Shown here piece after piece: positions 1-64,000 of a DNA stretch of 64,000 bases. The first letter of the stretch is position 1; the number at the start of each line of letters is the position of its first letter. The position numbers were made by a program, and so were the translations under genes. The DNA comes from an uncultured archaeon (GTDB lineage Archaea; Iainarchaeota; Iainarchaeia; Iainarchaeales; JAAZKV01), in contig CAYWUL010000001.1 of the NCBI GenBank assembly GCA_964461205.1, positions 28,549 to 92,548 of the forward strand, in the 5' to 3' direction. Under the pieces are notes generated by a model. It ran no database searches. It worked only from the letters and a program-made list of their open reading frames with translations, and had not been told where the DNA came from.

Positions 1-1381
1 ATTCTCCTTCTGCAATGCCATAAAATTCGCTAAAAGAAAGTTCTCCTTTAAGATTTTCTAATACTCCTTCTTTTTCTTTCAATAATTTTTGTACTCCTTT
101 TTCATTACAAGAATAAGTTCTTTTTATTTTTTCAAACACTCTTTTTGATTTTTCTTTTCTAACTAATTTTTCTTCTTCATAATTGTAATCAAACAATTTT
201 TCTAAAGAATTATCTCTTCCAATTTCACATATTTCTACTATTTTTCTTTCCTCTCTTTGTCCATTTTTGTTGATTTTATTAATTCTTTTTTGAACAACAA
301 TAAGATCAATTGTTGTTAAAGAATTTTTTTCTATTCCAAATGATTGCATTCTTTGTAATGCTTCAAAAGAACTTTCTGCGTGAAAAGTAGCATAACTTCC
401 TCGTGCTTGTCCAGCTAACATGGTGTTTACAAATGCTCTTGCTTCTTTTTCACTTCTTATTTCTCCAACAATTACTCGGTCAGGTCTCATCCTAAAAGTA
501 TTTTCAATTAAAATATTAAGATCTATTCCAATTTGTTCTGAAGTATTCAATTTTATTTTGTGTTCTTGTGGTAAAACAATTTCGGGGGTCTCTTCAACCA
601 CTACAATTCTCTCATTTTTTGGTAGAAAACAAAAAAGAGAATTGAGTGTGGTAGTTTTTCCACTCCCTGTGTTTCCACAAACAAGTATTGAACAACTTGA
701 TTTCATTGCCAACCACAAAAAAGCCATCGCTTCCTTGCTAATTGTCTTTGTATTAATTATATCCACTGGGTGAAATGGATTTTCTTTGAATTTTCTTATT
801 GTTGCATTTATTCCAGAAAATGCAATCGGATCCATTGACGCATTCAAACGAGAACCATTTTTTAGTGTGGCATTTATTATTGGTGTGTGAAAACTTAATT
901 GTTTTCCAAACGAAGAAACCATTTTGTTGATTATTGTTTTTATTTTTTGATCTGAAGTGATATAAATATTACTCTTTAGCCAACCAAAGATATTGTGGTA
1001 GAGCATTATTGGTTTGTCTCTTCCATTAATTATTATTTCCTCAAAATCCGGTTCTTCTAATAACGAAGTCAAAATGCTGTCCCCAAGCGTTTCCCATTCA
1101 AGTAATAACAAAACTTTTTCTCGCTGATCCTTTCTCAATAAGATATTATTTTCTATGCAATAGTTTTTTAGGAAGAAATAGATGTCAGCTTTTTTCTTTA
1201 TCCTGGTTTTTGAATACCTTAAATCATCTAGTGTATTTTCAAAGATTCTTGTCTCTCTTTCATTCATTTCAGGAAAATCAATTATGAAAAAATTCTCTCC
1301 TTTTTTTGTAACAACTTGTCCAGAATAACAATCCTTTAGTTTTTTAGAGTAGTTTATTTGTGCCAAAACATAATCCTTCAT
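1..1381 (-). CDS. FlaI/PilB-type (GspE/VirB11 family) type IV pilus/archaellum assembly ATPase, C-terminal end cut by window edge
   Basis: Not in the ORF track because there is no stop in the window. Manual minus-strand translation from ATG 1381-1379 reads MKDYVLAQINY... and stays open to position 1. Contains Walker A CGNTGSGKTTTL (about 655-690) and an RPDRVIVGEIRS box (about 470-505). Confidence 0.8.
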   Translation of the reverse strand, partial: MKDYVLAQINYSKKLKDCYSGQVVTKKGENFFIIDFPEMNERETRIFENTLDDLRYSKTRIKKKADIYFFLKNYCIENNILLRKDQREKVLLLLEWETLGDSILTSLLEEPDFEEIIINGRDKPIMLYHNIFGWLKSNIYITSDQKIKTIINKMVSSFGKQLSFHTPIINATLKNGSRLNASMDPIAFSGINATIRKFKENPFHPVDIINTKTISKEAMAFLWLAMKSSCSILVCGNTGSGKTTTLNSLFCFLPKNERIVVVEETPEIVLPQEHKIKLNTSEQIGIDLNILIENTFRMRPDRVIVGEIRSEKEARAFVNTMLAGQARGSYATFHAESSFEALQRMQSFGIEKNSLTTIDLIVVQKRINKINKNGQREERKIVEICEIGRDNSLEKLFDYNYEEEKLVRKEKSKRVFEKIKRTYSCNEKGVQKLLKEKEGVLENLKGELSFSEFYGIAEGE

Positions 1382-1687
1382 ATGATTTTTTCATAATTTT
1401 TTGTTTAAAAAATCGATCATTTATTAGACAATCAACGTAGTGTTTTGTTCATTGTTCGGAAAAAGGTTAATTTTTCGAACCCCCTAGTTTTATATATTAC
1501 TTTGAATATTATAAATTCGGGTTATCACCCCGATTTCTATAGGGTTAAAGGCAAGAAGGCAAAGGAGGAAAGGAAGCAAGCTGATTTCAACGCTTTCCTT
1601 TTCTTCTTAAAAAAATTGTCAGCACATTTTTCCGTTTTTATTAACCATTTTAGCATTTTTTAATAATTTTTAACTGATCTTTGTGGC

Positions 1688-2038
1688 TTACCAGCTTATT
1701 GTGTTCCCAATTTTTACTTTTTTTGCTCTTCCTTCTGGCATTTCTATTACATATTTTGCAGCTTTTTTTGGAGTGTAATTAGGTTTGAAAGGATTCAAAG
1801 TAACCTTGTCAACAACTTTTTTGCTCTTATTCAAAAAGATTACATCTATTGGAAAGAAAACAAATATCATGTGCAAAGAGCTCCCTATCTTACTTTCGTT
1901 TGGAAACTCAAAAACCAATGCATAATCAAATTTTTTAATATCCTCAAACATCAAGCCCTTTGTTCTCTGCCATTGCGTCTTTGCAATCCTAACTTTCTTC
2001 ATCAATAACTTGTTTTCAACTTTAAGCATAACTCTCAC
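1688..2038 (-). CDS. DUF192 (COG1430) family protein
   Basis: 116 aa. The GLMF...ALVFEF...LHMIFVFFPIDVIFL pattern is typical of DUF192. Confidence 0.6.
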   Translation of the reverse strand: MRVMLKVENKLLMKKVRIAKTQWQRTKGLMFEDIKKFDYALVFEFPNESKIGSSLHMIFVFFPIDVIFLNKSKKVVDKVTLNPFKPNYTPKKAAKYVIEMPEGRAKKVKIGNTISW

Positions 2039-2048
2039 TTAAATTTAA

Positions 2049-2249
2049 TTATTCTTTTAAAAGTTCTAATGCAGGCACTTTTATTTCTTCTAACAATTTC
2101 TCTGTTTTTCGTGGGCCTTCTTTCTCATATTCCTTTTTCATCGTTTCTAATTCTTTTGACATTTCATCAATTTCGCGCATCTTTTTTCTTAGCTCTGAAA
2201 TAATCTTTGACATTTCTTGTTTTGACTCATCAACTTCGCTAGTAACCAT
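2049..2249 (-). CDS. hypothetical small coiled-coil protein
   Basis: 66-aa K/E-rich heptad-like ORF, same strand as and tightly spaced with its neighbours. No recognisable family. Confidence 0.4.
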   Translation of the reverse strand: MVTSEVDESKQEMSKIISELRKKMREIDEMSKELETMKKEYEKEGPRKTEKLLEEIKVPALELLKE

Positions 2250-2300
2250 GTTAATAATATTCTGTTCTAGAATAAAAAGATGCTCTTTTTATGGCTAATT

Positions 2301-2693
2301 CTATCCAAGTTCTTTTTGAAGAATTCTTCTTTCTTTAATTAGCATCATTTCTTTATTTTTTAATGCTCTGAGAAACCTGGGTCTTTCTTCTGGAGTAGTA
2401 ATTGTTTTTCCGGATTTTATGTTCTCAATTGCTTTTTGTGTTTCAATAATATTAAATTCAACAATGCCCAGTCTTTTTGTTACCCTGTTTTGTTTTATTT
2501 TTTTTCTTATTGCGATTTCTCTAGCTATTTCCTCTGGAGACCTTGACCTTTTCTTTCTATCCTTACTTCCCATCTTTGTAAGTAATCTATCTAGTGGAGA
2601 ACGATGGTCTAAATGAATTAAAGGTTTCATAATAATATTGTGTTCTTGATTATTAAAAACCTTTCTTATTCTACTTTCCCTAAAAAGCATCAA
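2301..2693 (-). CDS. hypothetical basic protein
   Basis: 130-aa ORF, K/R-rich. The true start may be the internal MKPLIHL (about 2630). No family recognised. Confidence 0.4.
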   Translation of the reverse strand: MMLFRESRIRKVFNNQEHNIIMKPLIHLDHRSPLDRLLTKMGSKDRKKRSRSPEEIAREIAIRKKIKQNRVTKRLGIVEFNIIETQKAIENIKSGKTITTPEERPRFLRALKNKEMMLIKERRILQKELG

Positions 2694-2724
2694 ATTATTT
2701 ATTTTTTTGATAATCCGCCAAAGA

Positions 2725-3360
2725 TTATTTCATCACAGAGCCTGTTTCATTGCTCCAAAAAATTAGATCTAGTTCAGCAAAATCAATTCCTTGTTTTTTG
2801 CAAAAGTCCTTCATTTTTTCTTCAATTTTTAAATAATTTTTTACCCCTAAATTTCCAGGAACTTTTTCAATAATTCCGCATTTCACCAAATTTTTTAATA
2901 TGTGCCTATCAAGTATTGCTACTTCTTCAAAAAAACCAATATTTCTCAAAAAATGAGATGCTTCCTTCATCCCATAACCATTAACTTCTTTTAATAAAAA
3001 ATTTCTGCATTTTATTGGTTCGTTTGGCAAACCATTTTTTTTCAAAATTTGTTTTATTTTTTCTTTTGGAAATTTTTTTTGTGCTTCTTCCAATCTCTTA
3101 GCCTTTGTTATGTAGAAACGAACGTTTTTTACAAAAGATTCTTTTTGTTCTGCCCTTCCTTTTTCTAACAAATTATTTTTTTTAAGGAGATCAATTGCTT
3201 TCATCGCTTGTTTTGCAGAACTCTGTGGAGTCAACAAACAAAAACACATCTCTTCAAAAAGTCTCTCTCCACTTCCTTCCTTCCAAACTTTTTTGAATTC
3301 TTTCAAAGCATCCACTATTTGCTTTTCTATTCTAGAATTAGCTTTACAAAGAATTTCCAT
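2725..3360 (-). CDS. ogg: N-glycosylase/DNA lyase, archaeal Ogg2-type 8-oxoguanine glycosylase (HhH-GPD)
   Basis: GYGMKEASHFLRNIGF...AILDRHILKNL helix-hairpin-helix with catalytic Lys/Asp spacing as in archaeal Ogg. Confidence 0.75.
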   Translation of the reverse strand: MEILCKANSRIEKQIVDALKEFKKVWKEGSGERLFEEMCFCLLTPQSSAKQAMKAIDLLKKNNLLEKGRAEQKESFVKNVRFYITKAKRLEEAQKKFPKEKIKQILKKNGLPNEPIKCRNFLLKEVNGYGMKEASHFLRNIGFFEEVAILDRHILKNLVKCGIIEKVPGNLGVKNYLKIEEKMKDFCKKQGIDFAELDLIFWSNETGSVMK

Positions 3361-3362
3361 CT

Positions 3363-3884
3363 TTATCCCATTATTAATTCATCAGCATTATGCATTGACT
3401 CAACATAGTTTTCTAACAAAGCAACATGCCCTCTTTCAAATTCTGCCAATTCTTCAAAAAAAGATTTTACATTTCCTTCACTTTTTTTAGATGCTTTTTC
3501 ATAAAAATCAACTGCTTTTTTTTCTCTCCAAAGCGCATACAAAATCGCAGTCATTTCTTCTTGTCCTGCTGTAATGGCATGTATTTCTGGAGCAACATTT
3601 TTTTCAAAACCAATTTTTTGTATTTCTTCTCCGCTTTCAATTTCTGCTTTCAATTCTTCAATTTTTGCTAAGTGCATTTCTTCTTCTTTCTCCATAAAAA
3701 CAAAAAAAGATTCTAACTCAGTGCCGCGTGTTTTTTCAACTTCTTTTTTATAAAATTCTCCACTTGTTTTCTCAACATGCTCTGCTAAATTTAATGCTTT
3801 CAAAATACTCTCCTTTGAATCTGGAGACATTTGATTAATAACATCTAAAATTTCTTGTGCTTTAACAAAATCCATTTCTATCAC
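3363..3884 (-). CDS. ferritin-like di-iron (rubrerythrin-domain) protein
   Basis: 173 aa. Paired ExxH motifs (EEMHLAKI, EFERGHVALLE) in a four-helix-type repeat. No rubredoxin domain. Confidence 0.6.
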   Translation of the reverse strand: MIEMDFVKAQEILDVINQMSPDSKESILKALNLAEHVEKTSGEFYKKEVEKTRGTELESFFVFMEKEEEMHLAKIEELKAEIESGEEIQKIGFEKNVAPEIHAITAGQEEMTAILYALWREKKAVDFYEKASKKSEGNVKSFFEELAEFERGHVALLENYVESMHNADELIMG

Positions 3885-4035
3885 TAATAAAACAGTCTTG
3901 TCTTGTTATTAAAAAGCTTTTGAAGCACCTTTTCTAAAGGTGCGCGAAATATCAAGTTTTGCACCAATAACCTTTTTAAACAAAAAATTACTCAATTCTT
4001 CATAGCGTAAGCACAATATTTATAAAAGTGATAAA

Positions 4036-4731
4036 ATGATTGAATCAATAGCATTTATTCCAGACGGAAACAGACGTTATGCAAAACTTTCGGGAGTATC
4101 CTTGTTAGAAAGCTATTCTGTTGGAACACAAAAAGCTTGGCAAGTACTAGACTGGTTAACAAAATATCCTTCAATAAAAGTTGGAACATTTTACACTTTT
4201 TCTTTAAAGAACTTTCAAAGAAGTAGTTTGGAATTAAAAGTTTTAATGAGAATCTTTAATAAAGAATTAGATAAAGTAAAAGAACAAAAAATATTGCAAG
4301 AGAATCAAATTGCATTAAAGTTTATTGGGCGCAAGGAACAATTTCCAAAACAAATACAACAAAAAATGCGCGAAGCAGAAAAATACACTTCCCAGTTCAA
4401 AGAGAGAACAGTTAATTTGGCTCTTGGTTATGATGGGCAAACAGAAATAATTGATGCTGCACAAAAATTTGCTCTTGATGTACAAAAAAAGAAAGCTCTT
4501 CCTGAAACGCTTTCAACAGAATCATTTAAACATTACCTTTATTCAGATTTTAAAGAACCTGACTTAATTATTAGAACTTCTAATGAACAAAGACTCTCTG
4601 GTTTCTTAACTTACCAATCTGCATACTCTGAATTTGCTTTTGTTAACAAATTTTGGCCACAAATAACAGAAAAAGATGTGGACAAAATAATTAACGATTA
4701 TACTGCTCGAAACAGAAGATTTGGGAAATAA
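4036..4731 (+). CDS. uppS: cis-prenyltransferase (undecaprenyl/dehydrodolichyl diphosphate synthase)
   Basis: IAFIPDGNRRYAK N-terminal motif and RTSNEQRLSGFLTYQSAYSEFAF C-terminal motif. Confidence 0.85.
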   Translation: MIESIAFIPDGNRRYAKLSGVSLLESYSVGTQKAWQVLDWLTKYPSIKVGTFYTFSLKNFQRSSLELKVLMRIFNKELDKVKEQKILQENQIALKFIGRKEQFPKQIQQKMREAEKYTSQFKERTVNLALGYDGQTEIIDAAQKFALDVQKKKALPETLSTESFKHYLYSDFKEPDLIIRTSNEQRLSGFLTYQSAYSEFAFVNKFWPQITEKDVDKIINDYTARNRRFGK

Positions 4732-4838
4732 TTCTCTTAGTGTAAATGATCTCTTTAGTTTAAATAATTATTCTAAATCAAGGCTAATAATTTTGGGCCA
4801 AGAATAACTTTTAATCAACTTTGTTTAATCCTTAATTT

Positions 4839-5525
4839 ATGGTTAAAGCATTGTTTTTTGATTTAACTGACACTCTGCAAAATTTTGATTGGGATAAACA
4901 ATGGCCCCTTTTAATTGAAATAATAAAAAGAGAAACCTCGCTAGAATTACCTTTAGAAGAGCTAAAGAAATATTATCAACAAACTTATGAAATTTATAGG
5001 TTAGGAAAAATTAAAAGTGATTTTGATTTTTTTGATTTATTGTTTCTGCAATTAGCATTAAATGTTTCAAAAGAACAAATAGAAAAAATTATTCCAAAAC
5101 ATTTGGAAATGAGAAAACAATACACTTGGTTACCCCAGAATTATGACGAAACTCTTACTGAGTTAAAAAAACATTTTAAGTTAGCAATTGTGTCTTCAGG
5201 AGTATGGCCGTGGGGAGACTATGATTATGAAAAAATATTTGGTTTTCCAATGAAGAAACATTTTGATTTGATTGTTAATAGTTATGAAGAAGGATATCTA
5301 AAAGATTCTGGTAAACTATTTGAAATCGCATTAGAAAAACTATCCTTGAAAGCAGGGGATGTTGCTTTTGTTGGTGATAATTATGATAAAGATATTCTTT
5401 TTGCGAAAGAAAAAGGAATGAAAACAGTTTTTCTGAATAGAAAAAAAGAGTCTCTACAAGGGGACATTACAATTGAAGAATTAAGTGATTTGAGAGAGAA
5501 AATAGAGGAATTAAAAAAGATTTGA
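4839..5525 (+). CDS. HAD-superfamily hydrolase
   Basis: FFDLTDTL (atypical motif I), SSG, and VGDNYDKDI motif IV. Confidence 0.55.
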   Translation: MVKALFFDLTDTLQNFDWDKQWPLLIEIIKRETSLELPLEELKKYYQQTYEIYRLGKIKSDFDFFDLLFLQLALNVSKEQIEKIIPKHLEMRKQYTWLPQNYDETLTELKKHFKLAIVSSGVWPWGDYDYEKIFGFPMKKHFDLIVNSYEEGYLKDSGKLFEIALEKLSLKAGDVAFVGDNYDKDILFAKEKGMKTVFLNRKKESLQGDITIEELSDLREKIEELKKI

Positions 5526-5539
5526 CCCTGGTTGTTATT

Positions 5540-6376
5540 ATGGAAAATGTAATAATTGTTAATGAAGAGAATTTCAAAAACAAAAAAGAGAATATAAAAT
5601 CTAGTGGAGTAGACAGCTTTCAAATTGTTAGTGATTTTGATAGGACTCTAACAAAGGCGTTTGTTGATGGAAAAAAATCGAATACTTCTTTTGCGCAGAT
5701 AAGAGAAGGTAATGTTCTTCCAAAAGAATATGAAGACAAAGCAAATGCACTATTCAACAAATATTATCCTATTGAAATAAATCCAAGAATTCCAAAAGAA
5801 GAAAAGAAATATGTTATGACAGAATGGTTCCGTGCACATCTACAATTAATGGTTGACTACAAATTAAACAAGAATATAATTGAAGAAATTGCGAGAAAAA
5901 AGGTTGTTCCAAGAGAGGGATTTGAAGATTTGCTAAAATTTTCTTCTTCTCACAAAATTCCCTTTGTGATTCTTTCTTCTGGAGTGGGGGACATAATTAG
6001 AGAATTTTTATTTCACAAAAAACTCTTTTCAGATAATGTTCATTTAATTTCAAATTTGTTTGAATGGAAAGACGGCATAGCAGTTTTAGTTAGGGAACCA
6101 GTTATTGCTTCTTTTAATAAGAGTAGTTTTGAAGTTACTGATAAAGAATTTTTGAAAACATTAGAAAATAGAATTAATGTTCTAGTTTTGGGAGATGCCA
6201 TTAGTGATTTGGAGATGATTAAGCCTGAAAAGTTTGATAATGTTTTGAGTATTGGTTTTGTGAATATGTTTGTTGAAGAACATTTAGAAGAATACAAAAA
6301 ACACTTTGATGTTTTAATAACTAATGATGGTTCTCTTGATTTTGTGAATCAACTTTTAAAAGACTTATTCAACTGA
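5540..6376 (+). CDS. HAD phosphatase resembling eukaryotic-type pyrimidine 5'-nucleotidase (UMPH-1/NT5C3 family)
   Basis: VSDFDRTLT DxDxT motif, large cap insertion, LSSGVGD and LGDAISD motifs. ORF-track start 5522 is TTG; ATG at 5540 (MENVIIV) is preferred. Confidence 0.6.
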   Translation: MENVIIVNEENFKNKKENIKSSGVDSFQIVSDFDRTLTKAFVDGKKSNTSFAQIREGNVLPKEYEDKANALFNKYYPIEINPRIPKEEKKYVMTEWFRAHLQLMVDYKLNKNIIEEIARKKVVPREGFEDLLKFSSSHKIPFVILSSGVGDIIREFLFHKKLFSDNVHLISNLFEWKDGIAVLVREPVIASFNKSSFEVTDKEFLKTLENRINVLVLGDAISDLEMIKPEKFDNVLSIGFVNMFVEEHLEEYKKHFDVLITNDGSLDFVNQLLKDLFN

Positions 6377-6387
6377 TTGTTTATTAT

Positions 6388-6427
6388 AGCCCTGTCGTCT
6401 AGTGGGCAAGTATTAATCGCCTCCTAA
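6388..6427 (+). other. tRNA-like 5' fragment (acceptor 5' strand, D-arm, anticodon-loop-like CTCCTAA) with no 3' half in the adjacent 70 nt
   Basis: AGCCCTG-TC-GTCT-AGTGGGCAA-GTAT... parallels the D-arm of the neighbouring tRNA-Gln. There is no GGG-containing acceptor complement or T-arm before 6494. Confidence 0.3.
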
Positions 6428-6493
6428 TTTTTTCTTACACTTATTGGTTTTAGACATCCAAATAAAAAGGTTCTGCTCGAGAATTTTTGTAAT

Positions 6494-6566
6494 AGCTCCG
6501 TAGTATAGGGGACAAGTATGTCTGGTTCTGGGCTAGAAGACCCCAGTTCGAATCTGGGCGGAGCTA
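6494..6566 (+). tRNA. tRNA-Gln (anticodon CTG)
   Basis: Manual cloverleaf: acceptor AGCTCCG/CGGAGCT, D stem GTAT/GTAT, anticodon stem TCTGG/CTAGA, loop TTCTGGG, T-arm CCCAG-TTCGAAT-CTGGG, discriminator A. Confidence 0.85.
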
Positions 6567-6577
6567 TTTTTTTTAAA

Positions 6578-7720
6578 TTAACTTCTAGCAATTCCTAAAA
6601 GTGTTTTTGCCATGAACCAGTAAGAAGGTTTTTTTGCTAGTTTGCCAATGAATTGACTTGGTTCGTCCATGTCTCCTTCTTTTTCTAAAAAATCTTCAAT
6701 TCCTTTGTTCTTCAATTTTTCGAACAACTTATTGATTTGTTCATTGCTTAAATTATTAATATACTTTCTAATTTTCCAATGCACTCTAAGTTCTTTTTTT
6801 ATTTCAGATAAGTTTCTTTCGTAATCTTCTATTTTTCCTTGTTTTTTTAATGTTTCTGCAATTGTTTGTGCTAGAACATTTCCTGCTTTCATTCCAAACA
6901 CAATTCCTCCTCCGCTAGTAGATTTTGTTTGGAAAGCAGAGTCTCCAACAAGCATCATGTTTTCTTTTTGTATTCCTTGCAGAGGCAAACTATAAGGTAC
7001 AAGAGATGAAGTAGCAGCATACGCTTTTACAGCGGGCATTTTTTCTCTTAAAAAATCTTTAAAATTTTGTGTGATGTCTTCTCCTAAAATGTTTCCTAAA
7101 CCAATTTTTGCTTTTGTTTCGCTCATTGGAATGACCCATGCAAAAAAACCTTTTGCAAAATCTCCTAAGTGTAATTGTACGTATTCTTTTTCAAATTCTC
7201 CTGTACAAGTTGCTTGTATTGTGTGTACAAAATTTTCTTTTTGTGTTTTCAAACCCATTAAGTGTCTTACTGTAGAATTTACTCCGTCTGCTCCAACAAC
7301 ATATTCTGCCTTCCTAATTTCTCCTCGTCCATTAGCTTGTACAAACAAAGTATTATTTCTCACATCAATTAGTTTTGTGTTTGTTGCAATATGAATATTC
7401 AAGTTTCTAGCTTGTCTCATTAGATCATTGTCAAAAGTTTTTCTATCTACAACGTAAGCAACCGTTCTTGGTCTAGTAACTTTTAATTCAGTTCCATTTG
7501 GAGAATAAATTTTTGCTCCCCTAATTTCATTTAGTAAACTTCCTTGTACATCAACTTTTAATTCATCAATTCCTTTTTTAGAAATTAGTCCGCCACAATT
7601 CTCTGGAACACCAATTCTTTCATGTTCTTCTAAAACAATCGAATCAAAACCTTCTTTTTTCAATCTTATTGCTGTTGCTAGTCCTGCTGGCCCCGCTCCT
7701 ATAATTGCGACTGTATTCAT
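6578..7720 (-). CDS. geranylgeranyl reductase family flavoprotein (archaeal lipid/polyprenol saturase)
   Basis: N-terminal FAD fold VAIIGAGPAGLATAIRLKKEG...LEE; about 380 aa, as in the GGR family. Confidence 0.75.
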   Translation of the reverse strand: MNTVAIIGAGPAGLATAIRLKKEGFDSIVLEEHERIGVPENCGGLISKKGIDELKVDVQGSLLNEIRGAKIYSPNGTELKVTRPRTVAYVVDRKTFDNDLMRQARNLNIHIATNTKLIDVRNNTLFVQANGRGEIRKAEYVVGADGVNSTVRHLMGLKTQKENFVHTIQATCTGEFEKEYVQLHLGDFAKGFFAWVIPMSETKAKIGLGNILGEDITQNFKDFLREKMPAVKAYAATSSLVPYSLPLQGIQKENMMLVGDSAFQTKSTSGGGIVFGMKAGNVLAQTIAETLKKQGKIEDYERNLSEIKKELRVHWKIRKYINNLSNEQINKLFEKLKNKGIEDFLEKEGDMDEPSQFIGKLAKKPSYWFMAKTLLGIARS

Positions 7721-7813
7721 GATAGATTTATGGCTTAAAAGATTAATAAATTATTCTAAAAAAGCCGTTCTACTTTAAAAACGAAAAAAAGGTTAGGGAT
7801 AAAGCAATAAGCT

Positions 7814-10393
7814 CTATCCTTTGTACTTCCATTTTTTGCCATTTGAGTCCTTTTTAAATGCACTCTTTAATTTGCTCATGGCATTATCTTTTTCTGAGTG
7901 AGAGAATCCTTTTCGTCCTGAACCGCCTGTTTTCTTTTGCATGAAAACAGCTGCTCCAATCAGTCCCAATATTACTACTACTACTATAATGATTGTTATT
8001 ATTCCTAAAACATTCAAATCAATGTTTATTGGTGCTAGCACTATTTTGTCATCTTCTTCTAGTATTACTGGTGGCACTGAAAAGTTAGAGATAACATTAT
8101 TGTCAATTATTTCATTTGCTCTTTCTTCGCTAACTTTAAAGCTATAAAATATTTTTGTTGTGTCGTTTGGAACAACAAACTCAACTATTGGATCGTCTTG
8201 TACTATACTAAAATCCAAGTTAGAGTAGAGCATTGATGCGCTTTCAATTAATTCTTTTGGAATTATTTCAACAATTTTATAGTTGTTTTTATTTGTGTCT
8301 AATGTAAAAGTTAGTTCTATTTGTACTTGGTATTCATTTCCAACTTTTATTATTGATAATTTTCTTGTTGCTTCTCCGTCAATTATTTTTTGTGTTGCTA
8401 AAGCAATTTGTTCTTCACTAAATCCAAGTGATTGTAATTGTGCTTCTAGATTGTCTGCACTATAAACATATTCTTGTGAGTTAGTTGTTAGCAAAACAGC
8501 ATCTTCATTAACTGTTGTATAAAGTGTCTTTGCTTGGTCTGCCTTTGCTTTTGCATTATTATAATCATTTTGTGTTAGTAAGTTTTTTGCTTCTGCTAAT
8601 AAAGCATCTGCATTATTTTTGTCTGCTAAAAGAACAGAATCAAATTGTAATCCATTATTATTATAGTAATGGATTAAATCTTCAACTAAAACTTTTTTTG
8701 CTTCTGCAGTGCTGATTGCTTCTTGTGCTTCTTGTTCTTCGTTTAATTCATTTTGTATTGTAACTGTTTTTGTAATTGTTTTTTCGTTTCCAGCTAAATC
8801 TTTTACTATTGCTTTTAGTGTTTGGTTTCCATTGCTAGAATCTTTTGTGTCTAAATCGTAGTAATAATCGTTTCCGCTCTTTGTTGAACCATATTTTACT
8901 CCGTTAAACTCGAATTCAACCAGGTCTATTCCTTTATTATCTTCTGCTGTTACTTTGATTCTTTGTATTCCTTTCATATTAGTATTTGTGTCTTTCCATT
9001 CTACTGTTGGCAGTTCATTATCAATGTAAATTGTTTTTTCTGTTGATGTTGCTGTTCCATTAGATTCACACCAAAAGTTTATTCGGGTATATCCACTAGC
9101 AACATTAATTGTTTCAATTAACAATGTTGTGTTGTCTGTTTCTGTTCCAAGAGTTGTTGTTGTTCCCCAACTAGTATCATAATACCTATACCTTATTCTT
9201 GCATTGTCTGTTTCTTCTCCCCAACTACAAGTAACTTCTAGTTCGTCACCGTCTTTCACATAAGTAACTTCTGTTCCGCTTCTTCTAACAGTTACACTTG
9301 AAGAAGTTGATTGGGGGGTAGCATTTAATTCGCTTGTGAAACTACTTTCATTACTTGCATTGTCAACTGCTTTTACTTTGAAATTATAACTTGTTCCATT
9401 AGTTAAACCACTAACAGTTACATTTGTTGCTGTTCCTGATGAGTATGCTTTGTGAGACCCGTTCATAAAAACATCATACCTATACAATCCGCTTCCCCCA
9501 GTGTCAGTTGTTGCATCCCATGAAAGAGTTACATAACCATCTCCAACATCAGAAACAGTTAGGTTTCCGGGTATTCCTGGATTTGTTTTATCAATATTAT
9601 AATTTTTTGTTTGTGTTGCTGTGTTTCTATCCATGTTGTCTGTACAATATATTTGTACTGTTGTTGTTGCAGTTAGAGGAAAACTTGTGCCTGTTTGCCA
9701 AGCTGCATCCCCTAACTTGTAATAACAAGAATCAATTCCTGAACCTGCATTTGAAGCAGTTATAACAACACTAATATCCGCGTTTGTCCAACTACCATCG
9801 CTTGGTGTAATAGAATCAATTACTCCGTTTACATCGTCAATTAAAACAGATTTTGGTGTGCTTTTATTTCCTGCTGGGTCTTGACAATAAATATAATAAT
9901 TAGCATCGTCTTCAAAATTATAATTAGTTAAACTATTCACATCAGTATTAGTTTCATTAATATAAATTCTACTATTTATGTCATTACAAGAGATACTTGT
10001 AAGTAATACGTTTCCATCTTGCCAACCTGCTGGTATTGCAGGATTATTTGATAATGTTGGCGCAGTTGTATCCAAAATTATTGTGTCATTTGCATCAATA
10101 ATATTTCCATCATAATTTGCACGCACATAAACAGTTTTTGTGCCATCGCCGGCAGATAATATAAAAGATTGTGGTGAACTCAAGTTTTGTGTTGGAACAC
10201 ATCCTCCAAGGGTTTCGCTAATACAAACATTCGAGTCAGTTGGAGTTACAGTGTATGAAACACTAACTGTTGTGCTTGTAGCATATGTTGCCCCAGCATC
10301 AATTGAGACGTCAGTTAAGTTTACCGCGGCTCCTAAAACTCCTCCTAAAATAAATAATAAAACTAGACTAATTAACACCAATCCTTTGTACAT
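7814..10393 (-). CDS. large secreted surface (S-layer-like) protein with FN3 domain and C-terminal TM anchor
   Basis: Signal-like N-terminus (LVLISLVLLFILGGVLGAA). FN3 segment PGNLTVSDVGDGYVTLSWDA...GTSYNFKVKAVDNASNES. C-terminal hydrophobic helix plus K-rich tail. About 17 N-X-S/T sequons by manual scan. Confidence 0.7.
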   Translation of the reverse strand: MYKGLVLISLVLLFILGGVLGAAVNLTDVSIDAGATYATSTTVSVSYTVTPTDSNVCISETLGGCVPTQNLSSPQSFILSAGDGTKTVYVRANYDGNIIDANDTIILDTTAPTLSNNPAIPAGWQDGNVLLTSISCNDINSRIYINETNTDVNSLTNYNFEDDANYYIYCQDPAGNKSTPKSVLIDDVNGVIDSITPSDGSWTNADISVVITASNAGSGIDSCYYKLGDAAWQTGTSFPLTATTTVQIYCTDNMDRNTATQTKNYNIDKTNPGIPGNLTVSDVGDGYVTLSWDATTDTGGSGLYRYDVFMNGSHKAYSSGTATNVTVSGLTNGTSYNFKVKAVDNASNESSFTSELNATPQSTSSSVTVRRSGTEVTYVKDGDELEVTCSWGEETDNARIRYRYYDTSWGTTTTLGTETDNTTLLIETINVASGYTRINFWCESNGTATSTEKTIYIDNELPTVEWKDTNTNMKGIQRIKVTAEDNKGIDLVEFEFNGVKYGSTKSGNDYYYDLDTKDSSNGNQTLKAIVKDLAGNEKTITKTVTIQNELNEEQEAQEAISTAEAKKVLVEDLIHYYNNNGLQFDSVLLADKNNADALLAEAKNLLTQNDYNNAKAKADQAKTLYTTVNEDAVLLTTNSQEYVYSADNLEAQLQSLGFSEEQIALATQKIIDGEATRKLSIIKVGNEYQVQIELTFTLDTNKNNYKIVEIIPKELIESASMLYSNLDFSIVQDDPIVEFVVPNDTTKIFYSFKVSEERANEIIDNNVISNFSVPPVILEEDDKIVLAPINIDLNVLGIITIIIVVVVILGLIGAAVFMQKKTGGSGRKGFSHSEKDNAMSKLKSAFKKDSNGKKWKYKG

Positions 10394-10532
10394 TTGTTTT
10401 CAACCCCTTGCATTTTTTAATATTTTCCTGTGGGAAGGGTTTTTATACTTTTTTTGTTGCTTTTGTTCTTCTGGCTTTCGAGGAATTTCGCACCAGAATA
10501 CCTTTTTAACCTTCAATTTCTTTCTATTAATA

Positions 10533-11042
10533 ATGATTGATAAGATTCTTTGGCTTGTATTGCTTACTTTAGTTCCTGTTTTTGAGTTGCGTTGGAGTAT
10601 TCCAATTGGCTTGTTTTCGGGCGAAATAACAGTTCCTCTTATTGGAACTTTTCAAGGTTTTGCCTTGCCCATATTAATTGTTTTTGTGACTTGTGTTATT
10701 GCAAATATATTGCTTGGTTTAATTGCTTACTTTTTTTTAGACAAAGTAATTTTTTTGTTCTTAAAAATAAATTTCATAAATAATTATTATGAAAAAATTG
10801 TTTTCAGAACACAGAGGCGTTCTCAAAAAATCATTGATAAATATGGTTTGCTGGGAATAGCATTATTTGTTGCTGTGCCTCTTCCAGGTTCTGGTTCTTG
10901 GACTGGCGCATTGATAGCAAAACTTCTTGGTATTGGTTACAAAAAATTTTTTGTTGCTAATACAATTGGAGTAATAATTGCAGGAACAATTGTTACTTTG
11001 TTTTTTGTTGGTGCCTTTTCTTTTTTTGGTCTAATGGTTTGA
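10533..11042 (+). CDS. small membrane protein, COG2426 'small multidrug export'-like
   Basis: VFELRWSIPIGL and PLPGSGSWTGALIA motifs. The start is moved to the internal ATG (MIDKILW) because 10140-10532 overlaps the surface-protein gene antisense. Confidence 0.55.
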   Translation: MIDKILWLVLLTLVPVFELRWSIPIGLFSGEITVPLIGTFQGFALPILIVFVTCVIANILLGLIAYFFLDKVIFLFLKINFINNYYEKIVFRTQRRSQKIIDKYGLLGIALFVAVPLPGSGSWTGALIAKLLGIGYKKFFVANTIGVIIAGTIVTLFFVGAFSFFGLMV

Positions 11043-11097
11043 TTTTTTGTATTTCAATTTTGTTATTAGTTTGTTTAATTAATGTTGTGCTATTTTC

Positions 11098-12054
11098 TTA
11101 ACTTATATTATAATATTCTTTGTACCAGTTAACAAAATTATGTATTCCTTCTTCTACACTGATTTTTGGTTCATATCCAAGCATCTTTTTTGCTTTTGAA
11201 ACATCAGCCAATGATTTTGGAACATCTCCTAATTGCATTGGCATAAGATTTGTTTGTGCTTTTTTTCCCAACTCTTTTTCAATTAATTCAATGAAATAAG
11301 TAAGTTTTACCATCTCTCCTCTTCCTAGATTAAATACCTCATTTTTGAATGGTTTTTTTATTGCTAAGTTAATACCGTTTACAATGTCTGCTACATAGGT
11401 AAAGTCTCTTTCCATCTCTCCATTATTGAAGACATTGATGGGTTGTCCATTAAGGATTGCTTTTGTAAATAAAAATAATGCCATGTCTGGTCTTCCATAG
11501 GGGCCATAAACTGTAAAAAATCTTAACCCCGTACAATTAATTCCAAATAAGTGAGAATAAGTGTGAGCTAACAATTCATTGTATTTTTTTGTTGCAGCAT
11601 ACAATGAAATTGGGTTGTCAACATTGTCTGTCTCGCTTGCAGGAATTTTATTATTATTTCCATAAACGCTTGATGAACTAGCATACACAATATCTTTTAC
11701 ATTGTTGTGTCGGCAACACTCTAGAATATTTAAAAAACCAAGTCCATTACTTTTTTCATAAATAAATGGGTTTTCTAAGGAATGTCTCACTCCTGCAATT
11801 GCCGCTAAATTAACTACCTTATCAAATGTATTATTCTTGAAAACTTTTTCAATTTCATCATAATTTGTGGTATCACATATTACTTCAGAAAAGTTTTCGT
11901 CTTTTTTTAAAATTTCTCCACGGGCTTTTTTTAGAGAAACATCATAGTATTCTGAATAATTATCTACTCCCATAATCGTGTGTTTTTCTTCAAGCAATTT
12001 TTTGCATAAATTAAAACCAATAAATCCTGCTGACCCAGTAACAAGAATATTCAT
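11098..12054 (-). CDS. NAD-dependent sugar-nucleotide epimerase (UDP-glucuronate 4-epimerase-like extended SDR)
   Basis: MNILVTGSAGFIGFNLCKKLL...DNYSEYYDVSLKKAR, YASSSSVYG, YAATK catalytic motif. Confidence 0.7.
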   Translation of the reverse strand: MNILVTGSAGFIGFNLCKKLLEEKHTIMGVDNYSEYYDVSLKKARGEILKKDENFSEVICDTTNYDEIEKVFKNNTFDKVVNLAAIAGVRHSLENPFIYEKSNGLGFLNILECCRHNNVKDIVYASSSSVYGNNNKIPASETDNVDNPISLYAATKKYNELLAHTYSHLFGINCTGLRFFTVYGPYGRPDMALFLFTKAILNGQPINVFNNGEMERDFTYVADIVNGINLAIKKPFKNEVFNLGRGEMVKLTYFIELIEKELGKKAQTNLMPMQLGDVPKSLADVSKAKKMLGYEPKISVEEGIHNFVNWYKEYYNIS

Positions 12055-12144
12055 ATTAAGAAAGTGTTTTTTTAGTTTAAAAGTGCATTGGTATATTATT
12101 GAATTTAATTAGTTTTTTGATTAATACTTAATTTTGTTTCTGTC

Positions 12145-13131
12145 CTAATCTTGTTTAAACACAAGATCTAACTTTTCCTCTAAATATTTCAGAAAAGTTG
12201 TTGCATAAATTCCTTTTCGTAATTCAAAAATAATCCAGTATTTATTCCCAATACTTTTTTTTAACTTCAGTTTTCTTGCAACAAAATAACTATCTCTTTT
12301 CAAGTTTCTTAGTCCAAATTTTTTCTCAAAAGTTGTTGCTTTAATAGAAATATTTTTTTTAATAGCTCTTGTTGCACGAGTATTATTGTTATTATTTTTC
12401 ACTTCACTAACTTTTCCAAATAGTATTTTGTTCCATCTTTTTGCTTGGCAAGCTTTCAACATTTGTTTCAGACTTCTTTGTTCAACAAAATCAAATGCTT
12501 TTTCAAAATTCTTTTCTTTTTCCAAAAAAACAAAAATTGGTTTTTTTGATTCAGGGATAATTTCACTTTCTTCAAGCAATTTCCATTTATTCCATTTCTC
12601 AAAAATCTCTTTTTTTATTTCACTGCTTTTTTCCGTATCAAATTTACTACTTGTGCACAAAAACATCTTCAACGCACTTTCGTAATCCGGTTTTTCCAGT
12701 TTTTCACAAAATTCATCAACACGTTCGTCAAACCGTTGTTTTCCAAAATAATTTGCTACAAATTCTTTCTTCCAATTTACTTTCTTTATTTCCTTTTCTT
12801 CTTTTTCATTAAGTTCAACCAAAATTTTAAACCGATTTCCTTTGTGTTTTCCAATAAATAATTTTTCACCACTTCTTCCTTTGAAAATAACTCTTATTTT
12901 TTCTTCATTTATTTCTTCTATTGGTTGTTTTGAACAAAACCATTGTTCTGTTGTTGCATTTTTGTCTTTTATCCCGCAAAACAAAGAATCTCTTGGTAAT
13001 CTTTTCAGAATTTGTTTGTGTGATATTCCTTTTTTTTCCAATATATAATAATAGTATCTTCCTTTGCTTTTCAATTCTGGTTTGAATAATTCTTTTACAA
13101 AAAAAGTTTCTTCATTTAAATTGTATTTCAT
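12145..13131 (-). CDS. truD: tRNA pseudouridine synthase TruD/Pus7 family
   Basis: GIKDKNATTEQ (catalytic Asp motif) and NYFGKQRFD motif. Confidence 0.65.
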   Translation of the reverse strand: MKYNLNEETFFVKELFKPELKSKGRYYYYILEKKGISHKQILKRLPRDSLFCGIKDKNATTEQWFCSKQPIEEINEEKIRVIFKGRSGEKLFIGKHKGNRFKILVELNEKEEKEIKKVNWKKEFVANYFGKQRFDERVDEFCEKLEKPDYESALKMFLCTSSKFDTEKSSEIKKEIFEKWNKWKLLEESEIIPESKKPIFVFLEKEKNFEKAFDFVEQRSLKQMLKACQAKRWNKILFGKVSEVKNNNNNTRATRAIKKNISIKATTFEKKFGLRNLKRDSYFVARKLKLKKSIGNKYWIIFELRKGIYATTFLKYLEEKLDLVFKQD

Positions 13132-13159
13132 AAAATCAACAATGCGTTTGTAATAAGTA

Positions 13160-13903
13160 CTAACAAAATTCTTTTTCTATTTCTTGTAATGAATTAATAA
13201 TTAATTCTTTTACTTTTTCAGCATTTTTTTTCATTATTTCCATTACTTTTTCAAAAGTAACTGCTTCTTCATTTTCTAAAAAACAATCATAATCTGTTAC
13301 TAAATTAATTACTTGGTATGGGATCTTCATTTCTTTTGCAAGACAAACTTCGGGTACTGTTGTCATATTTATTAAATCACATTTCCAAGATTGAAAGAGT
13401 TTGCTTTCTGCGCGTGTTGAAAACCTTGGACCTTCAATTGTTATAAGTGTTGTTTCTGCACTATACTCAAAACCAATTTCTTTATTTTTGTTTTCAAGTA
13501 TTCTTCTTAATTTTTTATCAAATGGGTCTGCCATTGATTCATGGATTACCTTTCCTTTTTCAGTAAAGCTAGTGTCGCGTTTTGTTGTTCTGTCAATAAA
13601 TTGTGATGGAAAAGAAATACTTCCCGGGACAATTTCTTCTCTAAGCGAACCACAAGCACTAGTAGCAATTATTGCCTTACATCCTAATTCTTTTAATGTA
13701 AAAATGTTTGCTTTGTAAGGAAGAGTTGTTGGGGGATACTCATGTTTGTATCCATGTCTTGAGAGTATTGCAACTTTTACTCCATTAATTTCTCCTTTTT
13801 TTATTGGAGAATGTTTTCCATATTTTGTTTCAATAATAACCTCTTCTGCGTTATGTAGCATTTGTGGGTCTTCTAAACCACTTCCTCCAATAATTCCAAT
13901 CAT
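13160..13903 (-). CDS. mtnP: S-methyl-5'-thioadenosine / purine nucleoside phosphorylase
   Basis: MIGIIGGSGL...LSRHG...ATSACGSL...TIEGPRFSTRAES...NMTTVPE, typical of the MTAP/PNP family. Confidence 0.8.
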   Translation of the reverse strand: MIGIIGGSGLEDPQMLHNAEEVIIETKYGKHSPIKKGEINGVKVAILSRHGYKHEYPPTTLPYKANIFTLKELGCKAIIATSACGSLREEIVPGSISFPSQFIDRTTKRDTSFTEKGKVIHESMADPFDKKLRRILENKNKEIGFEYSAETTLITIEGPRFSTRAESKLFQSWKCDLINMTTVPEVCLAKEMKIPYQVINLVTDYDCFLENEEAVTFEKVMEIMKKNAEKVKELIINSLQEIEKEFC

Positions 13904-14428
13904 TTATTCACCTTCAAATTCAACTAATGCAAAAACTTTTCGCGGAGCAAGTTTTTCTTTTCCTTTTAACTCTGGTAAATCAACAATAAATGCGCATTCA
14001 ACAATTTCTGCACCAACACTTTCAATTAATTTACAAGCTGCTCTTGCTGTTCCACCTGTAGCAATCAAATCATCAACTAATATAACACGGTTTCCGTTTT
14101 TCAAAGAATCCTTGTGCATCTCAATAATATCTTTTCCATATTCTAAATCATATTCTTCTTGTATTACTTCAGATGGAAGTTTTCCTTTTTTTCGAATAGG
14201 AACAAATCCAATTCCAAGTTCTTTTGCTAATGCTCCTCCAACAATAAATCCTCTACTCTCAATTCCAACAACAAAATTTGCCTTTTCATTAACATATCTT
14301 TTTGCAAGCGCTTCTATAATTTCTTTTAATCCATCGGCATCTTGTAACAATGTTGTAATATCTCTGAACATTATTCCTTGTTTTGGAAAATTAGGTATTG
14401 TTCGAATCTTATTTTTTATTGATTCCAT
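13904..14428 (-). CDS. apt: adenine phosphoribosyltransferase
   Basis: FPKQGIMFRDIT and PRPP loop VILVDDLIATGGTARA; 174 aa. Confidence 0.85.
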   Translation of the reverse strand: MESIKNKIRTIPNFPKQGIMFRDITTLLQDADGLKEIIEALAKRYVNEKANFVVGIESRGFIVGGALAKELGIGFVPIRKKGKLPSEVIQEEYDLEYGKDIIEMHKDSLKNGNRVILVDDLIATGGTARAACKLIESVGAEIVECAFIVDLPELKGKEKLAPRKVFALVEFEGE

Positions 14429-14467
14429 ATGAAATAAAACTGGGCGTAATTCTTTTTATTCTAAACG

Positions 14468-15178
14468 GTGCTTTGTTTGTTTATGATGAAAACAATTGTA
14501 GTAATTCCTACTTATAATGAAAAAACAAACATAAAAAAATTAATTCCAAAAATTCTTTCACAAAAGATTCCAAACACTAAGTTTGAAATAATTATAGTTG
14601 ATGACAATTCTCCTGATGGGACTGCAAATGAAGCAAGACGCTTCAAAAATGTGAGCGTTATTTCTCGTCCGGCAAAACTTGGTCTTGGTTCAGCATATGT
14701 AATGGGTTTTGGAGAGGCAATCAAAAAAGGGGCAGACACAATTTTTTCGATGGATGCTGACTTATCACACAATTTTGATTATGCAAAAGACTTTATTGAA
14801 AAAATTAATGAAGGAGCAGACGTAGTTATTGGTTCGCGTTATGTTAAAGGTGGTGGCACAAATTGGCCCACTTCAAGAAAAATAATTAGTGGCGGTGCCA
14901 ATTTATTGGCTAGAACAATTCTTGGTGTTCCTGCAAAAGATCTCACTTCGGGTTATCGTTGTTACAAAGCCAGCATACTAAAAAAAGCATTGAAAAATGA
15001 ATTTATTTCTACAAGTTATTCTTTTTTGGAAGAAATGATTTATTATTGTCATAAGGAAAAAGCAAAGATTTCTGAAGTACCAATTTTTTTCAAAGATCGG
15101 GTGAGTGGAAAATCAAAATTAAGAAAAATGGAGATTGCAAAATTCCCTTTTACATTGCTCCGTTTACGTTTTAATTAG
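14468..15178 (+). CDS. GT2 polyprenol-phosphate hexosyltransferase (Dpm1/GtrB-like dolichol-P-mannose/glucose synthase)
   Basis: VVIPTYNE...VDDNSPDGT...MDADLSH...GSRYVKGG...SGYRCYK. Start could be 14483/14486 (MMKT). Confidence 0.8.
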   Translation: MLCLFMMKTIVVIPTYNEKTNIKKLIPKILSQKIPNTKFEIIIVDDNSPDGTANEARRFKNVSVISRPAKLGLGSAYVMGFGEAIKKGADTIFSMDADLSHNFDYAKDFIEKINEGADVVIGSRYVKGGGTNWPTSRKIISGGANLLARTILGVPAKDLTSGYRCYKASILKKALKNEFISTSYSFLEEMIYYCHKEKAKISEVPIFFKDRVSGKSKLRKMEIAKFPFTLLRLRFN

Positions 15179-15896
15179 TTGAAGCTTCTAAATAAATAAT
15201 CATTCCAACAGGCACTCTGTCAAGTACCTTATCAATAACAAATAATGCTTCTCCTAATTTTTTTGAAAGAATGCTTGCTTCTAAAGAAAACACATACAAA
15301 GTTTTCAATCCATTAACACTAAAACCAGCTTTTTTAACAATTTTTTTTATTGAACCACAATTAAATCTAGATATATGTTGTTCATCTAAACTATAACCTT
15401 GTTTTGCCATTGTTTTGTCAAAAACAAATTCTGCTATTGGCCAGAGAGAAGAATAATTGGGAGTAGTCAAAAATAACTTTCCTCCTTTTTTGAGCCTACT
15501 CTTGATTTCTTTCAAAGCCCCTAGAGGATTTTCTAAGTGCTCTATTAAATGAGAGATTATTACAACATCAAATTTTTCATTTGTTTTTATTTTGTTTGCT
15601 CCGCTAACAATAAAAGAAACATTTTTGATTTTCCTCTTTTTTATTTCTTTTTTTGCAAAACCAATTACTTTTTCTGAAATATCTGCTCCAATAATTCTTG
15701 ACTTTGGATACTTTTTTGCTAGTTTTATTGTAAATGTTCCTGAACCACAACCAATATCAAGTATTTTTTCATTTCCTTTTAATTTCATGAAATCAATAAA
15801 ATATTCTTCACGCGAGTTATACATGAATGCTTGTGCACTATTTCCTTTGTGCGCCCCCTCATAATAATCTCCTTCAATATTTTTGTAGTCCTTCAT
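15171..15896 (-). CDS. class I SAM-dependent methyltransferase
   Basis: ILDIGCGSGTFT motif I and VVIISHLIEHL. Internal start MKDYKN at 15896 abuts the GtrA stop (15898). Confidence 0.7.
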   Translation of the reverse strand: MKDYKNIEGDYYEGAHKGNSAQAFMYNSREEYFIDFMKLKGNEKILDIGCGSGTFTIKLAKKYPKSRIIGADISEKVIGFAKKEIKKRKIKNVSFIVSGANKIKTNEKFDVVIISHLIEHLENPLGALKEIKSRLKKGGKLFLTTPNYSSLWPIAEFVFDKTMAKQGYSLDEQHISRFNCGSIKKIVKKAGFSVNGLKTLYVFSLEASILSKKLGEALFVIDKVLDRVPVGMIIYLEASTN

Positions 15897-15897
15897 A

Positions 15898-16335
15898 TTA
15901 TCCTCTCCGAAAAGTAAGTTTTTTATTTGAACTATAAGTATATACTGTAACAAGTGCTACTGCAATTATTCTTGCAAAGGTTGGCCAAAAAAAGAGCATC
16001 TCAACTAACAAAGCAGTTATTACTGCGTTTAATACCCAGCCCCCAACTTGTATGCCAAAAAAAATTGGAAATTGTATGTGCTTCTTTCCCTTACTCTTGA
16101 ATGTTATTCTTCTTTGCAAAGCATAATTTACTGCTACTGCGATTGGGAAAGAAATTGTTAACGCAATCAAATAATGCACTCCGAAAGTCTCATTTAATAA
16201 AAAGAATATTCCTAAATCAACTATTGCGGCAACTCCACCACAAAAACAATATCGAATAAATTCTTTTTGAAATAATTTTTTAATTGAAGAACTAACCATC
16301 TTTTTCACCAATTCTACTTGTCTTATTATCTTCAC
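15898..16335 (-). CDS. GtrA family membrane protein (polyprenol-P-sugar flippase-like)
   Basis: 145 aa, 4 TM, with FIRYCFCGGVAAIVDLGIFFLL and RITF motifs. Confidence 0.7.
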   Translation of the reverse strand: MKIIRQVELVKKMVSSSIKKLFQKEFIRYCFCGGVAAIVDLGIFFLLNETFGVHYLIALTISFPIAVAVNYALQRRITFKSKGKKHIQFPIFFGIQVGGWVLNAVITALLVEMLFFWPTFARIIAVALVTVYTYSSNKKLTFRRG

Positions 16336-16354
16336 TCGCTTTTTTCAGTAATTT

Positions 16355-17326
16355 TTAATTATTCTTTCCTTTATTTTCTAATATTTTCTCGGATATTTTA
16401 TCTGCAACATATTGGATGCCTTCTTCTTTTAAGTGTTCGTTCGGAACAAAAATATAATTAAAATTCACACTTTCTAAATCAAAACCCATATCAATAAAAT
16501 CTGCTTTTGACTCATCAATATTATTTTTAATTATTTCAATATTTTCTTCAACAATTTTTCTAAATTCTATTCCAACATATTTTTCTCCATTTTCATAATC
16601 AATCGGGGTAATATAAACAATAACTTTTATTCCATTAGCAGAATATTTGTTAATCAAATTTTTCAAAGAAGTAATTTTTCTTTCATTTCCATTCAACTTG
16701 TATAAATATTGAAAAATAAATTTGTTTTTTACAAGTTCAGTTAAGTTTTCTTCATTTCCCTTTATTTCATAAACAAAATCTTTCACAAGACCAACTTTTT
16801 CATCTCCAAAAAATACTTCTTGTTGTTTCCATTTCATATTATCCATCATTATTTTTTCTCCACTTTCTCCAAACAAATCATGCCCTCTAACATACAACCC
16901 TTCAAACAAATTCTCCTTTGTATTTAATTTTAATATTTCACTTCTAAATTGGTATAATGGTCTTGTATCCCACTCTGGACTAAAAGATCTCAAATTAATG
17001 GGTATTACAACAATTTCAGGTCTTTTATCTAATGTTAAAATATAATTTGCAAAAGCTTCATACACTCCTAAGTGATATGCTTCGTGTGCAACTACCTCAA
17101 TTTTTTCTCCGAGGTTTTCTTCCATAAACAAATCCAATCCATTGCCAGAAGATTTTATTACTGAATCCCCAAAGTAAATTATTCTTGTTCCATTTCCAAG
17201 TGCATCTTCAACTTGCTTCATTTCTTCAAAGCTACCAAAGTAATTTTCGTTTACAAATTCGAGTGCTAGCGCTAAAATAAAAAATAAAAATATGAATAAA
17301 ACCAATATCAATACAATTTTTTTCAT
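16355..17326 (-). CDS. membrane-anchored SGNH/GDSL-like esterase/acyltransferase (DltD/PatB-type partner of MBOAT)
   Basis: N-terminal TM, then block-I-like IIYFGDSVIKSSGNG. Lies immediately downstream of the MBOAT. Start set at the internal MKKIVLIL. Confidence 0.5.
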   Translation of the reverse strand: MKKIVLILVLFIFLFFILALALEFVNENYFGSFEEMKQVEDALGNGTRIIYFGDSVIKSSGNGLDLFMEENLGEKIEVVAHEAYHLGVYEAFANYILTLDKRPEIVVIPINLRSFSPEWDTRPLYQFRSEILKLNTKENLFEGLYVRGHDLFGESGEKIMMDNMKWKQQEVFFGDEKVGLVKDFVYEIKGNEENLTELVKNKFIFQYLYKLNGNERKITSLKNLINKYSANGIKVIVYITPIDYENGEKYVGIEFRKIVEENIEIIKNNIDESKADFIDMGFDLESVNFNYIFVPNEHLKEEGIQYVADKISEKILENKGKNN

Positions 17327-17354
17327 AACAAAAAACCCCTCTATTCTACCAATA

Positions 17355-18805
17355 TCAAAAACTAAAATATATGAATTGTGTTCCACTATTCACTCCTAAA
17401 AATAATATTGCTTCAATCGCAATTAAGAATAACAAAAACTTTGTTTTCCAAGAAAATTTCTCAAATTCAATCAATTTCTTTTCTCTCAGAATCTCAACAA
17501 TAAGCAAACCAAGTATCAATACTAAAGCCAACAAAACCCCAAATATTCCTCCAATGCCTCCTAAATTTACAAAACTTAAATCCTTTCCAATCCCAACAAA
17601 TAAATTTCCAATAATATATACTGCTTCTCCGAAATTATTTGCCCTGAAAAATATCCATGCAAAAGAAACAACAACAAAAGTAATTATTATTTTAAAATAA
17701 TTTGGAATCCTCCATAATTTTTGCATTCTTCCTTTTGGAATTTTTTCAAAAACAATTATTATTCCGTGGATAAAACCCCAAATGGCAAATGTAATTCCTG
17801 CGCCGTGCCACAAACCACTAACAACAAACACAATTAATAAATTAAAATACCATCTTGGCACAGAAACCCTACTCCCCCCTAATGGAATATACAAATAATC
17901 CCTAAACCAAGTTGACAAAGAAATGTGCCATCTGTGCCAGAACTCCGTAATTGATTTTGACAAGTATGGTCTCCTAAAATTGTCCATTATTTTTATTCCT
18001 AACATTTTTGCTGAACCAATTGCCATTAATGAATAAGCAGCAAAATCAATGTAGATTTGAAAAGTGAAAAAGAATGTTGCTAACAACAAGGGAATTCCAG
18101 TATATTCTAACGGAGAACCATAAATAGTGTTAACAACTATTGCTAATCTATCAGCAATAACCACTTTCAAAAATAGGCCCCAAACAAATAACCCAATTCC
18201 AATCCTCAAATTTTCTTTTTTTATTACAATCCTTTTTTTTAATTGAGGAATCAAGTTATCTGCTCTTTCAATTGGTCCTGCAAGCACAGTTGGAAAGAAC
18301 GCAACAAAAGTTGCAAGTATTCCAAGATGTCTCTCAGCTTTTCTGCCCCTATAAACATCTATTACATAACCAAGAGATTGGAAGGTGTAAAAAGAAATTC
18401 CTATTGGTAAAATAATTTGTAAAATAATTGGACTGAATGGAATTCCAATTCCTGCTAACAAATCCCGAGTAACATTGTTGAACAAATTAAAATATTTGAA
18501 AGCAAATAACATTCCAATATTGTAAATAATCGCGATTAACAGAACCATTTTGCTATGTTTTTCTTGTCTTTTTTGCTTTGTTTTTTTGATTTTTGTTTTG
18601 TATATTTTTCAATTAGTATTGCAGCAAAATAATTCACAATTGTTGCAAAAATAATTAACAGAACATATTCTGCCTTTAGTGACATATAAAAATAATAACT
18701 CGCGAGTAGAACAACAACCCATCCTCTATTCCACTTTTTTAGAACGAATAAAAGCACTAAGAGAATTGGAAGAAATAAAAAATATTCTATTGAGTTAAAT
18801 AACAT
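17355..18805 (-). CDS. MBOAT family O-acyltransferase (AlgI/DltB/PatA-like), split into two ORFs by a frame change near 18536-18551
   Basis: The N-terminal ORF (18536-18805, MLFNSIEYFLFLPI...) and C-terminal ORF (17355-18548, ...WHRWHISLSTWFRDYLYIPLGG) together form one typical MBOAT. They overlap by 13 nt at an A4 run. Confidence 0.7.
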
Positions 18806-20386
18806 TTATTCACCTTGGCATGCATTAGAATCATAAACTAAATAATCTCCAAATTCTCCAATTAATTCATAATTGGTTGTTATTGTTTCAAATACTGGTG
18901 GATGTATTTTGTCGTCCCATCCTTTTTTTAGAACAAACCCATTCACACAATTTTGTTTTGTTTCTTCAATTATTTTTGTTATCTCAAAAAAGCAGTATTG
19001 TTTTGTATTTGTGTAATATCCTATTTCTCTTCCGGGCATAAAAACAAAACCATCAAAATTTGTTCCAACAAATTCAATTGTTTCTTGTAATCCATTCTCT
19101 CCATAATTATAAAGAGTTGATGTTGGTGTTATTAATTGAAATAAATTAATGTAAAAACAAGAACCAATATAAAGTGTAAGAAGAATTTCTTTTTTGTGTT
19201 TCAAAATAATCCAAGGCAATAAAGTTACACAATTTATTATTGCAATATATCCTGCTGAAAAGAAATCTTTTGCGTGTGCGAGGGGATCTTTTTGAAATAG
19301 CGCAAAAATAATTCCTGGAAAAAAAATCCATAACAAATGTTTTGTTTTAAATTTTATTTCTTCAATATCAAAGATTCCTGTTGCAACAATTATTATTAAT
19401 GGGAAAAATGCAGCCATGTACTTTGGAAATCTGTATGCGGAAGGAACAGAAAACAAGTATTGTAGGAAAGCAATTATGCTCAAAATGGCAAGAAATCTTG
19501 TTTTCTTGTTTTTTAATCCTAACACAAAAAGTGCTGTCAAAGGGAGAGTAAACCAAAGAAGGTTTGTTTTTAATCCAGAATAAATAATTGTTACAATTTT
19601 TCCATATAAATCAATTCCACCCGAGGTTGAAAACTGTTGCAAAATATAATCAAAAATCGAGAAGGGTGGATAATTAACGAGCAAGCTTACAACAAACCAA
19701 CTTAAAAGAAAAATAATAAATCCTGAAACTAGTAATAAAATACTCTCGATGACTTTTTTCTTTTCTAAAATCTTACTAATAATTACTCCAGCAATCAGGA
19801 TAAAAAACACAGTGAATTTCATCCCTAATACCAAAGCAAAACTAAGTATGATACTAATTTTTTCTAATCCTTTTTCTTTAAATGAATACACGCTTGCCAG
19901 GCAAAAAACTAGTAATGCGGTTGAAAGAATTGTATTGTCAATATCTAGCAATAAGGTGCCTTGTATTGCCAGAGGGCTTATTGTGTATAGTGCTGAAGCA
20001 AGCATTGCAGTTTCTTTTTTCTTAAATATTTGTTTGCCAATAAAAAAAATCAGCAAAATATTTAGTAAGAAAAATGGTAATCCTGATAGTTTAATTAATT
20101 GCTCTGGAAAAATCAACAAGAATCCTGCCAGATAATAAATGTAAGTTGTTGGGTGCCCAACAAATAGTTGAGGTGTAGAATTATCACAAAACTTGATTAA
20201 AGGTTGTCCTGCAGTTAGGACACTTTTTGCCGCGTCAAAATACCAAAATTCGTCAGCACGAATAAATGAATTTGTTTGCAGTAAAACAAGTGTCACAGAG
20301 AGTATTATAAAAATAATCAGTATTCTTTTCATGTTAAAAAGTTTTTGAATTTTTTCAAAAAAAGTTTTTTCTTTCTTAAACATCAC
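18806..20386 (-). CDS. GT-C fold polytopic glycosyltransferase (ArnT/PMT-like, polyprenol-P-sugar dependent)
   Basis: 526 aa, more than 10 predicted TM segments, acidic first-loop motif RADEFWYFDAAKS, soluble C-terminal domain. Stop abuts the MBOAT start. Confidence 0.55.
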   Translation of the reverse strand: MMFKKEKTFFEKIQKLFNMKRILIIFIILSVTLVLLQTNSFIRADEFWYFDAAKSVLTAGQPLIKFCDNSTPQLFVGHPTTYIYYLAGFLLIFPEQLIKLSGLPFFLLNILLIFFIGKQIFKKKETAMLASALYTISPLAIQGTLLLDIDNTILSTALLVFCLASVYSFKEKGLEKISIILSFALVLGMKFTVFFILIAGVIISKILEKKKVIESILLLVSGFIIFLLSWFVVSLLVNYPPFSIFDYILQQFSTSGGIDLYGKIVTIIYSGLKTNLLWFTLPLTALFVLGLKNKKTRFLAILSIIAFLQYLFSVPSAYRFPKYMAAFFPLIIIVATGIFDIEEIKFKTKHLLWIFFPGIIFALFQKDPLAHAKDFFSAGYIAIINCVTLLPWIILKHKKEILLTLYIGSCFYINLFQLITPTSTLYNYGENGLQETIEFVGTNFDGFVFMPGREIGYYTNTKQYCFFEITKIIEETKQNCVNGFVLKKGWDDKIHPPVFETITTNYELIGEFGDYLVYDSNACQGE

Positions 20387-20514
20387 ACTAATATTAGTAA
20401 CATTTATTTATATGTTTTATTTTAAGTGAAAAACAGCAATCTGTACCAAATCTATTATAAAGGGCTTTTTGTTTATTTTTTCTAAGTATTTTAACTAAAA
20501 TAGAAGGGAAATAA

Positions 20515-21201
20515 ATGGAAAAAATAGTTATTTTGTGTGGTGGAAAAGGAACTCGTTTGAGACCATTAACAAAAAAAGTTCCAAAACCACTTGTTCCACT
20601 AAATGGAAAGCCAATTCTAGAATATTTAATGAATTTATGTGCAAAACAAGGATATACTGATTTTATTATTTGTACGGGGTATAAAGCGGGGTTAGTTGAA
20701 AAAACGGTTAAAGAATTTGTAAGCAAAGATTGGAATGTTAAGTTTGTTAATTCTGGAGAAAAAGCAAGTATCCTTGATAGAATAATTGATGCGAGTGAAT
20801 ATTGTGGAGAGAAATTTGCTGTTTGTTATGGGGATGCAATAGCAGACATTAATTTCAGGGAGCTTCTTAATTTTAATGCCAAAAATAATACTTTAATCAC
20901 TATGTCATTATATCAAATGCAGAGTCCATTTGGTTTAATAGAAACAGAAGGAAATAAAGTAACTGCTTTTAAAGAAAAACCAGTTCTTCCTTTTTGGTTT
21001 AATATTGGTTTTTTTGCTTTTGAAAAAAAAATTTTGATTGGAGCAAAAGGCAAGGATTGGGTAAAATTTTTAGAAGAAAATGCAAGCAAGGGTAATATCT
21101 CGGCAATGAAGCATGAGGGAGAGCATTTAACCTTTAATACAGAGCATGAAAAAGCAGAAGCCGAAAAGAAGATAAGTGTTTTCACACACGTTTATGAATA
21201 G
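20515..21201 (+). CDS. sugar-1-phosphate nucleotidyltransferase (glucose-1-P cytidylyltransferase-like)
   Basis: VILCGGKGTRLRPLTKKVPKPLVPLNGKPIL...DFIICTGYK...YGDAIADI...EKP...NIGFFAF. Confidence 0.7.
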   Translation: MEKIVILCGGKGTRLRPLTKKVPKPLVPLNGKPILEYLMNLCAKQGYTDFIICTGYKAGLVEKTVKEFVSKDWNVKFVNSGEKASILDRIIDASEYCGEKFAVCYGDAIADINFRELLNFNAKNNTLITMSLYQMQSPFGLIETEGNKVTAFKEKPVLPFWFNIGFFAFEKKILIGAKGKDWVKFLEENASKGNISAMKHEGEHLTFNTEHEKAEAEKKISVFTHVYE

Positions 21202-21224
21202 TATTGGCAGCATAAGGTGTTTTT

Positions 21225-22208
21225 ATGAATTGGGAAGGAAAAAAAGTTTTAGTAACCGGCGGATCGGGTTTTATTGGTTCACACTTAGTAAAAAAACTTG
21301 TTAATGAAGGAGCAGATGTTACTGTATTAGTTCGTTACCAAGAAAGATTAGATAATATTAGGGTAAGTCCAATTTGGGAAAAAATAAATTTAATGGAAAC
21401 AGATATTAGGAATAGTGATATTTCAAAAAAATTAAATGAATTAGCTCCAGAAATAATTTTTCACTTAGCTGCTTTCAATCACGTTGGAAGAAGTTTTTCA
21501 AATGTGCAAGAATGTTTTGATGTTAACGCTTGGGCAACAGCTAATTTATTAGAATCTTATGATGGTTATGAAAGATTTGTTTATACTTCAACCAGCGAAG
21601 TTTATGGTTTACAAGATAAAGTTCCTTTCGTTGAAACAATGATTCCTCAACCACAAAGCCCATATTCAGTTACAAAATATGCTGGAGAATTATATGCCTT
21701 AATGAAACAAAGACAAACAAATTTGCCAATTGCTGTAATAAGGCCGTTTAATGTTTTTGGACCATATCAAAGCCCTTCTGCAGTAATTCCTGACTTGATT
21801 GTTAAAGCATTAAAAGGAGAAAGAATTTCTACCACAAAAGGAAAACAAACAAGAGAATTTAATTTTGTTGAAAACACAGTTGACGGTTTTTTGTTAATGG
21901 CAGAAAAGAAAGAAGCTATTGGCCAAGTAATTAATATTGGTGGCGGAGAAAGTTGCGAAGTTTCTATTGCTGACTTAGTAAAAAAGATTGCTAAATATTC
22001 TGAATCAAAATCAGAACTTGGTATTGGAGATATAGAATATAGACCTAATGAAATTTGGAGAATGTATTCTAATTCAGAGAAAGCAAAAAAGCTTCTTGGC
22101 TGGGAACCAAAGATTTCTTTTGATGAAGGACTAAAGAAAACTATAGCATGGTTCAAAGAATATAACAAAGAATTTGAAGAAGAAGATGCTCCAATAAAAA
22201 AATTCTGA
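21225..22208 (+). CDS. NAD-dependent sugar-nucleotide dehydratase/epimerase (extended SDR)
   Basis: VLVTGGSGFIGSHLVKKL, TSTSEVYG, YSVTKYAGE catalytic triad region. Confidence 0.7.
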   Translation: MNWEGKKVLVTGGSGFIGSHLVKKLVNEGADVTVLVRYQERLDNIRVSPIWEKINLMETDIRNSDISKKLNELAPEIIFHLAAFNHVGRSFSNVQECFDVNAWATANLLESYDGYERFVYTSTSEVYGLQDKVPFVETMIPQPQSPYSVTKYAGELYALMKQRQTNLPIAVIRPFNVFGPYQSPSAVIPDLIVKALKGERISTTKGKQTREFNFVENTVDGFLLMAEKKEAIGQVINIGGGESCEVSIADLVKKIAKYSESKSELGIGDIEYRPNEIWRMYSNSEKAKKLLGWEPKISFDEGLKKTIAWFKEYNKEFEEEDAPIKKF

Positions 22209-22209
22209 G

Positions 22210-22914
22210 TTACGCTTGTTTTTTTGATGCATAAATAATAATTCCTTCTTGAAAACTCTTTGGAAGAAGATTATTAATATTCTTTCTTATGGTTCCGCCA
22301 CGCCCATCCTTTTGATTACTTGCTTGATAGCTAAACGAATCAATTTTTGTTACATTAAATCCGTGTCTTTCGACGAGCCGAGAAAGACTCTTAATTGAGA
22401 ACACGCTTTTATGCCCAGGGGCCCCGACTTCAGACAAGAATGTTCCAGTTCTGACTCTGCTTGAACTATAATTTGGTAAATCTTTTCCAAAAAGAAGAGA
22501 AATCCGGTTATACCAAACTGCAATGTTTGGGGTTGTTATAATCAAGGTGCCTTTACATATTTTTTCTACTTTTTCAATAAAAAGATCAGGATCAAAAAGA
22601 TGTTCAATTAAATCATTTGCAAAAACATAATCAAATTTTGTGTTTAACTTATCTATTTCATAACAGTCAATCAAAATAGTTTTATAATCTTTTGAATTAT
22701 TCAAATCATTTTTGTTATTATTAGCAATGGTAATTTTAGATTTTGGGAGGATGCTCTTTATTATGTCTGCGCTGAGAACTGTTCCTCCAATATCTAAAAC
22801 TTTTACTTTTTTAGACATAGAGATGTGTTTTTTTATTTTTTTAAACTTATTAATACCGGTAATTCCATCTTGAACATGTTGTACTAGATTTATTTCCATG
22901 ATAATAAACAACAA
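22210..22914 (-). CDS. class I SAM-dependent methyltransferase
   Basis: VLDIGGT..., FANDLIEHLFDP, and a Methyltransf_11-like core. Start uncertain. Confidence 0.55.
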   Translation of the reverse strand: MLFIIMEINLVQHVQDGITGINKFKKIKKHISMSKKVKVLDIGGTVLSADIIKSILPKSKITIANNNKNDLNNSKDYKTILIDCYEIDKLNTKFDYVFANDLIEHLFDPDLFIEKVEKICKGTLIITTPNIAVWYNRISLLFGKDLPNYSSSRVRTGTFLSEVGAPGHKSVFSIKSLSRLVERHGFNVTKIDSFSYQASNQKDGRGGTIRKNINNLLPKSFQEGIIIYASKKQA

Positions 22915-22936
22915 GGTCTTATTTAAAAAGACTTTC

Positions 22937-23863
22937 TTAATTTTTTATCATTCCGATAATAATCCCAAAAGGCCATATTAAAGCCCTTATCCAAGATGCC
23001 AAACCAATAAGCAAACAATTCCAAAAAGAGACTTTTCCTATTGCCTTGTTGATAAATAAAAACTTTATAATTAATACTAAATAAAGAAGAAAAAAAGAAG
23101 CAGGAATCCAAAAACCAATTAATGGATTAACTAAAGTCCCCATTACTGCAACAATTTCACTCAACCAAAATAAATAATAAAAAGCCATTCTCTTTTTTGG
23201 ATAAGATTCTGGATGATTTTTGTAAATACTCTTTGCATCATGCTTTCCAAAAAAATAATTTCTCTTAACAGTGCTCCAAAAAGTTCTTGGCGGACCTTTA
23301 TGATACCTTATAGCTTTATCTGCTAACAAAATTTTGTAACCTGCTTTCAAAACTCGTTTTCCTAATTCTCCATCTTCAAGCCAAACATCTTTGAAACCAC
23401 CAACTTTTTCTAACACGCTTTTTTTGTATGCCCATGCTAAAAAAGGTTCATAATTATTTTCAAATCTAAAAGAATAAAACGCATCTAAGCTCTTTGTGTA
23501 AGCATTATCAGGTTTCCACACATGGATTCGATCAATTACTCCGTCTGCGCCTTCATCAAATTTTTTTAATATTTCTTTTGCCCAATCTTTATTCACTACC
23601 ATGTCACTATCTAAGTAAGCAACAACATCTCCTCTTGCTTTTCTCCATCCATAGTCTCTTGCTAATCCGCGCGACCTTGGTTTGATTGTGTGTACTTTTG
23701 CACCCGCTTTTTTTGCAACTTTTGCTGTCTTATCCGTGCTCCCATTATCAACAACAAGTATTTCAAATGGTTTTACACTCATTTTTTTTAGTGATTCAAT
23801 ACAATCTGGCAAATCTCTTTCTTCATTATAAGCATTTAAAATAACTGACAATTTATACTTCAT
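22937..23863 (-). CDS. GT2 glycosyltransferase with C-terminal TM segments
   Basis: LSVILNAYNEE...VVDNGSTDKT...LDSDMVV. Start set at MKYKLSV. Confidence 0.75.
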   Translation of the reverse strand: MKYKLSVILNAYNEERDLPDCIESLKKMSVKPFEILVVDNGSTDKTAKVAKKAGAKVHTIKPRSRGLARDYGWRKARGDVVAYLDSDMVVNKDWAKEILKKFDEGADGVIDRIHVWKPDNAYTKSLDAFYSFRFENNYEPFLAWAYKKSVLEKVGGFKDVWLEDGELGKRVLKAGYKILLADKAIRYHKGPPRTFWSTVKRNYFFGKHDAKSIYKNHPESYPKKRMAFYYLFWLSEIVAVMGTLVNPLIGFWIPASFFLLYLVLIIKFLFINKAIGKVSFWNCLLIGLASWIRALIWPFGIIIGMIKN

Positions 23864-23975
23864 ATTGAATAATATTTTTCTCTTAGTTTTAAAGGTATTG
23901 GTGCATTTTACCAAGTAGTTTTATTCTACTGTTTGTTCCATAACACTTATTAATGCTTTAAACAATTTTTTTTAT

Positions 23976-24935
23976 ATGATAGAAGCAAGTGAAGAAGCAC
24001 CAAAAAATTGGAATGAAAATATTTCAAAATACAAAACAGCACACATCTATAATACTTCTAATTATGCAGAAGTAATGAAACAATCATTTAATCACAAACC
24101 TATTTTTTTCAAAACAGTAAACAATTTAGCTTTTTTGCTTGGCTTTGAACAAGAATTAAGCGGTATTGCCAGCAAGTTAGGAAAAGGATTTGTTGCATTT
24201 GCTCCACCAGTTGGAAAAGAAGAAGAATTTTCAGCATTAAGAAAAGCAGTGGAAGAAGAATGTAAGAAAAGAAAAATTGTTTCAATCACTTTTTGGAGTT
24301 CAACTCTTTGGAACAAAAATACAGATAAATATTTTTTTGGATATGAAAAAGTTGAAATGCAAAATGTTGTTACTATATTGAATAAAACAGAAGAAGAATT
24401 ATTTGAAAGTTTAGATAGTGCTGCTAAAAAGAATTTGAAAAAAGTGCCGGAACAATTAGAAAATGTAAAAGAAGGAACAAAAGAAGATTTGGACGATTAT
24501 TATAATAATTATAAGGCACATCATGAAGCAATTGGTTTAGAAGTTTATCCAAAAAAATTCTTTGATTTATTATTTTTAGAGGTTGTTGAAAAAGGATTGG
24601 GAAAGTTTTTTGTGCTTCGTGACTCAGATAATGTTTTTGCTGCGGGTTTAATAGTTGGCATGTTTGGAAAAAGTGTTTATGAATTGAGTATTTCTAGTAA
24701 TTGGGAGAAAAGAGATTTGTTTCCAAATGATGTGTTAAAATGGCATACTATAAAATGGGCTAAAGAGAATGGTTTTGAACAATTTGATTTAAGTAATATT
24801 GCAGTTGATGTGGAAGAAGGTTCAAAACAACACGGAGTTAACAGGTTTAAGAAAAAGTTTGGAGAAGTTGTTTCTTACAATGCATATAAGAAAAAAGTGG
24901 GTGCTGCAAAAATACTTTCAAAACTAAAAAAATAA
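23976..24935 (+). CDS. FemAB-like (GNAT-fold, aminoacyl-tRNA-dependent peptidyltransferase family-like) protein
   Basis: 319 aa. NWNENI...YNTSNYAEVMKQ..., SAAKKNLKKV, YKAHHEAIGLEVYPKKFF, FAAGLIV...YELSISS...LKWHTIKWAKENGFEQFDL resemble FemAB/Acetyltransf_6 family landmarks. Confidence 0.5.
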   Translation: MIEASEEAPKNWNENISKYKTAHIYNTSNYAEVMKQSFNHKPIFFKTVNNLAFLLGFEQELSGIASKLGKGFVAFAPPVGKEEEFSALRKAVEEECKKRKIVSITFWSSTLWNKNTDKYFFGYEKVEMQNVVTILNKTEEELFESLDSAAKKNLKKVPEQLENVKEGTKEDLDDYYNNYKAHHEAIGLEVYPKKFFDLLFLEVVEKGLGKFFVLRDSDNVFAAGLIVGMFGKSVYELSISSNWEKRDLFPNDVLKWHTIKWAKENGFEQFDLSNIAVDVEEGSKQHGVNRFKKKFGEVVSYNAYKKKVGAAKILSKLKK

Positions 24936-24963
24936 TAGCCCAAAAAATATTCTTTTTTTACAT

Positions 24964-26133
24964 TTATTTTGAAAAAGATTTAATCCTTTCTGCTAGTTCA
25001 ATTACTTGTTCTTTTTTTAGTCCTTGTACTCCTATTGGAACCATGTATTCAGAAACTTTCTTTGACACCGGAAACTGTGTATAATTTTTTCCAATATTTT
25101 TACTAAAATCTTTAGTATAAAACAATCCTGTCTCCCACCCTTCCTCTTGTAACCTAAACCAAATACTTTCAATATTCTCTCTTGGCTTTTTGAAATAAAC
25201 AGGGACGCGAGTAGCAACATTTATTTCTTTTTTACCATCTTCAGTAAAAACAAACTTTTCTTCTCCCAATTCTTCCTTTAACAATTCAGTGTTCTTTCTT
25301 GTTTGGTTAATTATTTTAGGGAGCATTTTTATTGATACTAATGCGAGAGAAATCTCAAACAGGTCAAGCCTTTCCTTGTTAACTTCTTTTCCACCATAAC
25401 CTAGTTTGCTCAATAATATATAAGGAAAGTCAACATCTGGAAAAAAATTTTTCCAGAATGAAATTTTTGTCTCAAGAAGTTTTTTCCCAAAAGCGTTGTT
25501 TCTTTTATCTGCATTTCTCTCCGCCATGCATCTTTCATAAATTTCTTTGTTATTCGTGCACAATACTCCCCCGTTTCCAACAGGCACATTTTTTCTTAAA
25601 CTAAAAATACTTATTTCTCCAAAAGAACCGGCTTTTTTCCCATTCTTTGCTCCTAAAGAGTGTGCACAGTCTTCAATCAAGGTTAGATTGTTATCCTTGC
25701 AAAAATCAGTTAGTTTTTTTGAATCAATTGCTTTTCCATAAGAATAAATTGCTTGTAGTATTTTAGTGTCTTTTCCTATTTTTTGTTTTGCTTTTTTTAG
25801 ATCAATATTATAAGTCTCATCAATATCTACTGGCAATGTTTTGTATCTTTTATTAATTATTTCATGAACTTGTTTGCAAGTATAAGCTTGTACAAGTACC
25901 TCTTTTTTCTTTTCAATATTCAGTGAATTTAGGCTGGTCATTAGTGCGTGGTTTCCTGATCCAAACAAAAGAGATTTTTTTACTCCAATTACTTTTGCAA
26001 ATTCTTTCTCAAATCTTTTTTCTTTTTCTTCAATATTTTTTTCTTTGTTTAGTTCTTTTTGTAGTTCTTTTGAGTCAATTAAATGATAAAAATATGCCTT
26101 TCTTTTTCGGTAATTTTTACTTAATACTTTCAT
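24964..26133 (-). CDS. DegT/DnrJ/EryC1/StrS-family PLP-dependent sugar aminotransferase
   Basis: LFGSGNHALMTSL, IEDCAHSLGA, and SIFSLRKNVPVGNGG (Schiff-base Lys region). Confidence 0.65.
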   Translation of the reverse strand: MKVLSKNYRKRKAYFYHLIDSKELQKELNKEKNIEEKEKRFEKEFAKVIGVKKSLLFGSGNHALMTSLNSLNIEKKKEVLVQAYTCKQVHEIINKRYKTLPVDIDETYNIDLKKAKQKIGKDTKILQAIYSYGKAIDSKKLTDFCKDNNLTLIEDCAHSLGAKNGKKAGSFGEISIFSLRKNVPVGNGGVLCTNNKEIYERCMAERNADKRNNAFGKKLLETKISFWKNFFPDVDFPYILLSKLGYGGKEVNKERLDLFEISLALVSIKMLPKIINQTRKNTELLKEELGEEKFVFTEDGKKEINVATRVPVYFKKPRENIESIWFRLQEEGWETGLFYTKDFSKNIGKNYTQFPVSKKVSEYMVPIGVQGLKKEQVIELAERIKSFSK

Positions 26134-26232
26134 ATTAAACAGCTGGTTTTAAGCATATAAAAGCGTTTTGATTCAAATATAATCTTTTTTTCACAATAAG
26201 GCTTATTAATCTCTTTTTACTTCTCTTGTTAT

Positions 26233-26844
26233 ATGGTTACAGAAAAGCAGAAGATACATGATAAAAATTGGTCAAAAAAGGATATTTCTCTGAAAATAAA
26301 CGATTCAAATGCATCAATTATTTCTATTTTACCAAGTTTTTCTTGTGCATTGGATGTTGGGTGTGGTACTGGTGAATTAATGCTTTTTTTGAAAAAGAAA
26401 GGAGCAAAAATTAGGGGGGTAGATATTTCTTCAAAGGCATTGTCTGTTGCCAAAAAAAGAGGATTAAATGTTAAAAAAGTTGATTTGGATGAAGGATTAG
26501 AGTTTAGTAGTAATTCTTTTGATCTTGTTATTTGTAATCAAGTTTTAATGCATGTTTTTAATCCATCATTTATTATTTCTGAAATGAAACGAGTTTCAAA
26601 AAAATATGTTCTAATTAATGTTCCAAACCACTTGTATTGGCGTATTAGACTAAAAATGTTGTTTGGTTCTCTTCCGGACATATTATCTAGTCCTGCCGCA
26701 CACATTCGTCTCTTTAATTATTTTCAAATAAGATCCATGATTGACAAGAATGATTTGAGGATAGTTTCAGAGTCTTTTACTGGAAAAAGTCTCTTTCCTT
26801 CAATGCTTGCAACCGGCTTCACTTTTCTTTGTGAGAAAAAATAG
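26233..26844 (+). CDS. class I SAM-dependent methyltransferase
   Basis: ALDVGCGTGELMLFL and FDLVICNQVLMHV motifs. Confidence 0.7.
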   Translation: MVTEKQKIHDKNWSKKDISLKINDSNASIISILPSFSCALDVGCGTGELMLFLKKKGAKIRGVDISSKALSVAKKRGLNVKKVDLDEGLEFSSNSFDLVICNQVLMHVFNPSFIISEMKRVSKKYVLINVPNHLYWRIRLKMLFGSLPDILSSPAAHIRLFNYFQIRSMIDKNDLRIVSESFTGKSLFPSMLATGFTFLCEKK

Positions 26845-26851
26845 TTTTTTT

Positions 26852-28018
26852 TCAAACAAGTTTCTTATATGCCTTTGCATATTTTTTAGCCGCGATTTCC
26901 CAAGTAAAATATGTTTTGACTAATTCTCTTGCATTTCTTGCACGTTTTTTTGCTTCACCATAATTATCAATAACAAATCTTATCTTGCTTTCAAGGTCCT
27001 TTGGGTTTTCTCTTTTAAAAAGCCACCCAGTTTTTTCATTTACAATTTCATTGCTTCCTGGAATATTACTTGAAATTACTGGGCATTCTGCTGCCATTGC
27101 TTCCAAAATTACTTTTGGGAAACCCTCTCCAAGGCTTGGCAGAACCATACAGTCTGCAGCAGAATAATATTTTGCTAGTTCATTGTGCGGTATTTTTCCA
27201 ATTAGAATAATCTTTTTTTTATCTTTGACTTTTTGGAGTATTTGCTGGAAGTATTCTTCATGAACTGTTGATGCACCAATAACAAATAAACAAACATTCT
27301 TGATATTGTTTATTGCGTCAAACAGATAATTAATTCCTTTTAATGGAGTTATTCTACCAACATACAAGATGTTGAATGTGTCTGAATACTTAGTCATTAC
27401 ATCTGATTTTTTTCTTTTAAAAGAGTTGTAATTAATTCCATTATAAATACTGATTGTTTTTTTTGGATTAACTTTCCAGTATTCTTTTATTTCATTACTG
27501 ACTCCTTTTGAAACCCCTACGACCAAATCGGCATTCTTTGACATTCTCTTTGACAAAAACAGAGTTTTCCTTGAGTCCAACTTATTTTTTATTGAACGGT
27601 AATCTAATTTGGTTGGGAATTTTGCGTTTGCATTAAATAACTCAATGTCACACCCATGTACAGTTAACACGTTTGGAACCTGGACTTTCTTTTGAAACCA
27701 ATACCCATAAAAGTTGTGCAATTGAACAATGTCTTTTTCTATTTTTAGACTTTGTTTGTATGCTTTTTTATTCATTCCAAAATTAAATGCAATTGAAGAA
27801 AGTTTTGAATTATTTAATCTGAATCGTTCAACAGTAAATCCATTTTTATCTTCATGTAATTTTTGCCCTTCCTTATAAGGACAAAGGATTGTTGTTTCAA
27901 CACCAAATTTTGCTAGTTCTGTTGACAAATTATAATAATTTGGAATAAGGCCTCCATAGATGTCTTTTCCATCTGGAAATGTTTCTCCAATAAAACGACA
28001 GAGTTTGATTGTTTCCAT
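26852..28018 (-). CDS. GT4 (GT-B) glycosyltransferase
   Basis: PSLGEGFPKVILEAMAAECPVISS EX7E-type motif. Confidence 0.8.
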   Translation of the reverse strand: METIKLCRFIGETFPDGKDIYGGLIPNYYNLSTELAKFGVETTILCPYKEGQKLHEDKNGFTVERFRLNNSKLSSIAFNFGMNKKAYKQSLKIEKDIVQLHNFYGYWFQKKVQVPNVLTVHGCDIELFNANAKFPTKLDYRSIKNKLDSRKTLFLSKRMSKNADLVVGVSKGVSNEIKEYWKVNPKKTISIYNGINYNSFKRKKSDVMTKYSDTFNILYVGRITPLKGINYLFDAINNIKNVCLFVIGASTVHEEYFQQILQKVKDKKKIILIGKIPHNELAKYYSAADCMVLPSLGEGFPKVILEAMAAECPVISSNIPGSNEIVNEKTGWLFKRENPKDLESKIRFVIDNYGEAKKRARNARELVKTYFTWEIAAKKYAKAYKKLV

Positions 28019-28828
28019 CTATTTCGCTCCTTTTTTTAATTCGTGAAAAAAATTGTATCTTACTGAAAAATTTTTTTCAAGCCACTTTAACATTTCCATT
28101 AAATTATTTATATTTTCTTTTGTAATTCCGTTTTTTACGCCAATATTTTTTGCATGCCCATGAAATGCAATAATTCCATTTTTTTTGATTATTTCTTTTA
28201 GCATTTCCTTGTCTCCAGAATTAATGTCAATATTCCTTGGTATGATAACAATTCCGTCAGAAGCTACCGGTTTCAAATAATTTGTTTTTTCTCCAGCAAA
28301 AGATTTTGTTTTCATATTATAAAATGAGTCTGCTATGCACAATTTATTTTCTTTTAAACAGGGTTTTATATATTTGTTTATTGACCAACCGGGGGGGGCA
28401 AAAACACTTATTTTTATTTTTAATTTTTTAAACTCCATTAATCCTTTTTCTATTCGCTCAACAGTTTCTTTTTTTCCAAGATCCTTAAATTCTTCTCCAG
28501 TATGAGTATTTTTATTGAAATGAGTATATCCATGCATTTCAAGTTTTATATTTTCTTTCATTTTTTGAATTTTACTCAGCCAAAAGCGATTGTTTGATAA
28601 TGCATTTTGTAAATTAATTTTTTCTTTTATTGTTTTGCCAAAAACCATATAGAGATGTTTTTTTATTATTGAGTTAGAATAACTATAAATTGGTGTGCAA
28701 AATGCAGTTACTTTGAGTCTTGGAAAATTTTTAAATAAACTTTTGAGGAGGTTTATTTCCTCAGAGTTTTCTGAAATAACTCCTGGATTGAAATCGTCCA
28801 CCCCAAAAATTATTGTTACTTTTTTCAT
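28019..28828 (-). CDS. polysaccharide deacetylase-like protein (DUF2334-like)
   Basis: IIFGVDDFNP, EMHGYTHF and FAPPGWSIN motifs. Stop/start abuts the GT4. Confidence 0.45.
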   Translation of the reverse strand: MKKVTIIFGVDDFNPGVISENSEEINLLKSLFKNFPRLKVTAFCTPIYSYSNSIIKKHLYMVFGKTIKEKINLQNALSNNRFWLSKIQKMKENIKLEMHGYTHFNKNTHTGEEFKDLGKKETVERIEKGLMEFKKLKIKISVFAPPGWSINKYIKPCLKENKLCIADSFYNMKTKSFAGEKTNYLKPVASDGIVIIPRNIDINSGDKEMLKEIIKKNGIIAFHGHAKNIGVKNGITKENINNLMEMLKWLEKNFSVRYNFFHELKKGAK

Positions 28829-28841
28829 ACTAAACTCTTCA

Positions 28842-30302
28842 TTATTTTTTTATCCTTGGTGCTAACCTACGTAAATCTTTTTTGGTTTTTACTTCAACAA
28901 ATCTTTTAACTCCCCAGATAAGATCATTTGGAGAACGCACTGTAGTCAAAAAATGAAGCATGTTTTTTGGCGAGGTAATACTTTTTTTCATCATTCCATC
29001 AATAACATCAACTGCTTCCATATATGCAATCTCCCGGTCTCTTGCAGGAAATTCTGGCGTTTCAAATACTGGTTTGTCTTTTCCGTAACTCATGAAGCTT
29101 CTGTAATCTACAACATCTTCATAGTCAACTAGTAATTTTCCATGTGCTTTAACATACTCCCACAATCGAGTGCTGGGAAAAGGAACTGCTTGATTTACTC
29201 CGGCAATATCTAAATTGAGGTTCTTCATGAAAGCTACGGTTTCTCTTGCCTTTTCGAGTGTTTCGTTTGGCAAGCCAATAATAAAATGGCCGCCAACGGC
29301 GGGAATTCCAACTTCTTTAGAAAGTTTCACTGCGTGTTTTATTTTTTCAATAGTTGTTGCTTTTCCTATTGCTGCTAATAACTCAGCATTTCCTGTTTCC
29401 ATTCCAAACCATAATTCACTACACCCAGCATCCCTCATTTTTTCTAACAATTCTCTTGAAACAGTATTTACATGTATTCCCGTAGCACAAGTCATGTTAA
29501 TGTTTAAATCTCTATTAATTATTTCGTCACAAATACCAATTGCTCTATCTTTTTGAATTGTAAAATTATCATCAGATATCCCAACTACTCTTTTAACCTT
29601 TTTTGCTGCATGAGGATATCTTTCAAATGCTTGTTCTAGTTCATCAGCAACATTTTCAGGTGAACGGGAACGCCAATTAGTATTAGTAACTGGCTTAGAA
29701 CAATAAACACAATTGTATGGGCATCCTCTGCTAGTCATAACATTAAATGGGGCATGATAACTATCAATGTCCAATAATTCTCTTGCTGGAAAAGGCAAAG
29801 AATCTAAATCTGATATGAGTGGGGCTGGAGGGGTCATTCGTGCTCGGCCATTACTATCTCGGTAAGCTATCCCTCTTATATTACTCAGATTTTTTTCATT
29901 AATCAAAGCATCTATTAAATCAGTAATTATTTCTTCTGCTTCTCCAATAGCAACAACATCAATATCTGGGACTTTTTCTATTATTTTTTCTCTGAAGATT
30001 GTTGCATGTGGGCCTCCAATAATTATTTTGTCACAATATTTACGTGCTTCTTTTATTGCTGATAGAGTATAATAAAATGATGGAGTTGTTGCTGTAAATG
30101 CAACAACCCTTGGATTTTTCTTAAGCTGGTCAAAAAGATATTTTTTTGAACGCATATATGGTGGGTCCGTCGCGTTAGCAAAAACGTCTGCGATCGCAAC
30201 AGAGAAGCCATTTTTTTTCAGTATTGCTGCCAGAGTAGCAATTCCAATTCTCATTTGCCCACTTCCATTTAATTCTACAAACAGAACATCCATAATAATC
30301 AA
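28842..30302 (-). CDS. B12-binding-domain radical SAM enzyme (class B-like), paralog A
   Basis: N-terminal Rossmann-like segment with IIGGPHATIF, then SRGCPYNCVYC (CxxxCxxC). Start may be MDVLFV (30290). Confidence 0.75.
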   Translation of the reverse strand: MIIMDVLFVELNGSGQMRIGIATLAAILKKNGFSVAIADVFANATDPPYMRSKKYLFDQLKKNPRVVAFTATTPSFYYTLSAIKEARKYCDKIIIGGPHATIFREKIIEKVPDIDVVAIGEAEEIITDLIDALINEKNLSNIRGIAYRDSNGRARMTPPAPLISDLDSLPFPARELLDIDSYHAPFNVMTSRGCPYNCVYCSKPVTNTNWRSRSPENVADELEQAFERYPHAAKKVKRVVGISDDNFTIQKDRAIGICDEIINRDLNINMTCATGIHVNTVSRELLEKMRDAGCSELWFGMETGNAELLAAIGKATTIEKIKHAVKLSKEVGIPAVGGHFIIGLPNETLEKARETVAFMKNLNLDIAGVNQAVPFPSTRLWEYVKAHGKLLVDYEDVVDYRSFMSYGKDKPVFETPEFPARDREIAYMEAVDVIDGMMKKSITSPKNMLHFLTTVRSPNDLIWGVKRFVEVKTKKDLRRLAPRIKK

Positions 30303-30377
30303 AGTACTCCAAAACTTTATAATGGCTCCAGTACAAAAGAAGTCTCCTTATTTGTATTGGTCCGGCCAATTATAACT

Positions 30378-30803
30378 TTAGCTTCCAAAGTCACTCAATG
30401 AATTTGTCTTCCATTCAATTGTGGTGTCTTTGCTGATAGTATATGAAGAGATTCCTGCTTGTGCAAAAGAGCCATCAACATACAAACCAAGGTAATAACC
30501 TTCAGGTGGCTGAACACCATCAATAGAATTGACCATCACCCCAAATTCAAATTCGTCATAATCAACCTCGAAATTATTTTTCATTACCTCAAGAGCGTTT
30601 GTTCCGCTTTCGACATCGATTGATTTTTGGACAATTATATTTCCATTTGCATCAGTATATGAAAAATCAATTGTTACCATCTCCGAAGAATTGCTTGCAG
30701 TATCTGTTTGGGTGCAACCAAGCAAAAATAATACTGCTAATAGGAAAAGCAAACTTGTAATTCCTATAACCGTTTTTCTAATGTTTTCTTTTTTTTCAAT
30801 CAT
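30378..30803 (-). CDS. secreted lipoprotein-like DUF4430 (transcobalamin-like C-terminal domain) protein
   Basis: Signal plus lipobox-like LFLLGC. Then GTNALEVMK...FGVMVNSIDGV...YYLGLYVDGSFAQAGISSYTISKDTTIEWK, matching the DUF4430 pattern. Confidence 0.6.
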   Translation of the reverse strand: MIEKKENIRKTVIGITSLLFLLAVLFLLGCTQTDTASNSSEMVTIDFSYTDANGNIIVQKSIDVESGTNALEVMKNNFEVDYDEFEFGVMVNSIDGVQPPEGYYLGLYVDGSFAQAGISSYTISKDTTIEWKTNSLSDFGS

Positions 30804-30826
30804 TTGTTTTCACCCCTTATAATAAA

Positions 30827-32239
30827 CTAATTTTCTTTTTTAATTTTACCTTTATCTAAGAGTGCTCCGATTCTTGATTTTATTTTCTTAACTTTTTTGA
30901 ATGCAAATAATTTTATTCTCATAAATTGAAATGCATTATCAAATTCTTTTTTACTCTTAAAAGAAGTGTTAATTGTGCCACTTTTTAGGTAAATGTCATC
31001 AAAAATTGTTTTCATTTTTATTTTGCCCTGTTTTAAAGCAATATCAAATAATTTTGTTCCGGGGAAATAAATTATTCTGAATCCCCGGTCAATAAAAATA
31101 TTTTCTTTATTATAATTTTTTTCGATAAACTTTCTTGTTTCCTTCATTGTTTTTTTGTTTTCTCCAGGCAGACCAAAAATTATATTGTATGCTCCTTTCA
31201 CTCCGGACCTAGAACAAAGAGTCATGGATTCTTCAACGTCTTGCATAGTTATCCCTTTTCCAGATGTGGCAAGTATTGAATTAGCGGCACTTTCAAGTCC
31301 AAAATTTATTGTATCACAACCAGCGTTTTTCATTAGTTTATAAACTTTCAGACTTTTAACAGAGTTAACCCTTGCCGTACAACTCCATTTGATATTAAGT
31401 CTTTTTTTGATTACTTTTTTACAGAACTCTTCAACCCGTTTTTCATTAAAAAGAAATTCAAGATCCTGAAAGTAAAATGATTTAAAACCAAAATCTTTTA
31501 ATATTTCAATTTCTTTGATCACATCATCGATTTTTCGTTGTCTGAACCCGGGGCCGTACATTGTTTTATTACAAAACAAACACGCTCCGGGGCAGCCCCT
31601 ACTTGATTGTATTATTGCTGCTTCGTATTTTTTCAGGTCAATTAATCCATAATCGGGGACGGGCATTTTTTCCATGTTAAAAGGATCAAACATTTTTTTC
31701 ATTTGAATCCTTTTCTTCTTGTCGAAATAAGCAACATTGTTAGTTTTTTTAAATCCGTTTTTGCAAATATTGGTTATTGGATTTTCTGGCTCACCAATTA
31801 TCAAAAAATCGGCGTGGCTTTTTTCAAGAATAAATTCTGGAAGAGAAGTTGGGTGCGGTCCAAAAACTCCAAACTTGCATTTGAATGCTTCTCTTATTTT
31901 TTTTGAGTTTTTTTCAAGCAATGCTGGTGGCAATGGACATTGCCAACTGCCAATGTAACTGGTGGAAAGAAGCACAAGGTCTGGTTTGAAATATTTTGCT
32001 TTTTCTAATAATGTCCCATAAGAATCAACATTAAGATCAATAATTGAAACTTTTATTCCTTTTTTTTCTAGTATTGTTGCTGGGAAAAGTAAGTCTAGTG
32101 GGAGTTGCTTTCGAAAATGGATAAAAAAAGAATTGTCTTTTTCAATTTCCTTAGGAACTTTTATTTTCTTTGGATATTTCATCTCAACAAACAAGACTTT
32201 TTTGTATTTGTACCTTTCTTTGTGTTTTTCTATTTTCAT
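30827..32239 (-). CDS. B12-binding-domain radical SAM enzyme, paralog B
   Basis: FGVFGPHPTSLP in the N-terminal domain, then SRGCPGACLFC. ...INFGLESA... TIM-barrel landmarks. Confidence 0.7.
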   Translation of the reverse strand: MKIEKHKERYKYKKVLFVEMKYPKKIKVPKEIEKDNSFFIHFRKQLPLDLLFPATILEKKGIKVSIIDLNVDSYGTLLEKAKYFKPDLVLLSTSYIGSWQCPLPPALLEKNSKKIREAFKCKFGVFGPHPTSLPEFILEKSHADFLIIGEPENPITNICKNGFKKTNNVAYFDKKKRIQMKKMFDPFNMEKMPVPDYGLIDLKKYEAAIIQSSRGCPGACLFCNKTMYGPGFRQRKIDDVIKEIEILKDFGFKSFYFQDLEFLFNEKRVEEFCKKVIKKRLNIKWSCTARVNSVKSLKVYKLMKNAGCDTINFGLESAANSILATSGKGITMQDVEESMTLCSRSGVKGAYNIIFGLPGENKKTMKETRKFIEKNYNKENIFIDRGFRIIYFPGTKLFDIALKQGKIKMKTIFDDIYLKSGTINTSFKSKKEFDNAFQFMRIKLFAFKKVKKIKSRIGALLDKGKIKKEN

Positions 32240-32293
32240 AAAATCATTTACCTTTTTGTTTTTTTAAAATTATTCAATTTTATATTATTTTTT

Positions 32294-33616
32294 TTAAAAC
32301 TTATTTTTTACTTCCTTAAATAATATTGGAATAAGGTGTCTAATCTCCTTATAAAAATATTTTAGGTCTCTTGGCATTGGTATTAAAGAGAGTTTTATTC
32401 CCCCGACTTTTCTGAGTAATAAGTATCCAGTAAAACCATTAATTGCTGACCAAATTATTTGGGCAATAATGAGTCCTTTTACTCCTAACCATGGGACAAA
32501 GATAAGCAAAACAATAATCTCGATGGTAAAAGTAATTATTGCTTGTAACAAATTGAATTGGACCTTATTAATGGACTTGAAAATAGTGTCAATTTTTCTA
32601 TATCCTTCAAAGATAAATAGCAATGCTAGTAATGGAATTAATTCTAGTGCAGCAGTATATTTTGGAAAAAAAATGCCGATTATTAGGGGGGCACAAATAA
32701 TTAGGGCTATAGACATAATTACTAGTAAAATTATTGCACCTTTAATACAAATTGAACTATAGTTTTCAATATTTTTTTTGTTATTAAAGTTTTTTGAGTT
32801 TAATGGAAATAATACATCTCCAATTGCTTCACTTGGTGCGTTGAGTGCTAGAGAAGTGACTTTTCTTGCAACATAGTATACTCCAAGTATTGCTGGCCCG
32901 ATGAACAAACCCATTATAATTACTTGAATCATTGATCCTCCTTCTTTTATGACCTCTACTATAACAGAAAATTTTCCGTAAGTGATTACTTCTTTTTTAT
33001 TTATTGGTTTGTTTTTGAAAGAAGTTTTTTTCAAATAAAAAATATAAATTAAAGCAGATCCAATTAAAGACAAATACTTAGAATAAAAGGCACCTTCAAT
33101 GCCATACCCCAAAATAACAACAAATAAAGCAATAAAAATTAAATTAATTAGATTTTCAAGCATTGATGCAACAAAGACTCGATTAAAATTTTCCATTCCT
33201 TTGTTGAGTGATGCAAAAATAGTGGTTAATGGGTTTAGGAACAATATTGCTCCAGCCATAATAATGATGCTAAGTGTTGTGCCCCCCACACTCGTAATTA
33301 TTATGTTATTAAATAACATTAATCCCAGAAATATTGCTCCCGCGATTAGAAATTCTGCAATAAATACTTTTTTGAAAAGACTTTTTGAACTCTTTTGGGC
33401 AGTAAAATTCGTTAGTAAGTTGTTAAGTGTTGTGCTTCCAAACAAATTTGCAAATCCTAAAGCAAATGCGATTATATAGTTAAACAAACCATACTCGGCA
33501 GAGCTTAGTGCAGCAGTTAAAAGAATTGTGTAAGTAAATGAAAAAAGAACAGGGAGTAATTTTTCTGCAAAAGAAAAAGAACTATTTTTAACAAACAAGT
33601 ATTTTGCGTTGCTCAT
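32294..33616 (-). CDS. MOP-superfamily oligosaccharide flippase (Wzx/RfbX-like)
   Basis: 440 aa, about 12-14 TM, N-terminal KNSSFSFAEKLLPVLFSFTYTILLT typical of polysaccharide biosynthesis flippases. Confidence 0.65.
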   Translation of the reverse strand: MSNAKYLFVKNSSFSFAEKLLPVLFSFTYTILLTAALSSAEYGLFNYIIAFALGFANLFGSTTLNNLLTNFTAQKSSKSLFKKVFIAEFLIAGAIFLGLMLFNNIIITSVGGTTLSIIIMAGAILFLNPLTTIFASLNKGMENFNRVFVASMLENLINLIFIALFVVILGYGIEGAFYSKYLSLIGSALIYIFYLKKTSFKNKPINKKEVITYGKFSVIVEVIKEGGSMIQVIIMGLFIGPAILGVYYVARKVTSLALNAPSEAIGDVLFPLNSKNFNNKKNIENYSSICIKGAIILLVIMSIALIICAPLIIGIFFPKYTAALELIPLLALLFIFEGYRKIDTIFKSINKVQFNLLQAIITFTIEIIVLLIFVPWLGVKGLIIAQIIWSAINGFTGYLLLRKVGGIKLSLIPMPRDLKYFYKEIRHLIPILFKEVKNKF

Positions 33617-33729
33617 ATTTTAAAAATCCAAGAACTGCTTTATATACGTATTAGTACAGTTATATTGTTCTTAAAGCAACCAAACATTGTACTAGTTAGT
33701 TTAAAATAAGAGTGTATTTTTGTTGATTT

Positions 33730-35448
33730 ATGCTAGAAAAAACTTTTTACTTTATAAGTATCTTCTTAGTATCGCTAATGATTCTTGGGATTTATCTAGG
33801 GTATTCTGGGCTTATTTCTTTTCAAGTAACTCTTATTACAATAATAATTTCTGCGGTTATTTCTTTATTCATTGTTGTAAAACAAAATAAAGAAGCGGAT
33901 AAAAATTTTAAGTCCAAAAAGAAAAAATTAACAGTACTTGTTTTTTTAATTTTCTTATTTTTTTTTGCTTTTCTTGTTTTTCCGGAAGGGGTTTTTCCAG
34001 TTACTTGTTCGGACATAATGAATCATTCTCTTGCAACCAGAATAATTGGGCAAACAGGATTTATTCCGAATTCTGAATCAGATGCTTTTTTTTCGGGAAT
34101 TCCATTAACTTATGTGCATGTATATCCTCAAGGATTTTATGCTATTTCAGCTCAGATTTATACTCTTTTTCCAAATGCATATTTGGTAAATTCAGTTCTT
34201 GCAATTATTTTAACTTTTTTCTCAGCAATTGGTATCTTTATTATTACTAAAAAAATTTCAAATGAAAACTCTGCGATTTTAGCAACACTAATATTTTTTT
34301 CTTCAATAACCACTTTGTGGATAATCGAGTCTGGTTTTATACCACAGATTCTTGGATCTTTTTTTCTTTTGGTAATACTTTTAGCTTACATACAAAAAAA
34401 CAAAGTATTATTTTTTATTTCATCTATTGGTTTAATCTCTTATCCTCCACTAATAGCCGTTTTATTTTTGTTCTTGATTATTGATTTTTTATTAAAATCT
34501 AATTTTTCTTTTAAAAAAATACAGAAAAACTTTTTTGAATGGATGAAATATTTTATTCTAGCAATTATATCTTTTTTTGTTGTGTTTCCAGAATTCTTTG
34601 GTTTACTAATACAATATACAACCGTTGAGAAATTTTGGAAAGGGGCCTTGTTAATAAGGGGCGGAATTTTCTCACCAAATCCGTTTGGTTTGTTAATTTT
34701 TGTCCCTGTTCTTCTTGTATTATATCTTTTTATTTTTAGGAAGAAAAAATTCTCTATTGGTCTTAGGCCTTGTTTTGCTATGTTGGTTGCTGGGTTACTA
34801 ATGAGCGGGGCGGTGGTATTTTATTTTATTATAAATTTATTACTTACAATAGTTGATGTAAAACAAATTCATTCATTGTACCAAGCAGTTAAATTTTTTT
34901 ATTTTGCGTTAATAATTGCAAGTATTTTTTCAGGAATCGGTTTTGAATTATTGTTTTCTAAATTTACAAAAGGAAAAATAAAATTTATCTTAATTGCAGT
35001 ACTATTATTTGGTGTTGTTTATTTTTTTGGTTACTCAACTGTCTTATTTGCAAAAGATTCTGAAGTAATTGGTTTTTATTCCACTTCAGAATTTGTTGAA
35101 TCTTTGCCAGAAGGATCAATAATTGGTGTGGATTCATGCGCACTAAAACTAGATTATGTTCCGAACCCTTTTATTTATAAATCGCTTTTTGATAATCCTG
35201 ATCCAAGTGGAGAAAATATTTGCAGGCAAACAGAAATAACCCGTGCTTTTCGGCCATCCTATGCAACACACGATTTTATTGATGGGCGGTTTAGGATTTT
35301 TGATTCTACTAGTAAAGAGTTAGTTTTAATTGGTAATGAAATAAATCCAACAATGAGCAATATTAATTATTTTTACACAACTTGTTTAAGCATAAATGCC
35401 CCTCTTATTTTTGAATCAGGAAAAACCAGGATTTATAAAATAAATTAA
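33730..35448 (+). CDS. large polytopic membrane protein with C-terminal soluble domain (possible Wzy-like polymerase or GT-C enzyme); function unknown
   Basis: 572 aa, at least 12 hydrophobic segments followed by about 130 soluble residues. Divergent from the Wzx gene. No diagnostic motif recognised. Confidence 0.3.
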   Translation: MLEKTFYFISIFLVSLMILGIYLGYSGLISFQVTLITIIISAVISLFIVVKQNKEADKNFKSKKKKLTVLVFLIFLFFFAFLVFPEGVFPVTCSDIMNHSLATRIIGQTGFIPNSESDAFFSGIPLTYVHVYPQGFYAISAQIYTLFPNAYLVNSVLAIILTFFSAIGIFIITKKISNENSAILATLIFFSSITTLWIIESGFIPQILGSFFLLVILLAYIQKNKVLFFISSIGLISYPPLIAVLFLFLIIDFLLKSNFSFKKIQKNFFEWMKYFILAIISFFVVFPEFFGLLIQYTTVEKFWKGALLIRGGIFSPNPFGLLIFVPVLLVLYLFIFRKKKFSIGLRPCFAMLVAGLLMSGAVVFYFIINLLLTIVDVKQIHSLYQAVKFFYFALIIASIFSGIGFELLFSKFTKGKIKFILIAVLLFGVVYFFGYSTVLFAKDSEVIGFYSTSEFVESLPEGSIIGVDSCALKLDYVPNPFIYKSLFDNPDPSGENICRQTEITRAFRPSYATHDFIDGRFRIFDSTSKELVLIGNEINPTMSNINYFYTTCLSINAPLIFESGKTRIYKIN

Positions 35449-35470
35449 TCAAAAGTTATTTGGTGTTTTC

Positions 35471-36871
35471 TTGAAGGTTGCTTTAGTTTATCCATTCTTA
35501 CTTTCAGGCCAATCAATTTCTGCTCCACTTGGACTTCTTTATATTGCTTCTGTTCTAAAAAAAGATCATGACATAAAAATAATTGATTCTACTTTTTCTA
35601 AATCAATCGAATTCATAAAAAAAGAATTAATTGATTTTACGCCGGAAGTAGTGGGTATATCAAGTTCTTCAGCAATGGCTGAGGGGGCATTTAAAACAGC
35701 AGAAATCGCAAAAAGAATTGGTTCAATGGTTGTTCTTGGAGGTGTTCATTCCACACTTTTTCGTGAAGAGTGTATAAAAAACAAAAATATTGATTTTGTT
35801 ATTCCTGAAGAAGGCGAAATTCCTTTCAAAGAATTAGTAGCAGCCTTTGAATCGGTGAAAAGTAATGGAAAAGAGTTGTCTCAAGTTGGGTTAGTTAAAG
35901 GGGTTTTATCAAAAAACCACGATTTTATTCCTGCTGAAAAAATAGAGGATTTGGATGTAATTCCCTTTCCTGCGTGGGAATTATTGCCTACTCGAGAAAA
36001 ATATCTGAATGCATCAGGGGGCAGACTTTCAATTATTGCTAGTAGAGGATGTATATTTCGTTGTAGCTATTGTCAACCCACACTAAAAAAGATATTTGGG
36101 GAAAAAGTACGAATGCGATCACCAAAAAATGTTGTGGATGAAATCGAAATGGATGTAAAAAAATTTGGTGCTAAATCAATTGCATTTCAAGATGATACAT
36201 TTACTTGGAATAAAGAATGGCTTTCTGAGGTTTGTGACTTAATGAAAAAAAAATTTAACGGAAAAATTCCTTTTAGAATAAATTCTCGTGTAAATACTAT
36301 TGATGAAGAAAAATTAATTAAACTCAAAAAAGCAGGTTGTTCACTTATTTCATTTGGTGTTGAATCGGGTTCGCAAAGAATTCTCGATGAAATACTTCAT
36401 AAAGGAATAAAAACTGAACAAGTAATAATGGCATTTAATTTGGCAGAAAAAGTTGGCATAAGGGCAACAGCGTATATTATGCTTGGCAATCCAACAGAAA
36501 CAAAAGAAGACATAGAAAAAACAATTTCTCTACTAGAAAAAATAAACCCCTTTAATATTTATTTGTCAGTCACAAATCCCCTTCCCCACACAGACTTATA
36601 TTCTATTTATGAAAAAATGGATATTCTTATTCCCGGTGCAAACAAGTATTATTATCGGAGTTTTGACTCAATGCCTTTGCGATTAAAACACCTAAAAGAA
36701 GAAGACATTAACAAAGCAAAGGAAAGAATAGAAAAAATTGCAAGACAAAAAATGATAAAACATTTAATTAAAGATTATGCTAGAGGGGTTTCACATTTAA
36801 AAATACTGTCAACTGTAAAACTGATGAGAGAAGACTTTGGGTCTGCGATAGCTTTGAAAAAAATATTGTGA
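35471..36871 (+). CDS. B12-binding-domain radical SAM enzyme, paralog C
   Basis: TTG start. VVLGGVHSTLF, then SRGCIFRCSYC. ISFGVESGS landmark. Confidence 0.7.
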   Translation: MKVALVYPFLLSGQSISAPLGLLYIASVLKKDHDIKIIDSTFSKSIEFIKKELIDFTPEVVGISSSSAMAEGAFKTAEIAKRIGSMVVLGGVHSTLFREECIKNKNIDFVIPEEGEIPFKELVAAFESVKSNGKELSQVGLVKGVLSKNHDFIPAEKIEDLDVIPFPAWELLPTREKYLNASGGRLSIIASRGCIFRCSYCQPTLKKIFGEKVRMRSPKNVVDEIEMDVKKFGAKSIAFQDDTFTWNKEWLSEVCDLMKKKFNGKIPFRINSRVNTIDEEKLIKLKKAGCSLISFGVESGSQRILDEILHKGIKTEQVIMAFNLAEKVGIRATAYIMLGNPTETKEDIEKTISLLEKINPFNIYLSVTNPLPHTDLYSIYEKMDILIPGANKYYYRSFDSMPLRLKHLKEEDINKAKERIEKIARQKMIKHLIKDYARGVSHLKILSTVKLMREDFGSAIALKKIL

Positions 36872-36876
36872 TAATT

Positions 36877-38001
36877 ATGAAAATTTGTTTGTTTGCAAGA
36901 AACCACCCAAAATATGGGGTTGGGGGGATAGGAGAATTTGTTTATGATTTATCTCAAAACCTTTCTGGTTTGGGTCATGAAGTGCATGTTATAGTTAGCA
37001 AGTACTCTGAAAACGCTTCAAATAAAATGCCTGTTGAATTAATGTGTGGAAAAGTAAAATATCACTTTATTGAGCATCCGAGATTCTCTTCTGGTTTGCT
37101 TTTTAATTTTTTTTACAATATTGCAGCATACAAAAAGGCACGTTCTCTCGGAAAAAAAATTCACTTCGATGTTTTTAATATTAATTCAACATTATATGGT
37201 GGGCTTTTTTTACTTTTATCAAGAGGAAATTTTAAAAAAGTTTTAACAATTCACACTTCTCTCAAAGAAGAAGCGCATTATGCAGACTCATTTATTTGGA
37301 AAATATATTTTTTTATTGCATCTTGTTTTGAAAAAATTTGTATTTCAAAATCTGATGGAGTTCTTTTTGTTAGCAAATTTTTGTCAAAAAAGACCTTTCC
37401 AAAAAAAGACTCTATGAAAAAGTCGGCAGTAATTTATCCTGGGGTAAATTCAAAAATTTTCTCAAAAAAATCAACACGTGAAAAAATACCCTTGTTTGTT
37501 TTTGTGGGGCGTTTAGTAAAAAGAAAAGGCATTATTTATCTTAAAGAATTCGCACAAAATCTTAAGCAAATTAATTCCGAAGCAAAAATAAGGGTTTTTG
37601 GACAAGGGCCAGCACAAAAAGAATTATCACTAATTAGCAACATTGAAATTGTTGGAAGGGTTCAAAGAAAAGATTTAGCTTTGCATTTTTCAAAAGCCAC
37701 AGCATTATTATTTTTTTCAATGGATGAAGGATTTGGATTAGTTATGCTGGAATCGATGCTTTGTGAAACACCTGTAATTGCTCTAAATACGGGTGCAGTG
37801 CCAGAAATCATTTCAAATAAACAAAATGGGATAATTCTTGGTTCTAATAATATGTGCCGTGCAGCTATTATTGCAACTGAGTTGTCACAGAACAAGAAAA
37901 TATTAAATTCTTTTGGAAAAAAAGCACGAGAGGAAATAGTGAAAAATTTTTCTTGGAAAGAATCAGCAAAAAAAACAATCGATTTTTATAAATCTCTTTA
38001 A
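36877..38001 (+). CDS. GT4 (GT-B) glycosyltransferase
   Basis: SMDEGFGLVMLESMLCETPVIA motif. ATG at 36877 preferred over GTG 36868, which overlaps the upstream stop. Confidence 0.8.
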   Translation: MKICLFARNHPKYGVGGIGEFVYDLSQNLSGLGHEVHVIVSKYSENASNKMPVELMCGKVKYHFIEHPRFSSGLLFNFFYNIAAYKKARSLGKKIHFDVFNINSTLYGGLFLLLSRGNFKKVLTIHTSLKEEAHYADSFIWKIYFFIASCFEKICISKSDGVLFVSKFLSKKTFPKKDSMKKSAVIYPGVNSKIFSKKSTREKIPLFVFVGRLVKRKGIIYLKEFAQNLKQINSEAKIRVFGQGPAQKELSLISNIEIVGRVQRKDLALHFSKATALLFFSMDEGFGLVMLESMLCETPVIALNTGAVPEIISNKQNGIILGSNNMCRAAIIATELSQNKKILNSFGKKAREEIVKNFSWKESAKKTIDFYKSL

Positions 38002-38051
38002 GTTTTAAATTTTAATTTTAAAAAAAACAATTGTTAAAACAATTTATTTGT

Positions 38052-38630
38052 TTATTTTATTGGCTGAAGAACAAAACGTAACTCGTATGCTGGAAAGATA
38101 TTTCCAAAAAAACGTTGATAAATATTTGGAAAATTATTAGCAAATGCTTCTGGAATGAAAAAGCCTATTTTTTTTAGCCAATTATATGGCCCATCAATTG
38201 CCTTTGCATAAAAATTAAAATTAATTTCAATAACACGTAAGCGTACTTTTGAATACTCCCAACCAAGTTCTTTTTTTGATTTAGTGAATAGATTAAAAGA
38301 ATTATAATTAAAGAATTTTTTATGGCAGGGATAATATGCTCCGGGTGCAGCATAAAAAGGTACGATTATTTCTATTCTTCCTTTTGGTTTTGTAATTCTA
38401 TAAAATTCCTCGATAGTTTTTTCAAAATGTTCCAGGTGTTCAAGGCAATGTCGTGAATAAACTTTATCAAAAGAATTTGCTTTTATTGGATAAGGAAATT
38501 TTTCTAAGTCATGATTTATGTCTGCATTCTTTAAATCCATTCCTATTGCATTAGGAATTTTTCTATTTCCACAACCAACATCCAAAATATTTTTTTTCAT
38601 GATAATCATTATTTCTTTTAAAGAAAGCAA
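38052..38630 (-). CDS. class I SAM-dependent methyltransferase (Methyltransf_11-like)
   Basis: ILDVGCGNRKIP and VYSRHCLEHLEH motifs. Confidence 0.65.
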   Translation of the reverse strand: MLSLKEIMIIMKKNILDVGCGNRKIPNAIGMDLKNADINHDLEKFPYPIKANSFDKVYSRHCLEHLEHFEKTIEEFYRITKPKGRIEIIVPFYAAPGAYYPCHKKFFNYNSFNLFTKSKKELGWEYSKVRLRVIEINFNFYAKAIDGPYNWLKKIGFFIPEAFANNFPNIYQRFFGNIFPAYELRFVLQPIK

Positions 38631-38673
38631 TTATCTTTAGTGCACTTTTTATTAAAAGCCTATCATTTTAAAT

Positions 38674-39855
38674 TCACACTTGTTTGTAAAAATCATTAAG
38701 CCTTTTTCCAATCTCATACAAACTAAACTGTTTAAGGAATTCTTCTGTTTTTTTTGATTTTTTTTGTACTGATCTTTTTTTGAGAACTAAATTGACCTTT
38801 TTTGCTAATTCTTTTTCGTTTTCGCTTTCAAATAAATATCCATTGTTAATTCCCTTAACAATTTCAACTAGACCCCCAGTTCTTGAAGCAATTAATGGTT
38901 TTCCGCAAGATGCCGCTTCAATAACACTTATTCCAAATGGTTCATATTTAGATGGTTGTACAAAAACATCACAAGTATAATAAACTGCGGGGAGCTTGTC
39001 ATGCTCGATTTTTCCAAAAAAATAAACTTTGTCATTTATCCCGAGTTCCTTTGTAAGCAATAAGAGCTTTTTTGTATATTCTTGGCTTCCTTCTCCATAA
39101 ACATGTAACTCTGCTTTTTGATTTTTTGTAATTATGTTTGGCATGGCTTTAATCATTGTTTCAATCCCTTTCCACGGTACAAGCCGAGAAACTGTTAAAA
39201 TAATCTTTTTTTCTTTTTTTGTTTTGTTTTTGTATTTAAATATTGAAGTATCTAGGGGATTTGGTAGAATGAATATTTTTTTATCTGATATTGAGTATAA
39301 TTTTTTCAACACTTTTTTTTGGTATTCATTTTGAACATGAATATAATCACTTGCATTAAAAATTATTTTTTGCATTCGAAACAAAATTTTTTCAAATAAT
39401 CTTTTTTTCTTCATTAAATCTTCAATGCTCTTTCCATTATTACTTTTTAATCCAGAAAATTCTACTGCCAAATCACCCGCATACTTGATAATAACCGTGG
39501 GTGTTGATAGTGAAGTTAATTTACAAAAAAGAGCAGCAATTGCACTTATGTGAGAATCATGAGCATGTATTATTCTTGGTTTTATAGAATTACAGACGAT
39601 CCTAGAATAAATAGACATAAAAATAGTTCTTGCAAAAACTGCGAATGGATTACTAAAACTTGGCCAATAACAAGAGGGGCTTCTTTTTATGGAAAAATTT
39701 TTGGTCTTATCAATGTATTTTTCTTTTTCGCGAAAGGCAATAATAGTTAAGTTGTTTTCTTTTGATGCTTCTGTAGCTAATTGTGGTACTGTTGTTGCTG
39801 GTCCGCCGATTCTTGGGGGGTAATTTGAAGCTATGTAAAGAATATTAGAATCCAT
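38674..39855 (-). CDS. GT4 (GT-B) glycosyltransferase
   Basis: PSKYEPFGISVIEAASCGKPLIAS motif. Confidence 0.8.
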   Translation of the reverse strand: MDSNILYIASNYPPRIGGPATTVPQLATEASKENNLTIIAFREKEKYIDKTKNFSIKRSPSCYWPSFSNPFAVFARTIFMSIYSRIVCNSIKPRIIHAHDSHISAIAALFCKLTSLSTPTVIIKYAGDLAVEFSGLKSNNGKSIEDLMKKKRLFEKILFRMQKIIFNASDYIHVQNEYQKKVLKKLYSISDKKIFILPNPLDTSIFKYKNKTKKEKKIILTVSRLVPWKGIETMIKAMPNIITKNQKAELHVYGEGSQEYTKKLLLLTKELGINDKVYFFGKIEHDKLPAVYYTCDVFVQPSKYEPFGISVIEAASCGKPLIASRTGGLVEIVKGINNGYLFESENEKELAKKVNLVLKKRSVQKKSKKTEEFLKQFSLYEIGKRLNDFYKQV

Positions 39856-39913
39856 GTGTCTACTAAAACAAGTTTATAAACACCCTTTTAAATAATTGTG
39901 TCAAATTCTATTT

Positions 39914-40909
39914 ATGCACTTGCGTAATTTATTGTTTGTTATTGGCATAGCAATTTTTTTACTTGTTCTTTTCTCTTTTAACATTGACTTTTCAGTAATG
40001 TTTAGAGTAAAGAACCCAATTTTTATAATTCTTGCTGCAGTTGTTTATTTAATTGGTATTTTTATCGCATCTTTAAGAGCAGGATTTTTTATTAAAATTA
40101 CAAACAAAAGAAACCTTGATTTTTCTTTAAAAAATACAAAAGACTTTTTTTCTGTGGAATTAATTAATAAACTAGCTTACTATATTTTGCCTGCGCGAAT
40201 TAATGTTCCAATAAAGGCATTGTTAATTAGCAAAGCATTTGGTGTATCAAAAGGTGACTCAATTGCAATAACTGCTCTTGAATATGCTATTGATTTGGGC
40301 ATAATGTTTGTGCTTGGATTTATTTTGTTCTCAATATTTTTCCAAAAATTATTTTATCAAATTACTTTGTTTAATCTTTTTATTACTCTGGTAGTTATTA
40401 TTTTATTAGCAATATTATTTTTTTTAGTTCCTTCTAGTTTTTTTGAAAGAATTGTTAAGTCGGTTTCAAAAATAAAAAACGCTTTTGTTAAAAAAATATT
40501 TTTTCTTATAACAAAAACAATTTTAAAAGTACGAACGGTTTGGCCGAGGTTATTGCTTGATTGGTCTCAGATACCAATACTTATTCTTTCTGTTGCCGGC
40601 ATAATAATTACAGCAATGGCTTCTGAATTAATATTTTTAGCATATGGTATTTATGTTCCTGTACTGTGGGTAATAGCTGTTGGTGCTGTGTCTGTTTTGG
40701 TTGGCGGAATAAGTCAAATTCCAGGCGGTATTGGATCAAGAGAGATAACAATAATTGCATTATTTGTATTCCTTGGTTTGCAAAAGGATGTTGTTCTCTC
40801 AGTGGCTGTTTTTTTAAGAATATTAAGTCTTTTACCAATAATTCTTGGGTACATTGCATTAGTTGGGTTTAGAAAAAAGTTTGGTTTAAATGTTTTTCGT
40901 GGACTTTAA
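39914..40909 (+). CDS. UPF0104 / LPG-synthase-TM-like 'flippase-like' membrane protein
   Basis: 8 or more TM segments. GGISQIPGGIGSREITIIALF matches the UPF0104 signature. ATG 39914 preferred over TTG 39896. Confidence 0.55.
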   Translation: MHLRNLLFVIGIAIFLLVLFSFNIDFSVMFRVKNPIFIILAAVVYLIGIFIASLRAGFFIKITNKRNLDFSLKNTKDFFSVELINKLAYYILPARINVPIKALLISKAFGVSKGDSIAITALEYAIDLGIMFVLGFILFSIFFQKLFYQITLFNLFITLVVIILLAILFFLVPSSFFERIVKSVSKIKNAFVKKIFFLITKTILKVRTVWPRLLLDWSQIPILILSVAGIIITAMASELIFLAYGIYVPVLWVIAVGAVSVLVGGISQIPGGIGSREITIIALFVFLGLQKDVVLSVAVFLRILSLLPIILGYIALVGFRKKFGLNVFRGL

Positions 40910-40974
40910 AATATGCTCTTGATTCTGATTGATTTTATTTTAACTATGGTGTTTTGTAATTTTGTTAACTTTTT

Positions 40975-42240
40975 TCAGTTAGAATATTTTCCACGCAACA
41001 CTGCTTTAAAAAATCTCCACATGTCTTTGAAGAAATTCAGTGATGATTTTCCTTCTCTTTCTTCTGCTTCTATTTTTATTTCTTTGTAAATAAATCCTTT
41101 GCTTATTGCTTTTGCAGTGAATTCTGCTTCAAAATCAAGCCCTTTTGCTTTAATATTCATTCCATTAATAAGATCTTTTTTGAATGCTCTTAAACCAGTT
41201 GTTACATCAGTAACTTTCTTTTTTAGAATTACGCTTGTAGCAAGAGCACCTAATTTGTTTGCCATTACTCTATGCCAAGGCATGTCCTCTGGCCACATTC
41301 CTCTAAACCTAGTTCCAACAACAAGATCTGCTCTTCTGATTTCGTCAGCTAAATCTGGAATTTTTTCTGGAGGATAAGTACAATCCGCATCAATTGTTAC
41401 AATAACCTTGTTTTTTGCTTTTCTAAATCCTTCTTTTAGTGCTCCTGCTTTTCCTTTATTTTTTTTGTATGAAATAACCCATATTTTTTCTTTTCTCGCA
41501 ACCTCTGCAGTCTTATCTCTACTACCATCATCTACAACAATTATTTCATCGCCTTTGTTGATTACTTTTTTGCAACGCCTAATAACTTCTTGAATGCCTT
41601 TTTCTTCATTATATGCAGGAATTATTATTGATTTTTGTATTTTTTTGTCTTTTGTTTTCATTATGTAAAAACTAGTCTCACTATTTATTGTTGTTCCATT
41701 TTTTAATCCGCGAAATATTTTTATTGCTGCAAGATTTTGTTCAACAAATTCTTTTGCACTTTTGTATCTTTCAAAATTTGTGTCATCTAAAATTACGATG
41801 CATTTTTCTTTTATGAATGGCATAATTGCTCTTGCAGCATCTTCTCTTAGCTTATAAGAATCAATTAAAACCAAATCTGCTTTTGGACCATATTTTTTTC
41901 CTATTTCAATAAATCTTTTATTTCCTTTAGAAAAAAGTAAATCAACATTTTTTAGTTCTAGTTTTTTTATCTTTTTTGCCCATTCTTTGTCTGTCTCAAC
42001 TGTGTAAACTTTTTTTACTCTTTTCGAGAAAAATTTAGTTGATGCTCCTGACCCAAATTCCAAAATTGTCATTTTTTTATTTAATAATTCTTCTAAAAAT
42101 GTTTCTGCTTGATAAGTCATAAAAGTATTTTCTGTTGATAAAATGTCTTTGCCCCAATTCTTGGCAAGCAAGGGTAAGTAGTAAATGTTTGATGGGTGTT
42201 CAAAAATGCTTTTTGTGAGTCTTGAAATTCCGCGAATCAT
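40975..42240 (-). CDS. fusion protein: N-terminal class I methyltransferase-like domain + C-terminal GT2 (Dpm1-like) glycosyltransferase
   Basis: N-terminal half has ILEFGSGASTKFF and LVLIDS. C-terminal half has IIIPAYNEE...VVDDGSRDKTAEVA...TIDADCTYPPE...GTRF. Confidence 0.7.
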   Translation of the reverse strand: MIRGISRLTKSIFEHPSNIYYLPLLAKNWGKDILSTENTFMTYQAETFLEELLNKKMTILEFGSGASTKFFSKRVKKVYTVETDKEWAKKIKKLELKNVDLLFSKGNKRFIEIGKKYGPKADLVLIDSYKLREDAARAIMPFIKEKCIVILDDTNFERYKSAKEFVEQNLAAIKIFRGLKNGTTINSETSFYIMKTKDKKIQKSIIIPAYNEEKGIQEVIRRCKKVINKGDEIIVVDDGSRDKTAEVARKEKIWVISYKKNKGKAGALKEGFRKAKNKVIVTIDADCTYPPEKIPDLADEIRRADLVVGTRFRGMWPEDMPWHRVMANKLGALATSVILKKKVTDVTTGLRAFKKDLINGMNIKAKGLDFEAEFTAKAISKGFIYKEIKIEAEEREGKSSLNFFKDMWRFFKAVLRGKYSN

Positions 42241-42253
42241 TGTAATCCCTGTA

Positions 42254-43411
42254 TTATTTATCTAAAGTAATCTTTATTATTTGTTCTGTTATTTTTTTCC
42301 AATTGTATTTTTCTATTACTTCTTTCAAGTTTTTATTGCCCATGTCTTTTGCTTTTTTCTTGTTATTAATGAGGTATTTCATTGCCTTTTCTATTTCATT
42401 TTCATTTGATTCATCCACTAAAAAACCGTGAATATTGTTTTTAACAAGGGTTTTAAGATTCCCTATTGAACTAGCAATTATTGGTTTTGCACACGCCTTA
42501 TAGTCAAAAACTTTTACTGGTGAATAAAAATAATCATATTTCTTTATTGTTGAGAAACTTCTGTCAAATAAAGCAATACAAACATCTGATATATTTATGT
42601 AAAATGCAAGCTCTTCTAATGGAATATTCCCGAGGAAAGTCACTCCTTTGATTTTTTCTCTTTTAATAAATTCTTCTAAGCCCTTTTTTTTGGGGCCTTC
42701 TCCTGCTAATAAAAATCTAGTTGTCGTATCAGTTTGGTTTACTTTTTTAAAGGCTTTTATTGTGTTTTTTAGACAATGCCAATCTTGAAAACTCCCGCTA
42801 TAAAAAAAAGTTCTGCCTTTTAATCCAAGTTTTTTTGCAAGTCCTCTTTTTTTCTTTGTTGGATAAAAATTTTTTGGGTTGGATCCATTTGTAAAGATTT
42901 CTCTTTTCTTTTTTGGTTTAATCCATCTTAATTCACATTCGTGCTGTCCAAAAACTTTGTCAGCATATTTTGTGCAATGGATAAACCATTTTTTTATTAT
43001 AAAAAATAATAAATTATCTTCTGATGTTTCAATTGGTTCATTTAATTCGATTATAGTTTTTATTCCAGCTTTTCGTCCTTCGATTACTCCTTGGTTACCA
43101 AAAATTCTGTTTCTCTGCCAAACAAAATCAATTTTTTTATCTTTTATAATCTTCCTACTTATCCTGCCAAGGTTTACAAACAAAAAAATGTTTTTTAACA
43201 AGCCACTTTTTGGTAGTTTAATATGATAATATGTTATTCTTTTTTTTCCTTGTTTTTTTGTTTCAATGTTCTTTTGATTTTTTCCTTTTTTGTTAATCAC
43301 AAAAACATTGTGCCCAAGCTCGTTTAAGGAATTAATTGTTTCTTGTACATGGGTGCTTCCTCCATGAAACCCTGGCAATTCAATGTCTTCTGCAATGTAT
43401 AATATCCTCAT
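42254..43411 (-). CDS. GT4 (GT-B) glycosyltransferase
   Basis: MRILYIAEDIELPGFHGGSTHV N-terminus and GT-B C-terminal domain (FDYKACAKPIIAS). Confidence 0.7.
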   Translation of the reverse strand: MRILYIAEDIELPGFHGGSTHVQETINSLNELGHNVFVINKKGKNQKNIETKKQGKKRITYYHIKLPKSGLLKNIFLFVNLGRISRKIIKDKKIDFVWQRNRIFGNQGVIEGRKAGIKTIIELNEPIETSEDNLLFFIIKKWFIHCTKYADKVFGQHECELRWIKPKKKREIFTNGSNPKNFYPTKKKRGLAKKLGLKGRTFFYSGSFQDWHCLKNTIKAFKKVNQTDTTTRFLLAGEGPKKKGLEEFIKREKIKGVTFLGNIPLEELAFYINISDVCIALFDRSFSTIKKYDYFYSPVKVFDYKACAKPIIASSIGNLKTLVKNNIHGFLVDESNENEIEKAMKYLINNKKKAKDMGNKNLKEVIEKYNWKKITEQIIKITLDK

Positions 43412-43441
43412 TGAATTTACCTTCTTTAAAAGTTTAATTTT

Positions 43442-43981
43442 TTATGCTCTTGCGACGTTAATAAAAAATGCTTTTACTTTTGAGTCTTCAAGATTTTTAT
43501 TATCAAGTATGAATTTTTCAACAAGTGGAGTGAACACTAATACAAAACCACTTACTGTTGCAAGGTGTAATATTGTGAAAGGAATTTGTCCTATCAATGC
43601 AATTTCAAAGCTGTATCCAAATAGTAACGGCATCATCATTACTCCTGTAACAAAATCAAATATTAGTACCCCCACAACGCCCGAAGCCAGATAATGTTTC
43701 ATTTTTATCTTTTTAAATTTTTTATAAGTAAAAAAGAAAAATGCTCCAAGAAAACCATATGTTAGGGCAGTAACAATTGTCCAAATGCCAACAAAACCAG
43801 TTATTAAATCAAAAGAGACCATTGTAATAATTGGGAAAAAAACAGCCACAGAGAGTTTTTCTTGTTTTGAAAAGGGTAGCATAAAACTCATTATGGGGTC
43901 ATTATTTGGAATAAATCTAAAAATACGAATGAGATTTGACACTAGTATTGTGAAAAATATTTTTGTAACTCCAATTCCCAT
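43442..43981 (-). CDS. small 5-6 TM membrane protein, ECF-S-component-sized (DUF6580-like putative transporter)
   Basis: 179 aa. RFIPNNDPIMSFMLPF near the N-terminus and LIFDFVTG...IPFTILHL resemble my recollection of the DUF6580 pattern (R-l-i-P-h-p-P-N-f-t-P-i). Low certainty. Confidence 0.35.
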   Translation of the reverse strand: MGIGVTKIFFTILVSNLIRIFRFIPNNDPIMSFMLPFSKQEKLSVAVFFPIITMVSFDLITGFVGIWTIVTALTYGFLGAFFFFTYKKFKKIKMKHYLASGVVGVLIFDFVTGVMMMPLLFGYSFEIALIGQIPFTILHLATVSGFVLVFTPLVEKFILDNKNLEDSKVKAFFINVARA

Positions 43982-44045
43982 GAATTAAAAAGTACTTATT
44001 CCTTTATTTAAAGTTAACTGGTTCAAATATTTTTTCTCTTAGTGC

Positions 44046-45134
44046 TTAGAAGTTAGTTGACTTTTTCCAGACTTTTTCCACCTTAATTGAGTCCATAAAT
44101 TTCTGTTTTTGTTTAATATCAAAGGTTCCTTTCACATAACAAGGCCATTTTTTGTTTTTTACTTGGAAAGCAAATCTTTTTTTTCCTTCTAAAAAAATTC
44201 TTTTTGAATCAGTTGGCCCAAATATTCCAATAGTTGGGATTTTTACAGCAATTGCAATATGCATTAATCCAGTATCATTTCCAATGTATCCATTTGATTT
44301 TGAAAATAAGTATGTAACTTCTTTCAAATTTAACCTTCCTGTGAAATCAAAAACCCCCCTTTTGTTATGTATAAGTTGAATGGTTTTTTTACTTCCTTCT
44401 TCTCCTTTTGCACCACAAAACACTATTTTTTGTCCATTCTCAATGATTTTATCTGAAAGCAAAGCATAATTCTTTTCTCCCCAACCCTTTGCTTCCGCTC
44501 CATCTCTAGTATTTGGATTGATTATTATAAAGTCCTTTAAGCCTTCTTTTTTAAGCATTTTTTCTACTTTTGCACACTTTTCAACCTCTATTACATACTC
44601 TTTTTCCTTTATTTTTTTGTTTCCCAATGCCTTTGCAATCAATAAATAATTGTCAATAATATTGTAGTTTTCTTTTGCCCCTTGCCATTTTCCAATCTCA
44701 AAATTTGCTTCTAACTTGCTTCCTTTCAAAAAACCAATTACATATTTTGGTTTTGATTTCCACGCAATAATTGTACTCTCTAAAGAATCATTCATTGAAA
44801 CAACAAGATCAAACCCTGTTTCAACTTTTCCTTTATCAACAATAACTTTGTCAATTGTTGGATTTAATTCAGCGATTTGTTTTGTTGCTCCTTTGCAAAG
44901 CAAAGTTGTTGTTGCTCTGGGAAATTGTTTGGCAATTTCTTTTATTGCCGGGGTTGACATTAAATAATCTCCTATGCCATATAATTGAATAAACAAAATT
45001 GCTCCTACTTCTTTTTTTTCGAAAACAATTTTATTTCTGAACAACCCTTTTACCGCGACCCGTCCTAATTGTCTAGTGACCTTTGTTGAATAATACTTTG
45101 CAATTCCTTGCTTTGATAATTCTTTATCAACCAT
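44046..45134 (-). CDS. GT9 family glycosyltransferase (heptosyltransferase-like)
   Basis: YIGNDTGLMHIAIAVKIPTIGIFGPT is the classical GT9 C-terminal motif. N-terminal LGDYLMSTPAI. Confidence 0.7.
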   Translation of the reverse strand: MVDKELSKQGIAKYYSTKVTRQLGRVAVKGLFRNKIVFEKKEVGAILFIQLYGIGDYLMSTPAIKEIAKQFPRATTTLLCKGATKQIAELNPTIDKVIVDKGKVETGFDLVVSMNDSLESTIIAWKSKPKYVIGFLKGSKLEANFEIGKWQGAKENYNIIDNYLLIAKALGNKKIKEKEYVIEVEKCAKVEKMLKKEGLKDFIIINPNTRDGAEAKGWGEKNYALLSDKIIENGQKIVFCGAKGEEGSKKTIQLIHNKRGVFDFTGRLNLKEVTYLFSKSNGYIGNDTGLMHIAIAVKIPTIGIFGPTDSKRIFLEGKKRFAFQVKNKKWPCYVKGTFDIKQKQKFMDSIKVEKVWKKSTNF

Positions 45135-46089
45135 TTATTTTCCCCCAAATTAATCCAATTCCAAAAACAACACTTCTTAAAAACAAAATTATTGGACTTG
45201 CTAATGCAACTGCTTTATCTTTTTTCCAAGAAAGAGAAAACAATTTTGCTCCAAGCAACAAATGTATTATTAAGAAAAATAAAGCAACAAACACAAGACT
45301 AATTGCTAACAAGGAAAAAATTAATGCGAGGATAACTAAATAAAAACAAATGATTTGTAATTTCAATGTTTGTGGAGTATATGAATCCTTCAACATCTTT
45401 TTCTTGTGCTTTGAATACATTCTTGGTCTATAAAACGCACGAAAGAATTTTATTTTCAAATATTTTGACAATTTTTTAGGATGAAAATGATAAACAATTG
45501 CTCTTGGGTTAAAAACAATTCTTCCTCCTTTTTCATGCAATTTATAACTCAATTCAGGGTCTTCTCCGCTAGCAATCGGAAAACTCTCATCAAAACCGCC
45601 AACAGAAAAATATTCTTTTTTATTGTAAGCCGCACTATAACTACCAACCCAATCAATGCTCTTCGATTTTTTCATTTTTTCATATCTCTCTTCAATTTCT
45701 ATTTGAGAAAACCTGGCCGTTAGTTCTTTTTGTTTAGTTTTATATGCTCCTTGAACAGCAACAACTTTCTTATCATCAAAAGGTTTTATCATTTCCTCTA
45801 ACCAATTTTTTTCAGCAACACAATCCGAATCAATAAATAAAATTATTTCTCCCTTGGCTTTTTTTGCCCCAATATTCCTTGCTTTTGCTGGCCCTTTGTT
45901 TTTTTGATAAAAATAGCCAACTTTTTTTGATTTAATTTTTTGAATTTCTTTTTTTGTGTTATCTATGCTTCCATCATCAACACAAATAATCTCAAATTGT
46001 TTCTTTGTTTTTTGTTCTAATAAAGAATTAAGAGTATTTGAAATAGTTTTTTCGCAATTGTAACACGGAATTATTATTGAATAAAACAT
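45127..46089 (-). CDS. GT2 glycosyltransferase with C-terminal TM helices
   Basis: IIIPCYNCEKT...CVDDGSIDNT...IDSDCV. Start codon shares a base with the upstream radical-SAM stop (TAATG). Confidence 0.8.
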   Translation of the reverse strand: MFYSIIIPCYNCEKTISNTLNSLLEQKTKKQFEIICVDDGSIDNTKKEIQKIKSKKVGYFYQKNKGPAKARNIGAKKAKGEIILFIDSDCVAEKNWLEEMIKPFDDKKVVAVQGAYKTKQKELTARFSQIEIEERYEKMKKSKSIDWVGSYSAAYNKKEYFSVGGFDESFPIASGEDPELSYKLHEKGGRIVFNPRAIVYHFHPKKLSKYLKIKFFRAFYRPRMYSKHKKKMLKDSYTPQTLKLQIICFYLVILALIFSLLAISLVFVALFFLIIHLLLGAKLFSLSWKKDKAVALASPIILFLRSVVFGIGLIWGKING

Positions 46090-47558
46090 TATTTTCTCAC
46101 TAAATATTTTAATAAAGTAAAACCGCCCTTTGCTAGCCGTGGTATTTCTCGAGGATTAGTAACTGCTTGTGTTACTTTTGATAAAACATACCTTGGCCTA
46201 ACATAAAAAGCTCTTCTTGACTCATCTGTTAATTCGTTTAATTCTTTTGAACTTAACCCTGGCCTAGACAACAAAGTTCTGTGTGTTCCATCTTTGTTCA
46301 ACCAATCACTCCACTTTTTTGCTTTCAAATAACCTTTTTTCTTTGCCCAATTATAAGTCTCTGTTCCCGGATAAACCATTACTGGAAAAAATTGTGCTGT
46401 GTCCGGATTTAATTCTCTCGCAAACTTTGCTGTTTCTCTTATTGTTTCTTTTGTCTCTCCTTGATTTCCAAACATAAAACAACCATGGACCAGTATTCTT
46501 GCTTTTTTTGAATCCTTCATAAACTGCCTTATGCCATTTGGGGTAGTCCCCTTATGAATATTATTTAATATTTCTTGATTTGCACTTTCAATTCCAACGC
46601 ACATTAATCTACAATGAGCTTTTTTCATCCACTTTAGTACTTCCAAAGAAACATCAGCTCTTGCATTACAACTCCAAGTTAACTTTATTTTACGTTTTAT
46701 TATTTCTTTGCAAAGCTCAATGGTTCTTTCTTTGTCTTGTGTTAAAGTATCATCTTCAACCATAACTTCTTTTACTTCTGGCAAATTTTTTTCTATCCAT
46801 GCAAACTCATCAACAACACTCTTCACACTTCTCTTTCTATACAATCTTCCTGAAAATGTTTGTGGCCATTTACAAAAAGCACATCTATTTGGGCACCCTC
46901 TTCCAGTAAGAATAGTAACTTCTGGATATTGAACAGATGGATAAAAATAATTTTCAATTCCAAGGTATTCTTTGTAAATCTCTGAAACAAAGGGCAACCA
47001 ATCTAATTCTTTTTCGCTTGGCGGATCTCTTTCAAGTGTTTTAATAATTTTTTTTCCTTTTTTGTAAGCAATTCCTTTTACATTACTCAAACTTTTTTTT
47101 TCTTCCAACACCTTAACAATTTCTGGCAAAATAAAATCATATTCTCTTATTGCAACAAGGTCTGCCTTAGTTTCTTTCAAACTTCTTTCTGGCAACACAC
47201 TAACATGGTCTCCTACTAAGACAAGCGTTGTGTTTGGAAATTCTTTTTTTATTCTTGCAACAATTTTTTTGTCATTATCAAATGAAGGAGTTACCGTATC
47301 AATAACAATCATTTCTGGTTCAAATTCTTTTATTCTTTTCATTGTCTGATTTAAAGTAATGTTTTCTCCAGAAGCATCCAATAACAAAACATCATTCTTA
47401 CCTTTTTTCAATGCACCTGTTGCATAAGCCAACCAAATAGGATAATACACACAGCCACCCTTACTTACTCCTGGACTTCTAGATGTCCTAGAAAATTTTT
47501 TCATAAAAGGAGGATTCAACATCAATACTTTCATCTTTCTCACATCTTGTTCATTCAC
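46089..47558 (-). CDS. B12-binding-domain radical SAM enzyme, paralog D (HpnJ-like flavour)
   Basis: LVLVGDHVSVLP, then EVTILTGRGCPNRCAFCKWPQT. CVGIESA landmark. Confidence 0.7.
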   Translation of the reverse strand: MNEQDVRKMKVLMLNPPFMKKFSRTSRSPGVSKGGCVYYPIWLAYATGALKKGKNDVLLLDASGENITLNQTMKRIKEFEPEMIVIDTVTPSFDNDKKIVARIKKEFPNTTLVLVGDHVSVLPERSLKETKADLVAIREYDFILPEIVKVLEEKKSLSNVKGIAYKKGKKIIKTLERDPPSEKELDWLPFVSEIYKEYLGIENYFYPSVQYPEVTILTGRGCPNRCAFCKWPQTFSGRLYRKRSVKSVVDEFAWIEKNLPEVKEVMVEDDTLTQDKERTIELCKEIIKRKIKLTWSCNARADVSLEVLKWMKKAHCRLMCVGIESANQEILNNIHKGTTPNGIRQFMKDSKKARILVHGCFMFGNQGETKETIRETAKFARELNPDTAQFFPVMVYPGTETYNWAKKKGYLKAKKWSDWLNKDGTHRTLLSRPGLSSKELNELTDESRRAFYVRPRYVLSKVTQAVTNPREIPRLAKGGFTLLKYLVRK

Positions 47559-47646
47559 TATTTTTTGTTTTATTTTCTCTAAAAATTAAATTGCTTCTAT
47601 TATTAAACCTTCTTGGTACATCCGAGCGAAAACAAATAATTCCTAT

Positions 47647-48531
47647 TCAAATAAGCAATTTACCATACTTTATGCTTCCATAAAACCTAACACATTTTAT
47701 TCCAATTACATAAAGTATTCCCAGCAAAATAATTACTATCTTTTTCCAACCCTTGTTACCTCTAACTAATACAACGCCTTGTGGAGAACTAAAATCAAAT
47801 TTTCCTTTCCACATACCTGTTGCAGTAAAAAAATCTAGTTTTGGATTTCTAATAAAACCTAATTTTACATCAAAAAATTCTTTTCCTCTTTTTGGGTGCT
47901 TCTTGAATAATAATGGATCAAATCTATGTATCTTCATTCTTGACCAACCGTACTTCAACACTGATTTAATATTTTTTTTTGCAATTGAATGTTCGTGCTC
48001 AAAATTTGCGGTTTTATAAGTAAAAACTCCTGTGTATCCTTTGTCAAATGCCCTAAATGCCAAATCAGTATCATCTCTAAAACCAGTTCCTTTTTCATTA
48101 AAACCCTCGTCAAAACCATTTAATTCTTTCAATATGTTTGTTTTCCAAACAGTTGCATTTCCTCCGGTTTCAGAAAAAGGAGAAACAAAAGCAATACTCT
48201 TTTCAGTGAAATATTTTAGAATAGTTGAAACAAAATTGTTTTTGTAAAAGATGTCTCCAGCCGATAAACAAATATATTCTCCTCTTGCTTTTTTTATCGC
48301 TTTATTTAATCCTTTAACTCTTCCTTTTCCAAGAGTACTCATAAAGATTATTTGTTTTCCATCTGCTAAACTCTTAATAAAATCTTCAGAATCATCATCG
48401 CTTTTATCATCAACTATCAAAATTTCTATTTTTCCTTTGTATTTTTGATTCAAAATCCTTTGAATATTATCCTGAATAGTTTTTCCTTGATTTTTTGTAG
48501 CAATAATAAAAGTAATATCAAACTGTGCCAT
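47647..48531 (-). CDS. GT2 glycosyltransferase
   Basis: ITFIIATKNQ...VDDKSDDDS...SAGD. Internal start MAQFDI (48531) avoids overlap with the Alg13-like stop. Confidence 0.7.
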   Translation of the reverse strand: MAQFDITFIIATKNQGKTIQDNIQRILNQKYKGKIEILIVDDKSDDDSEDFIKSLADGKQIIFMSTLGKGRVKGLNKAIKKARGEYICLSAGDIFYKNNFVSTILKYFTEKSIAFVSPFSETGGNATVWKTNILKELNGFDEGFNEKGTGFRDDTDLAFRAFDKGYTGVFTYKTANFEHEHSIAKKNIKSVLKYGWSRMKIHRFDPLLFKKHPKRGKEFFDVKLGFIRNPKLDFFTATGMWKGKFDFSSPQGVVLVRGNKGWKKIVIILLGILYVIGIKCVRFYGSIKYGKLLI

Positions 48532-48532
48532 T

Positions 48533-49024
48533 TTAATTCTTCTCCTGTTCACTTACAAATTTATTCAAAATATTAATTATTCCTTTTGCATGCTCTGTTT
48601 TTTCTAATCTTAATGTTTTCACATTTTTTAAAGCACTTTCAATTTCTTCAACTTCACAAACAATTGCCTGTTTTCTTTTCTTTATTGCTTCTGCCAATTC
48701 TAATTGGTGATCATTAGTGTGTTCGCCAAAAATTTTTCTTCTTGCCACAACAATCATCTTTTTCTCAAATTGCAAACCAGTTCCAATATTTCCTTCTCCA
48801 GCATGAGTAATAAACAGTGAACAATTCTTTACTTTTTTATCAAACTCTTCAATTCCTAAAAACTTTTTATACTCAATATTTTTTGACTTTGGTTTGTATT
48901 TACAATGCCCTGTTTGTGCAAAAACTTTCTCTTTCAAAATTTTTCTTTCAATTAAAGAATCAATTTCTTTCAACAATCTATCAAATTGTTGTTTATGTGT
49001 TCCAACGCTAACAAAAATAACCAT
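48533..49024 (-). CDS. Alg13-like glycosyltransferase catalytic subunit (Glyco_tran_28_C)
   Basis: MVIFVSVGTHKQQFDRL...LFITHAGEGNIG...EHTNDHQLELAEA. Start moved to the internal ATG; the upstream part of the ORF overlaps the Alg14-like gene. Confidence 0.7.
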   Translation of the reverse strand: MVIFVSVGTHKQQFDRLLKEIDSLIERKILKEKVFAQTGHCKYKPKSKNIEYKKFLGIEEFDKKVKNCSLFITHAGEGNIGTGLQFEKKMIVVARRKIFGEHTNDHQLELAEAIKKRKQAIVCEVEEIESALKNVKTLRLEKTEHAKGIINILNKFVSEQEKN

Positions 49025-49044
49025 GTTATCACAACCAAGACTAG

Positions 49045-49503
49045 CTAAAAAATACTTCCTCCGTATTTGCCCTTTGGATAAGATTTTTTCAACTCTTTCC
49101 ACTGATAAACAAACAAATCGGCTATTGGGTAAACTATTTTTCCTGTAATACTTGGTTTTATTGGTCTGCAAAAACTTTCAATATAAATTATTTTTGCTCC
49201 CAATAATTTTCCTAAATAACAAGTAGCTAAAGCAGCATCGGCGCCAGTAGAAATTATTATCTCTGGTTTCTCTTTTAACAAAATTTTTAGACTCTGAAAA
49301 AAGTTTTGAAAGAATTTTAGTGGATTTCTAGCAGGGCATTCAACAAAAAAAGTCTTTTCTTTTTTTGCCAAACTTTTTCCATCTTCTCTATTAAAAGTAA
49401 CAAAATAATAACTATGTTTTTTATAAAATGTTTTTAATTGAAGCATTTCTTTTAAGTGTCCTCCACTACTACAAACCAAGCAAATCTTTTTCATAAAAAC
49501 CAA
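49045..49503 (-). CDS. Alg14-like glycosyltransferase accessory subunit
   Basis: CSSGGHLKEMLQL...PEIIISTGADAALATCYLGKLLGAKIIYIESFCR...SITGKI...VYQW. Confidence 0.7.
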   Translation of the reverse strand: MVFMKKICLVCSSGGHLKEMLQLKTFYKKHSYYFVTFNREDGKSLAKKEKTFFVECPARNPLKFFQNFFQSLKILLKEKPEIIISTGADAALATCYLGKLLGAKIIYIESFCRPIKPSITGKIVYPIADLFVYQWKELKKSYPKGKYGGSIF

Positions 49504-49600
49504 TTCTATTTTCTTTATTTATTCTATTTTTTTATTTGTTGGGTATTTCCTTTTTTGTTTGTTTTTTTATTTTTCGCTTTTGTTTAAACTTTTTTATTTT

Positions 49601-50629
49601 TTAAATTATAATTATTTGATACGTGTTGAGTAAGAACAAAACCATTACAATTAAACAAACAATAAATTGAGCAAATAATAATTGTTTTACAACTTGTTTT
49701 TCAGTTTTGTTTCCCATAAAATAATGCGTTAAACTTTCTTTCTTTTTTGGCGATAATAAAAAACCATTTTTTGTTGGTTTTCCAAAACTCTCTCCTTGGA
49801 ATTTTGTTCTTGACTTCAAATATAACTCAACAAAGAACAAAACTAATAACATTATTCCAATTTTTTCCATATCACTAATAATAGAAATAACTGCAATACT
49901 TGCTCCGGTCATTAATGTTAATGAATCTCCGCCAAATATTTTGGCAGGAAACCAATTATATTTTAAGAAACCAATTAATGCTCCCAAAATAGCAACAGCA
50001 AAAATTAATGCCTCCATTTTTCCATTTATAAAAGAAATTATTCCAAGTGTTCCAATAATTAGAAAACCTAGTCCGGCTTCCAAACCATTTAATCCCGCAA
50101 GCATATTTGTTGCATTGCTTGCCCCCGTAACTCCTATCGGAATAAATATTAAAGAATAAATTAAACCAAAACTAATTACTCCAAAAGGAAACAAGAATTC
50201 ACTTGGTAATAAACCAATTATTGGAAGAGAAATTGGGGGATTAGATATTTGCACTGCCATTAAAGGAAGTGCGGCAATAATTGGGAACAATGCGTGTTGC
50301 CATTGTCTAATCCCTTTTTTCCAACCAATTATATCATCAAGCAAACCAATAAAAACAATAATAGAAATTGTAAAAAAACCAGCAAAAATTAAAGTTAAAT
50401 CAAGATTAAATAAATTCAAATAAGTATTCAAAAATATTGCGCTTAAAATCCCAAAAGTAAAACCAAGAAAAACTACTGCTCCTCCTAACTCGGCAACCAT
50501 TGGCTTGTTGAATTTGTTCATATCTTTTCCAACAAACCCTCTTTCTTTCATTGTGGAAATAAAATTAGGCATTATGGCTAAAACTGCTATTAAAGCAACA
50601 ATTGCAGGAAGTATAAATAACATAAACAA
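49601..50629 (-). CDS. aglH: polyprenol-phosphate:UDP-GlcNAc GlcNAc-1-phosphate transferase (AglH/Alg7, MraY-WecA superfamily)
   Basis: 10-11 TM. LLDDIIGWKKG and ATNMLAGLNGLEAG motifs of the archaeal/eukaryotic GPT type. Confidence 0.75.
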   Translation of the reverse strand: MFMLFILPAIVALIAVLAIMPNFISTMKERGFVGKDMNKFNKPMVAELGGAVVFLGFTFGILSAIFLNTYLNLFNLDLTLIFAGFFTISIIVFIGLLDDIIGWKKGIRQWQHALFPIIAALPLMAVQISNPPISLPIIGLLPSEFLFPFGVISFGLIYSLIFIPIGVTGASNATNMLAGLNGLEAGLGFLIIGTLGIISFINGKMEALIFAVAILGALIGFLKYNWFPAKIFGGDSLTLMTGASIAVISIISDMEKIGIMLLVLFFVELYLKSRTKFQGESFGKPTKNGFLLSPKKKESLTHYFMGNKTEKQVVKQLLFAQFIVCLIVMVLFLLNTYQIIII

Positions 50630-50699
50630 AAAATCTTTCTTTGACTTTTAAATAAGGTTGGTACAATTCTATTCTTTCAATTTATTTTGTTATCAAATT

Positions 50700-52796
50700 C
50701 TATTTTATTTTGAATATCTTCAGGCCACCGCTGTCAAAAACCGGTTCGTAGTATTTAGAAGTTTCATCTGAATTAAAATAAACCTTTGCAAGATTTGTTT
50801 CATTGTATGAAGGACCAATAACAATCAAAATATTGTCGTTTCTATAGTAAAACAAAGGAAGTTGCCCATTGTAAAAGTCTGTTGGAGCGCTGGTCCATTT
50901 ATCTTTTGCCATTTGTTCAAATTGTTCTGTAGGAATTGTTTGTCCGTTGCACACTAAACCATTGTCAGAGGGAGAACAACCTATAAACCTAGACTGGAAA
51001 TCGGAAAAATTATTTGAAACTGAGGAATCAATTTTTCCAGCAGCATAAAATGCAAAAGATTGCCCTGAAGAAAAATTATTTGGATGTATTATTACATAGT
51101 CGGCACCGATTTTGTTCTTTGCAATATCATATGCTTTATTGACATCACTTGTAATCATAAACTCAGCATAATTTGAGTTTGCCTCTGCAGAATAATTCCT
51201 ATTGTCTGAAGAAAAATTCCTTTCAGTTACAAATGCGAGTTGGTGGCCTTCTCCCCACCAATTGAAGAACTTTGCTTCTTTTGTAGTATTATTATTTATC
51301 CAATCCATTGCATCAATCCACCGCGTATCAGAATTTGCAAAAGGTTGGAATTGATTCAAATATATTGGTGCTGCTGCCACACCTAAAACAATAATAAAGA
51401 ACAATGCCCCGATAATAATTTTCGCTTCAATTCCTTTTTCAGCATTGTATTTCTCAAGTAACTTAAAAAAGAAGTCAACTGCTAACAAGGCTCCCATTAC
51501 TAATCCAAGTCCAAAAACAAAAGTAAACTTCAACTTATAATATGCCATAAATAAAGTAACAAGTGTTCCAAACCAAAGTAAGACCTGCAAGTGAATATCT
51601 TTTCTTTTTAATAAAAACAAGCCAAAAGGGAAAAGAACCAAACCAATAATTGGGAGTATAAGCAATACATTATATTTTATTCCAAAAGAAGTTATTCCAA
51701 GACTTTCTTCTCCCACCATAGAAATAATACTTGTCCGCCCGCTATTGTAAAAGAAATCAGGCACAATAACAAACATAAATGCCACTAATAATAATCCAAT
51801 ATATAGAAGTGCTATTGCTAGATAAAGACCCATCTTTCTTCCTGACTTATCAAGACTCTGTAAATAAAAAGCCAATGCAATGAAGGCAATTACACCTATA
51901 ACCCCAATTAATAAAGCAAAAAATCCATCAACATTAAGCACTTCAACTAATACATTTGTCGCAGCAGTAATCCAATCTGAACCATAAATAAAAGAAATAA
52001 TTGTGTAAATACCAAGAGCAATTGCTGACTTTATTATAATGTTTAATACTGCTGAATCCTTGAGTGGCTTTTTCTTTGAATCATATGTCTTGTAAAGAAG
52101 GATTATTGCTATTGAAGGAATTAGTACCACTGGAATAAGTAAATGCAGACTCCATCCGATGGCCATCAAAGAAAAGAAAATTCCTGCTAAAACAGCATTT
52201 ATCAAATCTTTTTTTGTTCTTGTATCTGTTTTCAGTGCTCTAACAAAAAACACTAAACCAATAACCATCCACAAAAAGCCCATAGAATTATCTCCTTGTG
52301 CACCAGCCATTGTTCGGTAAGCAAAAGCAGGAGTAACTGCAGTTAAAAAGCCAGCAATTAAACCAATTTTCTTACTATCAAAAATTTCTTTTCCGAGAAA
52401 GTACATCCCAATGCTTATTAGTGCTCCAAAAATAACTGGAAAGAACTGTACTGTAAAAGCGAGCAACTCTTTGTTGAAAGCCCCCAATGCAACTATTTCA
52501 TAAAGAAACCAACTAAGGTAGTGGTATAACGAAGGCGGTGCAGAAACCGCTCCATTAGGAAGCTGATAGTAAACATTTGGGTCAATATTATTTATGTAAC
52601 CTTGTTGTGCTAGTTCTTCAACAAGCCTTGCGTGATAATAAGCATCAGGCTCAAATAAATAATTTCCTTCAAATCTAACAATGTTACTTCTTATTGACAT
52701 TGCAAACAAAAATAATACGATTAGTACAAGAATCATTTTTCTATTATCATAGACTTTTTTTTTTATCTCTTTAATATTTGCATTCAAAAAAATCAC
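50700..52796 (-). CDS. aglB: oligosaccharyltransferase AglB (STT3 homolog)
   Basis: 698 aa, 13-TM-like N-terminal half with first-loop EPDAYYH, loop SMVGEES, and C-terminal domain with AMDWINNNT...FFNWWGEGHQLAF at the WWDYG position. Confidence 0.85.
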   Translation of the reverse strand: MIFLNANIKEIKKKVYDNRKMILVLIVLFLFAMSIRSNIVRFEGNYLFEPDAYYHARLVEELAQQGYINNIDPNVYYQLPNGAVSAPPSLYHYLSWFLYEIVALGAFNKELLAFTVQFFPVIFGALISIGMYFLGKEIFDSKKIGLIAGFLTAVTPAFAYRTMAGAQGDNSMGFLWMVIGLVFFVRALKTDTRTKKDLINAVLAGIFFSLMAIGWSLHLLIPVVLIPSIAIILLYKTYDSKKKPLKDSAVLNIIIKSAIALGIYTIISFIYGSDWITAATNVLVEVLNVDGFFALLIGVIGVIAFIALAFYLQSLDKSGRKMGLYLAIALLYIGLLLVAFMFVIVPDFFYNSGRTSIISMVGEESLGITSFGIKYNVLLILPIIGLVLFPFGLFLLKRKDIHLQVLLWFGTLVTLFMAYYKLKFTFVFGLGLVMGALLAVDFFFKLLEKYNAEKGIEAKIIIGALFFIIVLGVAAAPIYLNQFQPFANSDTRWIDAMDWINNNTTKEAKFFNWWGEGHQLAFVTERNFSSDNRNYSAEANSNYAEFMITSDVNKAYDIAKNKIGADYVIIHPNNFSSGQSFAFYAAGKIDSSVSNNFSDFQSRFIGCSPSDNGLVCNGQTIPTEQFEQMAKDKWTSAPTDFYNGQLPLFYYRNDNILIVIGPSYNETNLAKVYFNSDETSKYYEPVFDSGGLKIFKIK

Positions 52797-52924
52797 TGTT
52801 CAAAAAACTATACAAATCAAACAACACAATACTTAAAAACAAAATCCTTGTCCAATTCCGCTTCCGATCAAGCCCGGGGTACATGCACTACTATTGGTAG
52901 TGCGATAATATTTGACTTTGAAAT

Positions 52925-53152
52925 TTATTCTTCAGTAACTGTAATGCATTTTACTGGGCAAGCATTTTCAGCGTCTTTTACAGAGCCAGCTTCTTCGACA
53001 GTTTTACAAGACAAACCATCTTTTTCAGTTGCGCCAGTTAGTTCTGCTTTGTCTCCATTCATTTCCCAGTTTGTTGGGTCAAGCGCAGCACAAGCTCCGC
53101 ATCCAATACAATCTTCCTTTTTTTGACATATTTTTACAGCCATAATTATCAC
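52925..53152 (-). CDS. small [4Fe-4S] ferredoxin
   Basis: 75 aa with CIGCGACAAL...CPVKCI cysteine pattern. Confidence 0.75.
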   Translation of the reverse strand: MIIMAVKICQKKEDCIGCGACAALDPTNWEMNGDKAELTGATEKDGLSCKTVEEAGSVKDAENACPVKCITVTEE

Positions 53153-53223
53153 CTAAAAAAATACGTTTGTTTCTTTTAAAAAGCTATTGGATTCTAATCA
53201 AAAATTAAGATGCTATTATCGAA

Positions 53224-53502
53224 CTAGTCTTTTCCAATTTCTTTTACTATAATAGATGCCAAGAAATAATTCCACATTACATTTATTGTTGAAGCAATAA
53301 CACTTGTCAAATTGGCTTCTACTCCTGTAGTACTACTAAGAATAATTGTGGCAGGATTTAAAATAAAATTTATGAATCCTTGTAAAATAGCAGTTGGAAC
53401 AAAAGGCATTATTATGTGTATATACAATTGTGCGACAAAAAAAACTATGAATAACCAACCAAGTTTTTTATAGGTCGGCGCAAAAAAACCTTTTATGTCC
53501 AT
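53224..53502 (-). CDS. small hypothetical membrane protein
   Basis: Two or three hydrophobic helices. Start set at the internal MDIKGFF because the longer ORF runs into the 5S rRNA gene. Confidence 0.4.
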   Translation of the reverse strand: MDIKGFFAPTYKKLGWLFIVFFVAQLYIHIIMPFVPTAILQGFINFILNPATIILSSTTGVEANLTSVIASTINVMWNYFLASIIVKEIGKD

Positions 53503-53561
53503 GTACAAAACAATGCTCTCTTTATTAAAAAATTTATACTTTTTAGAAAAATACAATAAGT

Positions 53562-53675
53562 GAGGCAACAGTCGGCCGGTTCCACTACAAAGAGCAGTAC
53601 CAAACCATTCCTGACAAGACTTAACTTCCGGGTTCGGAATGGGTCCGGGTGTTACCCTTGTGGCATGGTCGCCTC
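53562..53675 (-). rRNA. rrf: 5S ribosomal RNA (stand-alone)
   Basis: Minus strand reads GAGGCGACCATGCC...AACACCCGGACCCATTCCGAACCCGGAAGTTAAGTC...GTTGCCTC. Loop C/helix III core matches the archaeal 5S consensus and the terminal helix pairs. Ends are +/- 3 nt. Confidence 0.85.
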
Positions 53676-53697
53676 GTATATATCTCTAATATGAGGG

Positions 53698-53705
53698 TTT
53701 ATAAA
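53698..53705 (-). promoter_or_regulatory. TATA box (TTTATAAA) for the 5S rRNA gene
   Basis: TTTATAAA lies about 23 nt upstream of the inferred 5S 5' end, the usual archaeal TATA-TSS spacing. Confidence 0.5.
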
Positions 53706-53775
53706 GCTTACTAAGAGTCACTTTTTGATTAAAAAATATGTATAAGCCGGATTATTTCCGGCTTTAATAATAAGT

Positions 53776-54378
53776 TTATTTTTTTGTAGTTGTTTTTTTT
53801 GTTGTTTTCTTTTTTGGTTTGATTTTTTTTGCCGAAGTTTTCTTTATTACCATATCTTCGACTATTTTCAAACCCTTTTTTAAGTGGGTTTCTTTTTTTG
53901 CACCAGCACAAATCATTTTTCCATTTTTGAACAAAAGAAAAGTTAGTTTTGGTTCATCTAATCTTAATATTGCTCCTGGGAATTGTTCTGGTTCGTATTC
54001 AACATTGTCTAAATTCATTGCAACTTCAAATAAATCCAAGTTCATGTCTAAAGAGGCAGTTGCAACAAAATTAACTATCTCAAACTCAACACTCCTTCTA
54101 ACTTTAACATCTTTTTGTATTTCGTGAATCATTTTGTTTGCTTTTCTAATACCTTGTTCAATTTGTTTTTCTGAACTTGCCCCAGAACAAATAATTTTTC
54201 CATTTTTAAATAATAACATTGACACCTTTGGCTCTTTTATCTTCAATATTGCCCCTGGAAATTGTTCTGGTTCGTATTCTATATTTGGTATTCCAACAGC
54301 CAAAGAATATAAATCCAACATTTGATCCAAGGAAGCCGCAGCAACCATATTAACAACAGTATATTTCAAAATTAACAC
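53776..54378 (-). CDS. tbp: TATA-box binding protein with lysine-rich C-terminal tail
   Basis: Two TBP repeats (VVNMVAAASLDQ...LFKNGKIICSGA and IVNFVATASLDM...LFKNGKMICAGA). Tail KKTSAKKIKPKKKTTKKTTTKK. Confidence 0.9.
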   Translation of the reverse strand: MLILKYTVVNMVAAASLDQMLDLYSLAVGIPNIEYEPEQFPGAILKIKEPKVSMLLFKNGKIICSGASSEKQIEQGIRKANKMIHEIQKDVKVRRSVEFEIVNFVATASLDMNLDLFEVAMNLDNVEYEPEQFPGAILRLDEPKLTFLLFKNGKMICAGAKKETHLKKGLKIVEDMVIKKTSAKKIKPKKKTTKKTTTKK

Positions 54379-54434
54379 CCCTCGCCAAGACCCTTTAAAA
54401 AGGACCTCTTCTATTTTAAAAGGGTAACGGAAGG

Positions 54435-54456
54435 TTTATAAAGGGGCCTTTATAAA
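54435..54456. promoter_or_regulatory. twin palindromic TATA elements TTTATAAA-GGGGCC-TTTATAAA in the tbp / membrane-transporter divergent region
   Basis: Read directly from the sequence. Lies 57 nt upstream of the tbp ATG and 114 nt upstream of the + strand gene at 54570. Confidence 0.4.
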
Positions 54457-54569
54457 TGAATTTTTTTGTATTTTTTATTTTTTAAAAGAGTTTTTCTAGT
54501 TCTTTGTTATTTTTTCCTTTTAGTTTTGTTTGTGCCAACATTTATTAATGCGTTTAATTTTCTTTTGTA

Positions 54570-55715
54570 ATGCACCATCATGATTATCGATTAAGACATT
54601 ACTTGTTTTTGAATAAACATTTAACTGAATTCTATGTAATGCTTTCAATAAGAAGTTTTGGTTTAGCAATGATTAATCTTTTCTTGCCTATTTATTTTTT
54701 TACTTTAAGAAACTCTTTATTTGATGTTGTTGCTCTTTTGTTTTTTACTTATTTGTCAATGATTTTCTTTTTTCCGGTTGCCGCAAAACTTACTTCAAAG
54801 ATTGGTGCGGCACACACGATGCTTTTTTCTGCTCCTTTTGCAGTCTTGTTCTTTGGTTTACTTTATTTTACTAATCCCTTACAAATTGGAATAATATTTA
54901 TTGGTTTGTTGTATGGTTTTTTTGAGTCCTTTTTCTGGATAGGTTTTCATGAAGAATTTTCCTTTGCATCAAAATCTAAAAAAGTTGGCAGAGAAGTTGG
55001 TTTGTTTAGAGGAATTACAATTATGACGGAGTTATTAGGCCCTTTGATTGGAGCTCTTATAATTGCTATTCTTGGTTTTCATGTTTTGTTTGCAGTAGTA
55101 GTTCTCTTGATTTTAGTTTGTCAGATTCCATTATTACTTTCAAAGGACATTAAACCAAGACAAAAATTTTCTTTGAAAAGTATTTATGTAAAAAAACATT
55201 TGACTTTGTTTTTTCCTTTTGTTGGAAACGGAGCAATGAATGTTTCAATAAGATGGTTTTGGCCTATTTTATTATTTCTAATAATTCCAACAATTCTTGA
55301 TTTAGGAATACTTGCAACAATAGTTAATTTGTTTTGTATTTCTCTAACATTAGTTATTGGTTATAAATCTGATAAAATAAAAAAAATTAAAATAATAAAA
55401 ATTGGGTCTATTTTATTTTCATTTTCTGTTTTTGCACGTGCTTTTGTAAGAACTTCTATTGCTGCTGCGAGCGCCTGGATTTTTGGAGGAATAGTTTGGC
55501 CACTATTGGATATTCCTTTTGAATCATTAACTTATGCAAAATCAAAGCGCTTGAATAAACTAGAATTTTTCGTTATGAGAGAACATGCATTGAACATTGG
55601 TCGTTTTGTTATCCTTGCAGTAGCATTTATTTTATTGGCAAATACTCTTGTTGCATTAACAACGGTTTTAATGGTTGGCGGGATTCTAACAACATTTTAT
55701 TGGTTGGTAAAATAA
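54570..55715 (+). CDS. polytopic membrane transporter (MFS-like)
   Basis: 381 aa, about 10-12 hydrophobic segments with a central charged loop. No sharp motif. Confidence 0.4.
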   Translation: MHHHDYRLRHYLFLNKHLTEFYVMLSIRSFGLAMINLFLPIYFFTLRNSLFDVVALLFFTYLSMIFFFPVAAKLTSKIGAAHTMLFSAPFAVLFFGLLYFTNPLQIGIIFIGLLYGFFESFFWIGFHEEFSFASKSKKVGREVGLFRGITIMTELLGPLIGALIIAILGFHVLFAVVVLLILVCQIPLLLSKDIKPRQKFSLKSIYVKKHLTLFFPFVGNGAMNVSIRWFWPILLFLIIPTILDLGILATIVNLFCISLTLVIGYKSDKIKKIKIIKIGSILFSFSVFARAFVRTSIAAASAWIFGGIVWPLLDIPFESLTYAKSKRLNKLEFFVMREHALNIGRFVILAVAFILLANTLVALTTVLMVGGILTTFYWLVK

Positions 55716-55799
55716 TCTTTTTTCTTTTAATACTTTCAAAAAATCTTTTTAATTTGCTGAATAGAACATATTTTATATAACTTTGAACAAATTATTTTT

Positions 55800-56426
55800 A
55801 TGTACGATCCACAAGACATGTATGATGATAAAAAAAAGAAAAAAGAAAAAAAACCTATTTTTTCATTGAAAAAGAAGGACACAAGTAATAGAGCTATTGA
55901 AGTTGACAAGGACATTGTTACAAAAGAAACAACTAATATTGGAGCAAAGAGTGCTGAAGTAAAGAGTGCTGAAGTAAAGAGTGCTGAAGTAAAGAGTGCT
56001 GAAGTAAAGAGTGAATTTGCTAGCTCTGATTCTGTTAAAAACGAGATTAATGATAATGAAATAAAAAGTTCTGATTCTTCTGAGATGAATGTTTTTAATT
56101 CAGATAGAGATGAGACTGTGCAAATAAAAAGAAAGGATTTGAATCAATTTTTCTTAATGATTTTAATGGGTTTAATTGGATTTATTGCCCCTTTCTTTTC
56201 GGTTTTTGTAGCTACTTTTATTGGAATAACGGATCAATCATTGTTTAATGGAACGATGCTGTTTTTGTTGTCTATCCTTTCAATACTTTTCTTATTTATA
56301 AAAGGGCTTTCTTCTATTTTTAATAGGGCTCCTAAATTGTTTTTCTTAGCTTTGCCTTTAATAATAATTTCAGTAATTTCTTTGATTTATAATTTGTTAA
56401 TTTTCATAACTCTTACTCCTATTTAA
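55800..56426 (+). CDS. hypothetical membrane protein with disordered K/D/S-rich N-terminus and KSAEV x4 repeat
   Basis: 208 aa; C-terminal 3-4 TM segments. Contains the 15-bp tandem repeat. Confidence 0.5.
   Translation: MYDPQDMYDDKKKKKEKKPIFSLKKKDTSNRAIEVDKDIVTKETTNIGAKSAEVKSAEVKSAEVKSAEVKSEFASSDSVKNEINDNEIKSSDSSEMNVFNSDRDETVQIKRKDLNQFFLMILMGLIGFIAPFFSVFVATFIGITDQSLFNGTMLFLLSILSILFLFIKGLSSIFNRAPKLFFLALPLIIISVISLIYNLLIFITLTPI
55946..56013 (+). repeat. perfect in-frame 15-bp tandem repeat (aaagagtgctgaagt) x4.5
   Basis: Counted directly: four identical units at 55946-56005 plus 8 nt of a fifth. Confidence 0.95.
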
Positions 56427-56497
56427 TTCAAATAAGTTAGTTGTTGCTAAATCTAGAAGAACAAAAATTTTATATATTGCAATAGCATTTCTTCTTC

Positions 56498-57043
56498 ATG
56501 GTGGAAAACAATTCTAATGCTAAAAATAATTTGGGCTTAAAAAATGGTAATCCAAAAAATAATGTTTCGCTGAATGTTTGTTCTGATGACAAGCAACCCG
56601 TTTTGCGTACGAAAAAAATCTCACGTGGACAAAAAGCAGCGGATTGGTTAGCAAAGTGGGCAGGATCATGGACATTCTTATTGTTATTTGCTTTGTTCTT
56701 AGTCTTGTGGGCAGCACTTAATACCGTTGCAGTTGTTTTTGGAGCATGGGATAAATATCCATTTATTTTATTGAATTTATTTTTGTCTTGTCTTGCAGCA
56801 ATACAAGCACCAATAATCTTAATGTCTCAAAATAGACAATCAGAAATTGACAGACAAAGATCACAATATGATTACTTAGTTAATAGAAAAGCAGAGCGTG
56901 AAATAAAACAATTACAATTAGATGTTCTAGAAATAAAACAAGCTGTTTTAAAACAATCAACAAAAAATCAGACCTCTCATCTAAGAGAACAAATAAATAT
57001 AATCCAAAGGGAATTGAACAAAATTGAGAATAAGATTAAGTAA
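56498..57043 (+). CDS. DUF1003 family membrane protein
   Basis: ADWLAKWAGSWTFLLLF...YPFILLNLFLSCLAAIQAPIILMSQNRQ followed by a coiled coil. Confidence 0.7.
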   Translation: MVENNSNAKNNLGLKNGNPKNNVSLNVCSDDKQPVLRTKKISRGQKAADWLAKWAGSWTFLLLFALFLVLWAALNTVAVVFGAWDKYPFILLNLFLSCLAAIQAPIILMSQNRQSEIDRQRSQYDYLVNRKAEREIKQLQLDVLEIKQAVLKQSTKNQTSHLREQINIIQRELNKIENKIK

Positions 57044-57123
57044 GGTTCATTTTCTTTTATTTCTTTAAATATAGATAATAAATTGAAACACAATATTTTT
57101 ATTCTCAGAAAACAATCTTATTA

Positions 57124-59226
57124 TTGGTTCTAATGGTTGGAAAAAAGCATTTTGCGCAGGGCACAATTGAAGACCCTTTTAGAAAAAGGTTCGCGAAAAG
57201 GTCAATTGCTCAGGGGACTATCGAGTATTTGGTTGTTGTTGCTGTTATTGTTGTTATTGGTTTGGTTGTTGCTACAATGGGAGTTTCTTTTTTAGATTCG
57301 ACTGGTGCTTTTGACACTGTTGGGAGAATAAGTGGAAAAATTAGTTCTTCTGGAATAAGTGTTACTGATGCTGTTGTTGATGGGGACGGAGATGGTTTAA
57401 TTAGTTTGAAGAATACTGGTTCTGACCCTTTTACTCTTACTCGAATCAGAGTTAATGGGACGGATAATAATTTTGATTCTACATTTTATTTTGGGCAAGA
57501 TTTATTACTTTTTTTGAGTGATTTAAATGGTTGTAAATGTCGAACAGGTGAAACAACAAAAGTTTGTGATTTTTATTTTTTTTACACTACTAAAGGGGGA
57601 TTAGCAAAATTAGAAAAAATTAATTTGACTTTAGATTGTGTTGATAATACAGATGAAAATTCAGGCGGAGTGGAAACAATTCCTCCGGTAATTTCTCTTT
57701 CAACTCCTGCTGATGAAGCATCAACAATGACAAATCCAACAACTTTTACATATTCAGCCAGTGATGACTCAACAATAACAAGTTGTGAATTAATAATTGA
57801 TGGGATAAGTGATCAGACAGATTCTTCTTCTCCATTTAATTCTTTTTCAAAAACATTTTCTGAAGGAACATATAGTTGGGATGTAAATTGCACTGACCAG
57901 CATGGAAATGAAGGGTCATCAACAAACGGCCCAAGAAGTTATACTTATGCTTCTATTCCTGCGTATTTTGCTTCTAGTTATGGTGAAAGTATTTATGAGT
58001 ATCCAAGAGGAATGGCCACATTAAGTGATGGTAATTTTGTAGTTATTTCTAGTAATTCGACTTATGCAGTAACCAAATTTGATTCTGATGGGAATGTTGT
58101 TTGGATTAATTCAGTTGCGGGAATTGATGACATGAGCGCAGTGGTTGTTGATTCACAAGGGGATATAATTGTTGCTGGAGTATATAATTCAACCATTACT
58201 TTTGGGGATATAACGTTAACGTCTGATGCTGTCATAGATTTATTTGTTGCAAAAATAGACAAAGATACTAATGAGTGGCTTTGGGCAATTACTCCTATCT
58301 CATCAAGTGCTGTTTCGGGGGCGGAGTATTCTGAAGGATTGGCTGTTGATTCAGAAGATAATATTATATTGGTTGGGACTATAGTTGAAGATGAGATTTT
58401 TACTCCCGGCGATAATGAAGTTACCTTTGGTTCTGTTACTTTGCCTGTTATTTATGATAATGACGCTTTTGTTGCTAAAATAAACGGCGACGATAATTCT
58501 TGGATGTGGGCAACAAAAGCAAGCGATGGTATAGTAACTTCTTCTTGGATTTTTGATGTTGTTGTTGATTCAAGTGATGATATTATTGTTGGTCTTTCTT
58601 ATGATAATGGAGACCTAACGGTTGGGGATTTTTATGCTCCAAATTTTAGTGATTATGGTTTTGTTGCTGCCAAATTGGACGGGGATAATAATGCTTGGCT
58701 GTGGGCATCTGTTTTGGATGCAAATTTAGAATTTACTTGGTTTGGATTAATTAATGATCACAATGATGGAGCCTATTTCACAGGGAATTTTTGGGGTTCA
58801 ATAACTTTTGGGGAAACAATTATTATGGGGGATTATTATGAATCATTTATCGCACAAATTGCAGGCGATACTAATGAATGGTTATGGGCAAGATCAGGAG
58901 TAGTTGGGAATATAATTGCTGATGATGAAGGAAATATTTATTCTACTGGAGCACTTAGTGAAACTACTTCATTTGGAGATACAGAACTAAATCCTGTTGG
59001 AAGCACTGATGTTTTTGTGGGGAAAATGAATTCTAACGGAGAATGGTTATGGGCTTTTAGGGATGGAAGTACTAATAGTGAAATAGCAAACAAGATTTCT
59101 CTCCATAATGATAACAATGTTTATATTGCGGGTTATTTCACAACAAGCACATCCCTTTCTGGAATTCCATTAACAAGCAATGGTAATACGGATATTTTTG
59201 TTTGGCGACCTGATGTAAATGCCTAA
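57124..59226 (+). CDS. secreted adhesin-like protein: class III (prepilin-type) signal peptide + Ig-like region + SBBP-type beta-propeller repeats
   Basis: KRSIAQGTIEYLVVVAVIVVIGLVVA resembles the archaeal class III signal (QxSxEYL). At least five repeats of the type D.FVAKI..D.NEWLWA. TTG start; ATG at 57133 is possible. Confidence 0.65.
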   Translation: MVLMVGKKHFAQGTIEDPFRKRFAKRSIAQGTIEYLVVVAVIVVIGLVVATMGVSFLDSTGAFDTVGRISGKISSSGISVTDAVVDGDGDGLISLKNTGSDPFTLTRIRVNGTDNNFDSTFYFGQDLLLFLSDLNGCKCRTGETTKVCDFYFFYTTKGGLAKLEKINLTLDCVDNTDENSGGVETIPPVISLSTPADEASTMTNPTTFTYSASDDSTITSCELIIDGISDQTDSSSPFNSFSKTFSEGTYSWDVNCTDQHGNEGSSTNGPRSYTYASIPAYFASSYGESIYEYPRGMATLSDGNFVVISSNSTYAVTKFDSDGNVVWINSVAGIDDMSAVVVDSQGDIIVAGVYNSTITFGDITLTSDAVIDLFVAKIDKDTNEWLWAITPISSSAVSGAEYSEGLAVDSEDNIILVGTIVEDEIFTPGDNEVTFGSVTLPVIYDNDAFVAKINGDDNSWMWATKASDGIVTSSWIFDVVVDSSDDIIVGLSYDNGDLTVGDFYAPNFSDYGFVAAKLDGDNNAWLWASVLDANLEFTWFGLINDHNDGAYFTGNFWGSITFGETIIMGDYYESFIAQIAGDTNEWLWARSGVVGNIIADDEGNIYSTGALSETTSFGDTELNPVGSTDVFVGKMNSNGEWLWAFRDGSTNSEIANKISLHNDNNVYIAGYFTTSTSLSGIPLTSNGNTDIFVWRPDVNA

Positions 59227-59352
59227 AGTCCACTCTCTTTTTATACTCGCTTATTAATTATTCATCGTTAACGAAAGAATACCTTTTAAAATAATTTTAT
59301 CTGGGAATTAGATATAACCCAACAAATTGGTAGAAATATAGGAGTGAAATTG

Positions 59353-60516
59353 ATGGACCATATTGTAAGAAGTGCTATTGCTAGGGCGCAAGCAGACCCG
59401 AAACTAAAATTAAAAAACAGGAGTTTTAAAAAGAAAACAACAAGAAAAACAACAAAGAGAAAAACAACAAAGAGAGGATCAACTCATTCTGATGATGATT
59501 TAATAGAAATGTTAGAAATTAATCGGGCACAAATAATTGTTGTTGGTTGTGGTGGTGGAGGAAGCAATACCATTGAACGAATGCAAGAAGTTGGAATCAA
59601 AGGTGCAAACACTTTTGCTATTAACACTGATGCACAAGATTTATTATCAACAAAGGCTGATAAAAAATTATTAATAGGAAAAAAATTAACTAGAGGACTA
59701 GGTTCTGGAAGCGATCCACAAATTGGTGAAAGTGCAGCAAAAGAATCTTTAGAAGAACTAAGAGACACTTTATCAGAATCTGATTTAGTATTCATTACAT
59801 GCGGTCTTGGTGGGGGAACAGGAACAGGTTCAGCACCAGTAATAGCAGAAATTTCTAAAGGACTAAAAGCACTTACTGTTGCAGTAGTAACTCTACCATT
59901 CACAGTCGAAGGAAGAAAAAGAATGGAGAACGCAATGGTTGGTCTTGAAAGATTACAAGAACACACAGACACAATAATTGTAATACCAAATGACAAAATA
60001 TTAGAAATCGCACCAGACCTACCAATTAATGCAGCATTCAAAGTTGCAGACGAAGTTTTAACAAACGCAGTAAAAGGAATAACAGAAATGGTAACAAAAC
60101 CAGGACTAATAAACCTAGACTTCGCCGATCTAAGAACTATCTTAGCAAGAGGCGGAGTAGCAATGATTGGTCTTGGAGAATCTTCGCGAGGGGAATCTTC
60201 AGAATCTCGTGCATTAGAAGCAGTAGAAAATGCTTTGACATCTCCATTATTAGATGTTGACATCTCTAACGCAACAAGAGCACTAGTAAATGTTACTGGT
60301 GGTGGAGATATGACTCTAAGAGAAGCAGAAATGATTGTTGAAACAGTTTCAACAAAAATACACCAAAGTTCTCACATAATTTGGGGAGCAATGGTTGATG
60401 ACGCTTTACCAAAAAACCAAATACAAGCAATGGTTGTAATTGCTGGAGGAAAGTTTCCTTATTTAGAAGACTCTAATTCAGCAGGCGAAATAGACTTAGG
60501 AATTGAGTTCACCTGA
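59353..60516 (+). CDS. ftsZ: cell division GTPase FtsZ with basic KKTT-rich N-terminal extension
   Basis: GCGGGGSN and GLGGGTGTGSAPV tubulin signature. ATG 59353 sits 8 nt after AGGAGTG; GTG 59344 in the ORF track is less likely. Confidence 0.9.
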   Translation: MDHIVRSAIARAQADPKLKLKNRSFKKKTTRKTTKRKTTKRGSTHSDDDLIEMLEINRAQIIVVGCGGGGSNTIERMQEVGIKGANTFAINTDAQDLLSTKADKKLLIGKKLTRGLGSGSDPQIGESAAKESLEELRDTLSESDLVFITCGLGGGTGTGSAPVIAEISKGLKALTVAVVTLPFTVEGRKRMENAMVGLERLQEHTDTIIVIPNDKILEIAPDLPINAAFKVADEVLTNAVKGITEMVTKPGLINLDFADLRTILARGGVAMIGLGESSRGESSESRALEAVENALTSPLLDVDISNATRALVNVTGGGDMTLREAEMIVETVSTKIHQSSHIIWGAMVDDALPKNQIQAMVVIAGGKFPYLEDSNSAGEIDLGIEFT

Positions 60517-60698
60517 ACGGCTTGCTCCGTTCATGCGCAGGCTATCTTCGCTTGTGCTCGATACCCTATTCTTTAATCGCTTCCGATTGGTCTAGCAAAA
60601 CCGAGTTTTGCGTAATGCGTAAAAGCTCTAGCTTTTGCTAGCACTGAGCTAGGACACGTTGTTGTGCTACTTTCAGTAGCACTGCTGAGACTTTTTTT
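60514..60698 (+). ncRNA. candidate structured RNA / hairpin-rich GC island of unknown class between ftsZ and secE, ending in a T7 tract
   Basis: Seven perfect or G:U-only hairpins read directly: 60514-60533, 60535-60557, 60575-60588, 60595-60611, 60621-60636, 60638-60652, 60664-60682. Then TTTTTTT at 60692-60698. Locally much more GC-rich than the flanks. Confidence 0.35.
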
Positions 60699-60775
60699 GT
60701 TCGGTTTCTCCAGCATTTTTAAACCTTTTCATTGTTTAATTCTTTATTATTGCCAATTTTTAGGTGAGTTCAAAC

Positions 60776-60973
60776 ATGGTTTTTGGAATAGACATAAAAG
60801 AAGTAGTTACAAGATTCATTGCGGACAGCAAGAGAATTTTTGTAGTATCAAGAAAACCAACAAAGGACGAGTACAAAAGAATGGCATTGATTATTGCAAT
60901 AGGAATAATAATTATTGGAGTGTTAGGTTTCATAATCCAATTAATATTTGTTTTATCAGGGATTACAGGATAA
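60776..60973 (+). CDS. secE: protein translocase subunit SecE / Sec61-gamma
   Basis: About 65 aa with SRKPTKDEYKRMALIIAIGIIIIGVLGFIIQLI. ATG 60776 preceded by AGGTGA. Conserved position upstream of spt5. Confidence 0.8.
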   Translation: MVFGIDIKEVVTRFIADSKRIFVVSRKPTKDEYKRMALIIAIGIIIIGVLGFIIQLIFVLSGITG

Positions 60974-61055
60974 AAGAGTTGATTAAAAAAATTTAATTGA
61001 ATAGGATTTTTAGTTAAAGGATTATAAGTAAAAGGATTTTTAGAAGGTGAATTAA

Positions 61056-61493
61056 ATGATTTTTCCAGTACGAACAACAGTAAACCAAGAACAATTAGTA
61101 GTTGATATTCTTGGCTCAAAAATAATGAAAGAAGAATTAAACATTTATTCTATTGCGGTTGTCCCTGGATTAAAAGGATATATCTTGATAGAAGCAGACA
61201 ACGAGATTACAGTTAGAAGAGGAATTACCGATACTCCTCATGTAAGAGGAAGTGGAATTGTTAAAGGCGCAGTAAATATTGATGAGTTATCTTCTTTGTT
61301 AGAATCAAAACCATTAATGAAAACCCTTGAAGAAGGACAAAAAGTAGAAATTATTACTGGTCCATTCAAAGGAGAAAAAGCAAAGATTACAAGAGTCAAT
61401 GCACAAAAAGAAGAAGTTACTGTTGAATTATTAGAAGCCGCAGTAAAAATTCCAGTAACAATAAAAGCTGAGAATATAAAAATAATAAGTTAA
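61056..61493 (+). CDS. spt5: transcription elongation factor Spt5 (archaeal NusG)
   Basis: NGN domain (IFPVRTTVNQE...GYILIEA) plus KOW (GQKVEIITGPFKGEKAKITRV). Confidence 0.85.
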   Translation: MIFPVRTTVNQEQLVVDILGSKIMKEELNIYSIAVVPGLKGYILIEADNEITVRRGITDTPHVRGSGIVKGAVNIDELSSLLESKPLMKTLEEGQKVEIITGPFKGEKAKITRVNAQKEEVTVELLEAAVKIPVTIKAENIKIIS

Positions 61494-61591
61494 AAAAAAT
61501 AGCAAAGTAAAAAAAGTTAAAGTGTAAGGAATTATTTTAATAAAAATTAAAGAGCTGTTACAAAAAATAAAAATATGGAGAAAGTGATACA

Positions 61592-62062
61592 ATGGGAGAA
61601 ATAAAAATAATGGTAAATGGTGGAAAAGCAAATGCTGGCCCTCCGTTAGGTCCAGCTTTAGCTCCGATGGGAGTTAATATTGGAGCAGTAGTAGATAAAA
61701 TAAATGAAGCAACAGCTAGTTTTGATGGAATGCAAGTTCCAGTAACAGTAACAATTAATGCTAACAAAACATTTGATATAAAAGTTGGTCTTCCTCCAAC
61801 AAGTGCTTTAATAAAAAAAGAAATTAATGCAAAAAAAGGAGCAGCTAATCCAAAAACAGATGTTATTGGAAATCTTACAATTGAACAAGTAAGAAAAGTT
61901 GTTGGAATGAAAAAAGATTCTTTAAATTCTACAGAAGATAAAGCAATGGCAAAAGAAATAATTGGCACTTGTGATTCAATGGGTGTTCATGTAGAAGGAA
62001 TGCGAGCAAAAAAAGCTATTAAAGAATTAAACAAAGGCAAGTATGATGCCAAATTTCAGTAA
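61592..62062 (+). CDS. rpl11: 50S ribosomal protein L11 (uL11)
   Basis: GGKANAGPPLGPALAPMGVNI...; 156 aa. Confidence 0.9.
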   Translation: MGEIKIMVNGGKANAGPPLGPALAPMGVNIGAVVDKINEATASFDGMQVPVTVTINANKTFDIKVGLPPTSALIKKEINAKKGAANPKTDVIGNLTIEQVRKVVGMKKDSLNSTEDKAMAKEIIGTCDSMGVHVEGMRAKKAIKELNKGKYDAKFQ

Positions 62063-62242
62063 AAATTTTAAAATCCAGTGAGAGGTTTAAAAACCTTTCA
62101 CAATGGTTTTATTTTATCGAGTAAAGGGAATTCTTTGCGAGATTTACAAAATCTTTGATTTTGTTCAAACAATAAGCCTAGTTTTAATGAATTGGGCCGA
62201 ATCTCCGAAAGGAGAAATACCGCTTAGGCGGAAGGTGTAAAA

Positions 62243-62902
62243 ATGATTGAAAAAGATGCTTTGAGAGCACTACAAAAAATTCGGGAAAATTCAAAGAAAA
62301 GGAACTTTGTTCAAAGTATTGAAATGATGATTAATTTTACAGGCTTGGATATGAAGAAACCTCAAAACCAAGTTAATGTTAAAGCTGAATTACCTTTTTC
62401 AACAGGAAAAGGGTCTGGAAAAATATGTGTTTTTGTAAAAACTCCAGAATTTGAAAAACAATTAAAAGGAAGAGTTGATTTACTAATTTTAGATAAAGAT
62501 ATTGAGGCTTTTTCAAAAAACAAGCAAAAAGTTGCTGAATTAATTAATTATGATGCATTGTTTGCTGAAGGAGCAGCAATGTTAACTGTGGCAAAATTTT
62601 TAGGACAACAATTAGCTCCTAAAGGAAAAATGCCAAAACCAATTATGAATATTAATTCTTTTGATGACATGCTTTCAAAAGCAAGAACTCAAGTAACAAT
62701 TAGTAATAAAAAAGGAAAATTTATGCCAGTTGTTCACACAGTTGTTGGAAAAGAAAGTATGAAAGATGAAGAAATTTCTGCAAACATGATAGCAATATAT
62801 GATGTTGTTTTAGAATCGCTTCCACAAAAGAAACAAAACATAAAAAACATTTATGTAAAATTGAGTATGGGTGCGCCAGCAAAGGTTGGTGAGAAAGAAT
62901 GA
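62243..62902 (+). CDS. rpl1: 50S ribosomal protein L1 (uL1)
   Basis: 219 aa; RNFVQSIEMMINF...GKMPKP... Conserved L11-L1-L10 order. AAGGTG ribosome-binding site. Confidence 0.85.
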   Translation: MIEKDALRALQKIRENSKKRNFVQSIEMMINFTGLDMKKPQNQVNVKAELPFSTGKGSGKICVFVKTPEFEKQLKGRVDLLILDKDIEAFSKNKQKVAELINYDALFAEGAAMLTVAKFLGQQLAPKGKMPKPIMNINSFDDMLSKARTQVTISNKKGKFMPVVHTVVGKESMKDEEISANMIAIYDVVLESLPQKKQNIKNIYVKLSMGAPAKVGEKE

Positions 62903-63957
62903 CTTCACACAATAGACCTTGGAAAGAAGCAAAGAAAAAAGAAATTACTGAACTTGCAAAAGAATACCCAGTAATTGCAGTAGCAACTCTAGATGCACTT
63001 CCAGCAAACATTGTTTCAATTGTTAGAAAAAGATTGAAAGGAGATGCAAAAGTTATTGTTGCAAAAACAAGAGTTGTTCAAAGAGCATTTGAAGAAACAG
63101 GAATTGATACTTCAAAAATCGATCCCATTGTAAAAGAAAGTATTGCAATAATATTCTCAAAGAAAAATCCGTTCGAATTATTTTCATTTATAAAAAAGAA
63201 TAAAGGAGATGCAACAGCAAAAACTGGAGACATTGCAACAGCAGATTTAATTGTTCAAGCAGGAGACACAGGATTGCCTCCAGGACCTGCATTATCTTCT
63301 TTGAAAGCGGTTGGTTTGAAAGTTGCTGTACAAGGACCAACTATCTCAGTAACACAAGACAAAATTGTTACAAAAAAAGGAGAAGAAGTTACTGCTGAAG
63401 TAGCAGATGTCCTAAACAAATTAAACATGAAACCAATGAAGATTGGAATGAAAGTTCTGGGTGTTCTAGAAAAAGAAGGAAATGAATTTTACTCTGCAGA
63501 AGCACTTGATGTTGATGAAGAAGAATTGTTTGATAAATTTGTTATGGCTTACCAAAACGCATTGAATTTATCAGTAAATGCTGGATATTATAATGATGAT
63601 AGTACAGAAATAATCTTGATTAAAGCAGAAAGAGAAGCAAGAGCAGTAGAAAATGAAGTTGGTTCTGCAACCCCTTCCGAAACAAAAGAAGAAAAGAAAG
63701 AAGAGAAAAAAGAAGAATCGACTGAAGAAAAAGCAAAAAAAGTAGAAGTAAAAGAAGAAAAAGTAGAAGAAGTAAAAGAAAAAGTAGAAGAAGTAAAAGA
63801 AAAAGTAGATACTTCAACAGATCAAAGTGAAGAGGAAACGCCAAAAGAAGAAATTGAAGAAATTTCTGAACAAGTAGCTGAAAATGCAAAAGAAGATAAA
63901 GTTGCCCAAGAAGCAATTGAAGAACAAAATGAAAAGAAAGAGGATAAAAAAGAATAG
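62899..63957 (+). CDS. rplP0: 50S ribosomal protein L10 / acidic phosphoprotein P0 (uL10) with long E/K-rich repetitive C-terminal extension
   Basis: WKEAKKKEITELAKEYPVIAVATLDALPANIVSIVRKRL... Start overlaps the L1 stop (ATGA). Confidence 0.85.
   Translation: MTSHNRPWKEAKKKEITELAKEYPVIAVATLDALPANIVSIVRKRLKGDAKVIVAKTRVVQRAFEETGIDTSKIDPIVKESIAIIFSKKNPFELFSFIKKNKGDATAKTGDIATADLIVQAGDTGLPPGPALSSLKAVGLKVAVQGPTISVTQDKIVTKKGEEVTAEVADVLNKLNMKPMKIGMKVLGVLEKEGNEFYSAEALDVDEEELFDKFVMAYQNALNLSVNAGYYNDDSTEIILIKAEREARAVENEVGSATPSETKEEKKEEKKEESTEEKAKKVEVKEEKVEEVKEKVEEVKEKVDTSTDQSEEETPKEEIEEISEQVAENAKEDKVAQEAIEEQNEKKEDKKE
63757..63809 (+). repeat. in-frame 21-bp tandem repeat (gaaaaagtagaagaagtaaaa) x2.5 encoding EKVEEVK
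   Basis: Counted directly: identical units at 63757-63777 and 63778-63798, then 11 nt of a third. Confidence 0.9.
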
Positions 63958-64000
63958 TTCTAAAAGAACATTATATTTAATATGGAGAGGTGGAAAGCAT

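What the first reader, a model, noticed from the sequence alone, without database searches (positions are those of the whole stretch)
28842..47558. Four diverged B12-binding radical-SAM enzymes embedded in an archaeal glycan-assembly island
Seen: four ORFs of 466-489 aa (28842-30302 -, 30827-32239 -, 35471-36871 +, 46089-47558 -) share one architecture. Each has an N-terminal Rossmann-like segment with a G-x-H-x-T/S box (IIGGPHATIF, FGVFGPHPTSLP, VVLGGVHSTLF, LVLVGDHVSVLP). Each then has a CxxxCxxC cluster (SRGCPYNCVYC, SRGCPGACLFC, SRGCIFRCSYC, GRGCPNRCAFC). They are strongly diverged from one another, so they are not recent duplicates. Each is wedged between glycosyltransferase, methyltransferase or deacetylase genes with abutting or overlapping junctions, for example TAATG at 46089 with a GT2. 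Known: this layout defines cobalamin-dependent (class B-type) radical SAM enzymes. These perform methylations or rearrangements at unactivated carbons, as in GenK and Fom3 on sugars/phosphonates, HpnP/HpnR and HpnJ on hopanoid side chains, and GrsA/GrsB on archaeal lipids. The characterised archaeal Agl pathways that I know of use ordinary SAM methyltransferases. Inference: the glycan, or its polyprenol carrier, made by this island receives several radical-chemistry modifications such as C-methylation, ring contraction or C-C bond formation. A four-enzyme radical toolkit inside an N-glycosylation locus of a probably B12-auxotrophic small-genome archaeon would be an undescribed pathway.
Basis: partly seen in the sequence, partly recalled or inferred. 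Interest (0 to 1): 0.8.

Follow-up and report, generated by a model that had tools for sequence, protein, structure and literature searches.

The report
Radical-SAM sugar tailoring in archaeal N-glycan island
A small DPANN archaeon carries four very different B12-type radical enzymes inside its protein-glycosylation gene island, and one of them forms a conserved (sometimes fused) pair with a sugar transferase, which predicts unusual, so far undescribed sugar chemistry in archaeal surface glycans.

Summary
Four ORFs, here called R1-R4, each hit Pfam B12-binding and Radical_SAM above threshold. They are 25-31% identical to one another. They lie in an archaeal (Iainarchaeota/Diapherotrites) glycan island that ends in AglB-AglH-Alg14-Alg13.

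None reaches the cut-off of any curated family. R4 is a full-length sister of the hopanoid enzyme HpnJ (35% identity, 416 bits against a cut-off of 578) but falls in a separate clade.

R4 orthologues are abundant. In 50 of 79 metagenome loci a specific membrane-anchored GT2 lies within 2.5 kb (20 of 28 loci with enough flank). One protein cluster carries the two as a single fused polypeptide. The pair also occurs in bacterial Wzx/Bac_transf polysaccharide loci. In Iainarchaeota it often follows AglB-AglH-Alg14-Alg13-GT2 directly.

R1 and R2 are conserved only in close relatives, and R3 has no close orthologue. All of their homologues that I examined also sit in glycan loci. An Aenigmarchaeota island next to STT3 holds five diverged B12-rSAMs.

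The best reading is cytoplasmic radical tailoring of lipid- or nucleotide-linked sugars. The chemistry (ring contraction, C-methylation or dehydration) and the use of cobalamin are unproven. A transcobalamin-like lipoprotein sits between R2 and R1. I found no literature describing this.

The parts
46089..47558 (-). R4: HpnJ-like B12-binding radical SAM enzyme (probable start at Met9)
   Evidence: PF02310 48.7 bits and PF04055 66 bits. TIGR03471 HpnJ scores 416 bits over residues 9-487 against model positions 1-468 of 472, cut-off 577.6. It is 35% identical to annotated HpnJ. The AF2 model has pLDDT 91.6 and a class-B fold. More than 120 90%-identity clusters of orthologues at >=50% identity.
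45127..46089 (-). GT2 partner of R4 (GT2/GT21-type, two C-terminal TM helices), start overlapping the R4 stop
   Evidence: PF00535, PF13506 and PF13632. Two predicted TM helices at residues 257-275 and 296-314. An orthologous GT2 lies within 2.5 kb of R4 orthologues in 50 of 79 loci. It is fused to an R4-like protein in P0376.
47647..48552 (-). GT2 ('GT2a') upstream of R4
   Evidence: PF00535. The order GT2a-R4-GT2p recurs in L032, L033, L036, L038, L041, L044, L050, L052, L057, L067 and L068.
44046..45134 (-). GT9 (heptosyltransferase-family) gene overlapping the end of the GT2 partner
   Evidence: PF01075 119 bits. Heptosyltransferase I/II HMMs score 80-92 bits, below their cut-offs. The same position is seen in L033, L038 and L009.
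43442..43981 (-). Small 5-TM protein, weak DUF6580 match
   Evidence: PF20221 20 bits, below the gathering threshold. Five predicted TM helices. A homologue lies directly upstream of the R1 orthologue in L009.
28842..30302 (-). R1: B12-binding radical SAM enzyme (probable start at Met4)
   Evidence: PF02310 60 bits and PF04055 84 bits. Best NCBIfam match is HpnJ at 183 bits, far below its cut-off. GG (IIIGGPH) and GE (IGEAEE) cobalamin-tail motifs are present. Orthologues at 40-68% identity all sit in glycan loci.
28019..28828 (-). DUF2334, deacetylase-like, immediately downstream of R1
   Evidence: PF10096 67.7 bits. Weak hit to GlcNAc-phosphatidylglycerol deacetylase. R1 homologues have DUF2334, Polysacc_deac_1 or PIG-L nearby in L009, L010 and L100.
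26852..28018 (-). GT4 glycosyltransferase abutting DUF2334 (end of the Wzx-R2-DUF4430-R1-DUF2334-GT4 gene string)
   Evidence: PF00534 and PF13439. Junction TAGATG.
30378..30803 (-). DUF4430 (transcobalamin beta-domain-like) putative lipoprotein between R2 and R1
   Evidence: PF14478 48.5 bits. N-terminal TM segment plus LLGC. The top 19 Foldseek hits are, with one exception, transcobalamin, intrinsic factor or haptocorrin beta-domains, although the model has pLDDT of only 65.7.
30827..32239 (-). R2: B12-binding radical SAM enzyme
   Evidence: PF02310 45 bits and PF04055 84.5 bits. Best NCBIfam match is TIGR04072 at 147 bits against a cut-off of 360. A 59% orthologue lies next to the R1 orthologue in L009.
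32294..33616 (-). Wzx-type flippase heading the R2/R1 gene string
   Evidence: PF01943 and PF13440. Nine or more predicted TM helices.
33730..35448 (+). 572-aa polytopic membrane protein with no family, first gene of the R3 string
   Evidence: No Pfam or NCBIfam hit, even at E=5. Twelve or more hydrophobic segments. Unannotated membrane proteins of similar size (500-570 aa) recur in L004, L005 and L007.
35471..36871 (+). R3: B12-binding radical SAM enzyme
   Evidence: PF02310 61 bits and PF04055 94.5 bits. Best NCBIfam match is BchE at 162 bits against a cut-off of 481. GG (VVLGGVH) and GE (EEGE) motifs are present. No homologue above 45% identity except itself.
36868..38001 (+). GT4 glycosyltransferase overlapping the R3 stop by 4 nt
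   Evidence: PF00534 and PF13439. Junction shown.
39896..40909 (+). PF03706 flippase-like membrane protein
   Evidence: PF03706 80 bits. TIGR00374 67 bits, above its cut-off of 43.2. The same family follows hpnK in Mycetohabitans and recurs in L004, L005, L007 and L099.
40975..42240 (-). GT2 resembling dolichyl-phosphate hexose synthases (AglJ/AglD-like)
   Evidence: NF041391 119 bits and TIGR04182 114 bits, both below their cut-offs.
48533..49503 (-). Alg13-like and Alg14-like genes
   Evidence: PF04101. PF08660 and PF04101 are recorded on the identical contig L001.
49601..50629 (-). AglH-type polyprenyl-phosphate GlcNAc-1-phosphate transferase
   Evidence: PF00953 115 bits.
50700..52796 (-). 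AglB/STT3 oligosaccharyltransferase, first gene of the co-directional string AglB...GT2 (52796 to 40975)
   Evidence: PF02516 70 bits. The order AglB-AglH-Alg14-Alg13-GT2a-R4-GT2p recurs in L033, L038, L041 and L022.
14468..26844 (.). Left part of the island: GT2, MTases, GtrA, MBOAT, PMT_2-type GT-C, NTP-transferase, 4,6-dehydratase-like, GT2, FemAB-like, DegT aminotransferase, MetW-like MTase
   Evidence: Pfam and NCBIfam hits.

Best explanation
R1-R4 are four distinct class-B-type radical SAM enzymes, each with a Rossmann B12-type domain and a [4Fe-4S]/SAM barrel. I propose they act as sugar-tailoring enzymes during the cytoplasmic phase of dolichol-linked glycan assembly in an Iainarchaeota (DPANN) archaeon. 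In this model each is paired with its own glycosyltransferase(s).

Shown: R4 with the membrane-anchored GT2 next to it is a conserved two-gene module, and in some organisms a single fused protein. R4 is a sister family of the hopanoid enzyme HpnJ, which works with the GT2 HpnI.

Inferred working model: the glycan is started by AglH and Alg13/14. A sugar is added by a GT2. R4 then abstracts a hydrogen from an unactivated sugar carbon with the 5'-deoxyadenosyl radical and remodels the sugar. Further GTs (GT2p, GT9, GT4s) extend the chain, Wzx flips it and AglB transfers it to protein.

For R4 my single best guess is an HpnJ-type skeletal rearrangement, that is ring contraction to a carbocyclic, ether-linked unit (about 0.35). 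C-methylation of the MoeK5/GenK type is nearly as likely (about 0.35). Dehydration or epimerisation takes the rest.

R1, with its DUF2334 deacetylase-like and GT4 neighbours, repeats the 'glycosylate, deacetylate, radical step' triad. R2 and R3 are accessory tailoring enzymes of the variable Wzx-dependent part of the island.

The substrate could instead be the nucleotide sugar made by the RmlA/RmlB-like cassette that precedes R4 in many relatives.

Cobalamin is probably the second cofactor and is probably scavenged. A transcobalamin-like lipoprotein is encoded between R2 and R1.

The confidence given (0.65) is for the general statement, radical tailoring of sugars in lipid-linked glycan assembly, not for any one chemistry.
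For: Domain architecture and motifs.

R4 and HpnJ are collinear over their full length. Reciprocal HMM scores are about 416 and 400-428 bits, compared with 810-890 bits within the R4 family. They share an N-terminal extension that R1 and R3 lack.

The GT2 partner is adjacent in the window, L004, L005 and L007, with partners 46-53% identical to one another. It lies within 2.5 kb in 50 of 79 metagenome loci, and in 20 of the 28 loci that have at least 2.5 kb on both sides.

P0376 is a natural fusion of an R4-like protein with an orthologue of this GT2 (37% identity over 327 aa). P0398 is a GT4-R4-like fusion. P0362, P0402 and P0416 are R4-like proteins fused to a class I methyltransferase.

R4 orthologues follow AglB-AglH-Alg14-Alg13-GT2a in many Iainarchaeota. 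In Bacteria they sit between GT4s and the initiating Bac_transf enzyme of Wzx loci.

Every examined context of an R1, R2 or R3 homologue is a GT/MTase/flippase locus. An Aenigmarchaeota island beside STT3 holds five diverged B12-rSAMs.

The R4 model has pLDDT 91.6 and a class-B fold. GG and GE cobalamin-tail motifs are present in R1 and R3 and partly present in R2 and R4.

The DUF4430 protein matches transcobalamin beta-domains.

Radical SAM enzymes need SAM and a cytoplasmic reductant, so the step must come before flipping (established knowledge).
Against: No biochemical data exist for any member. HpnJ itself is assigned only by a knockout (PMC13459092, PMC9092360).

The GT2 partner is not an HpnI orthologue (26 bits; no BLASTP hit), and there is no HpnK next to R4.

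R4-clade residues differ from HpnJ at conserved positions: H118 vs K, C316 vs L, C360 vs T.

The best structural match is AprD4, which from my own knowledge uses no cobalamin. R2 and R4 each have only one Gly of the GG motif, and R4 has RE instead of GE.

In 8 of the 28 fully testable loci no partner GT2 is nearby.

R3 has no close orthologue, and the DUF4430 gene is not found in the other loci. The four-gene set is therefore not one conserved pathway.
Confidence: 0.65

Rival explanations
1. The enzymes do not use cobalamin. Like AprD4 they would keep a vestigial Rossmann domain and act as plain radical SAM dehydratases, epimerases or oxidases that make deoxy or keto sugars for the glycan.
For: AprD4 (6fd2) is the top PDB sequence hit for R2, R3 and R4. 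It is also the top Foldseek hit for the R4 model, with TM 0.74-0.80. R4 lacks the second Gly of the GG motif and has RE in place of GE, and R2 has a single Gly. The RmlA/RmlB-like 6-deoxyhexose cassette upstream of many R4 orthologues fits deoxysugar chemistry.
Against: The AprD4 family HMM scores only 70-94 bits against a cut-off of 500. The sequence alignment to AprD4 covers only the radical SAM barrel. The N-terminal domain aligns instead to the cobalamin domains of OxsB, TokK and MgmA. PF02310 is hit above threshold in all four. R1 and R3 have complete GG and GE motifs. A transcobalamin-like gene sits inside the R2/R1 string.
Confidence: 0.15
2. The R4-GT2 pair (and perhaps R1 with its deacetylase and GT4) modifies a membrane lipid head group rather than the protein-linked glycan. 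This would make an ether-linked cyclitol lipid analogous to bacteriohopanetetrol cyclitol ether or archaeal calditol lipids.
For: HpnJ is the nearest characterised relative. The partner GT2 hits GT21/PF13632-type models and has two C-terminal TM helices. A PF03706 flippase-like gene accompanies both the hpnIJK genes and the archaeal islands. In some loci the phmmer map recognised few or no other glycan genes around the R4-GT2 pair.
Against: R4 orthologues are repeatedly placed inside the AglB-AglH-Alg14-Alg13 string. In Bacteria they lie next to Bac_transf and Wzx, which are hallmarks of polyprenyl-phosphate-linked glycan assembly. The sparse-looking loci I annotated (L073, L077) turned out to be polysaccharide loci. 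RmlA/RmlB-like genes and extra GTs accompany the pair. No lipid-synthesis genes are adjacent.
Confidence: 0.12
3. The enzymes act on the carrier rather than the sugar, for example by methylating or otherwise modifying the dolichol/polyprenol chain, as class-B enzymes do on hopanoids and archaeal tetraethers.
For: A cis-prenyltransferase and a geranylgeranyl-reductase-like gene lie in the same window. R2's best curated match is a lipid-associated family, TIGR04072 at 147 bits.
Against: All scores against lipid-family models are far below their cut-offs. The fusions are to glycosyltransferases and small-molecule methyltransferases, not to prenyl enzymes. The number and divergence of paralogues track the variable GT content (L101: five rSAMs interleaved with five GT2s). 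That pattern fits glycan diversity, not a single carrier.
Confidence: 0.05
4. The genes are housekeeping radical SAM enzymes (BchE, YgiQ or MiaB-like, as automated annotations say) that lie in the island by chance.
For: JGI names for homologues include 'anaerobic magnesium-protoporphyrin IX monomethyl ester cyclase' and 'YgiQ'.
Against: The BchE HMM scores 100-175 bits against a cut-off of 481. MiaB, RimO and HemN-type models score below 50 bits. Synteny with GTs is conserved across phyla, and gene fusions exist. An archaeon of this kind has no chlorophyll pathway (own knowledge).
Confidence: 0.02

Closest known systems
HpnJ (TIGR03471) with HpnI (GT2) and HpnK (deacetylase): bacteriohopanetetrol cyclitol ether synthesis
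   Same: R4 aligns with HpnJ end to end at 35% identity. The two share an N-terminal extension and many invariant residues. Both are encoded next to a GT2, and a PF03706 membrane protein is in the neighbourhood. HpnJ is regarded as a non-methylating class-B enzyme that contracts a lipid-linked hexosamine ring (PMC9204698, PMC13459092).
   Different: R4 scores below the equivalog cut-off (416 against 577.6 bits) and forms a separate clade. It differs from HpnJ at conserved positions: H118/K, C316/L, C360/T. The partner GT2 is not an HpnI orthologue. There is no HpnK, shc or other hpn gene. The context is AglB- or Wzx-dependent glycan assembly in an archaeon.
Class-B radical SAM C-methyltransferases acting on sugars or activated small molecules (MoeK5 in moenomycin, GenK in gentamicin, Fom3 in fosfomycin)
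   Same: The domain architecture is the same. The published sequence-similarity network places Fom3, MoeK5 and HpnJ together (PMC9204698). From my own knowledge, MoeK5 acts on a lipid-linked sugar and Fom3 on a nucleotide-activated substrate. This parallels the two candidate substrate classes here.
   Different: I had no sequences or models of these enzymes, so distance could not be measured. The related PhpK and Sden_1168 models score only 80-130 bits. The known enzymes belong to antibiotic pathways, not to surface-glycan or N-glycosylation loci.
AprD4 (PDB 6fd2), radical SAM 1,2-diol dehydratase of apramycin biosynthesis
   Same: It is the best structural match of the R4 model (TM 0.74-0.80) and the best PDB sequence hit for R2-R4. 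It acts on a sugar substrate.
   Different: Identity is only about 19%. The family HMM scores 70-94 bits against a cut-off of 500. From my own knowledge, AprD4 binds no cobalamin. The sequence-level match is confined to the barrel domain.
Calditol synthase Cds (Saci_1489) of Sulfolobus
   Same: It is an archaeal radical SAM enzyme proposed to contract a lipid-linked hexose into an ether-linked cyclopentitol after glycosylation (PMC13459092, PMC9092360). That is the same 'glycosyltransferase first, radical rearrangement second' logic.
   Different: Cds acts on tetraether membrane lipids in thermoacidophiles, not in an AglB-linked island.
PtmJ/PtmG/PtmC triad of pactamycin biosynthesis (GT, deacetylase, radical SAM)
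   Same: The R1 string (R1, a DUF2334 deacetylase-like protein and a GT4) has the same three enzyme types. In pactamycin these are proposed to turn GlcNAc into an aminocyclopentitol (PMC9092360).
   Different: No sequence comparison was possible. The deacetylase and GT families differ. A deacetylase gene is nearby in only 4 of the 6 R1-family contexts I examined.
Characterised archaeal Agl N-glycosylation pathways (Haloferax, Methanococcus, Sulfolobus)
   Same: The island has an AglB/STT3, an AglH-type initiating enzyme, Alg13/14-like genes, GT2/GT4 enzymes, a Wzx-type flippase and class I SAM methyltransferases.
   Different: From my own knowledge, none of the characterised pathways contains a radical SAM enzyme. 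No paper in the library links the two. Here four such enzymes are interleaved with the GTs.

Membership tests
Cobalamin-dependent (class B) radical SAM enzymes | CxxxCxxC motif within a PF04055 radical SAM domain | tested here: met
   All four: PF04055 66-94 bits. The motifs are read directly.
Cobalamin-dependent (class B) radical SAM enzymes | N-terminal Rossmann-type B12-binding domain (PF02310) above the gathering threshold | tested here: met
   45-61 bits against a gathering threshold of 32.1 for all four.
Cobalamin-dependent (class B) radical SAM enzymes | Cobalamin-tail motifs: Gly-Gly on beta4 and Gly-Glu at the start of alpha5 (PMC9204698) | tested here: inconclusive
   R1 has IIIGGPH and IGEAEE. 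R3 has VVLGGVH and EEGE. Both are complete. R2 has GVFGPH (one Gly) and IGEPE. R4 has LVLVGDH (one Gly) and AIRE, with Glu139 invariant.
Cobalamin-dependent (class B) radical SAM enzymes | Overall fold like OxsB/TsrM/TokK (Rossmann domain, partial TIM barrel, C-terminal helices) | tested here: met
   The R4 model (pLDDT 91.6) matches TsrM, MgmA, OxsB, CysS and TokK with probability 1.0 and TM 0.62-0.70. The top hit, however, is AprD4.
Cobalamin-dependent (class B) radical SAM enzymes | Actual binding of, and dependence on, cobalamin | not testable with these tools
   This needs purified protein. The only indirect hint is the transcobalamin-like DUF4430 gene in the operon.
HpnJ (TIGR03471 equivalog) | Score at or above the curated cut-off of 577.6 bits | tested here: not met
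   R4 416.3, R1 183.5, R3 139, R2 121 bits.
HpnJ (TIGR03471 equivalog) | Placement inside the clade of annotated HpnJ proteins | tested here: not met
   In an NJ tree without support values, R4 and the Iainarchaeota orthologues form one clade and the Lawsonia group lies next to it. HpnJ from Mycetohabitans and Methylobacterium forms a separate clade. The R4-family HMM gives 810-890 bits to orthologues and 400-428 bits to HpnJ.
HpnJ (TIGR03471 equivalog) | Genomic association with hpnI, hpnK and other hopanoid genes | tested here: not met
   No HpnI orthologue (26 bits; no BLASTP hit). No HpnK. The organism is an archaeon. Only analogous components (a GT2 and a PF03706 protein) are present.
Archaeal AglB-dependent N-glycosylation locus | STT3/AglB oligosaccharyltransferase plus an initiating polyprenyl-phosphate GlcNAc-1-P transferase | tested here: met
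   PF02516 at 50700-52796 and PF00953 at 49601-50629. Alg13/14-like genes lie next to them.
Archaeal AglB-dependent N-glycosylation locus | The glycan made by the island is actually transferred to protein Asn | not testable with these tools
   This requires glycoproteomics.
AprD4 family radical SAM diol dehydratase (NF033070) | Score at or above the cut-off of 500 bits | tested here: not met
   70-94 bits for R1-R4.
BchE (TIGR02026), as some automated names say | Score at or above the cut-off of 481 bits | tested here: not met
   100-175 bits.
Archaeal lipid radical SAM enzymes (Tes/GDGT-MAS, GrsA/GrsB, Cds, Gmm) | Sequence membership in those families | not testable with these tools
   No models or sequences of these proteins were available.

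The most novel reading that the evidence does not exclude
Iainarchaeota and other DPANN archaea, together with some bacteria that carry the same module, would build N-glycans or surface polysaccharides containing carbocyclic (cyclitol, ether-linked) or C-branched/chain-extended sugars. These would be made on dolichol-linked intermediates by HpnJ-like cobalamin radical SAM enzymes that are physically coupled to their glycosyltransferases. Such linkages would resist glycosidases and acid. This would be a new class of protein-glycan chemistry and would give the first biochemical handle on the HpnJ/Cds type of ring contraction.
Probability: 0.25. Interest if true: 0.85.

Novelty: new variant of a known kind. 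Interest (0 to 1): 0.62.

Why it matters
Class-B radical SAM enzymes are known from antibiotic, cofactor and membrane-lipid pathways. No characterised archaeal N-glycosylation pathway uses one.

This work shows that an HpnJ-like enzyme is built into the conserved AglB-AglH-Alg13/14 operon of a whole DPANN phylum. It is coupled to, and sometimes fused with, a dedicated GT2. The same module recurs in bacterial Wzx-dependent loci.

That gives a concrete, clonable two- to five-gene system for discovering new sugar chemistry, either C-methylation or ring contraction on lipid-linked glycans. It could also allow in vitro study of the HpnJ/Cds type of reaction, which has not yet been shown in vitro.

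It also implies that cobalamin supply shapes the cell surface of tiny, host-dependent archaea.

Tried and rejected
1. The genome-contig scan with R2 returned only a spurious Helicobacter fragment.

2. My first count of 'GT2 partner directly downstream' (25 of 62) was an undercount. Overlapping shadow ORFs and intervening methyltransferase genes hid partners. I replaced it with overlap-pruned maps.

3. Direct orthology between the partner GT2 and HpnI, and between window proteins and HpnK or the hpn PF03706 protein, is rejected. BLASTP found no hits.

4. The DUF6580-like membrane protein was tested as a possible B12 ECF S-component (CbrT-like). It has no PDB sequence hit and no NCBIfam hit, so this stays an open lead.

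5. The 572-aa membrane protein has no family even at E=5. A Wzy or GT-C role is only a guess.

6. The Cds paper (PMC6305003) is not held, so I could not check whether Cds has a B12 domain.

7. Five literature searches for radical SAM or B12 enzymes in archaeal N-glycosylation, DPANN or polysaccharide loci found nothing relevant.

8. The single-sequence AF2 model of the DUF4430 protein has low confidence (pLDDT 65.7). Its Foldseek E-values are weak (5e-3 and above), so I use that result only as support for the Pfam hit.

9. The BchE, YgiQ and MiaB annotations are rejected on HMM scores.

Full report
**Observation.** I call them R1 (28842-30302, -), R2 (30827-32239, -), R3 (35471-36871, +) and R4 (46089-47558, -). 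Each hits Pfam B12-binding (PF02310, 45-61 bits, threshold 32.1) at the N-terminus and Radical_SAM (PF04055, 66-94 bits, threshold 29.5) further downstream. The quoted G-x-H boxes and CxxxCxxC motifs are in the translations. Pairwise identity among the four is 25-31%. The junctions are tight. The R4 stop overlaps the start of a GT2 (TAATG). R3 overlaps a GT4 by 4 nt. R1 is followed after 13 nt by a DUF2334 gene, which abuts a GT4.

**Organism and island.** The window encodes TBP, STT3/AglB, ribosomal proteins L1 and L10P, FtsZ and a 5S rRNA, so it is archaeal. Close homologues of R4 (up to 82% identity) are named 'Candidatus Diapherotrites / Iainarchaeum archaeon', which points to DPANN Iainarchaeota. 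G+C content is about 30%.

From about 14.5 kb to 52.8 kb the window is a glycan-assembly island. It contains:
- AglB, an AglH-type GlcNAc-1-P transferase and Alg14/Alg13-like genes;
- six GT2, five GT4 and one GT9;
- a Dol-P-hexose-synthase-like GT2, a PF03706 flippase-like protein, GtrA and a Wzx flippase;
- a PMT_2-type GT-C and an MBOAT;
- five class I methyltransferases;
- an NTP-transferase, a 4,6-dehydratase-like gene, a DegT aminotransferase and a FemAB-like gene.

Three gene strings contain the radical enzymes:
- AglB-AglH-Alg14-Alg13-GT2a-R4-GT2p-GT9-DUF6580-GT4-GT2 (52796 to 40975, minus strand);
- Wzx-R2-DUF4430-R1-DUF2334-GT4 (33616 to 26852, minus strand);
- 572-aa membrane protein-R3-GT4 (33730 to 38001, plus strand).

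**Family placement.** No curated NCBIfam equivalog is reached by any of the four.
- R4 matches the HpnJ model end to end (416 bits, cut-off 577.6).
- R1's best match is HpnJ at 183 bits.
- R2's best match is the 'ladderane' lipid family at 147 bits (cut-off 360).
- R3's best match is BchE at 162 bits (cut-off 481).
- MiaB, RimO and HemN-type models score below 50 bits.

Sequence searches of the PDB give only remote hits: AprD4, MgmA (9ccb), OxsB, TokK and CysS. An AlphaFold model of R4, built on 48 homologues, has pLDDT 91.6. Its best Foldseek matches are AprD4 (TM 0.74-0.80), then TsrM, MgmA, OxsB, CysS and TokK. That is the class-B architecture.

**R4 and its GT2 partner.** Genuine, annotated HpnJ proteins from Mycetohabitans, Paraburkholderia and Burkholderia are 35% identical to R4 over the full length. 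A radical SAM protein on Lawsonia intracellularis plasmid 1 is closer, at 44%. In an NJ tree, R4 and the Iainarchaeota orthologues form one clade, the Lawsonia group lies next to it, and HpnJ forms a separate clade. R1-R3 fall outside. An HMM of the R4 family gives 810-890 bits to orthologues, 658 to the Lawsonia protein, 400-428 to HpnJ and 139-204 to R1-R3. R4 and HpnJ share an N-terminal extension that R1 and R3 lack. They differ at positions invariant within each group: H118/K, C316/L and C360/T.

In three independent genomes as well as in the window, the R4 orthologue is immediately followed by a GT2 with GT21/PF13632 signatures. These partners are 46-53% identical to one another. A metagenome scan found 515 relatives and kept 80 loci. 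Excluding the contig identical to the window leaves 79 loci. An orthologue of this GT2 lies within 2.5 kb of R4 in 50 of them. The arrangements are:
- directly downstream on the same strand: 37;
- one methyltransferase gene between: 7;
- divergent: 4;
- convergent: 2.

Among the 28 loci with at least 2.5 kb on both sides, 20 have the partner. The partner has two C-terminal TM helices.

An exhaustive search of 50%-identity representatives turned up fusion proteins:
- P0376 is an R4-like protein fused to an orthologue of exactly this GT2 (37% identity over 327 aa).
- P0398 is a GT4 fused to an R4-like protein.
- P0362, P0402 and P0416 are R4-like proteins fused to a class I methyltransferase.

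Of 32 loci with at least 5 kb upstream, 14 have AglB, AglH, Alg13 or Alg14 upstream. The order AglB-AglH-Alg14-Alg13-GT2a-R4-GT2p(-GT9) recurs (L033, L038, L036, L041). Many relatives insert an RmlA-like nucleotidyltransferase, a 4,6-dehydratase-like gene and a methyltransferase just before R4 (L004, L005, L022, L025, L039, L040).

The pair also occurs in Bacteria. On a 2.68-Mb contig the order is Wzx-GT2-GT4-GT4-R4like-GT2p-Bac_transf. On another contig it is R4like-GT2p-Bac_transf-phosphodiesterase-Wzx. The Lawsonia plasmid combines the R4-like gene with five methyltransferases, a second radical SAM gene and a GDP-heptose pathway. In Mycetohabitans, hpnI-hpnJ-hpnK is followed by a PF03706 protein, a family that recurs in the archaeal islands.

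**R1, R2 and R3.** R1 has about 25 clusters of full-length homologues at 38% identity or more. All five contexts I examined outside the window are glycan loci. Three of the five (L009, L010, L100), and the window itself, have a deacetylase-type gene nearby: DUF2334, Polysacc_deac_1 or PIG-L. In L009 the R1 orthologue (66%) lies next to an R2 orthologue (59%). R3 has no homologue above 45% identity. Its homologues are scattered over Omnitrophota, Aenigmarchaeota, Nanoarchaeota, Patescibacteria and Diapherotrites, and again they sit in GT/MTase/flippase loci. An Aenigmarchaeota island beside STT3 holds five B12-rSAMs (25-31% identical to one another) and a SPASM radical SAM enzyme, interleaved with GT2s and methyltransferases. 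Multi-paralogue B12-rSAM sets in AglB-linked islands therefore recur in DPANN. The window is one example, not a one-off.

**Cobalamin.** The structural review of class-B enzymes names a Gly-Gly motif on beta4 and a Gly-Glu motif at alpha5 as the cobalamin-tail binders (PMC9204698). R1 and R3 have both. R2 has one Gly plus GE. R4 has one Gly and Arg-Glu, with the Glu invariant. At sequence level the N-terminal domains align to the cobalamin domains of OxsB, TokK and MgmA, whereas the AprD4 match covers only the barrel.

Between R2 and R1 lies a 141-aa protein with a signal/TM segment, an LLGC box and a DUF4430 domain. DUF4430 is the C-terminal domain of the transcobalamin family (PMC4350170). 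Even a low-confidence single-sequence model returns transcobalamin, intrinsic factor and haptocorrin beta-domains as its top hits. This suggests cobalamin capture, but the gene is not conserved in the related loci. B12 auxotrophy cannot be judged from the window. Some Diapherotrites are reported to carry cob genes (PMC8407392).

**Mechanism.**
- Shown: the architecture; the conserved coupling of R4 to a specific GT2; its placement inside polyprenyl-phosphate-dependent glycan pathways in two domains of life; and the glycan-locus context of all four families.
- Inferred: the enzymes act in the cytoplasm, because radical SAM chemistry needs SAM and a reductant. They act on dolichol-linked or nucleotide-linked sugars before Wzx flipping and AglB transfer.
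- Open: the chemistry. The kinship with HpnJ and the 'GT (plus deacetylase) plus radical SAM' logic shared with HpnIJK, PtmJGC and Cds (PMC9092360, PMC13459092) favour ring contraction to a cyclitol. The published network groups HpnJ with the methylases Fom3 and MoeK5 (PMC9204698), and most characterised class-B enzymes are methylases, so C-methylation is about equally likely. Similarity to AprD4 keeps dehydration open.

**Novelty.** I found no paper that connects radical SAM enzymes with archaeal N-glycosylation, DPANN glycan loci or polysaccharide loci in general. The enzymes belong to a known superfamily and the nearest relative is a known, though biochemically uncharacterised, enzyme. I therefore rate this a new variant of a known kind: an HpnJ-like/GT2 module redeployed in lipid-linked glycan assembly, plus accessory paralogues.

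**Limits.** The tree is a distance tree without support values. Fom3, MoeK5, Cds, Grs and Tes could not be compared. Context statistics rest on phmmer best hits to the window's own proteins. Nothing here is biochemical.

Noticed in passing
window 30378-30803 (-): A 141-aa DUF4430 protein with an N-terminal TM segment and an LLGC lipobox-like sequence lies between R2 and R1. It matches transcobalamin, intrinsic factor and haptocorrin beta-domains by Pfam and by Foldseek, although the model is of low confidence. It may be a surface cobalamin binder. It was not found near R4 orthologues in 79 other loci.
   Followed up: partly
window 43442-43981 (-); L009 7368-7991: A small 5-TM protein with a sub-threshold DUF6580 match ends the R4-GT2-GT9 string. 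A homologue sits directly upstream of the R1 orthologue in L009. It has no PDB or NCBIfam match. I wondered whether it is a vitamin-transporter S-component but could not test this.
   Followed up: partly
proteins P0365, P0373, P0382 (R4-family representatives): Three R4-family proteins carry LAGLIDADG-type inteins. In P0365 and P0382 the insertion comes directly after the CxxxCxxC cluster motif.
   Followed up: partly
L014 (Lawsonia intracellularis plasmid 1, NC_008012.1): The closest bacterial relative of R4 that I found in the plasmid collection (44% identity) lies on a 27-kb plasmid of an obligate intracellular pig pathogen. Next to it are five class I methyltransferases, a second radical SAM gene, GT2s and a GDP-heptose pathway (GmhA-like, HddA-like and an HddC-GmhB fusion).
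   Followed up: partly
L101 (Aenigmarchaeota GCA_016933455.1, JAFGAZ010000020.1): Five B12-binding radical SAM genes (25-31% identical to one another) and one SPASM radical SAM gene are interleaved with GT2s and methyltransferases within 15 kb, directly beside STT3/AglB.
   Followed up: partly
window 44046-45134 (-); L007 19864-20823 and 20840 onward: A GT9 (heptosyltransferase-family) gene sits in the archaeal R4 operon. A related Iainarchaeote encodes an RfaE-domain-I heptose-7-phosphate kinase that passes its NCBIfam cut-off (357 against 345 bits), next to a GT9. This hints at heptose-type sugars in DPANN glycans.
   Followed up: partly
L015 8273-9334 (Mycetohabitans rhizoxinica pBRH01); window 39896-40909: A PF03706 'lysylphosphatidylglycerol synthase TM / flippase-like' gene directly follows hpnI-hpnJ-hpnK in the bacterium. 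The same family recurs in the archaeal glycan islands (window, L004, L005, L007, L099).
   Followed up: no
homologue tables: Automated names such as 'anaerobic magnesium-protoporphyrin IX monomethyl ester cyclase', 'YgiQ' and 'RimO' are attached to many homologues. The BchE HMM scores only 100-175 bits against a cut-off of 481, so these names are family-level misannotations.
   Followed up: yes
window 4036-4731 (+) and 6578-7720 (-): A cis-prenyltransferase (UPPS/DHDDS family) and a geranylgeranyl-reductase-like flavoprotein lie about 10 kb left of the island. They are possible dolichol-carrier synthesis genes.
   Followed up: no
window 7814-10393 (-) and 57124-59226 (+): Two large proteins (859 and 700 aa) with fn3 and Big_7 Ig-like domains flank the island. 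They are candidate surface glycoproteins and so possible acceptors of the glycan.
   Followed up: no
window 33730-35448 (+); L004 14875-16467; L005 15886-17373; L007 1413-3137: Polytopic membrane proteins of about 500-570 aa with no Pfam family recur in these islands, often next to the PF03706 gene. The one in the window heads the R3 operon. They may be Wzy-like polymerases or novel GT-C enzymes.
   Followed up: partly
window 53560-53676 (-): A 5S rRNA gene (64.9 bits) lies between the glycan island and the TBP gene. No 16S or 23S rRNA is found in the 64-kb window.
   Followed up: no

What the first reader, a model, noticed from the sequence alone, without database searches (positions are those of the whole stretch)
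30378..30803. Transcobalamin-like (DUF4430) lipoprotein sandwiched between two B12-radical-SAM genes
Seen: a 141-aa ORF with a hydrophobic leader ending in a lipobox-like LFLLGC. It continues with GTNALEVMK...FGVMVNSIDGV...LYVDGSFAQAGISSYTISKDTTIEWK. It sits 75 nt downstream of radical-SAM B and 23 nt upstream of radical-SAM A on the same strand. Known: to my recollection, DUF4430 (PF14478) corresponds to the C-terminal cobalamin-contacting domain of transcobalamin/intrinsic factor and occurs in prokaryotic surface proteins next to B12 uptake genes. Inference: this is a surface B12-capture protein co-transcribed with the enzymes that consume the cofactor. That would make the island a self-contained cofactor-scavenging plus glycan-tailoring unit. 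It would matter for an organism that probably cannot make cobalamin and must take it from a host or community.
Basis: partly seen in the sequence, partly recalled or inferred. Interest (0 to 1): 0.65.

Follow-up and report, generated by a model that had tools for sequence, protein, structure and literature searches.

The report
Archaeal surface vitamin B12 catcher
A small membrane-anchored protein with the fold of the B12-gripping half of human transcobalamin sits between two B12-dependent enzymes in a DPANN-like archaeon, and together with a small membrane transporter encoded 13 kb away it probably forms a vitamin B12 uptake pair that has not been tested experimentally.

Summary
ORF 30378..30803 (-) encodes 141 aa with a hydrophobic leader ending in LLGC. 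It matches DUF4430 (E 1.2e-12) and lies between two B12-binding radical-SAM genes.

An AlphaFold model (pLDDT 89.8) matches only transcobalamin, haptocorrin and intrinsic-factor beta domains and one bacterial DUF4430 structure. No polysaccharide-export proteins matched.

- **Partner gene.** In relatives, mostly DPANN archaea, this lipoprotein gene almost always directly follows, or is fused to, a ~180-aa six-helix membrane protein. That protein is a divergent DUF6580 member whose model matches only ECF-transporter S-components.
- **Partner in the window.** It is encoded at 43442..43981 (-), in the same glycan island.
- **Link to B12 enzymes.** In 68 dereplicated loci, the transporter gene's immediate neighbours are enriched for B12-radical-SAM and class II (B12) ribonucleotide reductase genes: 19/117 neighbours versus 5/329 genes farther away, p 3.5e-8.
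- **Slot swap.** In two syntenic relatives the transporter gene occupies the very slot, between the two radical-SAM orthologs, that DUF4430 occupies here.

Best reading: an extracellular cobamide-capture lipoprotein hands B12 to an S-component-like importer that supplies four B12-radical-SAM enzymes. Ligand binding, co-transcription and B12 auxotrophy are untested. I class it as a new variant of a known kind.

The parts
30378..30803 (-). 141-aa DUF4430 (transcobalamin-beta-like) predicted lipoprotein, the subject of the finding
   Evidence: ORF. PF14478 E 1.2e-12. AF2 model pLDDT 89.8. Foldseek top 19 hits are all transcobalamin/haptocorrin/intrinsic-factor beta domains or 3u7z.
30714..30803 (-). 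Residues 1-30: signal peptide or membrane anchor ending in the lipobox LLGC, with Cys30 as the predicted lipidation site
   Evidence: Lipobox regex match and hydropathy. G29 and C30 kept in at least 90% of 40 relatives. AF2 models a helix at residues 9-27.
30399..30683 (-). Residues 41-135: beta-grasp ligand-binding domain with the order beta-beta-alpha-beta-beta-beta-beta
   Evidence: Per-block pLDDT 93-98 across the domain, with secondary structure E42-50, E56-65, H70-77, E80-85, E88-94, E103-109, E127-135. TM-score 0.77 and rmsd 2.4 A to the isolated human transcobalamin beta domain 5no0.
30810..30816 (-). GGGGTGA, a Shine-Dalgarno-like motif 7-13 nt upstream of the ATG, inside the 23-nt spacer after radical-SAM A
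   Evidence: Read directly from the sequence. Its function is inferred.
30827..32239 (-). B12-binding radical-SAM enzyme A (470 aa), immediately upstream
   Evidence: PF02310 and PF04055. No NCBIfam equivalog reached its cut-off.
28842..30302 (-). B12-binding radical-SAM enzyme B (486 aa from TTG, or 483 aa from the ATG at 30293), immediately downstream
   Evidence: PF02310 and PF04055. Gene callers use the 483-aa start.
43442..43981 (-). 179-aa six-helix membrane protein, S-component-like and a divergent DUF6580 member: the predicted cobamide importer partnered with the DUF4430 lipoprotein
   Evidence: - Homolog of the membrane protein adjacent to or fused with DUF4430 in relatives (tblastn E 6e-33).
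- AF2 pLDDT 92.9.
- Foldseek top 15 hits are all ECF S-components.
- PF20221 at 20.3 bits, below the gathering score of 27; 22 of 29 relatives hit PF20221.
- Neighbour enrichment for B12 enzymes.
44005..44012 (-). TTTAAATA, an archaeal TATA-box-like motif 24-31 nt upstream of the membrane-protein ATG
   Evidence: Read directly from the sequence. Promoter function is inferred.
35471..36871 (+). B12-binding radical-SAM enzyme C (466 aa)
   Evidence: PF02310 and PF04055.
46089..47558 (-). B12-binding radical-SAM enzyme D (489 aa), two genes upstream of the membrane protein on the same strand
   Evidence: PF02310 and PF04055. Same gene order on other contigs.

Best explanation
The 141-aa protein is exported, anchored to the outer face of the cytoplasmic membrane through its lipobox cysteine or its uncleaved leader, and folds into a beta-only transcobalamin-like domain. 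I propose that it captures a cobamide (vitamin B12 or a relative) from the surroundings, as the transcobalamin beta domain does in the first binding step. It would then pass the cobamide to a small S-component-like membrane transporter, encoded in this window at 43442..43981, which carries it into the cell. There the cofactor would load the four B12-binding radical-SAM enzymes of this glycan-biosynthesis island.

**Shown here**
- Domain identity and fold.
- The conserved lipobox.
- Conserved adjacency or fusion with the membrane protein.
- Enrichment of B12-enzyme genes beside that membrane protein.
- The slot swap in syntenic relatives.

**Inferred**
- The ligand.
- The hand-off from lipoprotein to transporter.
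- The direction of transport.
- Lipidation.
- Co-transcription with radical-SAM A.
For: 1. **Domain and fold.** PF14478 scores E 1.2e-12. A family profile hits only transcobalamin beta domains in the PDB. The AF2 model (pLDDT 89.8) gives 19 Foldseek hits at E<=1e-4, all transcobalamin, haptocorrin or intrinsic-factor beta domains or the R. gnavus DUF4430 structure 3u7z. The next hit is at E 8e-3.
2. **A beta domain alone can bind.** The isolated transcobalamin beta domain binds cobalamin and cobinamide (PMC5599065). It performs the initial binding step, and beta-only B12 carriers exist in some organisms (PMC11107200).
3. **Extracytoplasmic location.** The leader and lipobox are present and the Gly-Cys pair is near-invariant across the family. 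Lipobox proteins are predicted to be common in DPANN (PMC12462473).
4. **Partner.** In the archaeal loci L007-L011, found with a DUF4430 query, the gene directly follows a ~180-aa membrane protein. Three database representatives (P0010, P0017, P0110) are fusions of the two.
5. **Adjacency statistics.** In 68 dereplicated transporter-seeded loci, DUF4430 is an immediate neighbour in 14. That is 14/117 neighbours versus 2/329 farther genes, odds ratio 22, p 2.9e-7.
6. **Partner fold.** AF2 pLDDT is 92.9, and the top 15 PDB matches are all ECF S-components (RibU, FolT, ThiT, BioY, PanT), with TM-scores mostly 0.5-0.67.
7. **B12 link.** Among 82 immediate non-DUF4430 neighbours of the transporter gene, the commonest Pfam families are B12-binding (10), Radical_SAM (9), and ATP-cone, RNR_Alpha and RNR-II_ins_dom (6-7), the last three marking class II B12 ribonucleotide reductase. 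B12-enzyme genes make up 19/117 neighbours versus 5/329 farther genes, odds ratio 12.6, p 3.5e-8. Some overlap the transporter gene in operon fashion, as in L031 and L037.
8. **Slot swap.** In syntenic L021 and L022 the transporter gene lies between the orthologs of radical-SAM B (67-68% identity) and radical-SAM A (57-64%). That is exactly where DUF4430 lies in the window.
9. **Fuller loci.** Some relatives add a DUF4430 plus alpha/alpha-toroid protein with transcobalamin-like architecture. They also add a winged-helix protein with a weak match to the DUF4430 family profile.
Against: - No binding experiment exists for this protein or for any close relative.
- The transcobalamin alpha domain, which supplies half of the binding surface and the selectivity, is absent. 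Affinity and specificity could therefore differ.
- I could not map the cobalamin-contacting residues of transcobalamin onto the model.
- The closest relatives have Leu where many family members and transcobalamin have Trp (YYLGLY versus YWALY or FWQLL).
- A Lactobacillus sakei ECF-like system with transcobalamin alpha-like and beta-like proteins was linked to haem uptake (bioRxiv 10.1101/864751).
- Burroughs et al. 2007 cautioned that archaeal members might bind another metabolite.
- In this window the lipoprotein and transporter genes are 12.6 kb apart rather than adjacent.
- The Foldseek E-values for the transporter are weak (0.1-0.8), and the window member scores below the DUF6580 gathering cut-off.
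- The locus clusters are not phylogenetically independent and my gene calls are crude, so the p-values overstate certainty.
Confidence: 0.62

Rival explanations
1. The architecture and location are as proposed, but the ligand is a different tetrapyrrole or cofactor, for example haem or a corrinoid precursor, and the pair imports that compound.
For: - The L. sakei lsa1836-1840 ECF-like operon, with transcobalamin beta-like and alpha-like proteins, was linked experimentally to haem content.
- Burroughs 2007 cautioned that archaeal members may scavenge a distinct metabolite.
- The alpha domain that gives transcobalamin its selectivity is absent.
Against: - The transporter gene's neighbours are specifically enriched for cobalamin-dependent enzymes. 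No haem enzyme family appears among the 25 commonest neighbour families.
- In the window the gene sits between two B12-binding enzymes, and the slot swap reproduces that link.
- A cobinamide-type corrinoid precursor would still count as a cobamide-family ligand.
Confidence: 0.15
2. The beta-grasp (SLBB) domain binds a sugar or glycan, as in Wza-type polysaccharide export proteins, and helps export or anchor the glycan made by the island.
For: - The gene lies in a glycan island directly after a Wzx-like flippase and radical-SAM A.
- The SLBB superfamily includes polysaccharide-export proteins.
- L008 has an ABC-2-type exporter pair about 1 kb downstream.
Against: - Pfam assigns the protein to the transcobalamin clade (PF14478), with no hit to any polysaccharide-export family.
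- No Wza or other polysaccharide-export structure appears among the 50 best fold matches.
- Relatives are generally not in glycan islands. They sit next to the S-component-like transporter, B12 ribonucleotide reductase or B12-radical-SAM genes.
Confidence: 0.06
3. The position between two B12-radical-SAM genes is an accident of rearrangement. The protein is a general surface protein of unknown role, unrelated to the island's enzymes.
For: - In all other archaeal loci examined, the DUF4430 gene is next to the membrane protein and not next to radical-SAM genes.
- Two bacterial relatives, L012 and L014, sit in unrelated contexts.
Against: - The partner transporter gene independently sits beside B12-radical-SAM genes in at least 9 dereplicated loci. 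In L021 and L022 it occupies the same slot.
- The arrangement is identical on 11 contigs from several samples.
Confidence: 0.1

Closest known systems
C-terminal beta domain of transcobalamin, haptocorrin and intrinsic factor (Pfam DUF4430, PF14478; PDB 5no0, 5np4, 2bb5, 4kki, 2pmv)
   Same: Same Pfam family and same beta-grasp fold with the order hairpin, helix, hairpin, hairpin. TM-score 0.77 and rmsd 2.4 A to the isolated human beta domain. The isolated beta domain binds cobalamin and makes the first contact.
   Different: There is no alpha/alpha-toroid alpha domain in this protein. It is membrane-anchored by a lipobox rather than soluble. Sequence identity is only 16-20%. It is archaeal, and its predicted receiver is a membrane transporter rather than an endocytic receptor.
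Bacterial transcobalamin-like SLBB surface proteins in ECF-type (CbiO/CbiQ-like) operons (Burroughs et al. 2007, PMC1796856), including L. sakei Lsa1839/Lsa1840 with Lsa1836-1838
   Same: A secreted DUF4430 protein predicted to scavenge a corrinoid for an ECF-family S-component. Paralogous DUF4430 proteins and toroid-containing partners occur in the same loci.
   Different: - No EcfT or EcfA module lies next to the transporter gene in the window or in most related loci.
- The S-component belongs to a divergent DUF6580 branch.
- The pair is sometimes fused into one polypeptide.
- The lineage is DPANN archaea.
- The L. sakei system was assigned to haem.
BtuM (Thiobacillus denitrificans), a solitary S-component-like B12 transporter (PMC6072759)
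   Same: A small, roughly 20-kDa six-helix S-component-like protein that appears to work without a nearby ECF module and is linked to B12 by gene context.
   Different: - There is no detectable sequence similarity: the profile search against the PDB returned nothing.
- The family has no invariant cysteine equivalent to BtuM Cys80.
- BtuM has no extracellular DUF4430 partner.
- BtuM did not appear among the fold matches listed.
BtuG, BtuH and BtuJ surface lipoproteins of Bacteroides
   Same: The functional idea is the same: a lipid-anchored surface protein captures B12 and feeds a membrane transporter (abstracts).
   Different: The folds are unrelated. BtuH's B12-binding domain is DUF4465, and from my own recollection BtuG is a beta-propeller. 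The receiver there is an outer-membrane TonB-dependent transporter. No Pfam match to those families was seen here.

Membership tests
DUF4430 / transcobalamin-like clade of the SLBB beta-grasp superfamily | Significant match to PF14478 above the gathering score | tested here: met
   E 1.2e-12, 48.5 bits against a cut-off of 23.8, residues 67-133.
DUF4430 / transcobalamin-like clade of the SLBB beta-grasp superfamily | Beta-grasp fold whose closest solved structures are transcobalamin, intrinsic-factor or haptocorrin beta domains | tested here: met
   AF2 pLDDT 89.8. The top 19 Foldseek PDB hits are all of this kind (E 1e-6 to 9e-5), and the next hit is at 8e-3.
DUF4430 / transcobalamin-like clade of the SLBB beta-grasp superfamily | The two superfamily-conserved glycines and the clade-specific beta-hairpin insert with a hydrophobic base-stacking residue (Burroughs 2007) | tested here: inconclusive
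   G67, G88 and G117 are invariant or near-invariant in the family. I could not map them, or the stacking residue, onto the published positions without coordinates. The window protein has Leu where many members have Trp.
DUF4430 / transcobalamin-like clade of the SLBB beta-grasp superfamily | Binds cobalamin or another corrinoid | not testable with these tools
   Requires UV-vis or ITC on purified protein.
Transcobalamin / intrinsic factor / haptocorrin (two-domain carriers) | N-terminal alpha/alpha-toroid alpha domain joined to the beta domain | tested here: not met
   The protein is 141 aa with only a leader plus DUF4430 and has no Prenyltrans-type hit. Toroid-containing DUF4430 proteins occur in related loci L024, L039 and L048, and L009 has a toroid protein beside its pair, but none was found in the window.
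Prokaryotic lipobox lipoprotein | N-terminal signal peptide ending in a lipobox with an invariant Cys | tested here: met
   A PROSITE-type pattern matches residues 1-30. G29 and C30 are kept in at least 90% of 40 relatives. Position -2 is Leu, outside the strict [ASTVI] set quoted in PMC12462473.
Prokaryotic lipobox lipoprotein | Actual lipidation and cleavage (AliA/AliB-dependent in archaea) | not testable with these tools
   The literature reports only that lipoproteins and AliA are predicted in DPANN.
ECF-transporter S-component (for the partner at 43442..43981) | Six-helix S-component fold | tested here: met
   AF2 pLDDT 92.9. The top 15 Foldseek PDB hits are all S-components, with TM-scores mostly 0.5-0.67 and probability 0.9-1.0, although E-values are 0.1-0.8.
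ECF-transporter S-component (for the partner at 43442..43981) | Works with an EcfT plus EcfA/A' module | tested here: inconclusive
   No ABC ATPase or CbiQ-type gene appeared among the scanned window ORFs or among the common neighbour families. A crude motif scan found ABC-like ORFs in only 3 loci. The rest of the genome could not be examined.
DUF6580 (PF20221) putative transport proteins | Match to PF20221 at or above the gathering score | tested here: inconclusive
   The window protein scores 20.3 bits (E 6.8e-4) against a cut-off of 27. 22 of 29 relatives hit at E<=0.01, best 1.8e-7. NCBI names one relative as a 'DUF6580 family putative transport protein'.
BtuM | Sequence similarity to BtuM and an invariant cobalt-ligating cysteine | tested here: not met
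   The profile search against PDB sequences gave no hit at E<=10. There is no invariant Cys in the 29-sequence alignment.
Polysaccharide-export SLBB proteins (Wza/OPX type) | Match to a polysaccharide-export family, or fold matches to Wza-type SLBB repeats | tested here: not met
   PF14478 was the only Pfam hit. No Wza or other polysaccharide-export structure appears among the 50 best fold matches.

The most novel reading that the evidence does not exclude
The DUF4430 lipoprotein and the divergent-DUF6580 S-component form a two-part cobamide uptake system that needs no ECF module and has not been characterised. If so, it would be the main B12 import route of DPANN archaea (Diapherotrites/Iainarchaeota, Micrarchaeota and relatives), would give DUF6580 a function, and would show that the 'beta domain first' capture step of animal transcobalamin is an ancient free-standing prokaryotic module.
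Probability: 0.4. Interest if true: 0.7.

Novelty: new variant of a known kind. Interest (0 to 1): 0.55.

Why it matters
- **DPANN dependence on partners.** DPANN archaea have small genomes and are thought to depend on neighbours for cofactors. How they obtain vitamin B12 is not established in any paper I could find in the held library.
- **Demand for B12.** This window encodes four B12-dependent radical-SAM enzymes in one surface-glycan island, so B12 supply is likely to limit what the cell can put on its surface.
- **A testable candidate.** The analysis names a concrete uptake pair: a 141-aa capture lipoprotein and a 179-aa S-component-like transporter.
- **Functions for unknown families.** It proposes a function for a large family of unannotated membrane proteins, with at least 1042 database clusters at the edge of DUF6580. 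It also extends the 2007 prediction about bacterial transcobalamin-like proteins to archaea, where that paper was explicitly unsure.
- **Easy to test.** Both proteins are small, and standard binding and complementation assays would settle the question.

Tried and rejected
- **Word-indexed homolog search** with the single protein found only itself. With the family profile it found 9 proteins. The exhaustive HMMER search was needed and found 632 hits.
- **Single-sequence PDB search** gave only noise, including a weak match of the leader to an archaeal pilin. The family profile was needed to reach transcobalamin.
- **The 40-sequence alignment** was too diverse for back-translated locus searching. 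A 9-sequence subset found only 3 genome loci.
- **The membrane-protein profile** gave no PDB sequence hit, and one fused representative gave no Pfam hit on its own.
- **The sigma-70 promoter scan** is uninformative for an archaeon: 27 sites against 24.8 expected. It found no terminator in either spacer.
- **Rfam** found no cobalamin riboswitch in the window, only 5S rRNA and one tRNA.
- **Cluster look-up** gave no organism or product names for either protein.
- **Archaeal type IV pilin reading of the N-terminus:** rejected. The match is E 0.17 on the hydrophobic helix only, and the conserved feature is Gly-Cys, not a pilin cleavage site.
- **Wza-type polysaccharide export role:** rejected.
- **Membership of BtuM, BtuG or BtuH:** rejected.
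- **Mapping cobalamin contact residues:** I could not do this, because neither coordinates nor a residue list were available in the papers I read.
Full report
**1. The observation**

In + coordinates it lies 75 nt after ORF 28842..30302 (486 aa) and 23 nt before ORF 30827..32239 (470 aa). All three are on the minus strand, so the gene order is radical-SAM A, then the small ORF, then radical-SAM B.

Pfam gives PF14478 (DUF4430) at E 1.2e-12, 48.5 bits against a gathering score of 23.8, over residues 67-133. It gives B12-binding plus Radical_SAM for both neighbours. Neither radical-SAM protein reaches the cut-off of any NCBIfam equivalog, so their exact reactions are unknown.

The leader has a net positive n-region and a strongly hydrophobic core at residues 12-26. 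It ends in LLGC, which fits a PROSITE-type lipobox pattern. Identical gene calls with identical neighbours occur on 11 metagenome contigs from several samples.

**2. The setting**

The window is archaeal. It encodes an L10/P0 protein with the archaeal/eukaryotic insertion domain, an STT3/AglB oligosaccharyltransferase, TruD and a geranylgeranyl-reductase-like protein.

The closest relatives of one window protein are named Candidatus Diapherotrites or Micrarchaeota MAGs. The organism is therefore probably a DPANN archaeon. This is an inference.

The region from about 11 to 53 kb is a surface-glycan island. It holds many glycosyltransferases, a Wzx-like flippase, a DegT aminotransferase, sugar epimerases, methyltransferases, a cis-prenyltransferase, Alg13-like and AglH-like proteins, and AglB. 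It contains four B12-binding radical-SAM genes, not two. The other two are at 35471..36871 (+) and 46089..47558 (-).

No cob, cbi, btu or ECF-module gene was seen among the roughly 40 ORFs scanned, and about 20 ORFs of 100 aa or more were not scanned. Rfam finds no riboswitch.

**3. What the protein is**

A single-sequence search of PDB sequences found nothing meaningful, and the word-indexed search found only the protein itself.

The exhaustive HMMER search found 632 relatives at E<=1e-3. Most are 120-145 aa with the same layout. In a 40-sequence alignment the Gly-Cys of the lipobox is kept in at least 90% of sequences, and the domain carries conserved motifs: GTNAF.AMK, FG.FV.SI.G, YWALYVNG.YA.KGI..Y and IEWK.

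A profile of that alignment hits only transcobalamin 1 and 2 in the PDB, and the matches align over the beta domain (E 0.002-0.04).

An AlphaFold2 model built on the alignment has pLDDT 89.8, with 93-98 in the domain. Its order is hairpin, helix, hairpin, then further strands, the order described for the transcobalamin beta domain. Foldseek against the PDB returns 19 hits at E<=1e-4. Every one is a transcobalamin, haptocorrin or intrinsic-factor beta domain or 3u7z, a Ruminococcus gnavus DUF4430 protein. TM-score is 0.77 and rmsd 2.4 A to the isolated human beta domain, and the next hit is at E 8e-3. No polysaccharide-export structure appears.

The protein is therefore a beta-only, membrane-anchored transcobalamin-like domain. 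It is not a transcobalamin, because it lacks the alpha/alpha-toroid domain.

**4.

Three database representatives (P0010, P0017, P0110) carry the DUF4430 domain fused behind a multi-helix membrane domain.

In the archaeal loci retrieved with a DUF4430 query (L007-L011), the DUF4430 gene directly follows a free-standing ~180-aa homolog of that membrane domain, often overlapping it. The window encodes a homolog at 43442..43981 (-), 12.6 kb away in the same island (tblastn E 6e-33).

This membrane family is large, with at least 1042 clusters, mostly from Diapherotrites and Micrarchaeota MAGs. Its invariant residues include PN.DP, FD, W-T, D..TG and QIPFT..H.

The window member scores 20.3 bits on PF20221 (DUF6580), below the cut-off of 27. 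Of 29 relatives, 22 hit that model at E<=0.01 and nothing else consistently.

Its AlphaFold2 model (pLDDT 92.9) matches ECF-transporter S-components exclusively in the top 15 PDB hits: RibU, FolT, ThiT, BioY and PanT, with TM-scores mostly 0.5-0.67. After those, TM-scores fall to about 0.2. The E-values are weak, at 0.1-0.8.

It has no sequence similarity to BtuM or to any solved S-component, and it has no invariant cysteine.

**5. The link to B12**

I fetched 80 metagenome loci seeded on the membrane protein. I searched them with HMMs built from the DUF4430 family, the membrane family, the window's four radical-SAM proteins and a class II ribonucleotide reductase set.

After dereplication at 85% identity there were 68 clusters:

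| Immediate neighbour of the transporter gene | Clusters (of 68) |
|---|---|
| DUF4430 gene | 14 |
| B12-dependent enzyme gene | 17 |
| Either | 30 |

Using genes farther away in the same loci as a control gives:

| Gene type | Immediate neighbours | Farther genes | Odds ratio | Fisher p |
|---|---|---|---|---|
| B12-dependent enzymes | 19/117 | 5/329 | 12.6 | 3.5e-8 |
| DUF4430 | 14/117 | 2/329 | 22 | 2.9e-7 |

An independent Pfam scan of 82 immediate non-DUF4430 neighbours ranks B12-binding (10) and Radical_SAM (9) first. Next come ATP-cone and RNR_Alpha (7 each) and the B12-dependent ribonucleotide reductase insertion domain (6). No other family exceeds 5. One such neighbour is confirmed as a class II reductase.

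Several pairs overlap in operon fashion (L031, L037, L077, L086, L097, L099). In a Diapherotrites genome the transporter gene lies about 700 nt upstream of a thioredoxin gene and a class II reductase gene.

The caveats are that the clusters are not phylogenetically independent and my gene calling was a simple greedy ORF choice.

**6. The slot swap**

L021 and L022 come from relatives whose island is syntenic with the window. The order there is DegT, a MetW-like methyltransferase, DUF2334, GT4, the radical-SAM B ortholog (67-68% identity), the radical-SAM A ortholog (57-64%), a flippase and GT1.

In both, the gene between the two radical-SAM orthologs is the S-component-like membrane protein, 54-60% identical to the window's. 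In the window that slot holds the DUF4430 lipoprotein gene, and the membrane-protein gene sits two genes downstream of radical-SAM D.

Two different genes that are elsewhere adjacent or fused thus occupy the same slot between the same two B12 enzymes in related genomes. This is the strongest single argument that both serve B12 supply.

**7. Fuller versions of the system**

Loci L024, L039 and L048 carry the pair plus two further genes. One encodes a 510-540-aa protein with DUF4430, a prenyltransferase-type alpha/alpha toroid and an NPCBM_assoc domain, which is transcobalamin-like architecture. The other encodes a ~175-aa winged-helix (ArsR-type) protein with a weak match to my DUF4430 family profile.

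L023, L025 and L029 show weaker DUF4430-profile hits in the corresponding positions. L009 has a 664-aa toroid protein beside the pair.

Burroughs et al. 2007 described exactly such extracellular and regulator architectures for the transcobalamin-like SLBB clade. They predicted B12 scavenging with CbiO/CbiQ-type operons in bacteria and left the archaeal ligand open.

**8. Mechanism proposed**

1. The protein is exported and tethered at Cys30, or by its uncleaved leader, on the outside of the membrane. This is inferred. Lipobox proteins and the lipidation enzyme AliA are predicted to be common in DPANN.
2. Its beta-grasp pocket binds a cobamide. This is inferred from homology. The isolated transcobalamin beta domain binds cobalamin and cobinamide and makes the first contact.
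3. It passes the cofactor to the S-component-like membrane protein, which moves it inward. This is inferred from adjacency, fusion and fold. The topology fits: in the fusions an extra helix with a lipobox-like motif follows the six-helix domain, placing DUF4430 outside.
4. Whether an ECF energising module is used is unknown. None is nearby, which recalls the solitary S-component-like BtuM.
5. The imported cofactor serves the four radical-SAM enzymes, which presumably modify the island's glycan. This is inferred.

A GGGGTGA motif 7-13 nt before the ATG, in the 23-nt spacer, suggests translation from a shared transcript with radical-SAM A. The 75-nt spacer downstream has a small hairpin, a TATA-like ATTATAAAG, and GGAG 4 nt before the TTG start. 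Radical-SAM B may therefore have its own promoter. The membrane-protein gene is preceded by TTTAAATA 24-31 nt upstream of its ATG. None of this is evidence of expression.

**9. Rivals**

- **A different ligand, such as haem.** An L. sakei ECF-like system with transcobalamin-like proteins was tied to haem. The B12-enzyme enrichment argues against this. I give it 0.15.
- **A glycan-binding role like Wza SLBB repeats.** This is contradicted by family, fold and the contexts of relatives. I give it 0.06.
- **An accidental location.** This is contradicted by the slot swap and the repeated radical-SAM adjacency of the partner. I give it 0.10.

**10. Novelty and verdict**

Two things are already known. 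DUF4430 is the transcobalamin beta domain, and bacterial secreted homologs were predicted to scavenge B12 for ECF-type transporters (Burroughs 2007).

The following were not described in any paper I could find:
- the beta-only lipoprotein paired or fused with a divergent DUF6580 S-component, with no adjacent ECF module;
- the spread of this pair in DPANN archaea;
- its statistical tie to B12-radical-SAM and class II ribonucleotide reductase genes;
- the slot swap.

I class it as a new variant of a known kind. My confidence in the proposed mechanism is 0.62 and my interest score is 0.55.

Noticed in passing
window 28842..30302, 30827..32239, 35471..36871, 46089..47558: Four paralogous B12-binding radical-SAM genes lie in one archaeal glycan/N-glycosylation island that also holds AglB (STT3) at 50700..52796. 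None reaches an NCBIfam equivalog cut-off, so their substrates are unknown. One possibility is C-methylation or another tailoring step on sugars.
   Followed up: partly
L021 1..2907; L022 309..12555: In a syntenic island from related organisms, the S-component-like membrane gene lies between the orthologs of radical-SAM B and A. In the window that slot holds DUF4430.
   Followed up: yes
L077 821..3681; L086 5731..8768; L097 5923..8767; L099 45..2857: More distant members of the membrane-protein family are followed directly, often with overlap, by a ~760-aa class II (B12-dependent) ribonucleotide reductase gene. This looks like a two-gene operon.
   Followed up: partly
L024 5368..5892 (-) and 6005..7555 (+); similar in L039 and L048: Next to the transporter/DUF4430 pair there are two further genes. 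One encodes a ~175-aa ArsR-type winged-helix protein with a weak match to my DUF4430 family profile, a possible ligand-sensing regulator. The other encodes a 510-540-aa DUF4430 + alpha/alpha-toroid + NPCBM_assoc surface protein with full transcobalamin-like architecture.
   Followed up: partly
window 33730..35448 (+): A 572-aa protein with many predicted membrane helices and no Pfam hit lies between the flippase and radical-SAM C. It is conserved on other contigs of the same organism. It could be a glycan polymerase or a transferase.
   Followed up: no
window 7814..10393 (-) and 57124..59226 (+): Two large proteins (859 and 700 aa) carry fibronectin-III and Big_7 Ig-like domains. They are probably surface or S-layer-type proteins and possible targets of the glycan island.
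   Followed up: no
window 53560..53676 (-): A stand-alone 5S rRNA gene (64.9 bits) with no 16S or 23S nearby in the window. The window also holds only one tRNA gene, tRNA-Gln at 6493..6567.
   Followed up: no
window 28019..28828 (-): A DUF2334 protein is encoded directly after radical-SAM B and before a GT4 glycosyltransferase. The same trio is conserved in L022.
   Followed up: no
L014 3199..4193: In a bacterial contig near prophage-like lysis genes, a 160-aa DUF4430 protein is followed, with overlap, by a 170-aa membrane protein. That protein is only faintly similar (E about 8e-4) to the archaeal transporter family, so this may be a bacterial counterpart of the pair.
   Followed up: no
L016 5001..10540: In a Diapherotrites genome the transporter gene has no DUF4430 neighbour. 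It lies about 700 nt upstream of a thioredoxin gene and an intein-containing class II ribonucleotide reductase gene.
   Followed up: no

Follow-up and report, generated by a model that had tools for sequence, protein, structure and literature searches.

A gene block in archaea linking AglB to an Alg7-type transferase and a split MurG-like glycosyltransferase: a probable initiation module for N-glycans

The oligosaccharyltransferase AglB and the enzymes that would start its sugar chain are encoded side by side in a small lake-water archaeon of the Iainarchaeota (DPANN). The window (the whole 64,000-nt stretch of DNA analysed here) carries, next to the AglB gene, genes for an Alg7/AglH/DPAGT1-type transferase (GPT), for the two halves of a split MurG-like glycosyltransferase and for a GT2 glycosyltransferase. 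This block is probably the initiation module of an N-glycan lipid-linked-oligosaccharide pathway, placed beside its oligosaccharyltransferase, and the linkage of GPT, split pair and AglB among archaea goes far beyond chance. Since the second-step enzyme is, by its sequence, of the split type of bacterial slime synthesis, a GlcNAc-GlcNAc (chitobiose) core is possible only, and it is put forward here as a hypothesis, not as a result. Split EpsE/F-like genes in DPANN have already been published (Meyer 2022); no description of a conserved block with AglB and an Alg7 homolog was found in the literature searched, and biochemistry or glycan structures are reported for no DPANN archaeon in a review (PMC11407970). 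The genes are arranged as follows:

50700..52796, minus strand: AglB/STT3 oligosaccharyltransferase, 698 aa (PF02516, 3.4e-19)
49601..50629, minus strand: Alg7/AglH/DPAGT1-type polyprenyl-phosphate HexNAc-1-phosphate transferase (GPT, PNPT family), ~340 aa (PF00953, 3.5e-33)
49045..49494, minus strand: Alg14-like half, EpsE/PssD/Cps14F type, 149 aa (PF08660, 1.9e-22)
48533..49024, minus strand: Alg13-like half, EpsF/PssE/Cps14G type, 163 aa (PF04101, 2.6e-12)
47647..48531, minus strand: GT2 glycosyltransferase (PF00535, 1.7e-20)
46089..47558, minus strand: B12-binding radical SAM enzyme, HpnJ-like (PF04055, PF02310, TIGR03471)

The first four of these had been proposed in the original prediction, and the open reading frames, all on the minus strand, were indeed found at the positions given there, with correct family-level assignments and the short gaps that it had described (70, 106 and 20 nt, in the order AglB-GPT-Alg14-like-Alg13-like). 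A correction is needed only for the Alg14-like gene, for which the SSGGHLKEM and YIESFCR motifs and the PF08660 match stand but the start is likely the ATG at 49494 and not the TTG at 49503. The fifth gene of the module is the GT2 gene, whose ATG at 48531 lies 1 nt past the stop of the Alg13-like gene.

Judged by its hydrophobic segments, AglB is polytopic in its N-terminal part and has a soluble domain at the C-terminus; it scores 128 bits against TIGR04154, under that model's cut-off. In the catalytic block, residues 513-517 are WWGEG in place of WWD(Y/E)G, and WWDxG is found in the AglB of 15 of 21 relatives; the enzyme may for this reason be atypical in its activity or in the sequons it recognises. 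The GPT is polytopic, with the motifs LLDDIIGW and NATNMLAGLNGLEAG, and its identification as Alg7-like was borne out. Among solved structures, human DPAGT1 matches it best, and much better than MraY (4.5e-18 and 1.6e-7, respectively), the NATNMLAGLNGLEAG motif is close to NAINILAGINGLEAG of DPAGT1 and unlike NAVNLTDGLDGL of E. coli MraY, and the eukaryote/archaeal signature NxxNxLAGxNGLEAG is present; homologs occur in Diapherotrites/Iainarchaeota. The GT2 protein, with a single C-terminal TM segment, is a probable third-sugar transferase. In many archaeal loci its gene comes next after the pair, and in three (L019, L021 and L027) it forms one fused ORF of 465-477 aa with the Alg13-like half.

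The two small proteins between the GPT and the GT2 are the halves of a split MurG-like GT-B enzyme, the Alg14-like protein being the N-terminal, acceptor-side half and the Alg13-like protein the C-terminal, nucleotide-sugar-binding half. Each is predicted with confidence to fold as a GT-B half: the AF2 model of the Alg14-like protein (pLDDT 92.6) has the N-domain of E. coli MurG (1F0K) as its top Foldseek match, with a TMq of 0.79, and that of the Alg13-like protein (pLDDT 90.9) matches GT-B C-domains. The former carries a GGH motif at residues 11-13; the latter contains FVSVGTH, THAGEGNIG (with HAGEG) and NDHQLELA, the last within FGEHTNDHQ-type sequence. Both halves are soluble, with zero hydrophobic segments, so the statement that the Alg14-like protein has no N-terminal TM anchor proved correct.

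The predicted genetic link between the pair and the oligosaccharyltransferase recurs in several archaeal phyla. Counts were made on GTDB species genomes, with enough flanking sequence in 31 archaeal loci for the GPT and for PHPT, the bacterial-type priming enzyme, and in 22 for AglB; the loci belong to Iainarchaeota, Micrarchaeota, Aenigmatarchaeota and Hydrothermarchaeota. A GPT gene lies in the flank of the split pair in 26/31 loci and directly upstream on the same strand in 21/31, mostly 12-216 nt away, whereas PHPT was found in 0/31. AglB is present in 17 of the 22 loci, immediately upstream of the GPT, and it is still adjacent where orientation has been rearranged (L002, L011, L013 and L015). 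GPT and AglB are missing within 6 kb in L027 and L036, and also in the short-flank loci L012 and L014. The bacterial loci show the reverse: of 44, 24 have the pair behind PHPT, and the sole locus with GPT or AglB is L017, a probable case of mis-binning. The block AglB-GPT-Alg14-Alg13(-GT2) was present in all four relatives fetched by protein identity (74-52% identity). Furthermore, pairwise distances of the GPT, Alg14-like and Alg13-like proteins co-vary (Mantel r 0.61-0.81, p <= 5e-4, 24 loci).

Given this coupling of the pair to GPT and oligosaccharyltransferase across archaeal phyla, the pair very probably acts second, on the product that the GPT makes. The order of reactions and the dolichol-PP carrier that we infer would be the following. 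With a UDP-sugar as donor, the GPT would load dolichyl phosphate with a HexNAc-1-phosphate (GlcNAc-1-P being the simplest case), giving HexNAc-PP-dolichol. The two soluble proteins would then form a single MurG-like GT-B enzyme in which the acceptor side comes from the Alg14-like half and the nucleotide-sugar side from the Alg13-like half, whose C-terminal helix probably docks onto its partner. This enzyme would attach a second sugar, the candidates being GlcNAc, Glc, Gal, GlcA or some other residue. The linkage would by analogy be beta-1,4, as all characterised MurG, Alg13/14, Agl24 and EpsE/F enzymes act second in their pathways and add a sugar in beta-1,4 linkage to one already joined to lipid-PP (Meyer 2022; NCBIfam names). 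The adjacent membrane-anchored GT2 would attach the third sugar, other glycosyltransferases and tailoring enzymes of the surrounding island would lengthen the chain, and the product would be carried over the membrane by a Wzx-like flippase and transferred to Asn by AglB. The GPT's sugar may, however, not be GlcNAc, since the island carries an NDP-amino-dideoxy-sugar pathway (NTP-transferase, 4,6-dehydratase, DegT and acetyltransferase).

The claim that the pair is specifically eukaryote-like did not hold. The Alg14-like and Alg13-like halves are each only ~26% identical to their human counterparts, ALG14 and ALG13, against 37-52% (N-half) and 39-41% (C-half) to bacterial proteins of the EpsE/F/PssD/E type, with 52% to L. 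plantarum PssD for the Alg14-like half and 39% to the Lactiplantibacillus protein for the Alg13-like half. The Alg14-like half passed the PssD model NF041549 (NCBIfam; 160.8 bits, cut-off 110), and the Alg13-like half scored 119.8 bits against the PssE model NF041548 (NCBIfam; cut-off 120). Indels common to the pair and the bacterial proteins, among them a 4-5 residue insertion (xFGEH) in the Alg13-like half, are absent from eukaryotic Alg13/14 and MurG, while the internal loop and TM anchor of eukaryotic Alg14 are both missing here. Similarity and indels thus assign the pair to the EpsE/F = PssD/E = Cps14F/G type. The trees placed the archaeal sequences in archaea-only clades, with no supported deep order relative to bacteria or eukaryotes and no specific affinity to the latter. 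Within archaea, the genes nearest to the eukaryotic ones are those of Thor- and Odinarchaeota, not those of DPANN (Meyer 2022).

Like EpsE/EpsF of Lactococcus pNZ4000, Cps14F/Cps14G of S. pneumoniae and PssD/PssE of Rhizobium, the pair consists of two soluble MurG-like GT-B halves (~150 and ~160 aa), encoded adjacently with the N-half before the C-half and directly after a priming enzyme, and shares with them the GGH, IESF(C)R and R..FGEH.NDHQ blocks. The bacterial pairs, however, lie behind PHPT, a Glc-1-P transferase, in Wzx/Wzy EPS/CPS clusters that also encode Wzz, a tyrosine kinase and a phosphatase, whereas the archaeal pair lies behind an Alg7-type PNPT and beside AglB, which indicates that the acceptor, and possibly the donor, differs. 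A DPAGT1-type PNPT with a split MurG-like enzyme at the second pathway step is also the arrangement of eukaryotic Alg7 and Alg13/Alg14, here joined by an STT3-family oligosaccharyltransferase. AglH and Agl24 of Sulfolobus acidocaldarius likewise combine an Alg7-type GPT with a MurG/Alg13-14 homolog acting on the Dol-PP-linked first sugar, but Agl24 (Crenarchaeota/Bathyarchaeota clade) is described as a single fused polypeptide, which sets it apart from the split pair (Meyer 2022). MraY and MurG also pair a PNPT with a MurG-like enzyme; MurG is nevertheless fused and very divergent (blastp E = 0.004 over a 42-residue stretch), and no Mur ligases occur in the window.

Two readings of the second step, both tenable though each somewhat doubtful, have to be compared. 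The pair could be the functional equivalent of Alg13/Alg14, using UDP-GlcNAc to make GlcNAc-beta-1,4-GlcNAc-PP-dolichol for transfer by AglB after extension. Its position directly behind an Alg7/DPAGT1-like GPT and beside AglB brings together the same components as the initiation complex of eukaryotes, the UDP-HexNAc required by the GPT could supply this step too, yeast Alg13 is the top PDB match of the Alg13-like family profile (2KS6/2JZC, 2e-4), and archaea do make chitobiose with the homolog Agl24 (Meyer 2022). NDHQLELA is moreover nearly identical to human NNHQLELA, but this HQ block is family-wide and no donor marker; the bacterial EpsE/F proteins are at least as close to eukaryotic Alg13/14 as this pair is, human ALG14 scoring lower against the protein of the window than against pNZ4000 EpsE (66 vs 80 bits), and the derived indels are those of the bacterial type that transfers Glc, Gal or GlcA. 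With comparable probability, the pair would act in the N-glycan pathway but add a non-GlcNAc sugar (Glc, Gal, GlcA or a modified one) to HexNAc-PP-dolichol, giving a non-chitobiose core. UDP-Glc, UDP-Gal and UDP-GlcA are the donors of characterised members (Meyer 2022; WelK and PssD names in NCBIfam), close EpsE/F relatives already differ in donor (Meyer 2022), and archaeal N-glycans are highly diverse (PMC11407970). Those enzymes, on the other hand, all act on PHPT-made Glc-PP-lipid; the acceptor here is made by a PNPT, which makes the archaeal group functionally distinct, and its donor may have changed too. The sequences from archaea also fall into clades of their own. Of the predicted chitobiose core, then, the coupling to an Alg7-type GPT and AglB stands, while the sequence type does not indicate UDP-GlcNAc, and the core cannot be read from it.

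It is unlikely that the product of GPT, pair and GT2 never reaches protein and is instead a lipid-linked surface polysaccharide or other glycoconjugate, AglB being nearby through a general clustering of envelope genes. The block does lie within a 40-kb glycan island with the Wzx-like flippase, many glycosyltransferases, a GT9 and an MBOAT, loci of Hydrothermarchaeota and Aenigmatarchaeota have GPT and pair with no AglB in the available flank, and the WWGEG motif is deviant. However, AglB is retained beside the GPT even in rearranged loci, and no EPS-type Wzy, Wzz or tyrosine-kinase genes adjoin the pair. A recent transfer of bacterial EPS genes with no specific role alongside their neighbours is very improbable: identity to Bacillota proteins is ~50%, and archaeal split genes have been read as horizontal transfers (Lombard 2016), but the pair occurs in at least four archaeal phyla in conserved context, co-varies with the GPT, is diverse among archaea (44-79% identity), falls outside a monophyletic Bacillota clade (100/100 support) and lies in a region of uniform GC (~30%).

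The radical SAM enzyme encoded at 46089..47558 also recurs beside the module, with homologs in 19 archaeal loci. It scores 416 bits against TIGR03471, under the cut-off, and is probably a sugar-tailoring enzyme that belongs to the context of the module rather than to its core.

The original prediction described a row of four glycosylation genes on one strand, and this row was borne out, all four ORFs being confirmed on the minus strand by Pfam matches and every peptide motif quoted from them being present. With the region that follows them, they are arranged as below:

50700-52796, minus strand: AglB, a putative STT3-family oligosaccharyltransferase (OST) with an STT3 membrane domain (PF02516, 3.4e-19)
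49601-50629, minus strand: GPT, a GT4/MraY-family transferase (PF00953, 3.5e-33)
49045-49494, minus strand: Alg14-like protein, 149 aa (PF08660, 1.9e-22)
48533-49024, minus strand: Alg13-like protein (PF04101, 2.6e-12)
46089-48531, minus strand: region with a GT2 gene (ATG at 48531) and then a gene for an HpnJ-like enzyme

For the Alg14-like protein, the most likely start codon is the ATG at 49494 (MKKICLVCSSGGH, 149 aa), and the same form occurs in a public protein collection. The gaps within the four-gene row are 70, 106 and 20 nt, and the ATG of the GT2 gene lies 1 nt past the stop codon of the Alg13-like gene, which makes the GT2 a member of the same block. No hydrophobic segment was found in either half of the Alg14-like/Alg13-like pair, in agreement with the predicted lack of an N-terminal membrane anchor in the Alg14-like protein. 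Both GPT and AglB are polytopic, and a single transmembrane segment lies near the C-terminus of the GT2. GC content is uniform across the region (~30%), a TBP gene adjoins the block, and the closest relatives of the window are Candidatus Iainarchaeum/Diapherotrites MAGs. The sequence runs carrying the locus are lake-water metagenomes, and a search for transcript evidence of an operon found the sequence only in such DNA runs.

The best solved relative of the GPT is human DPAGT1, the Alg7 ortholog (4.5e-18, 69 bits), with MraY at 1.6e-7, and the NCBIfam WecA model gave 25 bits only. Its Mg/UDP block, NATNMLAGLNGLEAG, is like that of DPAGT1 (NAINILAGINGLEAG) and unlike that of E. coli MraY (NAVNLTDGLDGL). 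The protein combines the PNPT fold, the DD motif and the NxxNxLAGxNGLEAG block of eukaryotes and archaea, as do Alg7, AglH and DPAGT1; judging from these features, the label Alg7-like is justified and the predicted sugar is a HexNAc (GlcNAc or another). A role in pseudomurein or peptidoglycan-like synthesis was considered and rejected, as the score for the archaeal MraY model was 48 bits (cut-off 450) and the window has no Mur ligases. In the catalytic block of AglB, residues 513-517 (51246-51260) read WWGEG in place of the hallmark WWDxG. WWD(E/V/N)G is found in the AglBs of 15 out of 21 relatives, and the Asp is likewise missing at the homologous loci L007 (WWGEG), L001 (WWNQG), L022 and L025 (WWSYG) and L028 (WWGSG). 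Since loss of the Asp recurs in related lineages, the WWGEG of the window is unlikely to be an assembly error, though this OST may differ in the way it recognises the sequon.

The strongest new evidence of this analysis is the genomic context of the pair. AglB, GPT and the pair occur together in each of four relatives that were retrieved through the identity of their Alg14-like protein (74, 59, 55 and 52%), and the gene order of the window is kept in three of them; in the fourth, L002, AglB-GPT is transcribed divergently from the pair. When each GTDB species was scanned through one genome, 80 loci were obtained, the flanks of which were searched with the window proteins. Of the archaeal loci, 31 have 1.1 kb or more of upstream sequence, and a GPT homolog was found in 26 of these (directly upstream and on the same strand in 21); 22 have 3.3 kb or more, and AglB was found in 17 of these. 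The archaeal loci come from Iainarchaeota, Micrarchaeota, Aenigmatarchaeota and Hydrothermarchaeota. No PHPT, the bacterial-type priming Glc-1-P transferase of EPS/CPS clusters, was detected in any of the 31 archaeal loci or in the window, whereas an EpsD-like PHPT was present in 24 of the 44 bacterial loci, usually directly upstream, and GPT with AglB in only one of them (L017). By these flank counts, the place of the pair enzyme in archaea is behind an Alg7-type PNPT, beside the OST. In bacterial EPS clusters, by contrast, enzymes of this type stand behind a hexose-1-P transferase, in the company of Wzz, tyrosine-kinase and phosphatase genes, and the EpsE/F-type enzymes take Glc-PP-undecaprenol from the neighbouring PHPT, in place of which the window has a PNPT (the GPT) and AglB.

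The bacterial locus L017 (JAFCBY010000057.1, titled Candidatus Falkowbacteria, CPR) carries an archaeal AglB-GPT-Alg14-Alg13 block whose proteins group with those of Iainarchaeota; it is probably a mis-binned archaeal contig, and would otherwise reflect inter-domain transfer. Not every member of the phylum has the block, since a complete Iainarchaeum genome (CP064981.1, L027) has the pair, with the Alg13-like half fused to the GT2, and no GPT or AglB within 6 kb. The same fusion, a single ORF of 465-477 aa in Iainarchaeota loci (L019:3585-, L021:6458- and L027:6465-), is a Rosetta-stone arrangement suggesting that the GT2 takes the step immediately following that of the pair. Furthermore, the pairwise distances of the GPT, Alg14-like and Alg13-like proteins co-vary over 24 loci (Mantel r = 0.72, 0.61 and 0.81; p ≤ 5e-4), and this co-variation, together with the fusion and the position behind the PNPT, supports a shared function of the block genes.

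The pair itself did not prove to be eukaryote-like as had been predicted: its identity to human ALG14 and ALG13 is 26%, and its indels and HMM scores are of the EpsE/F type. The two halves are homologous to the N- and C-domains of MurG (PF08660 and PF04101), as are Alg14 and Alg13, and by every similarity measure they belong with the bacterial EpsE/F, PssD/E or Cps14F/G enzymes. Using reference sequences verified by exact look-up, the Alg14-like protein shares 52% identity with its L. plantarum counterpart and 37% with EpsE, and the Alg13-like protein shares 39% with its L. plantarum counterpart and 41% with EpsF. Human ALG14 gives a higher score against EpsE of pNZ4000 (80 bits) than it does against the Alg14-like protein of the window (66 bits). 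The Alg14-like half passes the NCBIfam PssD equivalog model NF041549 (160.8 bits, cut-off 110), and the Alg13-like half is borderline for the PssE model NF041548, falling 0.2 bits short (119.8 bits, cut-off 120). In a tblastn search against plasmids, EPS plasmids of Lactobacillales matched with identities as high as 51%, among them pNZ4000, whose EpsE/EpsF is a characterised beta-1,4-glucosyltransferase (as cited in Meyer 2022). AlphaFold2 models of both halves were confident (pLDDT 92.6 for the Alg14-like and 90.9 for the Alg13-like protein), the former best matching the N-domain of E. coli MurG (1F0K, TMq 0.79) and the latter the nucleotide-sugar-binding C-domains of GT-B enzymes. A single-sequence phmmer search of each half against the PDB found no true relative; yeast Alg13 (2KS6/2JZC) was reached by the Alg13-like family profile only, as its best solved relative (2e-4).

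The indels also argue against a specific eukaryotic affinity of the pair. From the H(A/G)G to the HQ motif, every one of the 35 archaeal sequences and 50 of the 53 bacterial ones have a spacing of 32 residues, versus 28 in human Alg13 and 27 in MurG, and the same proportions of archaeal and bacterial Alg13-type sequences share an insertion of 4-5 residues (R..xFGEH before N(D/N)HQ) that is absent from human Alg13, yeast Alg13 and MurG. Archaeal and bacterial Alg14-type proteins lack both the N-terminal anchor and the internal loop of the eukaryotic ones, the loop being present in MurG; in the yeast and mammalian Alg14 sequences used, which have the anchor, GGH begins at 46-73, versus residue 11 in the window. 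The window also differs from Agl24 of the Crenarchaeota/Bathyarchaeota clade, which is a single fused Alg14-13 polypeptide, in having two ORFs separated by a stop codon and the 20-nt gap. The Glu-His of the xFGEH insertion (window 48700-48760, Alg13-like residues ~95-107) is invariant in the EpsF-type halves of both archaea and bacteria. The insertion is missing from eukaryotic Alg13 and from MurG, where the HAGxGS block is followed by an acidic residue not present in the EpsF type, and it is a matter of speculation that the insertion may supply a nucleotide- or sugar-binding acid.

Maximum-likelihood trees (LG+C20+F+G4) were built from 95 Alg14-type and 91 Alg13-type sequences and rooted with E. 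coli MurG, from a sampling without Asgard, TACK and Agl24 sequences. Eukaryotic diversity is thin in these trees, because a profile of human and yeast Alg14 searched against a large protein collection yielded only mammals and Saccharomyces. The window falls in archaea-only clades (support 100/83 for Alg14-type and 96/83 for Alg13-type), and the main group of Bacillota comes out as monophyletic (100/100 and 100/98). The eukaryotes form one clade, which has a stem 2.9 substitutions per site long and whose placement among archaeal sequences is supported at 38-41 only. Under the MurG root the archaea resemble a grade giving rise to bacteria and eukaryotes; this nesting is not significant, as archaeal monophyly is not rejected (AU test, p = 0.17), and rooting on an outgroup branch of 8-10 substitutions per site is unreliable. 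For the same reasons, no conclusion is drawn on the direction of gene transfer. Eukaryotic Alg13 and Alg14 have been placed as sister to those of Thor- and Odinarchaeota (Meyer 2022), and the few archaeal split genes known earlier were read as horizontal transfers (Lombard 2016).

The cluster is thus an aglB-centred archaeal N-glycosylation cluster with a second-step enzyme of the split EpsE/F type: the predicted pathway logic holds, and the eukaryote-like nature of the pair and the chitobiose core are not borne out. This leaves the sugar donor. The conserved HAGxG and HQ blocks, in which donor specificity was sought, are both family-wide and do not discriminate, and to our knowledge no donor-specific residues have been established for the Alg13/14-EpsE/F family. 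Alg13/14, Agl24 and MurG use UDP-GlcNAc on a HexNAc or MurNAc acceptor, whereas characterised EpsE/F-type enzymes transfer from UDP-Glc, UDP-Gal or UDP-GlcA onto a Glc acceptor (Meyer 2022). The archaeal pair has the sequence type of the latter and the acceptor context of the former, and chitobiose (UDP-GlcNAc as donor, giving GlcNAc2-PP-dolichol) is a possible, if somewhat doubtful, candidate for its product. A wider reading would make the DPANN block the prokaryotic counterpart of the eukaryotic Alg7-Alg13-Alg14 complex, with a soluble split heterodimer that is recruited to GPT and supplies an STT3-family OST with chitobiose-PP-dolichol; the split architecture would then stem from archaeal N-glycosylation, and bacterial EpsE/F would be a later offshoot in which the PNPT was exchanged for a PHPT. 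We consider this unlikely as a whole; if true, it would bear on the question, disputed between Lombard 2016 and Meyer 2022, of whether Alg13/14 came from bacteria or from archaea.

In the best-supported reading, the block is an initiation module for a lipid-linked N-glycan precursor. GPT would make HexNAc-PP-dolichol, the two soluble halves would join as a MurG-like GT-B enzyme and add a second sugar, and the GT2 would add a third; the remaining genes of the island would extend, tailor and flip the chain, and AglB would transfer the glycan. The second linkage may be beta-1,4, as all characterised family members make this linkage. In yeast, the C-terminal helix of Alg13 mediates binding to Alg14, and in the Alg13-like model the C-terminal helix 144-162 is of lower confidence, as would be expected of a helix crossing to the partner domain. 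The glycan island spans ~40 kb (11098-53000) and includes:

11098-12054 and 21225-22208: two 4,6-dehydratase/epimerases
17355-18548: MBOAT
18806-20386: PMT_2-like membrane GT
20515-21201: NTP-transferase
23976-24935: FemAB/GNAT-like acyltransferase
24964-26133: DegT aminotransferase
32294-33616: Wzx-like flippase

It also contains a DUF2334 protein, several methyltransferases, GT4, GT2 and GT9 genes and four B12-radical-SAM enzymes, and the island encodes an NDP-amino-dideoxy-sugar pathway.

DPANN archaea depend on surface contact with their hosts. The review PMC11407970 describes no N-glycan from any DPANN archaeon, and the Nanobdella study gives only a list of agl genes. The block predicts that DPANN N-glycans are built on dolichol pyrophosphate with a HexNAc first, followed by a beta-1,4-linked sugar. 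It places a putative split second-step enzyme beside Alg7 and STT3 homologs in archaea, the split form having previously been tied to eukaryotic N-glycosylation and bacterial slime synthesis, and the occurrence of PNPT and AglB in archaea versus PHPT in bacteria offers a handle on acceptor switching and on the origin of eukaryotic Alg13/14. Earlier publications (Meyer 2022; Lombard 2016) cover the gene families, their split architecture and the occurrence of EpsE/F-like genes in DPANN. Our literature search found no report of a conserved operon of the pair with an Alg7-type GPT and AglB across archaeal phyla, nor of the PNPT-versus-PHPT dichotomy between domains, though either may be present in supplementary data elsewhere.

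Several other features of the region were observed. The GT2 and the HpnJ-like B12-radical-SAM enzyme recur beside the pair, not only in the window but also at loci L029, L031, L034, L035 and L041, a pairing reminiscent of HpnI/HpnJ of hopanoid cyclitol-ether synthesis, and in Hydrothermarchaeota-type loci the order is GPT-Alg14-Alg13-radical SAM. Inside the island, an ORF of 572 aa at 33730-35448 (plus strand) has no Pfam match at 1e-5. A GT9 gene of the LPS heptosyltransferase family lies at 44046-45134 (minus strand), and its position is kept in L001.
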